Source of the DNA: Leucoraja ocellata | Lineage: Eukaryota | Length of the DNA stretch: 64,000 bases | Reading direction: 5' to 3' | Assembly: GCA_036785375.1 (NCBI GenBank) | Contig: JAWMAR010000688.1 | Location: 434,001-498,000 of the forward strand | Shown here: piece by piece, positions 1 to 64,000 of the stretch | Layout of the letters: the number at the start of each line of letters is the position of its first letter | Position numbering within the stretch: position 1 is the first letter of the stretch | Notes under the pieces: model-generated | Database searches by the model: none | Seen by the model: the letters and a program-made list of their open reading frames with translations, nothing else | Told to the model about the DNA's origin: nothing | Position numbers and translations under genes: made by a program

Positions 1-1337
1 AGGAAGGACATCCTTGCTATTGAGGCAGTGCAGCGTAGGTTCATGAGATTAATCCCCAGGATGACTGGACTGTCATATGAGGAAAGGTTGGAAAGAGTGG
101 GCTTGTGGAAGTTAGAAGGATGAGAGGATATCTTATAGAAACTTATAAAAGGACTGGACAAGCTAGATGCAGGAAAAACATTCCCAATGATGGGGGTCCA
201 GAACCAGGGGCCACAGTCTAAGAATAAAGGGGAGGCCATTTAAAAATGGGATGAGAAAAATATTTTTCGCCCAGAGAGTTGTGAATTTGTGGAAGGCAGT
301 AGAGGCCAATTCACTGGATTAATTTAAAAGAGAGTTAGATAGAGGTATAGGGGCTAGCGGAATCAAGGGATATTGGGAGAAGGCAGGCACGGATTACTGA
401 TCGTGGATGATCAGCCATGATCACAAGATAATGAAGAGGATTTCCAAAGTCTACATAGTGATTTAGGCCATTTGGAAAAATGGGCTGAAAGATGGCAGAT
501 GGAGTTTAATGCTGATAAATGTGAGGTGCTACACCTTGGCAGGACAAATCAAAATAGGACGTACATGGTAAATGGTAGGGAATTGAAGAATACAGTTGAA
601 CAGAGAGATCTGGGAATAACCGTGCATAGTTCCTTGAAGGTGGAATCTCGTATAGATAGGGTGGTAAAGAAAGCTTTTGGTATGCTAGCCTTTATAAATC
701 AGAGCATTGAGTATAGAAGCTGGGATGTAATGTTAAAATTTTACGGCATTGGTGAGACCAAATCTGGAGTTATAGGAAGGATGTCAACAAAATAGAGAGA
801 GTACAGAGGAGATTTACTAGAATGTTGCCTGGGTTTCAACAACTAAGTTACAGAGATAGGTTGAATAAGTTAGGTCTTTATTCTCTGGAGCGCTGAAGGT
901 TAAGGGGGGACTTGATAGAGGTCTTTAAAATGATGAGAGGGACAAACAGAGTTGATGTGGACAAGCTTTTCCCTTTGAGAATAGGAAAGATTCAAACAAG
1001 AGGACATGACTTCAGAATTAAGGGACAGAAGTTTAGGGGTAACATGAGGGGGAACTTCTTTACTCAGAGAGTGGTAGCGGTGTGGAATGAGCTTCCAGTG
1101 GAAGTGGTGGCGGCAGGTTCGTTGGTATCATTTAAAAATAAATTGGATAGGCATATGGATGAGAAGGGAATGGAGGGTTATGGTGCGAGTGCAGGCAGGT
1201 GGGACTAAGGGAAAAAGTTGTTCGGCACGGACTTGTTGGGCCAAGATGGCCTGTTTCCGTGCTGTAATTGTTATATGTTAATGGCGGTGCTGGCTCGAAG
1301 GGCCAAATGGCTGCCTCCTGCACCTATTTTCTATGTT
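1..1337 (+). mobile_element. Nested CR1-type LINE 3' fragments (one subfamily at ~427-1280 inserted in the 3' UTR of another)
   Basis: ORFs 472-795 and 912-1208 give CR1 ORF2 C-terminal motifs (WQMEFNADKCEVLH, RDLGITV, TRGHDF, FFTQRVV..WNELP). The outer copy breaks at gatcagccatgatcacaa (~426) and resumes at atggcggtgctggctcgaaggg (1281), ending in a TTCTATGT-type tail. Confidence 0.88.
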
Positions 1338-1338
1338 T

Positions 1339-1604
1339 AGTCTTTCCATCACCTTTGGAAACTTTTATTGCTGTTTATCAACATGATGACCAAGGTTGTG
1401 CCAATGAAAGTCAAATAAGCCATTATGAGACTGAGAAACAAGAATAAAACTGTTTGAGACATCAGACAAATAGGCTTACCAAAATCAACTGTTTGGAACA
1501 TCATTAAGAAGAACGAGGGCCATAGTGACCTTACTATTCACAAAGGGACTGGCAGGCCAAGGAAGTCCTCCACAGCGGATGACACCAATTCTCTCTATAA
1601 TAAA
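1339..1604 (+). mobile_element. Internal fragment of the Tc1 family found at 20939-22579 (5' UTR plus transposase N-terminus)
   Basis: Direct match to ~21257-21525 (tctttccatcacctttggaaacttttattgctgtttatcaacatga...gggactggcaggccaaggaag). Confidence 0.88.
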
Positions 1605-2419
1605 GCTATACTAATCAAATCAAATGGAAGGAATTTTATGTGACTGAATCCTTGCAGACGGTGGATAGTCTTCAAGAAGTTAGGAGGCGAGGTGCTTGCT
1701 GCTTGATTCCTAGTTTCTGACCTGTTCTTTACATTGAACTAGAGTAGCCATTTCTGATCAATGGTAATCCACTAGGACATTGATACTAGGTAGATACGAA
1801 ATGCTGGAGTAACTCAGCGGGTCAGGCAGCATCTCTGGAGAGAAGGAATGGGCGACGTTTTGGGTTGAGACCCTTCTTCCAGCTCTTGTCCCAGGACATT
1901 GATACTGGTAGATTCGGGGATGGTAATGTCATAGGATGAAAGCCAGATTTTCTCATTGGATATCATTGTTGCCTACTAGTTATGTGATGCAAATGCCACA
2001 TCAGCCCAGGCCTGGATTTTGCCCAGGCCTTTATTCATTAGGAATGAGGGCTGCTTCATTATGTTGTTGCAATTGGTGCTGAACATTCCATTCCAACTGT
2101 TGATTTAGCGATTGAAGAAAGGCTATTGTTGAAGCAGCTGAAGGTGATTGAGCCTAGGATATCACCCTGAGGAACTCCTGTGACTGAGATGTTTGATCTC
2201 CAAACATCACAGACTTTGTGTATGTATAATTCCATCCAGCAGAGGGCCCCTCTGATTCCCATTAGTCTTGCAAAATGATTTCGATTTTGAAATGTTTTTA
2301 GAAAGTACTGCAGATGTTGGAAAAATCGAAGGTAGACAAAAATGCTGGAGAAACTCAGCGGATAAGGGGCGACGTTTCGGGCCTGAGACCTTTCTTCTGA
2401 CTGACAAATAATAGTTTTG

Positions 2420-3108
2420 TTACAATTGTATGGGAATGAACAAAGCCACACCTGGAATGTTGTGCAGAGTTTTAATCTCCTCATTTACAAAAGGTAAGAT
2501 TGGTATTGGAGGTGGTTGAAAAAAGGCTCATAAGACTGATTCCTGGGGGTGATAGGGTTGTATCGCAGAAAATAAATTTGTCTATATTTAGTTTGGAGTG
2601 AACAGTAATCTTATTGAAAGAGCTTTGGTACGGTGGCATGGTGAGATAGATAGATGTTAATGTTTTAACAGTGGGAAAATCTCAGAGGAAATGTATTCAC
2701 TGGAGTTTAGAAGGATGAGGGGAATCTTATAGAAACGTATAAAATTATAAAAGGACTGGACAAGCTAGATGCAGGAAAAATGTTCCCAATGTTGGGCGAG
2801 TCCAGAACCAGGGGCCAGTCTTAGAATAAAGGGCAGGCCATTTAAGACTGAGGTGAGAAAAAACGTTTTCACCCAGAGAGTTGTGAATTTGTGCAATTCC
2901 CTGCCACAGAGGGCAGTGGAGGCCAAATCACTGGATGGATTTAAGAGAGAGTTAGATAGAGCTCTAGGGGCTAGTGGAGTCGAGGGATATGGGGAGAAGG
3001 CAGGCACGGGTTTTTGATTGGAGACGATCAGCCATGATCGCAATGAATGGCGGTGCTGGCTTGAAGGGCCGAATGGCCTCCTTCTGCACCTATTTTCTAT
3101 GTTCCTAT
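2420..3108 (+). mobile_element. CR1-type LINE 3' fragments (old decayed part, then a younger copy at ~2696-3108)
   Basis: SLRIKGRPFKTEVRKNVFTQRVVNLCNSLPQRAVEAKSLDGFKRELD in ORF 2769-3017, followed by the typical 3' UTR and ttctatgt tail. Confidence 0.85.
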
Positions 3109-3699
3109 GAAATGGGTGTGCAGGAATTTCTTCCTGCAGTGGTTGGTAAGTCTCTGGAATCCCTCACTCTGGAGGATTGTGGAGGTCAGATTATTGGAGG
3201 CATTTATAGAAAGGGCTCCAGGCCGCGAGAACGGGCTTCTTCCTGGTGTGCAGGTACAGTCATTCACCCACGTTATTTTAAGAAGGAATTGCAAATGCTG
3301 GAACAATCGAAGGTAGACAAAAATGCTGGAGAAACTCAGCAGGTGAGGCAGCATCTCACCCGCTGAGTTTCTACAGCATTTTTGTCCACTCGCGTTATTT
3401 TGTAATTTGTACCCGTCATTTAGGGATGTTATATGAATTTAAAAAATAATAAGTTTATGTGTGTTTTCTCATCTTCAAGGTTAGTTCTTCTGTTTGCCTT
3501 TATTTGTTTCAGTTTTGCCTTTATTTGCTTCAGCCTTTCTAGAGAACATGCTACTTTTTGCTTTGCCCATTTTCAAAATATAACATTTTTGAATTTGGCG
3601 TTTGATTGGTACAAGGAGACTACAAAGCTCGTAATATCTATTTTTTTTACGCACTAACTTTCTACATTTCTACTTTTGGGTATGTAGGTGGCAATTATG

Positions 3700-4444
3700 G
3701 TTCATGGAATTTTCTCTCCCCCCTCCCCATTTCTCTCCCCTCTACTCTCTCTCCCCCTCCCCCATCTACCCCCCCTCCCTCCTCTCTTCCCCCCCCTCCC
3801 TCCTCTCTTCCCCCCCCCTCCCCTTCATCCCCTCTCTCTGCCCCCTCCTCTCTCTTTCCCCCTCCCTTCCCCCCTCCCCCTCTCCCACTTACTCCCCCCC
3901 CCCCCCCCCCCCCCCGTGTGTTGGGGGGGTGGTTAGTGTGTGTGTGACACTGCAGGCCGCTTCCCCCCTCACCCCCTCCCACAACGGGTCCCACTTGGTC
4001 TAGTAACTATTAAAACTCTAGTCGTGGATGTGTGTGGGTGTGTGAAAACCGACTCTGACAGTAAAAGTTTAAAATTCCTGTAGAGATTTATCCCGTGAAG
4101 TTAAGAATCCACTTATCTGAAAACATCATGCATTATGTCTCCAGTTATTAATCAAAATGTTCAAAAATTTCAAATAACTGTCTGGCTCTGGCTGATGATG
4201 TCACAATGGCTGCACGTTGTGTTCATGCGCTGCGAGTGACGTCGCTGCTCGCTTTTTGCCGTTCTCCCGCCCGGCTCCTCTCCCCTCTGCCCATGCCCTC
4301 CCCCTCTCATCCCTCCCCCTCTCATCCCCCCCCCCCCACCCCCCTGTGTGTGTGGGGGTGGTTAGTGTGTGTGTGACGCCACAGGCCGCCTCCCCGCAAC
4401 CGCGCTTTGATGGGACGGGACCCATCGGGTCCCACTTGGTCTAG
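3700..4444 (+). mobile_element. Two head-to-tail non-autonomous Helitron-like elements (3' ends at 4003 and 4444)
   Basis: Both end in gggtcccacttggtCTAG|T. The second has a hairpin GGGACCC-ATC-GGGTCCC (4417-4433) 7 nt before CTAG. Both have a C-rich tract followed by gggggtggttagtgtgtgtgtgac. The 5' boundary of the first copy is uncertain. Confidence 0.62.
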
Positions 4445-5346
4445 TATCTCATTTTGCTCCATTCAGCTTAAAGTTATTCTCTCTCATATTTAAGAATTCA
4501 CCCAGGGTAAAAGAACCGTCTGCCGTCTACCAAATCTGCGCCTCTCATAACTTTATATGGTTCTCTCAGGAGTATGTAGCTTGAGTAAATTCTATTAAAT
4601 CCCCTAATTAGGGTAATTAAAAGTTTCCTAAGCAAGACTTTGAAATTGCACAGAACCTTGAGAGATTTGAAGGGTAAAACAGAGAAGTCATTTTTTGACG
4701 CACCAATGCTTTTATTGTTGTTGACGACAAATGTATTGGGTATTGAAGGGATTGCGTCAAAAACAACCCTAGAATACAATGTTTTAACACCATTAGAACT
4801 GTAATATGCTTCGTTTTTTTTTTACTGTATTTACAATATTATATCATGCTGAAAGGTGGCACATAAGTTAATTTGCTGTCTGAGCAACTACAAACAAGTC
4901 TGTCTCTGATTCCATTTGTGGGAACATTTGTTAAAAGGCACCTTGGTGGGTGTTTGAGAAATGGGCATTGAGGGTTATTATACTTGTAAAAATGTATCAA
5001 GTGAATGCAATTGGACAGGCTGGATAGAAATGAGACCCGTCTGAAGCTGTTATGGAAATCATTATGCTGTCATCCTAACGTGATCCTTACTGGAAAAACA
5101 AATGCTTAGTCTTCTCTGGGTAGGCCAGACCCAATTATCTGGTCTTCTGCCACCCATCTAAGGCACTCCATTAAATGGGCAAAGCACAAAACGTGAAAGA
5201 GACCAGGTGGAATCATTGACTCTTTAAGAATCTATTGCCCTTGGGTAAGAATTTTTAAGGAAAATTTGTAGGACATTATTGGAACAGGGTGATGCAATTC
5301 ATGAAAGTAGGAACTTTGGGCTTTTTGTAACATTTTCTTGTGTTAA

Positions 5347-5586
<240 letters not shown>

Positions 5587-7649
5587 TGAAAGGCAGAGGA
5601 ACAGGAGCGAGCATTTGGCCCTTTGAACAATATTTGACAGTTCATCATATTCTGTTCAATATCCCTCTTTCCCTGAAAATCAGAACTGATCCCAGAATGG
5701 AGTAGAGAGAGGTTAAAGATGTCTATGAATACCACTGCCAGCTGATCTGCACAGATTCAAGGATGTGGCCAAGGATTCAATCTTTCTGAAGAGTCTAGTG
5801 TTTTATTGTCATACGTCCTGAAATAGATCAATTAATTTCTTATTTTCAGCAGCATAACAGATATAATTTTCTGGCACCCTCTGTTCCAGAGTCAATCTGG
5901 ATTATCTGTTTTTCTGGACCAATGGAGGTCACGTGATAATGAAATGACAAACACCCCGGGCTGCTAATAACACCCCTCCCATGTCTCTAAGCAGCATGGA
6001 GTGCGAGAAACAAATATAAAATGTAAACTCAATGTGGAAGGAATGACCTGCTGACCCATCGGCCCCCGCCGTCTCCTTAGCCATTTAGAGCCCCGGCTTC
6101 TGACCCAACTCCTGATTTGCAAAATGCATCAGCGAGCCCTTCTTCGCCCACCGCACATTCCGGTGACAAGGCTGTTGTTGTGACTCGTGTTGTAGCCCCT
6201 GGGGACAGTGCTTTCTTCGGGCCATACCTCCATCCCCTATCTGCCTCGCTTCACTGCCTCCTTCTCCCCCACCTCCTTCTCCCCCAGAGTCGCTGACAAA
6301 CTCCACCTTGGAAACGACAGCAGGTGAGAGGGGGGAGCCCCAAGGTGACCGAGCACGTCACAAGAAAGAGCTGGCCCTAGGGGCAACGATGTGAGTTGCA
6401 ACGACAGCCATGTGAACTGGTGAAGAAGGGCTCGCTGGTTTTCAAAGTATGGTACTACTATCAGTGTCACTTCTGATGGTAGTTCAGTAGATTCTACTCC
6501 AAGCTCATCAACCTGGTGAAACCCTTTCCTGCCTGAGGATTAATGAACAAGCAATGTATTTCTATTGTGAAACTTTTCTCAGAATTTTCAAATAGTATGG
6601 AAGAATTATTGTGACTAACAGATGATTGGGAGCAACTGATAAAAAGGGGCATTTGCTCTCATGCTGTTGCAGTGTCTTCAGATGGACTAGCATATGACAG
6701 TTTGTGAATAAATTGAGTGAAGGAGAGTGAAATAGTAACAGTATAATATGAAAAATGTGTTCTTGATGGAGACTGTAGAGATCAATGTTTAAAATATTTT
6801 TATCACCAAATTTCCTGGAGAAAATTAACATGGCCATTAGGTATTGAAAATGTAATTTGTTTATAAAAATCTGTTAAATTGAGATTTGCATTCAACTAGA
6901 TCAATGTATTGCAATAAATTCAATAAGCACATAAAGGGGAAAAGGATAACCAGAGAGAGTGGGACCCCTCTGAAATCAAAGGGGTCAACTCTGTGTGGAG
7001 CCACAGGCGATGGGCAAGGTCCTTAACGAGTATTTCTCCTCTTTTTACTGTGGAGAAAGACAGGAGGATAGGGGATCTTGATATGGGTTTCTGACCAAGC
7101 TGTTCTTGGAAACGTTGAAGGAAGAAAAAGCTTGAAATATTCAAATCATGCCACATGTAAGGGAAGTGAATGAGTTCAGGATAAAGGGGCTTAACAAATG
7201 TAGCCTCACCTATTTCCAGCATTTTTATTGGCACATCCAATATTTTAGAAAATACTGCAAAAGTATTTTCATGATTTCATTGCCAATGCCCTAAATGTCA
7301 CCCTAAAGTCTTTACTTGCATTATTACTTATAAATAACATGCTTGTCATCTGTCCCATTGATTCTGTCATTCCAGGGCAAAGGATCCTTGACTCTTGTGC
7401 CCAGGAGATGATTTTTGTGACCAGATTGTGCAAATTGTATTTATTAAAATATTGTATCCTATCCCCACCGCCAATTACCACTGCATTAATTTGCTCCCCT
7501 TTTGAATGAAGGCCCATTATACTCTTTATACGCATGACTGTAGCCAGCCACAGTTCCAACTCTCCCATCGCTGACGGCAACTCTGTTGGACGAATTATTG
7601 ATTTTGTTGAGTCTGAGTCTAGGAGGGAGGTTTTTGTCTGCTTGAATGG

Positions 7650-8410
7650 TGCCAGAAAAACAACCTCGCTCTCAACGTCAGTAAAACTAGGGAATTGATT
7701 GCTGACATTAGAAGAGGAAGGCCAAGGATCGACTAATTTGTCTTTATCAATCGGTGGTGAAGAGAGTCAACAACTTCAATTTCCTGGGTGTGTATATCTC
7801 TAAAGATCTGTCCTGGACACAGCGCATTGATGCAATCTTGAAAGCCCATTCGCACCTCTATTCCCAAGAAGATTGAGGAGATGTGGTATGTTTACGAATG
7901 GCCTCTTAACTTTGAAAAAAATTAGTAACTCAGCAGGTCAGACAACATCTATGGAGAAAAGGAATAGATGACATTTCGGGTTGAGACCCTTCTTGGCCTA
8001 TTTCTATCCAGAGAAGCTGTCTGACGCTGAGTTACTCCAGCTTTTTGTGTCTATCTTTGGTTTAAAACAGCATCTGCGGGTCCTTCCTGCACAACTCTCT
8101 TAACCTCTGCAGGTGTACAGTAGAGAGCATATTGACTGGTTGCTTCATGGCTGGTTTGGCAATACAAATGCCCTGGAACAAAGGAGATTACAATAAGTGG
8201 TGAACACTGCCCAGTCCATCACGGGTATTGACCTCTTCATCATTGAAGGGATCTAACAGAGGTGCTGTTTCAAAAAGGCAGCCAGCATCATCAAGAATCC
8301 ACACCAACCTAGTAACACTCGTTTTACTCCTGCCATTGGGAAGAAGGTATCAGAATCTGATAACTCGTGGTTCAGGAAAACCTTTTCCCAACAATGATCA
8401 GGTTATTGAA
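7650..8410 (+). mobile_element. Decayed Rex1/Babar- or L2-like LINE RT C-terminal fragment, interrupted by a Penelope-terminus insert (~7910-8095)
   Basis: Translates to NNLALNVSKTRELI..., VNNFNFLGV.IS.DLSWT, and RCTVESILTGC motifs, with frameshifts. Confidence 0.6.
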
Positions 8411-10251
8411 CACTAAGCTCTCCATGTAAAATATGAACAGCAACCAAACTACAAACTGGCTGGATTGCTCTTAGGACTTTCGGCTTTGTTTTTGAACTAT
8501 ATATTGGGTCTTTCTTTATTGAACTTTTTTGTTTGTGTTATCTCCTGAGTACTGTATTTACAAACCTATTGTGCTGCTGTTGTAAGAAAGAATTTCATTA
8601 TTCTGATTTAGAACATGATAATCAAACACACTTGACTCTTGACTAGTTAAAGCATAAATACAGAACTAAAGGCAAAAAAAGTTGAAAGATTTTGGGAAGA
8701 TATGGTTTGCGTGTTAAACTTTGCACTCTCAAGTCCCAATTTTCATTAGCCATGACAGATGTACGAATCGCATTTCTCAGTTCATTCTTAATTCCATTCA
8801 TTAAAGCTTACGATCTTCAAATTGTGCTTCTGTCTCGGTTCTAATAGAACCTGATTGCTGAGATTTTTCATATTTAATGCATGTTGTGCATCCCCAATAT
8901 TTTTTTCCTTTCTATTAATTGCATGCATTTTTCCAACTGTTAAGAGCTAGATGCAGATAAACTATTTCCCATGTGGTCTTGGACTTATCTTGCTGGAACA
9001 CTAATTTTTCTCTGTGTCCAGGTTTTTGTGGATGTACTTCCCCATTGACTGGGGATGTTCCAAACCAACTGTTGGATGACATCTTAAAACTGGGTGTAAA
9101 AGATCCTTTGATGCTACTTTGTTCAGAGGCCGACTATTAATTTGAACCCAGTAAAACCCAATGTCAACTTTTTTGGCAGTGGCTCAGTTTCAGTCTCGTG
9201 CAGAAAGTACAAAATGGAGAGAAGTAGGCAGTGAGAATGTGATTAGGTCAGGGTTGTGTCGAAGTTGGCTAAGCTGACTTGTAAAGCAAAGGAATTCATT
9301 TAGATGTTTAAGAAGGAACTGCAGATACTGGAAAATCGAAGGTACACACAAATGCTGGAGAAACTGAGAGGGTGCAGCAGCACCTATGCAGCGAAGGAGA
9401 TAGGCAACGTTTTGGGCCGAAACCCAATTCATTTAGATGATAGGCACAAAATGCTGGAGTAACTTTTTTTTTTTTGCCATGTCAGTGGGACAGGCAGCAT
9501 CTCTGGAGAGAAGGAATGGGTGACGTTTCGGGTCGAAACCCTTCAGTCTGAAGAACTGAACTTCTCTCCAAAGATGGTGCCTGTCCCGCTGAGTTACCCC
9601 AGCATTTTGTGTCTATCCAAAATTAAATTAGTGTTATGTGCCCGATCTCCGGGTTACAAACTAACTTTAACACCTTTCCATAGCTTTTGGAACCTGAAGT
9701 AGTGGAATGATAGCAGCTCTTCCTCTATCCTGAGGACTTCTGAAGCAATAGCTTGGAGGAGACAGACTTGCAAAAATCCCAAATTTAAAGCAGCAAATAA
9801 TCAGGAATGCTTTTTAATTGACTTTATTTGTTAGACACATCTTATAATATTTTTCTGAAAACTGTGTTAATTAGTCTGGGAAGAGTTTGTTGAGGTTTGA
9901 CATGTATGTTATTTCAAAGAAAATTTTGAAGTAAGCCATTTTTTTTTTGCCGTCATCTTATTAACTTACAAAGCACCCACAGGGGAAGGCTGTAAGAAAA
10001 TATATTTTTTAAGTGCAATAATTTGGAAAATGCACAGAACTTGAAAAGAAAGTGGCAATAATGTCCTGGCAGTTCACAAAAAAAAAATGACATTTTGGAT
10101 ATTTTAGCAAATGTGGAAAACATTTGCCCACACTGTAAATCAGGCCCTTTTACAGTTTCCTTTTCCAAAATGGCATATCTCTGAAGGAGGTAGACAAAAA
10201 ATGCTGGAGAAACAGCGGGTGAGGCAGCATGTATGGAGAGAAGGAATTGGC

Positions 10252-10279
10252 GACGTTTCGGGTCAAGACCCTTCTTCAG
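10252..10279 (-). ncRNA. Minimal (Penelope-type) hammerhead ribozyme core, intact consensus
   Basis: Reverse complement reads CTGAAGA-A-GGGTC-TT-GACCC-GAAAC-GTC: CUGANGA box, stem II, GAAA box and GUC cleavage triplet with the palindromic ACGU stem III. Confidence 0.6.
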
Positions 10280-11311
10280 ACTGAAACGTCGCCAATTCCT
10301 TCTCTCCATAGATTCCTGGGAGGTGTTTGAGGAATTAAATGTTGCTAAGGTAGTAGGGATCTGTTTGCAAAGGAATACAAGGATTATGAAACAGCAGTGG
10401 TACTTGTGGGGAAATGCTGAGACAGAAAAGATTAACAAGCATTTAGAAATGTTCCTATTGAAAAGGACCTGGTACTGATTTATTGAAGCCTGATAATTTT
10501 GACATCCTGAACTTTTTGGCATGGATCCAGCAGGATCCAACCTGCTGCCCTGACTTGCTGGACCTCCATTGGACTTTATTTTACAGAAGTGGTCATCTAG
10601 ATATACTTGCCCAACTCCCTATACTAACAGAATCAGTGAACACCACCTCATCAATTACAACAATGGTTGTGACTGTTCGGTCAGAGCTTGGAGGTTTGTT
10701 ACAGTGAGATGAGATAGTAATGGATTGCAAGAGGACACTAGCTTGTAGAATTTCAAACAAATGGCAAATGTAGTACAGATGTAGACTAAAATGCTAGAGA
10801 AACTCAGCAGTTGACGCAGCATCTATGAAGCAAAGGAATAGGTGACGTTTCGGGTCGAGACCCTTCTTCAAACAGGTCTCGATCTGACCCAGGTCTTGAC
10901 CCGATATATTTTCATCAAGAGAATGAGGTAAATGAGATTAAATGGATAAGTTGCAAAGGATGTGCAAGAACAGAGGAACCAGTTGGATTTGAGTTTTTGG
11001 AGTTTTCGGGTCGCATAAATGTGGTTTCTCAAGCCTTTGGGATCCTGGGCTTTAAGTAAAGTCAAAGGAATTATAATTACTTTTTAAATGTCATGAGGTT
11101 ATCAGAAGTCAGCTGTATCAAATTACCACGATCACTCGATTTTTACATCCAATTAAATGAAATGCTCAGATTTAGACATGAATTCATGCCCATTCATGTT
11201 TTTGAGAGAGGCATGAAAACATGATGGAAATTACATACATGGGTTACTCTGAAAATTATTCTTCAAGTAGCACAGAATTGAATTTACAGGCCAATTAACC
11301 TAAAAACCCAA

Positions 11312-11545
11312 AGAAAGACACAAAGCTGGAGTAACTCAGCAGGACGGGCAGCATTTCTGGAGAGAAGGAATGGGTGACTTTTTCGGTCGAGACCATTCTT
11401 AAGATTGGTCTCGATCCGACCCAAGTCTCAACCCGAAACGTCACCCATTCCTTCTCTCCAGAGATGCTGCCTGTCCTGCTGAGTTACTCAAGCTTTTTGT
11501 GTCCATCTTTGGTTTAAACCAGCATCTGCAGTTCCTTCCTACACA
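11312..11545. mobile_element. Inverted dimer of the Penelope-like terminal repeat (palindromic short insert)
   Basis: gctggagtaactcagcaggacgggcagcatttctggagagaaggaatgggtgac ... gtcacccattccttctctccagagatgctgcctgtcctgctgagttactc, flanked by the imperfect duplication aacctaaaaaccca / aacctacaaaccca. Confidence 0.7.
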
Positions 11546-12899
11546 ACCTACAAACCCATACTTCTTTGGAGCATATGAATAATATTCTGGGCTTTTTTGT
11601 ATTCAAAATGAAGATCCTATCAATGGTGGAGATCCCACAAAGGATCAGGTGTGAATTGTCAAAATACATTGCATACCAGACTTTGTGGGCCCAATTTGAA
11701 TCTACCTCTTGGAAAGGGTAAATGTGTAAGCTAGTGCCGATATTGGTAGCATTAAAATTATACCATTTGCAAAGTAGGTATAATTATGATTTTTGTTTGC
11801 CTTCCCCATCTCACCTGTTTCCCTTCAAAATAAATTGCATTGTTAATCTATAGGCTCAACATTTCTTTGGATGTCTGTCTGGAACTCATTGCCCATTTTA
11901 CACCTGTTAATCCCTTACATTTATCGCCTCCTGCTTGTTCAGCATCAACAAATTTATATTTAAATTCTCAAAGATATTTTTAAGAGCTTCTGTTGCTCTT
12001 CCTACTATAGTAATAAAAACAAAATTATGGCAAATGCTAGAAATCTGCAATTGAAAACACGTTGCAGATCACAGAGCATTTTATGTTTCATTTTCTTCTT
12101 TTGTGTGCATCTCCAATATACAATCTTTAAAAAAATAATTTTAAAGGATGCAGGTGTTTTTCCTAAGACCAGCAGTTGCCCTGGATGAGAGGGACTTGTT
12201 AGGCTATTTAAGAGGGCTGATAAGAATGGACCACATTGATAGCCTGGAATTGCATGTTGGCCAATGGATGATTCTCTGTCAGTACGGGAAGGAGATAATT
12301 TAGTCGCATGGTATCGAGAAAACAACCTCTCAGTCAGCAAGCAAAGGAACTAGTTATTGACTTTAGGACCTGAAGCATGTCCCCATCAGTATTAATAATG
12401 CAAAATGAAAAATGGTCGAGAGCATCAAGTTCTCCGGCATAAATAGCACCAAGTCTGTACTGGATAACCACATCAACCAAAAAAGCACAACACTGACTTC
12501 TTCAGGAGTCCAAATTCATTCACTGTGTTTCAGTGCATGTGACAATAATAAAACAATAACAACAATGACAAAGTGTCTCTGCATCTATTCCCTTCATGAT
12601 ATTATACATGTCTATAAAATCACCCCCTAAACCTCCTGCACTCCAAGGAACAAAGTGTTGTCTGGATGCTTTGAAGAGAGAGCTAGATAGAGCTCTTAAA
12701 GATAACAGAGTCAGGGGATATGGGGAGAAGGCAGGAACTGGGTACTGATTGTGGATGATCAGCCATGATCACAGTGTTAATCGAATGGCCTACTCCTGCG
12801 CATCTATAGTCTATTGCAGGGGTCTCCAAACGTTTCAGCATGAGGGACAGATATATTGAGCACATTTTTGCAGGCCGTAAGAAAAAAATAAAGAAATGT

Positions 12900-13068
12900 C
12901 ACACACACACACACGCACACACACACACACACGCACTCCCACATACCAAAACACACGCATACAGACAGGCACATAGACACAGACACACATACAGGTCCGT
13001 TCGTTCTCCCTCTCCCCTCTCCCCCCCTCCCCCCCCCTCTCCCCCCCCCCTCTCTCTCCTCCCCCCAT
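12900..13068. repeat. (CA)n microsatellite followed by a C-rich low-complexity tract
   Basis: Directly visible. Confidence 0.85.
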
Positions 13069-13134
13069 CTTCTTGGCATTTATTGTATGCTAGCCTTTTG
13101 TATTTGACCTGTCAAAGCTGCCACAGCCAGACAT

Positions 13135-13372
13135 AAAAACAGCTTATTTTCCCATGAGTAGTAGCTCTACTCAATAACCAAAAATTTGAGGCCTCCTTTT
13201 GCTCTATTTGCTAAATTTTATTTAATTCACGTTTAATCAATAATGTTTTATTATTAAAGTTCAATGTTTTATGTGTCATTCCTAAATCACTATGTCATGT
13301 TGTCACTTGCGAGCGGAGCACCAAGGCAAATTCCTTGTATGTGAATACTTGGTCAATAAACTTATTCATTCA
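13135..13372 (+). mobile_element. LINE 3' UTR-type repeat; further copies on the - strand at ~50945-51150 and ~58410-58620
   Basis: gcaccaaggcaaattccttgtatgtgaatacttggtcaataaacttattcattca matches the reverse complement at the other two sites. Family is uncertain (L2/Rex-like tail). Confidence 0.6.
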
Positions 13373-13511
13373 CTTTGAACTTATTGTGTGAGGATGCTCT
13401 TAATAATATACAATACTACTCAACCTACGGATGGTCCTCCTGTAATTGTTATACTCTTAAAATTACAGATGTTGCATTATAATTGCTGTACTACTAAATC
13501 TTCAAATGGTA

Positions 13512-14600
13512 CATAGAAACATAGAAATTAGGTGCAGGAGTAGGCCATTCGGCCCTTTGAGCCTGCACCGCCACTCAATATGATCATGGCTGATCATCCA
13601 ACTCAGTATCTCGTACCTGCCTTCTCTCCATACCCTCTGATCCCCTTAGCCACAAGGGCCATATCTAACTCCCTCTTAAATATAGCCAATGAACTGGCCT
13701 CGACTACCCTCTGCGGCAGAGAGTTCCAGAGATTCACCACTCTGTGTGTGAAAAAAGTTCTTCTCATCTCGGTTTTAAAGGATTTCCCCCTTATCCTTAA
13801 GCTGTGACCCCTTGTCCAGGACTTCCCCAACATCGGGAGCAATCTTCCTGCATCTAGCCTGTCCAACCCCTTAAGAATTTTGTACGTTTCTATAAGATCC
13901 CCTCTCAATCTCCTAAATTCTAGAGAGTATAAACCAAGTCTATCCAGTCTTTCTTCATAAGACAGTCCTGACATCCCAGGAATCAGTCTGGTGAACCTTC
14001 TCTGCACTCCCTCTATGGCAATAATGTCCTTCCTCAGATTTGGAGACCAAAACTGTACGCAATACTCCAGGTGTGGTCTCACCAAGACCCTGTACAACTA
14101 CAGTAGAACCTCCCTGCTCCTATACTCAAATCCTTTTGCTATGAAAGCTAACATACCATTCGCTTTCTTCACTGCCTGCTGCACCTGCATGCCTACTTTC
14201 AATGACTGGTGTACCATGACACCCAGGTCTCGCTGCATCTCCCCTTTTCCTAGTCGGCCACCATTTAGATAATAGTCTGCTTTCCTGTTTTTGCCACCAA
14301 AATGGATAACCTCACATTTATCCACATTATATATATTTTTTTATTTTATTTTTTACATCCACATTATTGCATATCCACCGTCAACCCGTTTAGAATTAAT
14401 TGCCAGTCAATCTTGGCCAATTCACGTCTCATACCCACAAAGTTACCTTTCTTTAAGTTCAGAACCATTGTGTCTGAATTAACAATGTCACTCTCCATCC
14501 TAATGAAGAACTCAACCATATTATGGTCACTCTTGCCCAAGGGGGCACGTACAACAAGATTGCTAACTAACCCTTCCTCATTACTCAATACCCAGTCTAA
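13512..14600 (-). mobile_element. Young CR1-type LINE, 5'-truncated, with an internal deletion near 14330-14370
   Basis: ORFs 14098-14325 and 13603-14097 (split by one stop) give the ORF2 C-terminus (VLVRPHLEYCVQFWSP...). ORF 14364-14588 (PLGKSDHNMVEF) gives the end of the APE endonuclease domain. catagaaacatagaaa tail at the left end. Confidence 0.92.
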
Positions 14601-15001
14601 AATCCTACATACTAAGTCCTAATATTTCTGATACTTTTTAACTATCTGTTATTTTCAAAATCACAGATGGTGTCCTGTTAACTATGATATTATTACCACA
14701 AATGCTGCCCTAATATCTGTAATACTATAACTACAAATGGTTCTCTAGCATTATTAAACACAAACCCTGTCATGGTGATGATAAATCTGACCGTACACTA
14801 CAATTGTTAATGTCAATGTAGCCAGGTAATTAATAAAGATACAGAAAATGACAATAGCACAATATACCATCAGGTGAATAGATTCATTATTAACTATGGC
14901 TGAGCTGAGCGGAGAATTTAAGGAAACAATGCAAAAAGAAGGAAAAAGCAAGAACAGACTTCTACTAAGATCCCTTTAAATGTGTGAAAGGCATTTCATA
15001 A

Positions 15002-15425
15002 AAGAACCTGAAGCAGTGGTTCGGTGAAGACCCCGCTTGCTCCCTTTGCCAAGCACCTGCATCACTTAGGCACATTTTAACAGGATGCACTATGAGCCTC
15101 GCCCAAGGGTGTTTCACTTGGTGGCATAACCATGTTCTCAGACAGCTGGCATCAATCCTGGAACAGAGGTGAAAGGTCACAAATGCTTCCCCACAAACAT
15201 TGGCAGGAAATGTCCACTTCACAACATTTGTACCAGCAGGTCAACCTCCAGAGCACCAGATAACATCAAAGGCTGCAAGCATTCTTCAGCCTGCTCGAGA
15301 TTGGAAAATGGAAGTTGACTTGGAAAAAAAGCTTGAGTTTCCCCCAGACATTGTGACCAGACATGATCCTTTGGACCACAACAGCCAAGTTGGCATACGT
15401 TGTGGAATTGACAGTTCCTTGGGGG
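15002..15425 (+). mobile_element. HERO/R2-group (restriction-like endonuclease) non-LTR retrotransposon C-terminal remnant
   Basis: Frame from 15002: KNLKQWFGEDPACSLCQAPASLRHILTGCTMSLAQGCFTWWHNHVLRQLA (CCHC knuckle and RHN-like motif) ...ILQPARDWKMEVDLEKKLEFPPDIV. After a frameshift: PDMILWTTTAKLAYVVELTVPW (PD...ELTVPW RLE core). Confidence 0.8.
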
Positions 15426-15477
15426 TGAGAGGGGGGTAGGGGGAGACTGGGTGGGCGAGAGGAGGGAGGGGAGACCG

Positions 15478-15875
15478 CTGGGTCCCGTTCCCTCAACGTG
15501 CGGTTAAGGTGGCAGGGGGGGCTGCGGCTTCACACGCACACTAACCACCTCCCATACACACAGAGGTGGAGGGGGTTGACGGAGGGTAGAGGGAAGAGAG
15601 TAGGGGGCAAGAGATTATAGGGGGGAGGGGGGTAGAGGGAGGGGAGAGGGGGTTGGAGGAGGGGAGAGGGGGGTTGGAGGAGGGGAGAGAGGTGGGGGCG
15701 GGAGAGGGCAGAGGGAGGAAGGGAAGAGAGAGTGGGGGGGAAGGCGGAAGAGAGCGTGGGGGGGAAGGGGGAAGAGAGAGAAGGGGGAGGAGGAGAGAGG
15801 TTGGATATGGGGGAGAGATTGGGGAGTTGAGGGGTAAGGGAGAGCGCGGGGGATGTGAGAGTGGTGTGGGAAGAT
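15478..15875 (-). mobile_element. Partial copy of the Helitron-like family at 3700-4444 plus its G-rich tract
   Basis: gggtcccgttccctcaacgtgcggtt...cacacgcacactaaccacctccc is the diverged reverse complement of ~4353-4423. No CTAG end is retained. Confidence 0.5.
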
Positions 15876-17019
15876 AGACTTAAACGCTTTAAACTAATGA
15901 AAGGCTGTAAAAAAGACTACTGGACTTCAGAATGCATAGGTCCATTCAAGAACAAAACAAAATCTGTGCCTGGAACTAGTGGAAGTGCTCAAGTTCCTAA
16001 ATAACTGCTTTGAATCAGTATTCACCAAGGTTAGGATATGGATGATGGCAAGATCAGGGAGGGATATCAAAGTCAAAGTATCCTTTATTGTCATTCAGAC
16101 TTTTCGGTCTGAACGAAATTTTGTTGTCTTGCAGTCATACATATAATAAAAATAACAAAAACATACAATAAACACAAATTTAACATCCACCACAGTGAGT
16201 TCACCAGGTACAGTTTTTTTCTATACATAGTGAGTATCCAGTATTCCAGCGTAAGCAAACTCTTTCTTTCACGTATACCCATATTAAAGGCTGAAGGCAT
16301 TATATTGACCTTATGGAGACAAAATTGTCAGTTCTATTTCAGTGCATTACCTCACCCTTTGTAGCAGATGAAATATGGAACTCAAAATATGGCAGTTGTA
16401 GGGTTTACGATTTGATTTCCATGCACCTATATTACGGTTGTGTATTTGAGGTTGACTGTTGGGAAGAGCAAAACTTGGCCAATCTCAGTGAAGCTAATAT
16501 ATTTATGGGCAACTATTTCAATCGTCTTAATCAAGTGGTTAACTTTTGTTTGGAATGTTGAGAAAATTATTATCAAGCATATTAACATAGAAGTAGCAGT
16601 CCATTTGAAACAAAGTCTCTTTTGTAGGTTTTGTTTGTAGTTTGAAATAGTTGAAAAATAAGCATGTATCTGCTGATTGGTGGGAGAATAATTAAGGCAG
16701 GGACACCATATTAGAAAGTTAAAAGCTGCATTTTCAAACACTCGCTATTCCACTGCTGACAATTAAAAATTGTTTTGCATGTTTTTTAATGCTTGAATAT
16801 CATATACATGTTTTTGAAAGGATATAACTTAAATTCCATAAGGGGCCAACTAAGATTCCAAAGCAATACTGCATTTTCTCCAAATATGAAATAAAGTCAA
16901 AATCCTGGATATACCCAGCAGATGGACATAATTTTTTTTGTGGGGGGGGGGCAGGGAATAATCCTTTGTGTTTTTCGGCATAAATTGTATTGCTGGCTGT
17001 GAGGGTGAAATAAACATTG

Positions 17020-17890
17020 AACGTAGAACAGTACAGCACGAAAACAGGCCCTTTGGTCCACAATGTGTCGAACATGATGCCACGATCATCACTTATCTGC
17101 CTGCACATAACCCATTTCCCTCCATTCCTGGCACATCCTTATGCCCATCCAAAGCTCTTTTAACTGCCACTAGCACATTGGCTTTAACTACCACCCCCAG
17201 CAGCATGTCCAGGCATTCAGCATCCCTCTGTATATAAAAAAAAATTGTCACGCACATCTCTTTAAATTTACCCCTTTTATCTTTAGGCTATGCTCTCTTG
17301 TATTAGATTTTCTCATTCTGGGAAAAAGAATCTGACAGGTCTCTCTGCAACCTCGGGCATTCCAGAGAAAACAATCCAAGTCTGTCTAACCTCTCCCTGT
17401 AGCTAACACCCCTTAATCCAACATTAATCTGTAAACCTACTCTGAAGCCTTTCCAAATCCTCCACAGGGCGGCACGGTTGCGCAGTGGAAGAGTTGCTGC
17501 CTTACAGCCCTTGCAGCGCTGGAGACCCGGGTTCGATCCAGACTACGGGTGCTGACTGAACGGAGTTTGTACGTTTTCCCTGTGACCTGCGTGGGTTATT
17601 TTCCGAGATCTTCGGTTTCCTCCCACACTCCAAAGGCGTACAATTTTGTAGATTAATTGGCTTGGTAAATGTGTGTCGGATAGTGTTAATGTGCAGGGAT
17701 TGCTGGTCGGCGCAAACCCGGGTGGCCGAAGGGCCTGTTTCCGCGCTATACCTAAACTAAACTATAAATCTTTCCTGTAATGGTACGAGCAGAACTGCAT
17801 ACAGTACTCCAAAGGCGGCCTAACCAAAGTAGTATAAAGCTGCATCATGACTTCCTGACCCTTATATTCAAAACTCCAACCTATGAAATT
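17020..17890 (-). mobile_element. Older CR1-type LINE fragment, interrupted by a SINE
   Basis: Minus-strand MQLYTTLVRPPLEYCMQF motif (ORF 17762-18046) and a CR1 3' UTR (agaacagtacagcacgaaaacaggcccttt) at the left end. Confidence 0.75.
17467..17763 (+). mobile_element. tRNA-derived SINE (HE1/V-SINE-like), full length
   Basis: tRNA head with A box (ggttgcgcagtgg) and B box (gggttcgatcc), V-domain-like core (gagtttgtacgttttccctgtgacctgcgtggg...ggtttcctcccacactccaaag), CR1-like tail gccgaagggcctgtttcc and (TAAAC)n end. Confidence 0.85.
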
Positions 17891-18224
17891 GCATCTAATG
17901 GCTAGAGGTACTACAAAGAGGTGAGAGCAGGGGAAAACAAAATGCTGAAATTGAGAAATATGATTGCAGGTGGTTAAAATCTGGAGAAATGCTGCAAATA
18001 TCCAGCAGGCTAGGCAATAACTGTTGGTGTGATTCAGGTTGATCATCTTTCATTCGATCTGGCCTGCTCTGATGCAAATTGGAAACGCTGGTTATCTGAA
18101 ATAGTTAATAGTTTCCTGCGGGTGATGTATATCCTGGTGGAGATTTCCAGGCTTTTCTTTCTGGCAATTTTTTTGAAGTATAATGAGCAGCTTTTCAAAG
18201 AAGTAATTTGTTTCTTCCTTACAG

Positions 18225-18317
18225 ACACCAAATGCCTGGGCGGAAGAGATCTCTGAAAGGAAGAAAGGATCCCACAAACGGTCTGCATCCTGGGGAAGTA
18301 ATGACCAATTAAAAGAG
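18225..18317 (+). CDS. FAM117B: FAM117B internal coding exon (probably exon 3), 93 bp
   Basis: ttcttccttacAG acceptor, GTtag donor, phase 0/0. Encodes TPNAWAEEISERKKGSHKRSASWGSNDQLKE, continuing DKATQ-T in frame. Confidence 0.93.
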
Positions 18318-18505
18318 GTTAGAATTTCTTTTCTCCATTTTCAAGCAGGATTCAATGCCATTTTTTTGCTTACATTTTGTTTGATTTGGTATCACAACAA
18401 TTGAGGAAATCCTTAAATTAAAAAAAATCTCTAATCAGTTTCTTGCAGTTTAGTAGGCAAATTGATACAGTGGGTATCAATGGTCATCCAGATTATTTAC
18501 TACTA

Positions 18506-19745
18506 CAGGTGCACAACCTTTTATCCGAAAGCCTTGGGACCAGACACTTGTCGGATTTCGGACATTTTCGGATTTCAGAATGGAAGATTTTTAGCGTAGA
18601 TTAGGTAGGTAGCGCGGGCGGCTTGAAAAGTCTGGAGCAGCTGCCTCCTCCCCGGAGACCGGGAGAATCATTGCATAAATGTTAGTCAGTTAGTTTGGAG
18701 GGATTTTATGTGGTGGTGGTGGTGGTGTAGGGGTGAAGGGGGAAACTTTAATTCTTAGTCCCCTACCTACCTGGTCGGCGACTCCCAACCTCGCGGAGCT
18801 GGGGGCTCCGTCCGGCCGCGGGCGGCGCCGGTTGGAGCTCCGACCCCGGCAACTCTACCCCTGGCTGCGAGGCGCTCCAAATCCAGCGCGGCCCGCGGCC
18901 GGACGTCCCAGCTCCGAGAATGTCGGGAGTCGGCGGCGTCGCAGCGCTGGGATACCAGCGGGGAGCGAGCAATGCCTTACCGGGTCGCCGTGCGGCAAGC
19001 TCCGGAGCGCTGTGGCCGCCTTCTTCCAACATTCGCGGAGCGTCGCTGGATTTGGAGCCACGGAGCTGGGGGCTCCGTCCGGCCGCGGGCGGCGCCGGTT
19101 GGAGCTCCGACCCCGGCAACTCTACCCCTGGCTGCGCGGCTCCAAATCCAGCGACGCTCCGCGATGTTGTGTGTCGGTGGCCACAGCGCTCCGGAGCTTG
19201 CCGCACGGCGACCCGGTAAGGCATTGCCCGCACCCCGCTGGTATCCCAGCGCTGCGACGCCGCCGACTCCCGACATTCGCGGAGCTGGGGCATCCGGCCG
19301 CGGGCCACGCTGGATTTGGAGCGCCTCGCAGCCAGGGGTAGAGTTGCCGGGGTCGGAGCTACAACTGGCGCCGCCTGTGGCCCCACCGGCCACAGCGCTG
19401 TGGAGCTTACTGCACAGCGACCCGGTAAGGCATTGACCGCTCCCCGCCTCTCCGACCAGGTAGGGGACTAAGAATTAAAGTTTACCCCTTCACCCCCCTT
19501 CACATAAAAGCCCTCCAAACTAACTGACTAACATTTAAGCAATGATTTACAGATGTTTAAGCGTCTCCCGGTCTCCAGGGAGGAGGCAGCCGCTACAGTA
19601 GTACAGACCTGGGTTGACCGTGGGTCGTTTTGGGTCAAGTTTGGCGCCAAACGCGAGCTTTGGTGCGCAGACGACATCTGGAAAAAATGGCCGGTTTTCG
19701 GAGCTTTTCGGTTTCTGGAACACCGGATAAAAGGTTGTGCACCTG
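18506..19745. mobile_element. Non-autonomous Tc1/mariner-pogo-type foldback MITE A (1240 bp)
   Basis: TA TSD on both sides, TIR CAGGTGCACAACCTTTTATCCG / CGGATAAAAGGTTGTGCACCTG. The interior is a long, GC/CpG-rich nested palindrome. Confidence 0.9.
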
Positions 19746-19913
19746 TATTCTCAAACAAAAGTCTGCAATTGGATTCTTTGAATCTGTTAAAAGAAGATTC
19801 TGCATAATTACTTGTTTGCTCCTTAAGTTAGTCCAATTTTTAAGGGATGGTTCAAACCATTTGTACCTTCATTAGAAACGTCCATTATTTAAATTCTTAT
19901 TCAACAGCACTGA

Positions 19914-20126
<213 letters not shown>

Positions 20127-20479
20127 TAAAATATGTATGCAACAAAGAAATCAGAATTAGTCCAGGAATAGAGGGATACATACAGTATCATGTGTAGGCA
20201 GATAGGATATGTGAAATTGGCAACATGGTTGGCGCAGGCATGACTTGAAGGACTTTTACCTGTACTGTACGGTTCTATGTTCTAATTATACCTTTGAGTT
20301 TGAAATAAAATTAAAACACTCATTTTGCCAATTTGTATGGTTGAATGATCTGAAACTAGTCCTGCTTAGTGTTGATGGTGAAAGAGTTTTCTATTAAAAT
20401 TCAAACTTTTAGAAGAAACCTTTGATATGAAATGAGTGCGGTTGTTTGAAGTTTAGGCCAAATCCCTTAGGAAACCCCT

Positions 20480-20938
20480 AAATTCCCAAGAAATCAGAGG
20501 TGCAAAGGGACGGGAGTGCTAGTGCAAGATTCCCACATTGATTTGCAGGTTGAAATAAGGATGGGAAATGTAATGTTAGCATTCATTTCAAGAGGACTAG
20601 ACTATAAAAGCATGAATGTAATGCTTAGGCTTGATAAGGCATTGATCACCATATTTGCAATATTGTGAGCAATCGTGTAGCCCATATCTGAGCAAGCATG
20701 TGCTGGTGTTGGAGAGGGTCCAGAGGAGATTAAGAGGATGACTGGGGATGATTGGGTTAACGTATGAGGAGCATACATTCTCTGGGCCTGTGCTCGTTGG
20801 AGTTTAGAAGGATGAGGGGAAATCTCATTGAAACCAACTGAATAATGAAATGCCTGGATAGAATGGATATGGTGAGGATGTTTTCAGCCGTGAGAGTGTT
20901 TAGGACCAGAGGGCACAGCCTCAAAATAAAAGGAAGTA
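20480..20938 (+). mobile_element. Decayed CR1-type LINE fragment, target of the Tc1 insertion
   Basis: LDRMDMVRMF..RTRGHSLKIKGS motifs, interrupted at aggaagTA by the Tc1 TIR. Confidence 0.75.
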
Positions 20939-22579
20939 CAGTGCCCTCCATAATGTTTGGGACAAAGACCCATCATTTATTTATTTGCCTCCTTACTCCA
21001 CAATTTGAGATTTATAATAGAAAAAAATCACATGTAGTTAAAGTGTACATTGTCAGATTTTATTAAAGGATATTTTTATACATTTTGGTTTCACCATGTA
21101 GAAATTACAACTGTGTTTATACATAGTCTCCCCATTTCAGGGCACCATAATGTTTGGGACACATGGCTTCACAGGTGATTGTAATTGCCCAGGTGTGTTT
21201 AATGGCCTCTTTAATGCAGGTATAAGAGAGCTCTCAGCACCTAGTCTATCCTCAAGTCTTTCCATCACCTTTGGAAACTTTTATTGCTGTTTATCAACAT
21301 GAGAACCAAAGTTATGCCAATGAAAGTCAAATAAGCCATTATGAGACTGAGAAACAAGAATAAAACTGTTAGACATCAGCCAAACCTCAGACTTACCAAA
21401 ATCAACTGTTTGGAACATCATTAAGAAGAAAGAGAGCGCTGGTGAGCTTACTAATTGCAAAGGGACTGGCAGGCCAAGGAAGACCTCCACAGCTGATGAC
21501 AGAAAAATTATCTCTATAATAAAGAAAAATCCTCAGTCGGACAGATCAGAAACGCTCTTCAGGAGTCAGGTGTGGATTTGTCAATGACCACTGTCCGCAG
21601 AAGAATTCATGGACAGAAATACAGAGGCTACACTGCAAGATGCAAACCACTGGTTACCAGCAAAAATAGGATGGCCAGGTTACAGTTTGCCAATAAGTAC
21701 TTAAAAGAGCAACCACAGTTCTGGAAAAAGGTCTTGTGGTCAGATGAGATGAAGATGAACTTACATCAGTGATTTCAAGAGCAAAGTATGGAGGAGTGAA
21801 GGAACTGCCCAAGATCCAAAGCATACCACCTCATCTGTGAAACACGGTGGTGGGGGTGTTATGGCCTGGGCATGTATGGCTGCTAAAGGTACTGGGTCAC
21901 TTATCTTCATTGATGGTACAACTGCTGATGGTAGTTGCTTAATGAATTCTGAAGTGTATAGACACATTCTATCTGCTCAAGTTCAAACAAATGCCTCAAA
22001 ATTCATTGGCTGGCGGTTCATTTTACAGCCAGACAATGATCCCAAACATACTGCTAAAGCAACAAAGGAGTTTTTCAAGGTTAAAAAATGGTAAATTCTT
22101 GAGTGGCCAAGTCAATCACCCGATCTGAACCCAATTGAGCATGCCTTTTATATGCTGAAGAGAAAACTGAAGGGTACGAGCCCCCAAAACAAGCATAAGC
22201 TAAAGATGGCTGCAATACAGGCCTGGCAAAGCATCACCAGAGAAGACACACAGCAACTGGTGATGTCCGTGAATCGCAGACTTCAAGCAGTCATTGCAGA
22301 CAAAGGATATGCAACAAAATACTAAACATGACTACTTTCATTTACATGACATTGCTGTGTCCCAAACATTATGGTGCCCTGAAATGGGAGGACTATGTAC
22401 AAACACTGCTGTAATTTCTACATGGTGAAACCAAAATGTATAAAAATGCCCTTTATTAAAATCTGACAATGTGCACTTTAACCACGTGTAATTTTTTCTA
22501 TTTCAAATCTCAAATTGTGGAGTACAGAGGCAAATAAATAAATGATGGGTCTTTGTCCCAAACATTGTGGAGGGCACTG
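20939..22579 (+). mobile_element. Full-length Tc1-family DNA transposon (1641 bp), IR/DR-type long TIRs
   Basis: TA TSD; ~225-bp TIRs starting CAGTGCCCTCCA; internal direct repeat cataatgtttgggaca at both ends of the left TIR; central transposase. Confidence 0.95.
21299..22325 (+). pseudogene. Tc1 DD34E transposase pseudogene
   Basis: MRTKVMPMKVK*AIMRL..., GRPRKTS, VLWSDE, KHGGGGVMAWACM, DNDPKHT-(34 aa spacing)-WPSQSPDLNPIE, GYATKY*. Several stops and frameshifts. Confidence 0.92.
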
Positions 22580-23294
22580 TACCTTTATCTTCCTACAATC
22601 TTAGATATACACACCTGAAAACTAATTAAGTTGATTGAGGTGATCTGCCAGATATGCAAGATTGGAAAGGCATTGTAAATCCCCAAAATTATTTGACCAA
22701 AGAAAACTTATTTTGAAACAGAAGGCATTCAAGTTCACATTGTGGTTTTTATGCTCATCATGTTGCCATCACAGTTATAGAGTTATACAGCATGGAAACA
22801 GGCCCTTTGGCCCAACATCCCATGCTGTCCAAGATGCCCCATCTACACTAGTCTCACCTGCGTACATTTGGACCACATTCCTCTAAACTGTTCCTATCTG
22901 TGTACCTGTCCAAATGTCTTTTAAATGTTGTTATAGTATCTGCCTTAACTATCTTCTTTGGCATCTATTTCCATATATCCACCACTCAGAAGTAGCTGGA
23001 AGAGTTTTACTTTCACTGTGGTAAGACCCCTGAAGACAAAGGTTTAGAGATTACAGCCATGATGCTAAATGCTGACAGTGAGAACTTGTTATGGGTACAA
23101 GGGGGAACCCTACAGTAAAATTAACCGTGTCAGCTCCAGGAAGTAATACGCCCGGATGTCAGAGATCGTCAAAGTTAATTTGAAGGAAAGGAGGAAAGTA
23201 TAGATGAAGTTGATGATATCAATGAGTTCTGCATGGGTGCAGGAGGTAGCCACGATGCGGTCATTGATGTAGTGTTGGGGGATGGTGCCAGGAG

Positions 23295-23648
23295 TGATCT
23301 TATACAGGTGTAAAAAATCATAAAAGGAATAATCTGGTAAATGCACAGTCGTTTGCCCAGAGTTAAGGGAATCGTGAACCAGATGACATAGGTTTAAGTT
23401 GAGTGGGGAAAGATTTAATGAGAATCTGAGGGGTAACTTTTTTGCACAAAGGGTGATGGGTGTATGGAACAAGCTGTTGGAGAGATAGTTGAGGCAGATA
23501 CTAGCGTAACATTTATGAAACATTTAGACAGGTACATGGATAGGATACGTTTCGAGGGATATGGGCCAAATGTAGTGTAAATAGGGCATATTGGTCGGCA
23601 TGGGCAAGTTGGGCCGAAAGGTTTGTTTCCATGTGGTATGACTCTCTG
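23295..23648 (+). mobile_element. CR1-type LINE 3' end
   Basis: gggtaacttttttgcacaaagggtgatgggtgtatggaacaagctg...gggcaagttgggccgaaagg tail. Confidence 0.75.
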
Positions 23649-24619
23649 TAAATCATGGATATTTTTATTATTGTGAAAACTCTGTTCAAAGACAAAAGCA
23701 AGAAAACAAATCCATGGTGTAAATTTATATTATTATACTGAAATGTGGAACAACCATTAACTCTAAGGATGTTAAACATATTTGCTGTGCAGCAGTGTTA
23801 AGAAGTTTAGATCTTGAAATCTCAGCAAATGAATTTCAATGGCACAAAACCTGCTCCCAGATTAAGACTTTGTTTACAACAATTCAATTGTGTTTCTCTA
23901 CTGTTCTAACAACAAGCATTAAGCTTGATGCTCATTCATAATGATAAAGCTCCAATTGATGCGTTCTACAGTCACATGCCACTGGTTTGTATAACACCTT
24001 ATTGTTTTCTCTTGGTACTTTTTCTCCAATGTAGTTTTGTCGTATAATTGTATCTTATTATGAGGCATTTTGCTGCCTCAAGTGGTGTGTTAAAAAGGGT
24101 TAACTATAGTATAGACTGCTAGTCTGAGAAAGAGCACGACTTGTATGGAAGACCATGAAGACCATGACCAATGCAATGGATAGTGTACAAGTAAATCATT
24201 TTGAGAAGAGAATATAATACATTTGATTTTAGTTAATTTCTCAGACCAATTTACTGGCGATTTTTGCAATTGCTAAAATTAAGCAAAAATACAAGCGCTA
24301 CATTTTCACACATGAACTTCAAATAGGTTAATTACTTTATGCCCCATATAAATCAGACAAAAGAATACGATTAAATGAACTTATTTTTGATAACAAATTC
24401 CTCAGGCTCAATTCCATCCGTTACTTGCAGGGGAGTCTGAAACTTGGGTTCCTTCGAGGCATTTGAATATTTTATTAGGTTATAATTACTTTAGGATGTG
24501 AGTTTGGTTTTTGTGCAAGAGATTTGAAAGACAGATGGCAACTTGCATTACATGAGAAACTAAATTGTGCCTCTACTTTTTTCAGATTTCAAAAACCAGT
24601 CTCTCCATTTGTGAAGAAA

Positions 24620-26280
24620 CAGTGATTGGGGCAGTGGATGTTGTGCAAACAGATTTTAGATTGGCATTTAAGGTCATAAGTGATAGTAGTAGAATTAGGC
24701 CATTCGGCTCATCAAATCTACTCCGCCATTCAATCATGGCTGGTCTATCTCTCGCTCCTAACCCCAATAATTTGATGAAGTCCCACATGGTAGGCTGGTC
24801 CAGAAGATTAAGATGTCTGGGATCCATGGTGACTATGTAACTTGGATTCAGAAGTGGCTTATCCATAGAAAGAGGGTCACGGTGGAAGGATGTTATTCTG
24901 GCTGGAGGTCTGTTACAGTGATGATGCACAAGGATCTCCACTGCGACCTCTGTTTCGGATATAAAAACTTGCATAACTTTGATACCCAAACTTGGGTTGG
25001 TTAGTAAGTTTGTAGACAACACAAAAATTGATGGAGTTTCGTTCAGTGAGGAAGGCCGTCAAAGGATGCAGCGGGATATAAAACGTGACAGACATGGGCA
25101 GATAAATGCAGATGGAGTTTAGTCTGAACAAGTGTGGAATGTTGGATTTAGGGAGGTCGAATGTAAGAGAAAATAAAAAGTTAATGGCAATATTATTAGC
25201 TGCATTGATGCCCATAGAAGTAGCAACACAGGTAAATAGAGTGGTATGGTAGGGTATTTGCAAGTCTCTTTGCAATTATTTTCGAAGGTTAAGTGTAAGA
25301 TTGAGGAAGCCAATTTGTAGCTTTATAAAACTTTGGTTTGGCATCATGTTCAGCACATATATTGTGAGCCAAAGAACGGTTCCTCTGCTACACTGTTCTA
25401 TGTAAAATCTTTACCAAGTGTGCTCCATGCATCAATTCCCCATCTGTTTGTATGCCTTGTCCATTGCTTCCTAGTTGAATTCTTCATTGGGTACTTAAAA
25501 ATATATATTATTCACATAACAGAACAGCACAGGAAAATGCCCTTTGGCTCACAATGTTTATGTGAACATGATGCCTAGTTAAACTGATCTCATCAGCTTG
25601 TACATGTTCTATATCCCTCTATTCCCTGCACTTCCATGTGTCTAAAAGCCTCTTAAACGCCACTATTGTATCTGACTACACCACCACCCTTGGCAATACG
25701 TTCCAGGCTCCCAACACTCTCTGTAAAAATTGCCCCACGCATTTCCATTAAACATACCCCCTCTCATCTTATAGCCATGCCCTCTAGCATTTGACATTTC
25801 CACCCTGGGAAAAAAGGTTCTGACTGTGTACCCTGTAATGGGGCCACCAGAATTGCATATAATATTCCAAATGTAGCCTAACCAAAGTCCTATAGCTGCA
25901 TTACGACTTCCTGACTCTTACATTCAATGGCCCTAGCAATGAAGGCAAGCATACCCGTACACCTTATTTACCACCCTATCGACCTGTGCTGCCACAATTA
26001 GTGAGCTATGGCATTAGACATCAAGATCTCTCTGCAGATCAATGCAGTTCAATTTTGGTGTCATCAGTAAACGTACCCACCAACCCATCTACATGTACAT
26101 CTAGATCATTTATAACAGCAGAGGTTCCAGCACAGATCCCTGCGGAACTCCACTGGTCACAGACTTGCAGCCAGAATATCTACATACCACCACAACAGTC
26201 TGTCTTCTCTGAATAAGCCAGTTCTGAATCCATACAATCAAGTCAACGCAAATCCCCGACATCTTAATCTTCTGTATCAT
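24620..26280. mobile_element. Two decayed CR1-type fragments in opposite orientation (+ ~24620-25400, - ~25520-26280)
   Basis: GAVDVV..DF, WIQKWL..RKRVTVEG.YSGWRSV and FVDNTKI motifs on the + strand, and the mirrored motifs on the - strand. Confidence 0.7.
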
Positions 26281-26916
26281 CTTCTTTTCATTGGTTCTGA
26301 TATTTTTTTCAGATCTCTTGAGTCTAGGTGCGTATTAGATAAGGAATTGAGGTACAAAGTACAAACGTCACCAAAGGAAGTAGACATGTTAAATGGTTGG
26401 TTCAAGCCGATATCGATTTGTCAGCGAACAAGAGATGAGTCCTCATCAATGTTCTAACTTCCTGGCCTGATTGTTGTAGAGGAAATAATGGAGGGCTACT
26501 AATAAATAGGAATGTGGATTGTGCTAAGGTGGTGACAGAGAACTGCAGACAAAGCCTAACACCAGAGACATTGAATGCATCAGTGATGACACCCACATTT
26601 CAGGAACTTCAAGGATCATGTTATAGCATGCACCCATTGTTGTAACATAAAATTGGATCTACTGTCAACGGTTAGACTTGTGGATAATCATTTTATTCTG
26701 TTTGCTACCTAATTAAGTCTTTCTGTAAGCTCCATTCTGTAATCAAGACCTCATTTTATAGTTAAGCAAGGTTCTGTGTAATCTTGTCAACTGAGCTCCA
26801 TTCTGTAATCAAGACCTAGTTTTACTCATAATCAAGTTTCTGCGTATTATTGTCATCTGAGAATATTAAAACCATACCAAAGTCACACACAGGAGCTTTG
26901 GTTGGTCTCCTGGTGT

Positions 26917-29026
26917 CAGGCACGTGCCGTGAGTGATTACTCAGGGTAGGCAGTCAGTCGGCTTTAAAAAAAAATCTTAAACCGCGCATGCGCAGATTGT
27001 TCTCTCCGTAAAAATAAAAATAAAGACAGTAACAATTCAATTTGCCCAAGGCTTCCAATTCTCCTTCATTCTGAATTACTGAATGGGTGGAGGGTGAAGG
27101 GTGATGGCAGGTGGAGAGATGGTGGGGAAAACGGGAGCACACCGGGACAAGTTGAATCAGTGGTCATCTTATTAGAAACATAGAAATTAGGTGCAGGAGT
27201 AGGCCATTCGGCCCTTCGAGCCTGCACCGCCATTCAATATGATCATGGCTGATCATCCAACTCAGTATCCCGTATCTGCCTTCTCTCCATACCCTCTGAT
27301 CCCCTTAGCCACAAGGGCCACATCTGACTCCCTCTTAAATATAGCCAATGAACTGGCCTCGACTACCCTCTGCGACAGAGAGTTCCAGAGATTCACCACT
27401 CTCTGTGTGAAAAAAGTTCTTCTCATCTCGGTTTTAAAGGATTTCCCCCTTATCCTTAAGCTGTGACCCCTTGTCCTGGACTTCCCCAACATCGGGAGCA
27501 ATCTTCCTGCATCTAGTCTGTCCAACCCCATAAGAATTTTGTAAGTTTCTATAAGATCCCCTCTCAATCTCCTAAATTCTAGAGAGTATAAACCAAGTCT
27601 ATCCAGTCTTTCTTCATAAGACAGTCCTGACATCCCAGGAATCAGTCTGGTGAACCTTCTCTGCACTCCCTCTATGGCAATAATGTCCTTCCTCAGATTT
27701 GGAGACCAAAACTGTACGCAATACTCCAGGTGTGGTCTCACCAAGACCCTGTACAACTGCAGTAGAACCTCCCTGCTCCTATACTCAAATCCTTTTGCTA
27801 TGAAAGCTAACATACCATTCGCTTTCTTCACTGCCTGCTGCACCTGCATGCCTACTTTCAATGACTGGTGTACCATGACACCCAGGTCTCGCTGCATCTC
27901 CCCTTTTCCTAGTCGGCCACCATTTAGATAATAGTCTACTTTCCTGTTTTTGCCACCAAAATGGATAACCTCGCATTTATCCACATTATACTGCATCTGC
28001 CAAACATTTGCCCACTCACCCAGCCTATCCAAGTCACCTTGCAGTGACAATAATGACAATACTTGTTCAAGGGACCAATTGGGGGGAGATTTCCTTTCAC
28101 AACGTGTGGGGAGTCTGGCCAGGGGTCAAGTTGCAGGGAGGGCAGGTGTGTTGAGAAGGAGGGTGTCGGGGATCATGCGCGTAACTCACTCACTCACCGC
28201 TGCCGCAGCGCTCCGGGCGCGGAGCCGCCGCATTGTGGCCTGGGAAGGAAGCAGCTCGGGTGGCTGCCAGCGGCCGCCAGGACCAGCAGCAGGACTGGCC
28301 GCCACTTCAGCGCCTTCTGCCGGTCCGCTCACCTCTGGCAGTGCTCTCCGTCTGAACACCTCTCACCTGTCGCTCGCTGACTTCGCTCATGTCAGCCACT
28401 TCCTGCAAATCCTTAAATTCCCACAGCCGAGTAACCGCAATCGCGCTGTCGGAATTTAAGGATTTGCGGGAAGCGACTGACATGAGTGAGGCCAGGAGTG
28501 GCAGGAGAGAGGTTTTCAGACGGAGAGCACTGCCAGAGTTGAGCGGGGGCCGGCAGAAGGAGCTGAGGTGGCGGCTGGTTCCGCTATCCGGTCCCGGAGG
28601 CCGCTCGCAGCCACCCGAGCTACTTCCTCCCCCCCGGCCTCAATGCGGTGGCTCCGTGCCTGGAGCGTTGCAAGTGGGTTACTGGCATGATCCCCGATCC
28701 CCGACCCCCTCCTTCTCAACACTCCTGCTCTCCCTGCAACTTTACTGCTGGCCAGACTCCCCAAACGCTGTGAAAGGAACTGCCTTCAGCTCTGCTTGTC
28801 ATTGACTGCTTCAAGCAGCGCTGATGGCACGTGGGCTGCACAGACCTTCGCAAATTGCAAGTACTGCGGATGAAAGGCACAGAGAATTATGCCTACCTAA
28901 GAGATCGATCTCTTATATAGGCATAATTCTCCCATGCCTTTACTATTTATATTTAGTAATTACCATTTTATAATTTTAGTCGGGGTAGGCAGTGCCTACC
29001 TTGCCTGCCCTGACGGCACGTGCCTG
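26917..29026. mobile_element. Non-autonomous hAT-type element with an internal ~690-bp palindrome and a nested CR1
   Basis: Perfect 8-bp TSD CCTGGTGT (26909-26916 and 29027-29034) and perfect 14-bp TIR CAGGCACGTGCCGT / ACGGCACGTGCCTG. Confidence 0.88.
27173..28044 (-). mobile_element. Young 5'-truncated CR1-type LINE with an uninterrupted ORF2 C-terminus
   Basis: ORF 27262-28059 (LQGDLDRLGEWANVWQMQYNVDKCEVIHFG...). Nearly identical to 13512-14330. Confidence 0.93.
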
Positions 29027-30065
29027 CCTGGTGTGCACCAGTTTTAATAAATCTGTGTAGGAAGGAACATTTCGGGTCGAGACCCTTCTTCAGAGCGACC
29101 CGAAACATCACCTGTTCCTTTTCTTGAGAGATGCTGTCTGTCCCGCTGAGTTACTCCAACTTTTTGTGTTTATCTTCAGTTTAAACCAGCATCTGCAGTT
29201 CCTTCCTACACATTTTATCTGCTCCACTGCAAAATCTCCTCAAGGTATGCTTACTTTAAAGATGTTTTCCTCCTTTCTCTTGACGAGAGTTCTACAACAT
29301 CCTCTCTCGCTGCACCCCCTCTATGATTCCTCCTGCTCTCCGACACTACGACCACGTTTAGTCAGGCAGCAATTGACACTGAGCGTAAGAGACATAATAG
29401 TTAGGTCGATGACATTTTAATGACTGGGTTAATAAAAAAGGGAAATGTAGAGATTTGTACAGTTATAGAAAGGGTATTCTAGAGCTGAGAATAGATAATG
29501 GATTGCAGGTTTCTTTTTGGATCCCACTTCTGTTAATGTCCCTTCCAGACTGCTCATCAAATGTCTGTGCCGGTCCTAGTTTGGATGAGCATTGTGGATT
29601 TTATTTGGCAGCTGTGCCTTGTGCTCTTGGGCTTCAATGTCTGTATTCCCTACAAACCTTCTCTTCCTCCTCCTCTGCCTTTCCCCTTTTAAGGTAAACA
29701 TTTTTGTATAAGAAAAAAGAAAGGAGTCTTCTGTAACAACTTAAGTCATTTAACATATTTCATTTTCAGCTTAATGTCAAGTTCTATTTGAGAATATCCT
29801 TGAGCATATCTGGAAAAACTGACGGTATAAACATATACAATGAAAAGCAATATAAGCATGTTCATAAATTTAAGTTGCTGTATTCTAGTAACGCAATGAT
29901 TTTTAAACCAATTGCTAAGGAAAAACTTATGTCAGTTACTATGGAATTTAGGATGCACCGTTTTGATAACCTCCACAGCAGTAAAATATAAATTGTTCCA
30001 TCAATCAATTGTTTTATTTTTTTAGCATATAAAATATAATGAGACTGTTTTTCAATATGGTCTTG

Positions 30066-30372
30066 CACAGTGGCAGAGCTAGTAAAGCCGCTGACTCACG
30101 GTATCAGAGACCTGGTTCAACCTGTGTGGTCGGTGTAGAGTTTCTAAATTCTCTATGTGAGCACATGGATTTTGTGTGGGTGCTCTCGTTTCATCCCTCA
30201 TCTCAAAGACATGCGAGGTGGTAGGTTAATTGGCCATTGTAAATTGACTTTATTGTGTGGTGATAGGATTGAGGAAGAGATGATGAGAAAAAATGGTTTA
30301 ATGTAGGATTGTAAATGGTTGATAGTCGGTGTTGACTGAAGGACCTGTTTCTGTGCTGTATGACTGTGACTC
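30066..30372 (+). mobile_element. Decayed HE1/V-SINE-like SINE
   Basis: Diverged match to 17467-17763 (gcacagtggcagagc...agacctggttcaa...gtaggttaattggc...gaaggacctgtttctgtgctgtatgact). Confidence 0.65.
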
Positions 30373-30819
30373 TAGATACAATCTCATGTCTTTGCAACCA
30401 ACAAAATACTTTTGATGTGAAGTCACTGTTTTAAAATAGAGAAATGCCACAGTCAATTTCTGCCCATTGAGGTCCCACAAATAAATGACCTGATTATCTA
30501 TTTTAATGATAGTTGAGAGGTGAATATTGTGCAGGACATCCAGAGCTCCAGTCATTGTAGGATTTGTACAATGTGATTTTTCAAGGCCGGCCAGAGCCTT
30601 AGTGTAACCATTTGACTCTTAGTGCATCTATTTAAATGTTCAGGAATCGGAGATGTAAGATAGGGCATACTTTAACCATTAGAAAGTTGAAACCTTTGAC
30701 TATGGAATGCTCCCTCAATGATTGTGCCAGAGTTTGGATTTGGATTTTGTGACATCTCTGAAGTGGAATTTGTGTCCACAGTTTTCTAATTTGAAAGCAA
30801 GACTGCAAACATTGTTGCG

Positions 30820-31015
30820 TAAGAAAGAACTGGTTGGTTTAAATCGAAGGTAGGCACAAAATGCTGAAGTAAGTCAGCGGGACAGGCAGCATCTCTGGAG
30901 AGAAGGAATGGGTGACTTCTGAAGAAGGGTCTCGACCCGACACGTCACCCATTCTTTATCTCCAGAGATGCTGCCTGTCCCGCTGAGTTACTCCAACATT
31001 TTGTGTCCACCTGCA
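30820..31015. mobile_element. Inverted dimer of the Penelope-like terminal repeat, with a mutated hammerhead core at 30919-30946 (+)
   Basis: Palindromic arms around CTGAAGAAGGGTCTCGACCCGACACGTC (GAAA changed to GACA). Confidence 0.7.
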
Positions 31016-34000
31016 AACACTGTTGACAGTTTGGTCAAATTGTAGGAAGGACGTAAACAAAGACCCTTGAAAACTATAGGTTGGAAAAGTAGATGGATTG
31101 TGGGCAAAGCATGAATAGGGATTATTACAGACATGGAAGTAAATTGGCTTGATGATAGGAGCTGAGGTTAGAAACTCGTGCAACATGGCAAAGTTTGACC
31201 ATCTAGTTTTGCCTGGAGATGTTTTGGGCAAGAATTGGGGCAATTCTAAAGAGGGTGAGATTTATAACAGGTCTTCCCATTTTTTTTAGCTTGAGGGAAT
31301 TCTTAGTCAATGCTGAAATAATACTGCTGATATACTGATACTAATTATTAGTATTTCAAGGTGCTAAAAATATTTGTGATTTCATCATAAGGATTGATAG
31401 GATACTGCTTGATGAACAGATGAAATCTCAATGCTGTACTTGTTCAAGAAACGTTGAATGGACTATAACCTTCTCAAAGTTGCATGTGATTCTGCATTTT
31501 AACTAAAGTCATCAACCTAAAAAGTTATTTTTCTCTCCACATGTGCTGTTCAACTTGCTGGGTATTTCTTTATTATGTTTCAACTTTTCAGAATTTGTCA
31601 TTTCTATTTGGTTGAAATTTAACACATTGTCTTAACTACTGCTTGTGAATTACAATGTGCAAGCTCGATATTCTGACATCTTGTAAATTTTGGACATTTT
31701 CCATGCTACGTTTTAAAATGAATTTTGTGCGACATGTTAAAATCTTGAATTTTTGAGTGAACATCAGTGCTACTAGTGTGTGAAAGTCATGTGCCAATAT
31801 ATAAACAGATGTCCAGTTTTGAATGTATTTGTACTTGGCTGCTATCGCCGTAATATTGAAACTTGGCCATATTTCAATATGGCATACAGAATTTGACATG
31901 CTCTTGGATTGCTTTGGACAAAGGTTGGAAGCAAGAGATGGTTCTCGCTTTAGAAAAGCAAACCTGCAATGGCTCCATAATACTGAATTTATAATATTTG
32001 AAAAGTAATGCCGGAAAGCTCAAATACTGAATTTATAATTAATATTTGTAAAGCTACAGCTAGGTGCTATATCTTCACTTCTTGACTTAGAAGGAATAAT
32101 ATTGCATAAATAGTTTGAAACATTTAAGCTCTTAATGGGTATAGTTTTATAATAGATATTTTTAGCTGTGCATTTGGATCTCATGGTGTTATTTTTGGTC
32201 TTCAGTTGCTGTATTCACCAGAGGGGAAACCAGAACATGGATTTATTTTTCTATTTGAGAATGAGGATAAAGAAATGTTCATGTATTTTTCCAATTTGAA
32301 ATTCATTAATTGAGGTTGAATATTTTTTGATATTTTGTGGATGTAAATCAACAGAGCTACTGGATTTAAAAACAAAAACATCCTTTGCTGTAGTCAAAGG
32401 GTTAAAGTGAAACTGACTGTTGTAAGAATTGTTTAGTGTGCTGCGATTGATTGAAGCCTTGATGGGGGAGGATGCTCATCAGCCTTCAACCAATAAAATA
32501 TCTTCCTTAACATTCACTCTTCCCTCAATAGCCCTAATTCCCGCAGTGCGTGTTTTAGCTGTAGGTAAAAGGGTTTATAGCACCTCTGCTGTGACTGCTA
32601 CTGATGGAGGGGGCTGGGATGCTTGGTCAGAAGAGAAAGTTCATGCTGTCTGCCGTCTGGTAGGCTCCATGAGGCACATGGCACTTTGTGCAGAACTGGT
32701 GAAGTAAAACAGTCAAGAATAAAAAGAGTCATTTGAAATGCAGGACACATTTTTTGTAAAAGCCACACAAACTTGGATCGTCATTGATATGCAAATAGAG
32801 GTTTATTGATGAGAGGACTCCATGCTGCAGGAGAGAGGTGCGCCAGCCAGGCTATTTACATCCCTGGAATGTGCGGATGCTCACATTGTCAGAAGATTCT
32901 TCAGAAGGCTGTGAAATTTATCATTTGCAATGTCTACAAGCAGATTAATACAGGAGGTGAGGGGATTGCTTTAGAGGGGAAAAAATGGAATATAAATTGT
33001 GCATAGTGAGTCGTGGGTCAAAGAGGAAGATGCTGCTACTGGAGATATTCTATGTAACCGATAGATATTGCATGCTTGATAACATCACCATTAAATGCAT
33101 TTCATGTATTGAGCATTATTATTTAAAAAAAATTAAGGGCATGCATTTTATATTTTAAAAATGTTTGTTCCACTGTAGAGGAAGGTGCATCAACTTTGCA
33201 GATTAGGAACAAAATAGTTTAATCTACATAACTGGTTCATATATTTGTTAACATATTAGTTTCTGAGTTAAAGGATCTTCGATTTGAGAAATACAGTTTT
33301 TAGTTGTCAAGAGTTACATTTTTTAGGGTGTACAGTAATGGAGGACGTAGTAGCATTTCTATCACAATGCGATCTCTCTGATGTGGCAATGTTTTGAGCA
33401 GGTCGTTCTGCAAGGTCCTGATTGGTTGTTTGAGATGTAATGTTTACATTCTCTGGGCTCCAGTTATAATCCATATGATGTTTTATTTTACCCGCATCAA
33501 TAATAGGAAAGGCATGCAAATCATTTTTTAATTTCATGGGAACAAAAAGGTTAATTTAGTTAAATGCTTGGTTATCTGAGATTTCTGTCAGATGTAAGTT
33601 GTATAGTACAGTTAATATTTCACTTTTGCTGTTTATGAGCTTCCCTTTCCATTCGAAGTGCCGCAAAGCCTTTCCTGGTCAAGAAAGCAATGAGACACAC
33701 TTTTGCTGGAAGGTATTTTAACTGTTGTCAAATTGAATTGCTCAGAACTGTGCAATTGTCAGTGCAAATTTATGCCCTGTTACTCTGTTCTACTGCTTTG
33801 AATGAACTGCATGAGGATCTCATGCTTTCATTGAAATGTGCAGCCATAATAGATGCTGAAAATAAAACTCCAAGAAAGAATAAATGTAGAAATATAAACT
33901 GATGGAAACACTTAGCCCGTTGAACATCTGTTCAAAGAGAAATTGAGTTGATGTTTTAACTCCACTGATGCCGACTCAACTGCTGAGTATTTCTAGCATT

Positions 34001-34519
34001 GTTTTCCTGATATATCTATTTTCTAGCATTGCACATTTTTTCGTTTAAAGAATAAAGACAGTTTGGCCGAGTAAACTCACTTTGCTGTAAACCAAAGGAG
34101 AAATCCGCTCTCTGTAACCAATTGCATCCCCATGTAGCGAGGCACCAACTGTAAAAAAAAGAGTTTCTTCCTGTATTCAATAGCATCCGGCATTATCACA
34201 TTGTCATCTCTTGACCTGTCCAGTTGTCAGTTTGGTGACCTGACACCAAGTGCTTGATGAGTAAATATTAACTCCAGCTAAATATTGGAAAGACCAAATT
34301 ACATATTTTCTGTGAAAATCAAAAAAATGCAGATGCTGGAAATCTGAAACAAAGACACGATACAGGAAAAAGTCAGAAGGTATTCTGGGCAAAAAGATCA
34401 ATGTTTCAGGTCTGCAATTATGTCAGAACTGAGAAAGAGAGATATACAAGTTAGTTTCCATTAGGAAAGATGCAGGAGGGTTGTGTTGAACAAAGGGAAT
34501 GTTCATAACTAGAGGAGTT

Positions 34520-35298
34520 TGGTATCAAAAACAGGAAGGCAGATTACTATCTAAATGGCGTCAAGTTGGAAAAAGGGGAAGTACAACGGGATCTGGGGGT
34601 CCTTGTTCAGTCTATGAAAGTAAGCATGCAGGTACAGCAGGCAGAGAAGAAACCGAATGGCATGTTGCCCTTTATAACAAGAGGAGTCGAGTATAGGAGC
34701 AAAGAGGTCCTTCTGCAGCTGTACAGAGCCCTAGTGAGACCACACCTGGAGTATTGTGTGTAATTGTGTGTAGTTTTGGTCCCCTAATTTGTGGAAGGAC
34801 ATTCTTGCTATTGAGGGACTGCAGCGTAGTCATCCAAGGTTAATTCCCGGGATGGCGGGACTGTCATATGCTGAGAGAATGGAGTGGCTGGGCTTGTATA
34901 CACTGGAATTTAGAAGGATGAGAGAGGATCTTATTGAAACATATAAGATTATTAAGGATTTGGACACGATAGAGGCAGGAAACATGTTACCGATGTTGTG
35001 GGAGTCCTGAACCAGGGGCCACAGTTTAAGAATAAGGGGTAAGCCATTTCGAACGGAGATGAGGAAACATTTTTTGACACAGAGAGTTGTGAGTATGTGC
35101 AATTCTGGCGGTGGAGTCCGGTTCTCTGGATACTTTCAAGAGAGAGCTAGATAGGGCTCTTAAAGATAGCGGAGTCAGGGCATATGGGGAGAAGGCAGGA
35201 ACGGGATACTGATTGTGGATGATCAGTCATGATCACAATGAATGGTGGTGCTGGCTCGAAGGGCCGAAAGGCCTACTCCTGCACGTATTGTCTATTGA
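34520..35298 (+). mobile_element. CR1-type LINE 3' fragment
   Basis: ORFs 34566-34763 and 34789-35010 (LYRALVRPHLEYCV, LEFRRMREDLIETYKI) plus 3' UTR. Confidence 0.88.
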
Positions 35299-36730
35299 CT
35301 GTGATAGAGTAAGTCCAAATGGTTTAATGAGGGGAGTTATCAGCACATTAAGCAGCTTGGTCTATGTAATGTGTTGTTTGGTAATGGTAACTGGAAAATA
35401 ATCCATCATGGGTGAAGTTACTATATTCAACAGGCCAGAAAGGACGGATAATATTTGTTACAATCACAAAAGATATGACCGACATTGATAGCTTCTTTGG
35501 TATTTGGATAATTATGAAACAAGATTGGAGGAATTCCAACAAGGAAAGATACCGGTAAATTTGAACGGCAAAGGTGTGTTTGAGGAAATTGAACAAAATG
35601 GTTGGAGAACGTGGCTTTATCATGAGACCCCCCCCCCCCCCAAGACTCAAATTCAATTCTGACTATAGTTGCTGTCTGTATGGAGTTTGTAAGTTCTCCC
35701 TGTGACCGTGTGGGTTTTCTCCGGTTTTTCCCACATTCCAAAGACGTGCAGATTTTATAGGTTATTTGGCTTCTGTAAATTGTCTGTAAGATAGTGTATG
35801 GGTGATCGTTTATCGGTGTGGACTCGGTGGGTTGAAGGACCTGTTTCCACACTACCCCTAAAAACTAAAACCAAATACAATCAATTCATACTCAAGTACA
35901 ATAGATATAGCAAAGGGGAAGATACAGAATACAGAATATAGTTCTCAACATTGTAACACATCAGTACATAGACAGAGTCCAATGTTCACAATGGGGTAGA
36001 GGTGAATCGGACACAGCCCTGTCCTATTGAAGGACCATTCAGAAACCTAATAACAGAGGAGAGGAAGCTGAAAGAATTTGGTGATTGTCCAGGATATTTC
36101 AGGGGGGCTGGGGTTGTACCGACAGTGCCCAAGAGGTTTAATTGTTTAAAAAAAAAAGAATAGCATAGCGGTGAGAAAAATGTTTAATTGGTGGACCTCA
36201 GTATCAGCAACAGATGTCCAAACTCACCCATACTTATCGGTGTCATAATTAATGATCCTTGGGGTACTTGTCAAGAAATTTTATGCAGAATTGTTGAAAA
36301 TATGTGAGGCCAGCAGCAAGCAGCAGTATAGGATAACTGCAAAGTAGCACCAAATAGAGCAAAGTACCTCCCACCAAGGAGTGGGGGAGGGGGGAGGGCG
36401 GAGGAGGGGGGAGGGGGGAGGGGGGGGGGTGGTGGTGGTACACAATTAGACCCTTGGCATTGCAAGGTGCAGTTAAAGAGAGACAAGTTTGGGTGCGTTC
36501 TTTATAGACCTCTGGAAAGATAAAGATATGTTGAAATGGATATAAAAAGGTTTTGAAAAATGAGATTTTGATGTCTTAGTATAAATAGTTTGGAGATGAT
36601 TGACTAAGAATTCACAAGTGGGTCATTATAAACCAGACATTGCATTTTATGTTTTGCTTTTACTTTGTAGAATTTTAATTTATGAAGTGCTGTTTCCTCA
36701 GTACTGATGTGCCATTTTCTTGTGTTATAG

Positions 36731-36880
36731 ACATCTATTCCAAAGACTATTTTGATTCCCGTAACAATTCCAATTTCAAAGTTGAGCGTTCCCCGATTCC
36801 GCAACAGCGTTGAGGGTCTTAACCAGGAGATTGAGAGGATTATAATAAAGGAAAGTGGGGACAAAGAGGAGCAGATGATT
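36731..36880 (+). CDS. FAM117B: FAM117B internal coding exon (probably exon 5), 150 bp
   Basis: tgtgttatAG acceptor, GTaagt donor. Encodes TSIPKTILIPVTIPISKLSVPRFRNSVEGLNQEIERIIIKESGDKEEQMI, containing the family motif RNSVEGLNQEIE. Confidence 0.92.
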
Positions 36881-36949
36881 GTAAGTATTTATTCATTCAG
36901 AGCGCCCTCTGCTGTACTGCTATAATGAGAATGCATTGATATTTAAGTT

Positions 36950-37462
36950 GTTTAGTTTAGGAGTACGGCATGAAAACAGACCCGTATGTGTAGGAAAGAA
37001 CTGCAGATGCTGGTTTAAATCGAAGGTAGACACAAAATGCTGGAGTAACTCAGCGGGACAGGCAGCATCAGTCTGAAGAAGGGTTTCGACCCGAAACATC
37101 ATCCATTCCTTCTCTCCAGAGATGCTGCCTGCTCCACCGAGTTAGTCTAGCATTTTGTGTCTACCTTTGATGAAAACAGACCCATCGGCCCACCGACTCC
37201 ACGCCGACCAATGATCATCCACTTACTTAGTTCTATGCAATCCCACCTTCTCATTTGCTCCCTAAACAATTTGAAGAGGCCATTTAACCAAAAAATCCTG
37301 CACGTCTCTAAGATGTGGGTGGAAGCCAGAGCACAAGGAGGAAACCCACCTGGTGACAGGGAGAATGCAAACGCTACAAACACAGCATCCAAGGGCAGAA
37401 TTGAACTTGGTTCTCTGGCGCTGTGAGGCAGCAGTTCTACCAGCAGCGTCACAGTGCTTCCC
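36950..37462 (-). mobile_element. HE1/V-SINE-like SINE whose tail is interrupted by a hammerhead-bearing palindromic insert (36984-37169)
   Basis: SINE head at the right end (ctgtgaggcagcagttctacc...), (GTTTA)n tail at the left. The insert is flanked by the 14-bp duplication ATGAAAACAGACCC (36970-36983 and 37170-37183). Core CTGAAGAAGGGTTTCGACCCGAAACATC at 37073-37100 (+). Confidence 0.75.
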
Positions 37463-37499
37463 CTCTTACTTGTTTGCAATAAAGGTGTATTGTGCCATT

Positions 37500-38070
37500 A
37501 TAGTCATACAGCACGGAAACAAGCCCTTCAGCTCAACTTGTCAACCCGACCAAGATGCCCCATCTAAGAAAGTCCCATTTGCCTTCATTTGGCCCATATC
37601 CCTCTAAACCTTTCCTATCCATGTACCTATGCAAGTGTCTTTTACGTTGTTATTGTATTTGCTTCTCTACCTCTTCTAGCGGCTCGCTCCATATACCCAC
37701 CATTCACTGGGTCAAAAAGTTGCCCCTGGGGTTGCTATTACACAATCACCTCTCACCTTAAACCTATGGCCTATATTGCTTGATCCCCTACCCTTGTTAA
37801 AATACTTTGTATATTTCCCCTTTCAATTCCCGTCATGATTTTATACACCCGTGTAAGATTGCCCCACACCATTCTACACACCAAGTTTGCTCAATCTCTC
37901 CCCATAGCTCAGATCTTTGAGTCCTGGCCACATCCTTGTAAATCTTCTCTGCACTCTATTCAGCTTAATAGCATTCTTCCTATAGCAGTGTACTCAAAAA
38001 TGAACACCATACTCCAAATGCAGCCTCACCAACATAGTGGACAACTGTAACACAACGTCCTAACTTCTAT
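37500..38070 (-). mobile_element. Decayed CR1-type LINE 3' fragment
   Basis: gtcatacagcacggaaacaagcccttcagctc tail and ORF2-like remnants on the - strand. Confidence 0.7.
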
Positions 38071-38074
38071 AGAG

Positions 38075-39115
38075 TAGAAATAAGGAACTGCAGATGCTAG
38101 TTTACAAATAAAAAGAAGCAAAATGCTGGAGTAACTCAGTGGGTCAGGCAGCATCCCTGAAGAACATGGACATGTGATGTTTTGGGTCAGGAACATTTTT
38201 CAGACTGATTGTAAGGGAAGGGGAAGATAGAAGGGAAACAAAAGCTTGTGCACGTGACAATAAATTAAACAGAAACTGAAAGCAAGAAAAAAAAGAGGGG
38301 CTAGTCAAAGCCTGGCTGGTAATAGGTGAACAAAGCTGAGGGGGGGAGTCGGGTGGGTTGATATGCAGATGGTTGGACAAAGACCAGAGTTGAAACGAGC
38401 TGTGAAACACAAGGATTGAAGAGATGCAAATTGTGAAGTCAGAGGTGAAGCTGGAGTAGGTGGAGATGAAGGTGGAGAGTGGAAATTGGTGTGAGTCTAG
38501 GTGGGGCACAAGGAAGTGGGCAAAGATGAGGGGATGTGGGGAAAAGGGGAAGGAGGAGGAAGAGGGAAGGGTTGTGAGAGGTTACCTAAAATGAGATAAT
38601 TTAATGTTTATACCGTTGGGATATATCGGAATATGAGTTCCTCCAATTTGTGTGTGACCTCACTCTGGCAATAGATGAGGCCCAGGACAGAAACAGTCAC
38701 CAGGTCTATGCTTGCTCTCGCGGATGTACAGGAGGCCATATCAGTATTCCAGATGTAGTGGATGAGGTTAAAGGAGGCGAAGGTGAACCTCTCTCACCTG
38801 GAAGAACTGCTGGGGCCCCTGGATGGAAGTGAGAGATGGGTGTTACATCTCTTGCAGTTGCAGGGGTAAATACTTGCGGAGGGGTGGTTTTAGTGGGAAA
38901 GGATGACTGAACCAAGGAATTGCAGAGGGAGCGGTCTCTGAGGAAAGCGGAAAAAGGAGAAAATGGGAAGATGTGACTAGTGGTGGGATGATGTGTTGGA
39001 TGTGAAGTCTAGTGAGGTGACAGGTAAGGACCAGGAGAACTCTATCCTTGTTCGGTCCGGGGGGAGGTGGAGCAAGTGCAGAACTACGGGACATAGAGGA
39101 GTCTCAGGTGAGGGA
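38075..39115 (-). mobile_element. Penelope-like element (PLE) remnant: GIY-YIG region, 3' UTR and terminal repeat
   Basis: Minus-strand translations KDRVLLVLTCHLTRLHIQHII, PCNCKRCN and LLYIRESKHR (decayed YIGETKR), contiguous with the terminal repeat carrying a degenerate hammerhead (~38177-38205). Confidence 0.72.
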
Positions 39116-39896
39116 TCCCAACCTCTATACACAATACCTTGACGGATAAAGTCCAATGTATCAAAGGCCTTCTTTACCACACTATCTACCCTATTTATTG
39201 TGCCAAAACAATGTCTTGAAGCCATTTAGGAAAGTGCAGGACTTTTGTTATGTAAATTGGATCATGACAAAGGAATCTTTTCTCTTTGGCTTGGGTTTCT
39301 TTAAATATTTTAATTATCATAACTGAAACATTGAAGTTCATTCCTCATTGCTTCAGAGCGAAAGAGCCATGCTGGGAAATTTCAGATTTGTCAAGCACCA
39401 CTCTTTTCCCAGGGTGAAATAAAATCGATACTGTGTTCTTTCTTCCCATCGTTATTCTGAGGTTTGACAAGATTCTACTCAAATCATCATAACAGCATTG
39501 AACCTTTGACTTTGTTTGTGTAATTATCATATAGTTTTAAAATATTAGAAACAGTCCCATAATCATGTTATAGAATACAAAAATGACCTGCTATCTTTCA
39601 GTTCATTATATCTGTTCTTGTCGTATACATATGTGTATGTGCTCATTTTGAAAGGCATATCTCTAGATTAACGAGTTTAGAATTGATGCTGGTTAAACTC
39701 TTGATATTTAATTTAGTGTTTCTTCCCTATTTTCCAATGGTGAACTCATTCGCCATGGACAATACTTTTACATTTAAAAACTAACAACTTTCTTTCTATG
39801 ACTTACTCCATTTCTATTTCCACATTTGCTAAGATTAGAGTGGTAACCTCAAGCATTAGTTTAACTATATTAAATAGATGCATCAATAGTAATATA

Positions 39897-40753
39897 CAGG
39901 TGCACAACCTTTTATCCGGAGTTCCGAAAACCAGACATTTTTTCCAGGATGTTGTCTGCACACCAAAGCTCGCGTTTGGCGCCAAACTTGACCCGAAACG
40001 ACCCACGGTCAACCCAGGTCTGTACTACTGTAGCGGCTGCCTCCTCCCCGGAGACCAGAGAACCACTTAAACATCTTATATCATTGCTTAAATGTTAGTC
40101 AGTTAGTTTGGAGGGCTTTTATGTGAAAGGGGGGGGGGGGGTGAAGGGGGAAACTTTAATTCTTAGTCCCCTACCTGGTCGGAGAGGCGGGAAGCGGGCA
40201 ATGCCTTACCAGGTTGCCGTGCAGTAAGCTCCGGAGCGCTGTGGCCGCCGACTCCCAACATCGCGGAGCTGGGGCTGCGGGCGTCCGGCCACGGGCTGCG
40301 CCGGTTGGAGCTCCGACCTCGGCGAACTCTACCCCTGGCTGCGCGGCATTCCAAATCCAGCGCGGCCGGATGCCCGCAGCCCCAGCTCCGCGATGTTGGG
40401 AGTCGGCGGCCACAGCGCTCCGGAACTTACTGCACGGCGACCTGGTAAGGCATTGCCCGCTCCCCGCTTCTCCGACCAGGTCGGGGACTAAGAATTAAAG
40501 TTTCCCCCTTCACCCCCCCCCCCCCCCCCCCCCCCACCACATAAAATCCCTCCAAACTAACTGACTAACATTTAAGCAATGATTTACAATGATTCCCCGG
40601 TCTCCGGGGAGGAGGCAGCCGCTCCAGATTTTTCAAGCCGCCCGAGCTACCTACCTAATCTACGCTAAAAATCTTCCATTCCGAAATCCGAAAAATTCCG
40701 AACTCCAAGAAGTGTCTGGTCCCAAGGCTTTCGGATAAAAGGCTGTGTACCTG
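39897..40753. mobile_element. Foldback MITE B (857 bp), same family as MITE A, opposite orientation
   Basis: TA TSD, TIR CAGGTGCACAACCTTTTATCCG / CGGATAAAAGGCTGTGTACCTG; shares subterminal blocks and palindromic arms with 18506-19745. Confidence 0.9.
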
Positions 40754-40932
40754 TATATTGCTTATTATTATGACCAAAACAGTACCCATCACAATTATCC
40801 ATTTATCAATACTTGTGAAAACTTAATGTTTATGACAGAAAACTATTACATATCGCTTTAATATTAACTATATTTATTTTGTGTTTGAGAAATGTTTTTA
40901 TTACCAAGACAAAACATTACAGACACTCGGAG

Positions 40933-41818
40933 TCTATATTATTAAAACTCTTTGTGCCGGCAATGTGTCACTCTGGTCTGTTTCTTCCTATCTTCTTCCA
41001 AACACTACACAACAGCCTTCCCATTTTCACATATTCTACTCACATTTTTCCCGTCGAAGCGATAAACACCTTCCTGTCGCATTACGACCTATATTTCCAA
41101 AGTTATTTATGATTTAAAGTTTCAAAAAAAGCTAAAACCGCTTTCTCGAAGAGCTTCCAGTGATGATGTCACAATGCCTCTCACAGTGCACCAATCACAA
41201 TGGGCCCTCAACCTGTCTGCCGACTGCTACAATGACATCACAATGGGACATTGCCAACGGTAACGATGGGCTCTCAAGCTGAGTCCCTCTCACAGTGCGC
41301 CAATCACAATGGGCTCACAAGCTGTCCAGACCCTGGTGCTGCTCTATGACCTGGGAAGGTCCTGGGGCAGTGAATGGGAGTGAGGGGAGGAGGATGAGGG
41401 AAATGAGGAGGAGGGAGATGGGATATGGTCTCTACCCCCCTTCCATCTACCCTCCCCCTCTACTCCCCTCCCTCTCCCTCTCTACCCCCTCCACCTCCTC
41501 CTCCCTATCTACCCCCTCCCTCTCTACCCCTTTCCCTCTCTACCCCTCTCCCTCTCTACCCCTCTCCCTCTCTAACCCCCTCCCTCTCTGCTGCCTCTCC
41601 CTCTCTACCCACCCCCCCCCCCCCCCTCTATCACCCCTCCCACTCTACCCCGCACCCCCTCCCTCTCCAGAGAGTGGTGACTATTGGGACCTATGGGTGA
41701 GTGGAAGAAAAATTGCGTTCGGAGACCAGCCCTCCCCTGTGACGCCACGCGCCCCCCCCCCCCCCCCCCCCCCCCCCCGGGTTGGGGGACGAAACCCAAT
41801 GGGTCCCACTTGGTCCAG
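40933..41818 (+). mobile_element. Non-autonomous Helitron-like element
   Basis: 5' TCTATATTATTAAAACTCT (compare ctattaaaactct at ~4007), shared tgatgatgtcacaatg block, C-rich tract, and 3' acccaatgggtcccacttggtCCAG|T. Confidence 0.6.
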
Positions 41819-42628
41819 TTTGATATATAAACACAAAAGGTTTGAAATACTTAGGTTAGGCAGCAGAAATCAGTTCCTTTCACTTTGATGGTTCTGTATC
41901 AACTCTTCTTGCAGTCCTTGGTTTTTATTTACCATTTTCTTCTTCCTATGGCTGATATTTAGCCTTGTGAGTAAATATTGCGAAGAGATTCAACTATGTT
42001 GACTGCCATAGTTGAAACCATTTCTCCCTTCAAAAACATACTTTGCAATAGTAATGGTTGAATTGCAATCTGGAGCTAGATTCCTATCTCATTGGCTCCA
42101 TCCAAATTCTTGCTGCCCATCTATTTGGTCAGGTTTGCACCACACCAGCTGTTGGACAAAAGTTGATCACACATTGGTAATTGAATCAGCTGTTTTACCT
42201 TCGAGCGACATCATTCATTGGGCAAGTTTAGACTTTTGTAAATGTTTGGTACCATTAAAAAGCTGATTCTTTGAGCCAAAGAAAATGTACAAAAATGAAG
42301 CTAGGAGCAATAAGGTCATGTCCTTAAAAGCATCTACAATGGGCAGTATTAGATTGACATTCAGATTAATTTATTATAATTTACACCAGTATGCAATTGA
42401 AACTCCTTGTTTACAAATGCTCATAGGGTAAGCAGTATACCTACAGTAATTGTACCGACAACAATAAATGCAACGTGCAAAATATCAAAATGGTACAAGA
42501 TTGTAATGCAGTCCAAAGTAGTAAAGTATAAAGTACAATAACAGAATATCCAATTGCAAGAGATAGATATTCATCCCACATCTGGGTGCCATCTTTTAAT
42601 ATAGTAGGTCTTATTTTTATACATATAA

Positions 42629-43490
42629 TAGCAATGTTACAAAATTTTGAGATTTAAAAAATCAAGTCTGCAATTTATCCCATCAGATAAAGCATAACAA
42701 TAAGTTTAATTTGACACCAAATTCACTTTCATATCTCAAGTATTAAAAACGTTATGACCATTTTCATACTCGGAAATTAGCATCTTGTTCCCTATTGATT
42801 TTCAATGGACATTACAAAAAAGCTGTGATCTTGGATAGTCAAACGCCCATTTCTTAAGGAAAGATTAACATTTTTAAATAGCCTAAGTGTCCAAAGATTA
42901 TTCACAAATAATTCACAATATAACATGATTTTTATATCTAATTTACATTAATTTATAGGCCAAATGGAAGGAATTTAGTGTTCAATTGCTGTAAATAAAT
43001 GCCCATTTAAATCTGCTTTCTAGTGGGTTCATGTGGAACGCGCTGGTTTAGAACGTTGACATAGCGCTGGATTAGTGCCCTCAAATGCCGAGAAAAATAC
43101 TGCGGGATATAAAAAGCCCAAAATGAACTATTCGTTATAGATAACTTGATATTCAGGGTTATATATATGCCCCATTTAATGTAAAAATAAGGTACATACC
43201 TTTAATTGTTTGCTTTATAAAACCCTGGGGCTGCGAGAGGTTGCGAAATCAGAGAGTAATTTTAAAACTATTATAACTATATTATCGAGGCCTATAAAAC
43301 TAATAATACCTTTTGCGACCGGGTCTTGCAGCGATTTTTCGTTAATGATTTACTAGGCTGAACATGTGCGATTAGTACAGCCTAGTAAAAATCGCGTTTT
43401 AAACCCGCCCCCTCCAAACAGCGCCAAAATCGCCGACATGGCTGAGGGCAGATTCCAATGACGATTCAGGTAGGTTTTGTAACATACCTA
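42629..43490. mobile_element. Non-autonomous DNA transposon (862 bp), superfamily uncertain
   Basis: Imperfect TIR TAGCAATGTTACAAAA / TTTTGTAACATACCTA, flanked by the duplication CATATAA (42622-42628 and 43491-43497). Confidence 0.7.
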
Positions 43491-45569
43491 CATATAATTT
43501 AATTGTAGTTATATCCATTATATATGTCCAGATACATTTTTGATTAGAGAATACCATTTTGCAATACAACGCAACCCATTTTAATGATGCATAATGTAAA
43601 ATTGTGTGGGGTATTGCTTGACCATTGCTATTTATGAAGATACAAAGTTCAGAAAAGTGTTTACATTGTCGAAATGCAAGAATTCATATATTCATTGTAA
43701 AGGGCTGTTGCTTCTGCAGCCCAACTTCAAAAACAAATTGAAAAAAAATCCTTCAATAGAACGTAGTGTCATACTGTATTTCAATGTATTTCTCATTGAA
43801 AGAACATTTTGTTACACAAATGGAATAACTTACTTAATAAACACTGTATCTCTAGAATTTAGCATGGTGTAAGAGGAGCTAAAAAAAATTGAAAACCGTG
43901 CAAAATTGGCTGCAAATAAAGGTTAAATAATGGTTGGTTTTCAATAAAGCAGCTTTTGTTAAGAGTTTGTTCGATCCTAACATTACTTTCAAGGATGGAA
44001 ATATTTTAGGATTTGTGAAAAGGCTAGATGTAGTTGTCAACTTAGAAATTCAGCAGACTGTAAAAGTAATTTAGACTGTATTTGCTGCCTACAGGGTTTA
44101 ATTTGTAAGGCAAAGTAGTTGCACAATTATTATGTCGAGTATTTTTTGATTTTTGCTTTACTTTAAAAAAAAAAGCGGAGTCATAACTAAGAACAGCCAA
44201 GTAAAGATTAATTTATTTTGTTCCTGCGCACCTGTTCTCTTTACTAGTATACTCTTTACTAGTTTGAATAACAGAACTGAGCCAAACAGCTGCACAGCGA
44301 AGCAGCACTAAAACTAGCTTTACTGCTGGCACCCATTTCAGCAGATGGATTAGGGAGCATCTTTCAACCACTGTAAGGCGAGATTGTATTGTTTGAGTGA
44401 ATAATTCCAGGACATATACCTCCAATCTACCTCCTTTTCCTTCTTCCTTACTACCTCATATAATCAAACCATTTATTGCCCCCCCCCCCAAAAAAAATAC
44501 CAATGGAATGCATTTGATGTTAAAGATAAAAACAAGTTTGAATGCAGAATTGTACAATTCCATGCCTTCAGCCCAATAACTCCAAATTATTTGTCTTCCT
44601 TCGTTTCCATTCTATCCTTTATATGAAATGTTTTTAAAAAGAACTCTGCAGTTATTAGATTGTAGTACATTTGAATTGGAGGCAGCAATCAGATCAACTC
44701 AATCGCAAAATGTTTACAGCATGGAAGGAGGCTATTTGGCCTGTCGCATCTGTACAGACTCCATGTAAGAGCGGTCCAGCTAGTCCCACTCTCAGTCATA
44801 CTGCACATGTCTTTGGTCCACCAAGTCAGCAGCAACTATCAACCACCCTTTTATACCAAATCCCATGTTATCCTCCTTACATTCCAGACCCTACCACTCC
44901 TGTGTGTAACATTAAAATAGTTCCCTATGATTATTTTATATGTCAGTTGGAATAGTTGCTTCTGCACACTCTGTCCATATCCTTTATGATTTTAAATGAC
45001 TACCTCTGTCAGATTGCCTTGTAAACTTTGTTAAAAAGCAAGCAACAGTCTTCTGTTCAAAAAAATGTTTTTTTTAATCTCAATATTTCTTGCCATTTTA
45101 AGTGAATAATGAACATTTACACACAAATCTTTGTTCTTGCCTCCATCTAAGAATTGTGCTTAATTACCTCTATCCAAGTGGATTTATACACAAAGTGCAG
45201 GCAGTCTTTCTGGTATCCCTTGTTGCTGATCACCACATCCTGAGGTTTTGTTTTAATTGTCTACATCAATTTTTACCCCATCTAGTATCTGAGATTCCAG
45301 CAGCAGATCTACCTTGTGGAGGATTAATTTAATACTTCAGCCAAGACCTTTTCCACCATTAGTAAATTATCTTTCCATTGCAACCTTTATCTTGTTCACA
45401 TACAAGAATACATAAAAATGTGGTGGTGTATAGATGGAATGTGCTGCCCGAGGAGGTAGTTGAGGCAGGTACTATAACAACGTTTTAAAGACATTTGGAT
45501 GGATACATGGATAGGAGCGTTTCAGATGGATTTGGGGCACATACAGGGAGGTGGGACTGGTGTACATAG

Positions 45570-45845
45570 CAGAGTTGCCAAGTAGTACGGATTTTCCGTA
45601 TTTTGTACGGAAATACGATAAGAATATGGATGTACGGATTTGCTTTACAAAGCAGCCGTTCAAACAGAAGTATACAAAGAGATGACAAAGTTATGCATTC
45701 TTGTACTCTTACATGGGTATGAACGCACATAAAAAACATTTTTTTCAGCTAAATTGCACCGCGTAAAAATACTAATTTCCTCAGCAAAATACTGATTTTC
45801 AGGTACTAGAATATTGAAATGCTCTGACAAAACTTGGCAGCTCTG
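45570..45845. mobile_element. 276-bp MITE with a 6-bp TSD, inserted in a CR1 3' tail
   Basis: TSD ACATAG (45564-45569 and 45846-45851), TIR CAGAGTTGCCAAGT / ACTTGGCAGCTCTG. Removing it restores the CR1 tail gactggtgtacatagggcatcttggtcggc. Confidence 0.82.
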
Positions 45846-47914
45846 ACATAGGGCATCTTGGTCGGCATGGACAATTTGGGCTGAAAGGCCTGTTTCTGTG
45901 CTGTAACACTCTATGGACTGATAAAGACAAAAGGAATATCTTTCATAAGGAATTAAATAAATATATTTTATAAGTGTGAGCCAATGGCCAACTCCCCTTA
46001 CAATTAAAGTTGTTACCCTCTTTGAGAACCACATTACCATCTTGGGGATTATTGTTGACCCAACACTGAACTGAATCAGATGCAGGAGTACTGACTGATC
46101 TAAAACTGGAGTGGGTGACCACCATTTTTGGCAATCATTTGGAATTAATATTCATTTTAAGCAATGGATGAGCATCAGATGAGCACTTGTCTTGCTGTCA
46201 CCACATAACTAATGCTAAGAACACACAATTGAGTATAATGGAATGCTGTCCATTTAGCAGAATAGGTGTAGCTGTGAGAACATTGAAGGTAGTTAGAAAA
46301 TACAGGAGAAAATGGTCTGTTTGATTCGCATCGTCATAAGACATGCATTTACAAGTGATAGGAGCAAAATTAGGCCATTCGGCCCATCTAGTCTACTCCG
46401 CCATCCAATCATGGCTGATCTGTCTCCTTCCTAACCCCATTCTCCTGCCTTCTCCCCATAACCCCTGACTAATCAAGAAAGCATTTTTGCTGCGCCTTTC
46501 ATGAAAGTTTCCCAAAGTACTGCAGAGCCAATGAAAAATGTATCAAACAGTAGTCGATGCCACTGCCAACTAATGCACAGAAAGCAAACATAAATAGTGC
46601 TGTTGAGGTAATCATTTAAATAATGTTTTAATCAACATTGACAAAGGCTAAATATTGTGTGGGGCACAAGAAAACACCCCAATAATTTAGAGCTTTGGAG
46701 CTCATTTTAACATTTTATTGAATATTGATTTAAATATCTACTTATTCTCCCATCAGTACACATTTACAGAATGCTCTGCAAGAAATTCCAAAGCTTTAGC
46801 ACAATTTCCACCGTATTCAGTCGGGGGTCATGTTTCTACAAGACACCAGTGTTCCTCCAAGTCAAAATATATTTAAAATCATTCTCATCCAGACCCCTTA
46901 GCCAAATGATTGTGGGAGTGAATAACATTGCTGCTTGATCTGCAACAATTCAAAAAAAAAATTGTACTGAACAGAAATTTAAATTTCGGCCTTCAATAGA
47001 TTTTACTACTAGTTAAGGAAACATCACGTCTCTATTCCACAGAGTGATGCAAGCAGAATGATCCATGGTCACGAGGGACAATCAGTGGAATAGATTGCAT
47101 ATATCAGATTGGTGCCATTTGTTGTATTGAAGTATTATGCATTTAGTCAGTGTTGCATGCAATTGGCTTTAAGTTTAACCTTCTCATTCCTTGTTCATGT
47201 GTCTAATTTCTATTCCATCGGTTGGCAAAGATCAGAGACATGAACTATCAGGTGCTTGAACTATGCTATAAATGCAGGTGCTGCACTCTAATTAGTTTTT
47301 GTAACCACGGCTTCCTTTTGAAGGGTGTTGGTGAGTCTGAAAGCACATGTGCTACTGAGGGGTTTGTATTCTTTGTTGAACTACTAGCACAGGAACAGAT
47401 ATGTTGCATCAGATCAGGCTATGAACCATGTCAAAAGATAAACAAGTAAAAGTCTTATGAACATTTATATCAGCGCACAGCTTTTACAAATAGGATTGGG
47501 CTTCCTATCTTCCTTGTGGCAATGAAAATATACAGAAATGCATCTGAAGGTATTTGGAATTAGGAACATTAGAAATACAGGCTTTTGATCAGATTCAGAT
47601 TCAATTTTAATTGTCATTGTCAGTGTACAGTACAGAGACAACGAAATGCATTGACAACGAAATCACCACAGCATTAAAAAAAAATCTCCACATCAGAGAA
47701 CTGTTGGGGAAGAATCATTGAATATATTAATGACATTTGAACCACTTTTGGCTACCCCATTTTCAGCTTCCCAGTAGAGCTGTTCATTGTGTTCTTGGGC
47801 CTGCAGTCCCATGCTCATAAGTACATAACCCCTCTGAAAACACCCGCTTGGACTGCCTTCTGCCATTGCAGGAATCTGCATGAAACTGTATGTGCTGGCC
47901 ACTGCACATTAAAA

Positions 47915-48432
47915 CGAGGATGTTGAGTCTTTATAAGGTGCTGGTGAGGCCACATTTGGAATATTGTGATCAGTTTTGGGCCCCAAATCTGAGGAAAGAT
48001 GTACTGGCTTTGGAGAGAGTCCAGAGGAGTTTTACAAGGATGATCCTGGGGATTATAGGGTTAATGTATGAGGACCATTTGAAGCCTCTATATTCACTGG
48101 AGTTCAGAAAATAAATTCTTCTTTATTTTCATTCTAAAAATATGTCCTTTTATTCTGAGGCTGTGCCCTTTGGTTCTAGACACTCCCATTACAGGAAACA
48201 TCCTTTCTACATCCACTATATCTAGGCCTTTCATTATCTCACTGGAGTTTAGTGGAATGGAGGCCAAGGCAGTGGATATTTTTAAAACAGAGATTGATAG
48301 ATTCTTGATTAGTAAGGACGTAAAGGGTACGGGGAGAAGACAGGAGAATGGGGTTGAGAGGAAAAATAGATCACACATCGAATAATGGAGCAGACTCAAT
48401 GTGCCGAATGGCCTAATTCCGCTCCTGTCATA
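47915..48432 (+). mobile_element. CR1-type fragment with an internal inverted segment (~48110-48240)
   Basis: + strand LYKVLVRPHLEYCDQFWAP, then - strand IMKGLDIVDVERMFPVMGVSRTKGHSLRIKG, then + strand EAKAVDIFKTEIDRFL. Confidence 0.8.
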
Positions 48433-50045
48433 AGGCCTTTCATCTGTTCACACCAAACTATAGGGCAACAACATCAGCATTTCATTGCTATGACGGTGAC
48501 AACAAAGGGTAGAAATTTGTGCCGTTTTCCAGTGATGTATCAGTAATGCATCTGAGCATATCATGCAACAAAAGCCCCTTTTCGTACTGATTCCATGCAT
48601 GCTTATTCCTAGGAACACATGCTGTGTACTAAGTGAGATGCTGACAGTGTACAAGGGAGTTGAGAGGTGTTGAGAGAGACTGATGTTGAGACCAAGTTGG
48701 ATTAACCATGGTCTTATGAATGGCAGAGCAGACTCAAGAGGCCATCAGCGACCGGCAGGTCGTCTTAAGGTTTTTATATGCGAAATTGCAAGTGAATGAT
48801 TTCAGTTCATTTGGTAAACTTCTGACAATTGGTTCAACACAAATTTGTGGTTGTACAGTTTTGTATAATTAATTTAGGTATGGTTCATTCATTCTTTGGA
48901 GTCGAAGAATTAAATCCACTGTTTTTAAAGATTGGTCGTTTTGCTGGAAGGTGCATTCAAAATGAACATTGAATCTTGTTCCATGTTGATGACCTTCATT
49001 TTTGGCAATCATTTGGAATTTATATTCATTTTAAGCATGAGGATTTTAAGGATGAACATTGATCCTGTGCATCTTAACCTTCTGGACCAGCCTATCATGG
49101 GGATCTTTATGAAATGCCTTACTAAAATCTATGTAGACAATAAGTACCACCCCACTGTCATCGATCACCTTTGTCACCTCTTCAAAAAAACTTGATCAGG
49201 TTAGTAAGACATGATTTGTCACGTACACAGCCATGCTCACTGCCTAATTAACTAATTCACTTCCAAATGGAAGTAAAATCCTATCTTCAAGAATTCTCTC
49301 CATTAACTTCGCTACCATAGTGTGAGGCTCATTAGCCTATAATTCCCTGGAGATTCTCTACTTCCTGTTTTTAAACAAAGGAACAACATTGACTAGACTG
49401 CAGTCCTCTGAGACCTCGCCTGTGGCTAGAGAAGACACAAAGACCTTCGCAAAGTTCCTGCTATTTCCTCTCTTCCTCTTTCAGTAACCTTGCATTAGTT
49501 CCCTTCAGGCACTATCTCTAACTTCAAACCATCCTTGTATCCCCTATTTCCATCCCTCAAGCACCCTAGTCATCGTACCAGTTTCACTGTCCTGCTGAGT
49601 TTCATTGTTTAGATCACTCGTTATCACCTTCCCCAACAAGGACCACTGTAGGCTTCACCTTTCCTTGATCATCATTGTTTTTTGCATATCTTTCATATAT
49701 TTGTTCTATGTACCTTTTCTTATCTCTCCCCCTCCATGACTCTGTCTGAAGAAGGATCTCGACCTGAAACATCACCTCGTCCTTTTCTCCAGAGATGCTG
49801 CCTGACCCGCTGAGTTACTCCAGCCTTTTATGTCTTATCTTCCATGTAAACCAGCATCTGCTGTTCTTTCCTGCACAAATTGTCTGCTCCCAATTTACTC
49901 TCCCTTGTTCCTGTGTAATAAATTTGTGATCTTCCTTACACCTATTTAGTCGAGGCCCAAAGATTTGGCAATTGGGGGGGGGGGGGGCAGCCTACAGTAC
50001 AATCCCAGTGGAGTGATTACACCTTTATTATTTGGAATTGAATAA

Positions 50046-50315
<270 letters not shown>

Positions 50316-51424
50316 TGAAAAATGTTGTATGAATCTAGTCACATCATACCGTTTATGAATATAATCAAGACATAAGTACAACAGGTAGTGCAAAGAAAAA
50401 ATACCTAGTGAAGAATATAGTGTTACAGCTTTATAGCTTTAAAGTTCCAGAGAAATTGCAATAAAACAAAAGTGCAAGGTCTGCAAGAAGGTAGGTTCGG
50501 AGATGGGAGCTACATCCTAGCTATGGGATGAATGGGGTCAAGGAAAGAGCGTTTGTCGCGGCCCTGTTTCCACCAATCTTTTCACCACCACGCACAGGAA
50601 GCGCAACATAGACACCATTGTATGCAGATGCCGAGACGTGTGTTCAGCCCTGGCTGAACAATTTCTAAACTTGTGATGTGGACTCGATAAGAAGAAGATG
50701 GGATGAATGGTCTAATAACAGCGAGGAAGAAGCTGTTCCTAAATCAGGTGGCACATGTTTTCAAGCTTTTGCATCTGCCGGATAGGAGAGTGGAGAAGAG
50801 GAAATGACGGATTAAATTGCCCTTGATTATGTTGGCTGCTTTCCCAAGGCAGCATGGAGTATAGATTGAGACACTGGGGAAGGGGGAACTGTTTGGTATG
50901 TTATGACTGCGCTGCATCCATATCTCTCTGCAATTTCTTGTGTTGAATATGTTTATGGGTCAAGTATTCACATACAAGGAATTTGCCTTGGTGCTCTACC
51001 CGCAAGTGACAACATGACATAAAATGACAGTTAGGAATGACACATAAAACATTAAACATTAATAATAAAACATTATTGATTAAACATGCGAATTAAATAA
51101 AATACTAGAGCAAAAGGAGGCTACACATTTTTGGTTATTGAGTAGAGCTTGTGGTCTTAACCGAGCTTGCCAAACCAAGTTGTGAAGCATCCGATGGGAT
51201 ACTTTCTATGTACTGGTGAAGGAGATTTATTGAGATTGAATCAATATCCCATTGGACAAAGATTCCATTTTCTCAATTGCTGTCCTCCATACTATATTCA
51301 AAGTAGGCTGGTACTATTGGGAAAGGTTTTGTTTGTACAGCTATAATAGTTAGCATCACAGATATGACAGGTGGTCGAGAAGGCTTTCGGCACATTGGCC
51401 ATCATCAGTCAGAGTATTGAGTGT

Positions 51425-51900
51425 AGAAAGACACAAAAAGCTGGAGTAATTCAGTGGGACAGGCAGTATCTCTGGTGAGAAGGAATGGGTGAAGTTTCCT
51501 CAGACTGGTTAGGGATAAAAGGAAACAAGAGATATAGACAGTGATATGGAGAGATAAAGAACAATGAATGAAAGATATGCAAAAAAGTAATGATGATAGA
51601 GGAAACATGTTTGTAGGTTGAAAATGAGAAGCTAGTGCAACTTGGGTGGGGGAGGGATAGAGAGAGAGGGAATGCCGGGATTACCTGGTGAGAGAAATCA
51701 ATATTCATACTGAGTTTCTCCAGCTTTTTGTGTAACCTTCAATATTCATACTACTGGGCTGTAAGCTGCCCAAGTGAAATATGAGATGCTGTTCCTCCAA
51801 TTTGCGTTTAGCCTCACTCTGACAATGGAGGAGACCGAGGACAGAAAGGTGTGTGTAGGAATGGGAATGAGAATTACCAGTGTCCAGCAACCTGGAGATC
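51425..51900 (-). mobile_element. Penelope-like 3' remnant (GIY-YIG C-terminus, UTR and terminal repeat); duplicate at ~60525-60955
   Basis: ORF 51705-51890 HLSVLGLLHCQSEAKRKLEEQHLIFHLGSLQPSSMNIE resembles the PLE C-terminal motif (E..WI..L....P.GLN type). Confidence 0.7.
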
Positions 51901-52244
51901 AGGTTGATCCATTATATGAAACGAGCTGCCGGAGGAGGTAGTTGAGACAAGTAACTTCTTGACCCAAATCGTCACCATTCCTTCTCTCCCGAAATGCTGC
52001 CTGTAACGCTGAGTTACTCCAGCATTTTGTGTCTATCTTCCGTTTAAACCAGCATCTGCAGTTCTTTCCCACACAGGTGCTTTCATAATGTTTAAGAAAC
52101 ATTTGGACAGGTACATGGATAGGATAGGTTTAGAGGATTATGCGGCAAGCGCTGACAGGTGGGACTAGTGCAGATGAGGCATTTTGGTTGGCGTGGGCAA
52201 GTTGGACCGAGAATGGTCTGTTTCTACACTATGACGCTTATAAC

Positions 52245-53040
52245 TATATAACCATTTACCAATTACAGCATGGAAACAGGCCATCTCGGCCCTTCTAGTC
52301 CGTGCCGAACACGTATTCTCACCTAGTCCCATCTATCTTCACTCAGCCATAACCCTGCATTCCTTTCCCGTCCTATACCTATCTAATTTATTTTTAAATG
52401 ATAAAATCAAACTGCCTCCACCACTTCCACTGGGAGCTCATTCCACACAACTACCACTCTGAATAAAGATGTTCCCCCTCATGTTACCCCTAAACCTCTG
52501 TCCCTTAATTCTCAAATCATGTCCTCTTGTTTGAATCTTCCCTACTCTCAATGGAAAAAGCTTATCCACGTCAACTCATCATTTTAAAGACCTCTATCGT
52601 CCCCCCCTTAACCTTCTGTGCTCCAAAGAATAAAGACCTAACTTGTTCAACCTTTCTCTGTATCTTAGTTGCTGAAACCCAGGCAACATTCTAGTAAATC
52701 TCCTCTGTACTCTCTCAATTTTGTTGACATCTTTCATATAATTTGGCGACCAAAACTGTACACCATACTCCAGAATTGGCCTCACCAATGCCTTGTACAA
52801 TTTTAATATTACATCCCAACTTCTATACTCAATGCTCTGATTTATAAAGGCCAGCGCACCAAAAGCTTTCTTTACCACCCCTTCTACATGAGATTCAACT
52901 TCAGGGACTATGCACAGTTATTCCTAGATCCCTCTGTTCAACTGCATTCCTCAATTCACTACCATTTACATGTACGTCCTATTTTGATTTGTCCTGACAG
53001 GATGTAGCTCCTCACCCTTATCAGCATCAAACACTTATGC
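52245..53040 (-). mobile_element. CR1-type LINE 3' fragment (same subfamily as 427-1280); duplicate at ~61295-62085
   Basis: ORF 52594-52878 VVKKAFGALAFINQSIEYRSWDVILKLYKALVRPILEYGVQFWSP. Confidence 0.88.
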
Positions 53041-54644
53041 ACTATTATTTTCCATCCTTCACGTGGGAAGTTTCTTGACCTTAAAAAAGACTGCCAAGCG
53101 ATACTGCTTACTGAGAATATCTGGGATGAAAGTATTAATGTAAGGGTAGTTTCCTGCATAATTTAAAGATGTTTTTCTATTTTTCCAAAATTCCTATTTT
53201 TGAAGCTTTTTGAAAGATAAAAATATTCACTATTTGGATCTGGGGCATTGGGGTTAGTTCTTTTTTTTTTTCTCCTGTTATCCTCAAATGAAAAGTACAG
53301 TTATAACTGTATTTATCTTTTTTTACTCTGAAATATTCTTGTGCAATGTCAGCCTATATCCTATCATGAACTTCAGATTTCTCCCTGCCCTGTTAACCTT
53401 GTGTTGTATCAAGTATTCTACTCATCTTTTTAAGATATTTTTTATGTGTTTGTTTACTATCCCATTTGTCAAGTAACCAATAATTCCATCTTTTCTCTTT
53501 CACTTTTATCTTCCATCACCCTCCCTTTCACCTCTCACCAACCGCAAGCTCTGGTTCCCTGGAATAAACTTTGGGAACATTAGGTTGAAGTGCTTTGCTT
53601 GAAAATGGCGAGTTTTCACAGGTTTAAAAAGAAAGGCCAGAAGTGCAGGCATCAATAATAAATTAAGGCGAGACAAGCCCTTGAGCAGAGAGCTGTAAAC
53701 CATCAGTTCAAGCTGATACAATGGGCACCTATTGTCTTTTCCCTTGTATATTGTTTGAAATAGCTAAGGTTGTTAAGCAGTTTTGTAATTGCACCACAGA
53801 TGGCCAACCTATTGTGGTGACAACATATTTATTCAAATGACTATAGCTCCGAGGAGTCTGAGAAAATAGGCAGAAAGGTCTTTTGTTTTAACCAGGTCTG
53901 GTAGCCAATCCTTATCAAGACACTTCTTCACCACTAACTAGAATTTGCTTTCACTGTTACTCTATACTTTTGGTTGTTGATGAAATGCAATGAGTTTTAT
54001 TAGCTTCCTTCACCATGTTCCTCAGCTTGTTTTCAGGACAAAATGGAGAAGCAGCTCTTCTGTAAACGACTATATGTTTATGAAGATCGACTAATTGGGG
54101 TGCATTATTATTTTCAGAAGATGGAATAGTGTGATAAGGTAGAAGATCAGCTGAATCTTACTGAAAGTCAGGTTGGGCTCATAAGCTGAAGGTCCTATTC
54201 CTGTTTCTTGAATTCCTATCGTAGTTAGATATTAGGCCAGGTGCTCCTCTAAATGCACAACTGCTGTACCTGAAAAATATGTCTACCCACAGATGTAAAA
54301 GAACAGCATTTTGGGGATTAATGTAAAGTTTTCCACATTGATAGGAAAATCAGAAAGGCAATCTATTATTTAAGTGATGAGAAATTGGGAAATGTTGATG
54401 TTTAAAATGGATCTGGGTGTCCTTGTGCACTCATCACTGAAAACAAATATCTATGTGCAACAAATAGTTAACACAAATAGAATGTTGGTCTTCATTAGAG
54501 TCATTAGTCTTACAGCAAGGAAACAGGCCCTTCAGCCCAACTTGCCTATGCCAACCAAGATAACCCCATAATATGCTAGTCCCACCTGCCTGCGGTTGGC
54601 CCATATCCCTCTAAACCCTTCCTATCCATGTTTCTGTCCAATGT

Positions 54645-54672
54645 CTGAAGAAGGGTTTCGGCCCGAAACGTT
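54645..54672 (+). ncRNA. Minimal hammerhead ribozyme core, sense to FAM117B pre-mRNA; duplicate at 63625-63652
   Basis: CTGAAGA-A-GGGTT-TC-GGCCC-GAAAC-GTT: both catalytic boxes intact, stem II with G-U pairs, GUU triplet, palindromic AACGUU. Confidence 0.55.
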
Positions 54673-55178
54673 GCCTATTTCCTTCGCTCCATTGATGCTG
54701 CTGCACCCGCTGAGTTTCTCCAGCACTTTTGTCTACCTTCAATGTTTTTAAATGTTGTTATAGTACCTGCTCAACTACCTCCTCTGGCAGCTCGTTCCAT
54801 ATACCCGTCACCCTCTGTGTGGAAAAAGTTGCCCGGTTCCTATGAAATCTTTCCCCTCTCACCTTAAAGAATGAGAAATATGCTTGTTTAGGAGATCTGG
54901 AATGTGCAATCAAATCTCAGGATACAGGATAAGAACTTTAGATTGAGATGAGTATTTTCACTTGGAGAAGTGAACCTTTGAAATTTGCTATCAATGCAAG
55001 TGGTAAACTTTCAGCATATAAGTAAGAAGGTGATTTACCAGCTGCAAGAGGTCCCAAGGGCTTTGGGGAGAATGCGAGAATATTGTATTTTGGATAGATT
55101 GTCAAGGATTGAATGGCCTGCTTGTGTGTCTTTTTGGATAAATTGTTTTGGTTTTCTGTCAACAATAGCCTTGCATAA

Positions 55179-55331
<153 letters not shown>

Positions 55332-55459
55332 TAAAGTATCTTTCCACATGTACTGTCTAAACTAATTAGAACACATCGTACAAAGAACAGAACACAGGGC
55401 GGTCCGGTGGAACAGCGGTATAAGTCTGCTGTACAGCCCAACCCAACCTGGCCTGCCAA

Positions 55460-55659
55460 NNNNNNNNNNNNNNNNNNNNNNNNNNNNNNNNNNNNNNNNN
55501 NNNNNNNNNNNNNNNNNNNNNNNNNNNNNNNNNNNNNNNNNNNNNNNNNNNNNNNNNNNNNNNNNNNNNNNNNNNNNNNNNNNNNNNNNNNNNNNNNNNN
55601 NNNNNNNNNNNNNNNNNNNNNNNNNNNNNNNNNNNNNNNNNNNNNNNNNNNNNNNNNNN
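55460..55659. other. Assembly gap (200 N)
   Basis: Run of exactly 200 N; a round-number scaffolding gap. Confidence 0.99.
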
Positions 55660-57500
55660 CTCCCATTACGGGAAACATCCTTTCTACATCCACTATATCT
55701 AGGCTTTCATTATCTCACTGAGTTTAGTGGAATGGAGGCCAAGGCAGTGGATATTTTTAAAACAGAGATTGATAGATTCTTGATTAGTAAGGACGTAAAA
55801 GGGTATGGGGAGAAGACAGGAGAATGGGTTGAGAGGGAAAAATAGATCACACATCGAATAATGGAGCAGACTCAATGTGCCGAATGGCCTAATTCCGCTC
55901 CTGTCATAAGGCCTTTCATCTGTTACAACCAAACTATAGGGCAACAACATCAGCATTTCATTGCTATGACGGTGACAGCAAAGGGTAGAAATTTGTGCCG
56001 TTTTCCAGTGATGTATCAGTAATGCATCTGAGCATATCATGCAACAAAAGCCCCTTTTCGTACTGATTCCATGCATGCTTATTCCTAGGAACACATGCTG
56101 TGTACTAAGTGAGATGCTGACAGTGTACAAGGGAGTTGAGAGGTGTTGAGAGAGACTGATGTTGAGACCAAGTTGGATTAACCATGATCTTATTGAATGG
56201 CAGAGCAGACTCAAGAGGCCATCAGCGACCGGCAGGTCGTCTTAAGGTTTTTATATGCGAAATTGCAAGTGAATGATTTCAGTTCATTTGGTAAACTTCT
56301 GACAATTGGTTCAACACAAATTTGTGGTTGTACAGTTTTGTATAATAATTTAGGTAATGGTTCATTCATTCTTTGGAGTCGAAGAATTAAATCCACTGTT
56401 TTTAAAGATTGGTCGTTTTTGCTGGAAGGTGCATTCAAAATGAACATTGAATCTTGTTACATGTTGGTGACCTTCATTTTTGGCAATCATTTGGAATTTA
56501 TATTCATTTTAAGCATGAGGATTTTAAGGATGAACATTGATCCTGTACATCTTACCTTCTGGACCAGCCTATCATGGGGATCTTTATGAAATGCCTTACT
56601 AAATCTATGTAGACAATAAGTACCACCCCACTGTCATCGATCACCTTTGTCACCTCTTCAAAAAAAAACTTGATCAGGTTAGTAAGACATGATTTGTCAC
56701 GTACACAGCCATGCTCACTGCCTAATTAACAAATTCACTTCCAAATGGAAGTAAATCCTATCTTCAAGAATTCTCTCCATTAACTTCGCTACCATAGTGT
56801 GAGGCTCATTAGCCTATAATTCCCTGGAGATTCTCTACTTCCTGTTTTTAAACAAAGGAACAACATTGACTAGACTGCAGTCCTCTGAGACCTCGCCTGT
56901 GGCTAGAGAAGACACAAAGACCTTCGCAAAAGTTCCTGCTATTTCCTCTCTTCCTCTTTCAGTAACCTTGCATTAGTTCCCTTCAGGCACTATCTCTAAC
57001 TTCAAACCATCCTTGTATCCCCTATTTCCATCCCTCAAGCACCCTAGTCATCGTACCAGTTTCACTGTCCTGCTGAGTTTCATTGTTTAGATCACTCGTT
57101 ATCACCTTCCCCAACAATGGGCCACTGTAGGCTTCACCTTTCCTTGATCATCATTGCTTTTTGCATATCTTTCATATATTTGTTCTATGTACCTTTTCTT
57201 ATCTCTTCCCCTCCATGACTCTCAGTCTGAAGAAGGATCTCGACCTGAACATCACCTCGTCCTTTTCTCCAGAGATGCTGCCTGACCCGCTGAGTTACTC
57301 CAGCCTTTTATGTCTATCTTCCATGTAAACCAGCATCTGCTGTTCTTTCCTGCACAAATGTCTGCTCCCAATTTACTCTCCCTTGTTCCTGTGTAATAAC
57401 TTTGTCGAGGTCCAAAGATTTGGCAATTGGGGGGGGGGGGGGGGGGCAGCCTACAGTACAATCCCAGTGGAGTGATTACACCTTTATTATTTTGAATTGA

Positions 57501-57818
<318 letters not shown>

Positions 57819-58786
57819 TGAATATAATCAAGACATAAGTACAACAGGTAGTGCAAAGAAAAAATACCTGAGTGAAGAATATAGTGTTACAGCTTTTAGC
57901 TTTAAAGTTCCAGAGAAATTGCAAATAAAACAAAAGTGCAAGGTCTGCAAGAAGGTAGGTTAGGAGATGGGAGCTACATCCTAGCTTATGGGATGAATGG
58001 GGTCAAGGAAAGAGCGTTTGTCGCGGCCCTGTTTCCACCAATCTTTTCACCACCACGCACAAGAAGCGCAAAACAGACACCATTGTATGCAGATGCCGAG
58101 ACGTGTGTTCAGCCCTGGCTGAACAATTTCTAAACTTGTGATGTGGACTCGATAAGAAAAAGATGGATGAATGGTCTAATAACAGCGAGGAAGAAGCTGT
58201 TCCTAAATCAGGTGGCACATGTTTTCAAGCTTTTGCATCTGCCGGATAGGAGAGTGGAGAAGAGGAAATGACGGATTAAATTGCCCTTGAATATGTTGGC
58301 TGCTTTCCCAAGGCAGCATGGAGTATAGATTGAGACACTGGGGAAGGGGGAACTGTTTGGTATATTAGACTGCGCTGCATCCATATTCTCTCTGCAATTT
58401 CTTGTATTGAATAAGTTGAATAAGTTTATTGGTCAAGTATTCACATACAAGGAATTGCCTTGGTGCTCTACCCGCAAGTGACACATGACATAAAGTGACA
58501 GTTAGGAATGACACAAAAAACATTAAACATTAATAATAAAACATTATTGATTAAACAAGTGAATTAAATAAAATACTAGAGCAAAAGGAGGCTACACATT
58601 TTTGGTTATTGAGTAGAGCTTGTGGTCTTAACCGAGCTTGCCAAACCAAGTTGTGAAGCATCCGATAGGATGCTTTCTATGTGCTGGTGAAGGAGATTTA
58701 TTGAGATTGAATCAATATCCCATTGGACAAAGATTCCATTTTCTCATTGCTGTCCTTCATGCTATATTCAAAGAAGGCTGGTACTA

Positions 58787-60420
58787 CAGGCGCACAACCT
58801 TTTATCCGAAGTTCCAAATAACGAAAAGCTCCGAATAGCGACATTTTTTCGGTCCTTGAAAAAAGGTCCTTGAAGACGTTCACCGAGGGCGGCCCGCAGA
58901 GGTGACAGCGGAACCTCCGGTCGGTCCTCGAAGAAAGGGGAACTAAATCCCCATTCATAAAAGACAAGGTGAGGGTATATTGCGCGGGAGGGTTAATAAT
59001 TGACAATCTGCTGCTGCCTGCCCGCTGAGTTAAAAAGTTCCCAACGTAGACTCACGATACACAGTGTATCGTGAGTCTTGCGTGGGAACTTTTTAACTCA
59101 GCAGGCAGGTAGCAGCAGATTGTCGCTCCCTTCATTTCTCACCCCACCTACACCCCTCTGCTTCCCGGCCATGTGTGTGACTCCTTCCCTCCCCCGCCCA
59201 TTGCACCGGCGCGGGGTTTTGCACTGTCTTCACGTCGGAGCCAGTGCCAGTCACCAGAGACGTCAGGACCAACGGGACACCGGCCCCCAGGCCCACTGCA
59301 AGCACGGAGATCCCAGAGACCCACAGCCAGCAGCAGCCCAGCCCCGCTCCAACTACAGAGGAACACGCTCCCCGTATGACCGAAGCTGATGGTGTGCAAG
59401 CTACGTCTTGTCTTGGGTTGCAGATGAGGGGCGCAGCTCGGGCTGTGACGTCTCGGGCCACCCCCCTGTACAGGAGCTGAGACTGGGAACTGTGGGGTTG
59501 TTTGCAGTTGCAGAGGGAGGGAGCAAGGGCGGTACAGTTCCCAGTCTCAGCTCCATTCCAGGGAGGTGACCGGAGACGTCAGGACCAACGGGACACCGAC
59601 TGCAAGCACGGAGATCCCAGAGACTCACAGCCAGCAACAACTAGCCCAGCCCCGCTCCAACTCCCAGAGGAACCCGGGTTGCGGATGAAGGGGCGCAGCT
59701 CGGGCTGTTGGCGAAGTGCCACTTGTCGCTGTAGCGGCGCATCGGGGAGCGGGTTCTTGTTGGTCCTGACATCTCCGGCCATCCCCCTGGACAGGAGCTG
59801 AGAGACATCAGGACCCACCAGAAGCCGCTCCCCGATGGGCCGCTACAGCGACAAGTGGCAGTTCGCCCACAGCCCGAGCTGCGCCCCCTCATCGGGACAC
59901 CGACCCCCAGGCCCACTGCAAGCACGGAGATCCCAGAGACTCACAGCCAGCAACAACTCTAGCCAGCCCCGCTCAAACTCCAGAGGAACCCGGGTTGCGG
60001 ATGAGGGGGCGCAGCACGGGCTGTGGGCGAACTGCCACTTGTCGCCGTAGGGCAGCGGATTCCTCTGGAGTTGGAGGGACAGGGAGACAGCGGCTTTTGA
60101 GAATGGTGGGCAATCACTTCCAAAGTTCTGCCCACACAGTCAGTACACCTCTCCTACACTTGTCTTCCGCACTAAGACCATCTCGCAGAGAATGATCCCA
60201 GCCTAACCCATTCTCTCCTATTCTGCAAGAAAAAACTACATTGAAGATTCAAACTCGCGATTGAGTAACAGCCGGGATCGAGGCGCAAACTCGCGACCTT
60301 GCGGCTATGAGCCGAGCACTCTACCACTACACTAAAAATCTTTCATTCCGAAAGCCGAAAAATTCTGAATTACGAAAAGTGTCTGGTCCCAAGGCTTTCG
60401 GATAAAAGGTTGTGCACCTG
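58787..60420. mobile_element. Foldback MITE C (1634 bp), same termini as MITEs A and B but a different interior; absent from copy 1
   Basis: gtacTA-CAGGCGCACAACCTTTTATCCGAA...TTCGGATAAAAGGTTGTGCACCTG-TAtgggaaagg. The empty site gtacTAttgggaaagg is at 51311-51326. Confidence 0.93.
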
Positions 60421-63400
60421 TATGGGAAAGGTTTGTTTGTACAGCTATAATAGTTAGCATCACAGATATGACAGTGGTCGAGAAGGTTTCGGCACATTGG
60501 CCATCATCAGTCAGAGTATTGAGTGTAGAAAGACACAAAAAGCTGGAGTAATTCAGTGGGCAGGCAGCATCTCTGGTGAGAAGGAATGGGACAATGGTTA
60601 GGGATAAAGGAAACAAGAGCCATAGACAGTGATATGGAGAGATAAAGAACAATGAATGAAAGATATGCAAAAAAGTAATGATGATAAAGGAAACACGCTG
60701 TTTGTAGGGTGAAAATGAGAAGCTAGTGCAACTTGGGTGGGGGAGGGATAGAGAGAGAGGGAATGCCGGGATTACCTGGTGAGAGAAATCAATATTCATA
60801 CTACTGGGCTGTAGCTGCCCAAGTGAAATATGAGATGCTGTTCCTCCAATTTGCGTTTAGCCTCACTCTGACAATGGAGGAGACTCGAGGACAGAAAGGT
60901 GTGTGTAGGAATGGGAATGAGAATTACAGTGTCCAGCAACCAGGAGATCAGGTTGATCCATTATATGAAACGAGCTGCCAGAGGAGGTAGTTGAGACAAG
61001 TGCCTTCTTGACCCGAAACGTCACCCATTCCTTCTCTCCCGAAATGCTGCCTGTAACGCTGAGTTACTCCAGCATTTTGTGTCTATCTTCGGTTTAAACC
61101 AGCATCTGCAGTTTTTTCCCACACAGGTGCTTTCATAATGTTTAAGAAACATTTGGACAGGTACATGGATAGATAGGTTTAGAGGATTATGCGGCAAGCG
61201 CTGACAGGTGGGACTAGTGCAGATGAGGCATTTTGGTTGGCATGGGCAAGTTGGACCGAGAATGGTCTGTTTCTACACTATGACTCTTATAACCATATAA
61301 CCATTTACCAATTACAGCATGGAAACAGGCCATCTCAGCCCTTCTAGTCCGTGCTGAACACTATTCTCACCTAGCCCCATCTACCTGCACTCAGACCATA
61401 ACCCTCCATTCTTTTCCCGTCCATATACCTATCTAATTTATTTTTAAATGATAAAATCAAACCTGCCTCCACCACTTCAACTGGGAGCTCATTCCACACA
61501 GCTACCACTCTGAATAAAGATGTTCCCCTCATGTTACCCCTAAACCTCTGTCCCTTAATTCTCAAATCATGTCCTCTTGTTTGAATCTTCCCTACTCTCA
61601 ATGGAAAAAGCTTATCCACGTCAACTCATCATTTTAAAGACCTCTATCGTCCCCCCCCTAACCTTCTGTGCTCCAAAGAATAAAGACCTAACTTGTTCAA
61701 CCTTTCTCTGTATCTTAGTTGCTGAAACCCAGGCAACATTCTAGTAAATCTCCTCTGTACTCTCTCAATTTTGTTGACATCTTTCATATAATTTGGCGAC
61801 CAAAACTGTACACCATTCTCCAGAATTGGCCTCACCAATGCCTTGTACAATTTTAACATTACATCCCAACTTCTATACTCAATGCTCTGATTATAAAGGC
61901 CAGCACACCAAAAGCTTTCTTTACCACCCTATCTACATGAGATTCCAACTTCAGGGAACTATGCACAGTTATTCCTAGATCCCCTCTGTTCAACTGCATT
62001 CCGCAATTCACTACCATTTACCATGTATGTCCTATTTTGATTTGTTCTGCCAGGATGTAGCACCTCACACTTATCAGCATTAAACACTTATGCACTATTA
62101 TTTTCCATCCTTCACGTGGGAAGTTTCTTGACCCTTAAAAAGACTGCCAAGCGATACTGCTTACTGAGAATATCTGGGATGAAATGTATTAATGTAAGGG
62201 TAATTTCCTGCATAATTTAAAGATGTTTTTCTATTTTTCCACAATTCCTATTTTTGAAGATAAAAATATTCACTATTTGGATCTGGGGCATGGGTTAGTT
62301 CTTTTTTTTTTCTCCTGTTATCCTCAAATGAAAAGTACAGTTATAACTGTATTTTATCTTTTTTTTACTCTGAAATATTCTTGTGCAATGTCAGCCTATA
62401 TCCTATCATGAACTTCAGATTTTTTAAGATATTTTTCATGCGTTTGTTTACTATCCCATTTGTCAAGTAACAATAATTCCATCTTTTCTCTTTCACTTTT
62501 ACCCTCCCTCACCCTCCCTTTCACCTCTCACCAACCGCAAGCTCTGGTTCCCTGGAATAAACTTTGGGATCATTAGGTTGAAGTGCTTTGCTTGAAAATG
62601 GCGAGTTATCACAGGTTTAAAAAGAAAGGCAGAAGTGCAGGCATCAATATAAATTAGGCGAGACAAGCCCTTGAGCAGAGAGCTGTAAACCATCAGTTCA
62701 AGCTGATACAATGGGCACCTATTGTCTTTTCCCTTGTATATTGTTTGAAATAGCTAAGGTTGTTTAAGCAGTTTGTAATTGCACCACAGATGGCCAACCT
62801 ATTGTGGTGACAACATATTTATTCAAATGACTAACTCCGAGGAGTTCCTGAGAAATAGGCAGAAAGGTCTTCTGTTTAACAGGTCTAGTAGCCAATCCTT
62901 ATCAAGACACTCTTCACCAGTAACTAGAATTTGCTTTGACTGTTACTCTATACTTTTGGTTGTTGATGAAATGCAATGAGTTTTATTAGCTTCCTTCACC
63001 ATGTTCCTCAGCTTGTTTCAGGACAAAATGGAGAAGCAGCTCTTCTGTAAACGACTATATGTTTATGAAGATCGACTAATTGGGGGTGCATTATTATTTT
63101 TCAGAAGATGGAATAGTGTGATAAGGTAGAAGATCAGCTGAATCTTACTGAAAGTCAGGTTGGGCTCATAAGCTGAAGGTCCTATTCCTGTTTCTTGATT
63201 CCTATCGTAGTTAGATATTAGGCCAGGTGCTCCTCTAAATGCACAACTGCTGTACCTGAAAAATATGTCTACCACAGATGTAAAAGAACAGCATTTTGGG
63301 GATTAATGTAAAGTTTTCCACATTGATAGGAAAATCAGAAAGGCAATCTATTATTTAAGTGATGAGAAATTGAGAAATGTTGATGTTACAATGGATCTGG

Positions 63401-64000
63401 GTGTCCTTGTGCACTCATCACTGAAAACAAATATCTATGTGCAGCAAATAGTTAACACAAATAGAATGTTGGTCTTCATTAGAGTCATAGTCATACAGCA
63501 AGGAAATAGGCCCTTCAGCCCAACTTGCCTATGCCAACCAAGATACCCCATATATGCTAGTCCCACCTGCCTGCGGTTGGCCATATCCCTCTAAACCTTT
63601 CCTATCCATGTTCCTGTCCAATGTCTGAAGAAGGGTTTCGGCCCGAAACGTTGCCTATTTCCTTCGCTCCATAGATGCTGCTGCACCCGCTGAGTTTCTC
63701 CAGCACTTTTGTCTACCTTCAATGTTTTTTAAATGTTGTTATAGTACCTGCCTCAACTACCTCCTCTGGCAGCTCGTTCCATATACCCGTCACCCTCTGT
63801 GTGGAAAAAGTTGCCCGGTTCCTATGAAATCTTTCCCCTCTCACCTTAAAGAATGAGAAATATGCTTGTTTAGGAGATCTGGAATGTGCAGTCAAATCTC
63901 AGGATACAGGATAAGAACTTTAGGATTGAGATGAGTATTTTCACTTGGAGAAGTGAACCTTTGAAATTTTGCTATCAATGCAAGTGATAAACTTTCAGCA

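Follow-up and report, generated by a model that had tools for sequence, protein, structure and literature searches.

Copies of a terminal repeat in the 64-kb window

The window, by which we mean the whole 64-kb stretch of skate DNA that was analysed, contains many copies of a short repeat, identified by its sequence as the terminal repeat, with hammerhead, of a Penelope-like element (PLE) of the Neptune type. A search with a profile of the terminus at a threshold of 15 bits gave 20 loci at or above this score and 2 weak ones, compared to none in the 985 kb of reversed sequence used as a control. The repeat was present at all 16 places named in an earlier note on this DNA. Head-to-head inverted pairs, which are absent from that note, make up 8 of about 18 independent loci. 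Four of the 20 loci (57222, 60526, 61006 and 63620) sit in a duplicated block (48183-55016 versus 55660-64000, 94-96% identity) that spans a gap of 200 N. The copies are listed below, with the strand where one applies.

1774..1906, minus: solo short-end insert (1788-1880), decayed core, 14-bp TSD
2296..2405, minus: long-end copy with an internal deletion, TSD not found
3271..3401: head-to-head pair, long and short arms, hammerhead lost, 9-bp exact TSD
7903..8104: head-to-head pair, 8-bp exact TSD candidate
9293..9439, minus: solo long-end insert of the GUU family, beginning inside stem II, 14-bp TSD
9436..9618: head-to-head pair, both arms short-end, TSD not found
10186..10324: head-to-head pair, intact minimal hammerhead (10252-10279) in the minus arm
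10779..10879, minus: solo short-end copy
11297..11558: head-to-head pair, short and long arms, 14-bp TSD with one mismatch
29052..29358, plus: pair with a plus arm extending beyond the tail into the 5' UTR and reaching about ORF codon 37
30803..31025: head-to-head pair, long and short arms, 15-bp TSD with one mismatch
33957..34002, plus: weak, uncertain fragment (13.8 bits)
36970..37183: head-to-head pair, long and short arms, 14-bp TSD
38080..39100, minus: 3' end of an old element, with decayed Zn-finger linker and GIY-YIG, 3' UTR, decayed hammerhead and long end
49739..49890, plus: long-end copy with 3' UTR upstream
51424..51875, minus: element 3' end with the GIY-YIG C-terminus, hammerhead internally deleted
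51698..51752, plus: 27-nt terminal fragment inside the GIY-YIG remnant, 14-bp TSDs, empty site at 60789-60802
51957..52076, plus: solo long-end copy, beginning in stem II
54640..54745, plus: solo short-end insert of the GUU family, beginning 2 nt ahead of the core, minimal hammerhead intact (54645-54672)
57222..57357, plus: duplicate of the 49739 copy in the duplicated block
60526..60885, minus: duplicate of 51424-51875 without the 51698 insert
61006..61126, plus: duplicate of the 51957 copy
63620..63725, plus: duplicate of the 54640 insert, intact minimal hammerhead (63625-63652)

The TSDs pointed out previously are exact 14-mers at 1774/1893, 9293/9426 and 36970/37170. An additional 14-bp TSD at 51698/51739 occurs as a single copy at 60789 in the duplicate block, which makes up a filled and empty site pair. 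The reported joining of the repeat to GIY-YIG remnants was confirmed, as 38690-39100 corresponds to residues 1011-1163 of the parent protein and 51738-51875 to residues 1184-1229 (E 2e-12); Pfam barely detects these pieces. A CTGATGA motif at 51408/60510 belongs to another repeat and was set aside.

The parent element

The copies are ordinary in kind, and an intact PLE parent exists elsewhere in the genome. The intact PLE ORF ending in the same repeat, for which the earlier note had proposed to look, was found at locus L260: tandem units of 3,985 bp, 99.9-100% alike, contain a single ORF of 1,234 aa coding for RT followed by GIY-YIG at the C-terminus. Both domains scored just under the Pfam cut-offs (RVT_1, E 1.4e-6; GIY-YIG, weak, E 0.013). 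The RT-EN linker carries CxxxxCxxC ahead of the GIY-YIG motif, and CX2-5CxxC at this place defines Neptune and Nematis (PMC8557442, in part). From this motif, and given that Neptune and Poseidon are the vertebrate groups, the element is probably of the Neptune type. The hammerhead is found at each unit junction, 117 nt after the stop codon and 164 nt before the ATG. Loci L260-L261 consist of 1,807 nt, two units of 3,985 nt and 95 nt, the tandem copies being pLTRs, and further partial tandems occur in loci L132-L154. The parent is a very young intact Neptune-type element. As claimed previously, at least two subfamilies (GUC and GUU) exist, and autonomous-type ORFs end in both. None of the datasets listed as containing the parent stretch was recorded as RNA, so that they have no bearing on expression.

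Abundance and paired insertions

In 799 kb of arbitrary genome stretches, 312 loci were found. The density is about 1 per 2.6 kb genome-wide, with about 1.3 million loci, and about 1 per 3 kb in the window. The earlier note gave one per 3-4 kb for this gene; the similar genome-wide value indicates that this gene is not special. When 421 loci were sorted by type, 250 were solo, 88 head-to-head, 62 attached to 3' UTR, 16 multiple, 4 direct and 1 tail-to-tail. Most copies comprise only the terminal 95-135 nt of the element.

The TSDs measure mostly 12-16 bp. A TSD score of at least 10 was obtained for 28 of the 88 pairs and 32 of the 250 solos, versus 0.4% in shuffled flanks, which, together with the empty site in the window, bears out the proposal of independent TSD-making insertions. 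Most solos show no detectable TSD, and among young solos 21 of 76 have one. The 60 classifiable pairs comprised 52 with a long and a short arm, 7 with two short arms and 1 with two long arms (p 6e-9), while 28 further pairs were not classifiable. All 10 spaced pairs with a TSD (14-18 bp) were of the long-plus-short kind. Both arms belonged to one family in all 51 pairs classifiable in this respect, where 16 mixed pairs were expected, although conversion after insertion could also produce this similarity. A MITE or fold-back DNA transposon was rejected on account of the unequal arms, TSDs of 10-20 bp and the same ends on single-arm and ORF-bearing copies.

Ends of the copies

The copies have two fixed 3' ends about 35 nt apart, at about 91-97 and 130-133 nt after C3. 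A comparison of 179 long-end arms revealed no common 3' flank beyond duplicates and common target repeats. At the other side, half of the young copies begin 2-6 nt before the hammerhead core, with a stop at 2-3 nt before C3; in 21 of 47 short young copies the match to the parent extends exactly 2 nt upstream. Genome counts of 24,894, 19,542, 13,573 and 9,832 correspond to a drop of 21% over the first 6 core nt and of 50% over the preceding 6 nt. The same boundary recurs as loose ends in other runs, and it is smeared because C(-4) and T(-5) stay enriched at the junction (62/118 and 52/118). Upstream of short copies there are only short fillers copied from the flank or the element. A spliced upstream exon was considered, since the upstream tract resembles a 3' splice site, and was rejected because short copies share no upstream sequence. 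A search for a cap-derived extra G at the 5' junction of the copies gave no excess.

The hammerhead motif

The earlier note was right in recognizing a minimal hammerhead with a palindromic ACGU stem III. However, a strict descriptor of the minimal hammerhead (CUGANGA, extra nucleotide, G10.1-C11.1, GAAA, palindromic 15.2-16.2 and NUH) accepts only three copies in the window, namely 10279 (minus), 54645 and 63625, the last being a duplicate of the second. This descriptor matched the parent and 30 copies in 799 kb, versus 0 in the resampled control; about 130,000 strict motifs are estimated for the genome. An intact minimal hammerhead is kept in about 10% of the loci, and about 90% fail the descriptor. 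For stem II, formerly given 5 bp and a 2-nt loop, 4 bp and a CUCG/UUCG loop are the better description. Minimal type I hammerheads have a stem I of 4-5 bp; among the 30 strict matches, stem I pairs 1 and 2 were formed in 27 and 26, pairs 3 and 4 in 3 and 8, and each of pairs 5-7 in 15-18. For monomers of 52-62 nt, and for dimers, minimum-energy prediction gives a structure other than the hammerhead fold. In Rfam no hammerhead model matched even at E 5; the only hits were weak miRNA-hairpin matches below the gathering score, arising from inverted pairs and simple repeats.

In inserted copies the core is no better kept than the tail (mean 0.93 versus median 0.92). The copies follow the parent terminus colinearly and run across the scissile bond, the 6 nt 5' of it being kept in 79,183 of 87,372 (90.6%); 8 of 250 solos start at model positions 39-44. 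An alternative cleavage after the upstream AUC appears to be ruled out on pairing grounds. The hammerhead would serve the parent, if anything, and inserted copies would decay neutrally.

Origin of the short copies

The way in which the element copies itself is likely recorded in the fixed start and in the pairing of long with short ends. Our preferred explanation, which we regard as probable, is that the short copies are dead-on-arrival cDNAs that the parent RT/GIY-YIG protein made by copying the 5' repeat of its own RNA in uncleaved form. The parent RNA would start near (A)GUCUGA, a site resembling an initiator. After a staggered double cut of the target by the enzyme, each 3'-OH would prime at one or the other of the two sites, with a single RNA probably serving both. 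RT would then run off the RNA 5' end after about 95 or 135 nt. Microhomology would let the cDNA ends join to the target or to one another, in many cases at an AG(A/T)CT palindrome, and read-through, circular or jumped templates would be required for longer copies.

In favour of a run-off from the 5' repeat, 6 matches in an unbiased set run into the 5' UTR. By the same token, the plus arm at 29052..29358 is, on its sequence, copied from the element's 5' repeat. Two of 15 N-terminal copies reaching the 5' hammerhead start there, and locus L237 consists of two joined pieces, each starting at the 5' boundary. Against it, 13 of the 15 continue upstream, several of them mutual duplicates, and half of the young copies extend past the 5' stop. 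A start at G(-2) is not a textbook initiator position. The absence of an excess of a cap-like G at the junction, the smeared boundary and the lack of a detectable TSD in most solos also count against the preferred explanation. Three RNA runs of a related organism (oligo-dT and single-cell cDNA) were dominated by read-through on both strands and showed no pile-up of read starts or ends. Read joints going back 32-34 in these data could hint at tandem hammerheads, but they were treated as likely alignment artefacts, which is not proven, because such joints arise where another family aligns; an adjacent hammerhead tandem was found in none of the loci examined.

In an unlikely alternative, element and priming are the same and the 5' boundary is not the RNA end but a stall or template switch of RT on the 3' repeat. 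Such a stall or switch could be caused by the hammerhead fold, by protein bound to the RNA, by the palindrome TCAG-N-CTGA or by the C-rich tract immediately upstream. The half of young copies going beyond the point would fit, as would the position of the boundary, which coincides with a palindrome and, in the 2-bp stem I, with the outer pair, and the failure to find the RNA start in the three runs. Nevertheless, single-arm inserts with TSDs end at the same base without a partner arm, some copies come from the 5' repeat, given that they run into the ORF start, and L237 resembles two successive run-offs.

We give little credence to a SINE-like non-autonomous family, whose short copies would be transcribed from an internal promoter and recopied in trans. 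The fixed 5' and 3' ends and the roughly 1.3 million loci would fit it, minor variants are enriched in short copies (17 versus 3 in the class 'other'), and non-autonomous PLE derivatives are known (PMC8557442, in part). Yet each of the two commonest variants includes long as well as short copies (16/13 and 17/9), the 179 long-end arms lack a common 3' flank, duplicates and common target repeats aside, and what the Anolis protein needs downstream of the priming sites (PMC11167929, in part) is missing from the sequence of short copies.

The Penelope origin proposed in the earlier note, with its bracketed 'extremely truncated PLEs', holds; the non-autonomous, retrozyme-like part, in which ribozyme-cleaved short or circular RNAs are reinserted by the PLE enzyme, is already contradicted by the boundary mapping and hardly credible: despite the genuine minimal hammerhead (30 strict matches versus 0) and the origin of animal retrozymes from pLTRs (10.64898/2026.07.22.740005, in part), there is no boundary at the cleavage site, across which 90.6% of copies are retained, no permuted or short tandem units (direct two-arm repeats, 4/421 loci), the two commonest variants are found among short copies as well as long ones, most loci fail the descriptor, the core is no better kept than the tail, and pairs would fold into long hairpins.

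Comparison with known elements

The comparisons below draw on parts of the cited papers. As in Neptune-clade EN+ PLEs (PMC8557442, PMC3846280), there is a single RT and GIY-YIG ORF, a CX2-5CxxC linker, partial-tandem pLTRs, TSDs, a palindrome at inverted junctions, a 30-40 bp tail at one end and an inverted 5'-truncated partner (in skate, 88 head-to-head versus 1 tail-to-tail). In contrast, skate has about 1.3 million loci, mostly of the terminal 95-135 nt only, and TSDs of 12-16 bp versus 8-10 bp in Adineta.

Metazoan PLE minimal hammerheads (PMC4209133) share the core boxes, the extra nucleotide between 9 and 10.1, G10.1-C11.1 and the loopless palindromic stem III, and they too are mostly dispersed single motifs from truncated PLEs with close opposite-strand pairs. 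Stem I, 2 bp and a weak outer part, is like that of D. virilis, whereas stem II has 4 bp instead of 7-8, and the estimated 130,000 or so strict motifs compare with 4,000-9,000 in coelacanth and Xenopus. Animal non-LTR retrozymes (10.64898/2026.07.22.740005) are likewise pLTR-derived, with a type I hammerhead and no ORF, but they form head-to-tail arrays with at least two intact hammerheads, while the skate copies are uncut and occur singly or head-to-head.

A single full-length PLE protein, Anolis Poseidon, has so far been assayed in vitro (PMC11167929, in part). It cuts and extends both strands, starting at two adjacent internal sites; RNA downstream of these is required, and uncleaved RNA is used. 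The Anolis Poseidon element PAc resembles the skate element in the two adjacent RT start sites bounding an AC-rich tail, the extension of both strands and the uncleaved RNA. It belongs to another clade, and its ATG lies in stem II rather than 164 nt after the hammerhead. The 5' stop at the hammerhead edge and the long-plus-short rule are skate features that this part of the paper does not describe. A literature search on this family in cartilaginous fish, on PLE twin priming and on strong-stop or solo pLTR products gave nothing on point, most subscription papers lying outside its scope.

Significance

The kind of element and the inverted partners with a tail on one arm are already known. What the skate genome adds is the scale, a very young intact element and three countable rules constraining the PLE mechanism: priming occurs at two sites, each double insertion combines a long arm with a short one from a single family, and copies stop 5' at the edge of the hammerhead but not at its cleavage site. 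Of the hammerheads that look intact in such a genome, roughly 130,000, most are passengers. We tentatively propose, as a possibility that may well need revision, that a terminally redundant PLE RNA starts at the first paired base of the hammerhead, that an RT-endonuclease acting as a dimer uses two fixed sites close to the 5' end of a single RNA to prime both strands of a staggered cut of 14 bp, and that the resulting strong-stop-like cDNAs are inserted as such or lengthened, either through strand transfer or on a circle made by the ribozyme. If true, the genome would hold about a million snapshots of a strong-stop-like intermediate, together with a young intact element on which this could be tested.

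The repeat in the window and in the genome

The repeat was found at all 16 places in the window where the earlier note had put it. A profile built on 24 long termini from the genome data detected 20 loci of at least 15 bits plus two weak ones in the window, and no match in 985 kb of reversed sequence. Since four of these loci lie in a duplicated block beyond a 200-N gap, independent insertions amount to approximately 18 per 55 kb, with 9293 and 9436 counted separately and the 51698 fragment included. The features concerned are the following (window coordinates):

5347-5586 and 50046-50315, + strand: exons belonging to a FAM117-family gene (Pfam E-values 1e-15 and 3e-4)
48183-55016 and 55660-64000: direct duplication of ~7 kb across the 200-N gap, 94-96% alike, FAM117 exon included
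51712-51738: 27-nt repeat fragment flanked by two 14-mers; in the duplicate block the 14-mer is single, at 60789
29052-29358: copy that extends beyond the tail and into the 5' UTR, as do five other matches

The three target-site duplications (TSDs) named previously were all exact, and inserts of the repeat duplicate their target, as is directly shown by the 14-mer, double around the 51712-51738 fragment and single at 60789.

The window sits in a FAM117-family gene, with exons near 5440-5550 and 50110-50270. Either the assembly places two haplotypes one after the other or the duplicated block is a segmental duplication; its two copies differ by two transposon insertions. A GC-rich 1.6-kb insertion (~58787-60422), absent from the other block copy, has ~25-bp terminal inverted repeats, an apparent TA duplication and internal repeats, and looks like a non-autonomous Tc1/mariner-type element. 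Tc1-type transposase fragments were found at 21351-21769 (+; HTH_Tnp_Tc3_2, E 3e-15), an isolated PLE RT-region fragment lies at 23128-23289 (-) with no terminus nearby, and an 818-bp direct repeat (13514-14331 and 27173-27990) is 98% alike over copies 13.7 kb apart.

In the 3.44-Gb genome, presumably that of a cartilaginous fish, one 28-mer of the repeat occurred 21,383 times and one 48-mer from the other subfamily 19,542 times, while control k-mers gave 0 occurrences. Arbitrary 10-kb stretches (n=80, 799 kb) held 312 repeat loci, one per 2.6 kb; therefore, the density in the window is average. Extrapolation gives about 1.3 million loci in the genome.

Hammerhead motif

The proposed hammerhead was confirmed at the level of the motif: the repeat has the core boxes, the extra nucleotide before G10.1 and the loopless stem III (here ACGU) of the minimal descriptor in PMC4209133. 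Stem II has 4 bp, with U-A changed to U-G between families, and stem I has two reliable pairs (27/30 and 26/30), then a gap of mismatches and beyond it a weak outer part. The predicted lowest-energy fold of 52-62 nt monomers and of dimers was not the active hammerhead fold. Strictly intact motifs numbered 30 per 799 kb, about a tenth of the loci, with 3 in the window and 0 in control sequence. Among 238 arms, conservation of the core did not exceed that of the tail, and at G12 the CpG was down to 0.76, as expected for inserted copies that decay neutrally. In three RNA runs from a related organism, the repeat appeared on both strands as read-through, and the absence of a read-end pile-up in these runs bears neither for nor against cleavage or a promoter. 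Older CTGATGA-type hammerhead-like termini with a different stem II, possibly of other PLE families, were seen at two loci outside the window (L116:4325 and L106:7168). A 2017 study reportedly dealt with dimeric PLE hammerheads.

Parent element

At 20 loci picked for long RT frames we saw RT and GIY-YIG frames, with the hammerhead ~100 nt past the stop in most, and both the GUU and the GUC versions following ORFs, in agreement with the two subfamilies proposed. The intact PLE ORF ending in the same repeat that the earlier note had sought was found in locus L260: it encodes 1,234 aa, matches RVT_1 at E 1.4e-6 and GIY-YIG at E 0.013, has a long N-terminal region rich in proline and carries a CxxxxCxxC linker, a type which PMC8557442 gives as a mark of Neptune and Nematis. 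In the very young L260-L261 array (G000:C1:8663500-8677500; ~2.5 units), 1,807 nt are followed by two 3,985-nt units and a final 95 nt, 99.9-100% alike; because the array is longer than one unit, a circular or jumped template fits. The tandem order is repeat, 35-nt tail, 5' UTR and ATG, the latter 164 nt past C3, the core position from which copy ends are counted. The 5' hammerhead was reached by 15 of 25 loci with the ORF N-terminus, 13 of them running on upstream as partial tandems (several duplicates of each other) and 2 starting at the hammerhead. Given this structure and these loci, the short repeat is the terminal repeat (pLTR) of the parent.

Ends and pairing of copies

The window, 8 neighbouring, 12 repeat-dense and the 80 arbitrary stretches gave 421 loci: 250 solo, 88 head-to-head, 62 joined to 3' UTR, 16 multi-arm, 4 direct and 1 tail-to-tail. 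The 3' ends are two-peaked, falling in the young family 91-97 or 130-133 nt past C3, frequently with AC-rich microhomology to the target. Among the 60 head-to-head pairs with classifiable ends (28 of 88 being omitted), 52 were long+short, 7 short+short and 1 long+long, versus 30, 18 and 12 expected (p 6e-9), and spaced pairs (126-3,301 bp apart, TSD at least 9) were long+short in 10/10. Both arms belonged to the same family in 51/51 typed pairs, versus 16 mixed expected, 37 not fully typed pairs being left aside. A TSD score of at least 10 was obtained for 28/88 pairs, 32/250 solos and 0.4% of shuffled flanks, with lengths mostly of 12-16. At L252 (~955-1000), the inverted arm is the 35-nt tail alone, fused to the short arm's 5' end, an arrangement that would result if the stopping point of one RT were the starting point of the other.

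The 5' ends cluster just ahead of the hammerhead core. Adding the first 6 core nt to a 42-mer lowered its count from 24,894 to 19,542, and adding 3 or 6 more nt lowered it to 13,573 and 9,832, respectively. Genome k-mer counts (three degenerate positions) revealed no 5' boundary at the cleavage site, the 6 nt on its 5' side being kept in 79,183/87,372 copies, compared with 87,372/116,997 for those on its 3' side. Of 92 young copies on contig C1, 47 end within 30 nt, a ratio that is not random because absence of the upstream 6-mer was part of how copies were selected; 21 of these 47 share exactly 2 upstream nt with the parent. In an unbiased set, upstream homology was absent in 118/172 single arms reaching C3 and the upstream base bias had faded by -6. 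Two contig sets from another organism and one RNA run also showed loose ends at the same two sites. At L237:1000-1330, one TSD-flanked insert comprises two pieces, each starting 1-2 nt ahead of the core, the first running 232 nt into the ORF start.

Possible mechanism and relation to known elements

The retrozyme-like membership suggested earlier fails on head-to-tail arrays and unit boundaries, as defined for non-LTR retrozymes in 10.64898/2026.07.22.740005. According to PMC11167929, Anolis Poseidon cuts and extends both DNA strands; synthesis starts at two neighbouring internal sites, which delimit the tail, depends on RNA located downstream of these sites and proceeds on uncleaved RNA. Penelope has a TATA-less internal promoter (PMC2377424). 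In view of both, the simplest reading is that both target strands would prime on the 5' repeat of the parent RNA and that RT would run off at the RNA end, 2-3 nt ahead of the core. The main rival is that an RT stall on the 3' repeat, instead of run-off, sets the 5' boundary. For 5'-repeat priming with run-off, we infer an RNA start near the core, twin priming on a single RNA and any role that cleavage may have; the copy ends, TSDs and pair rules are observed directly.

EN+ PLEs are known to have head-to-head partners of which one arm bears the tail, as well as palindromic junctions and TSDs (PMC3846280 and PMC8557442), and dispersed minimal hammerheads from truncated PLEs are known too (PMC4209133). 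Neither the 5' stop nor a counted long+short rule was described in these texts or in what searches of an open-access library turned up. The repeat is of a kind already known, and is itself real, new and very abundant, with clues to its mechanism.
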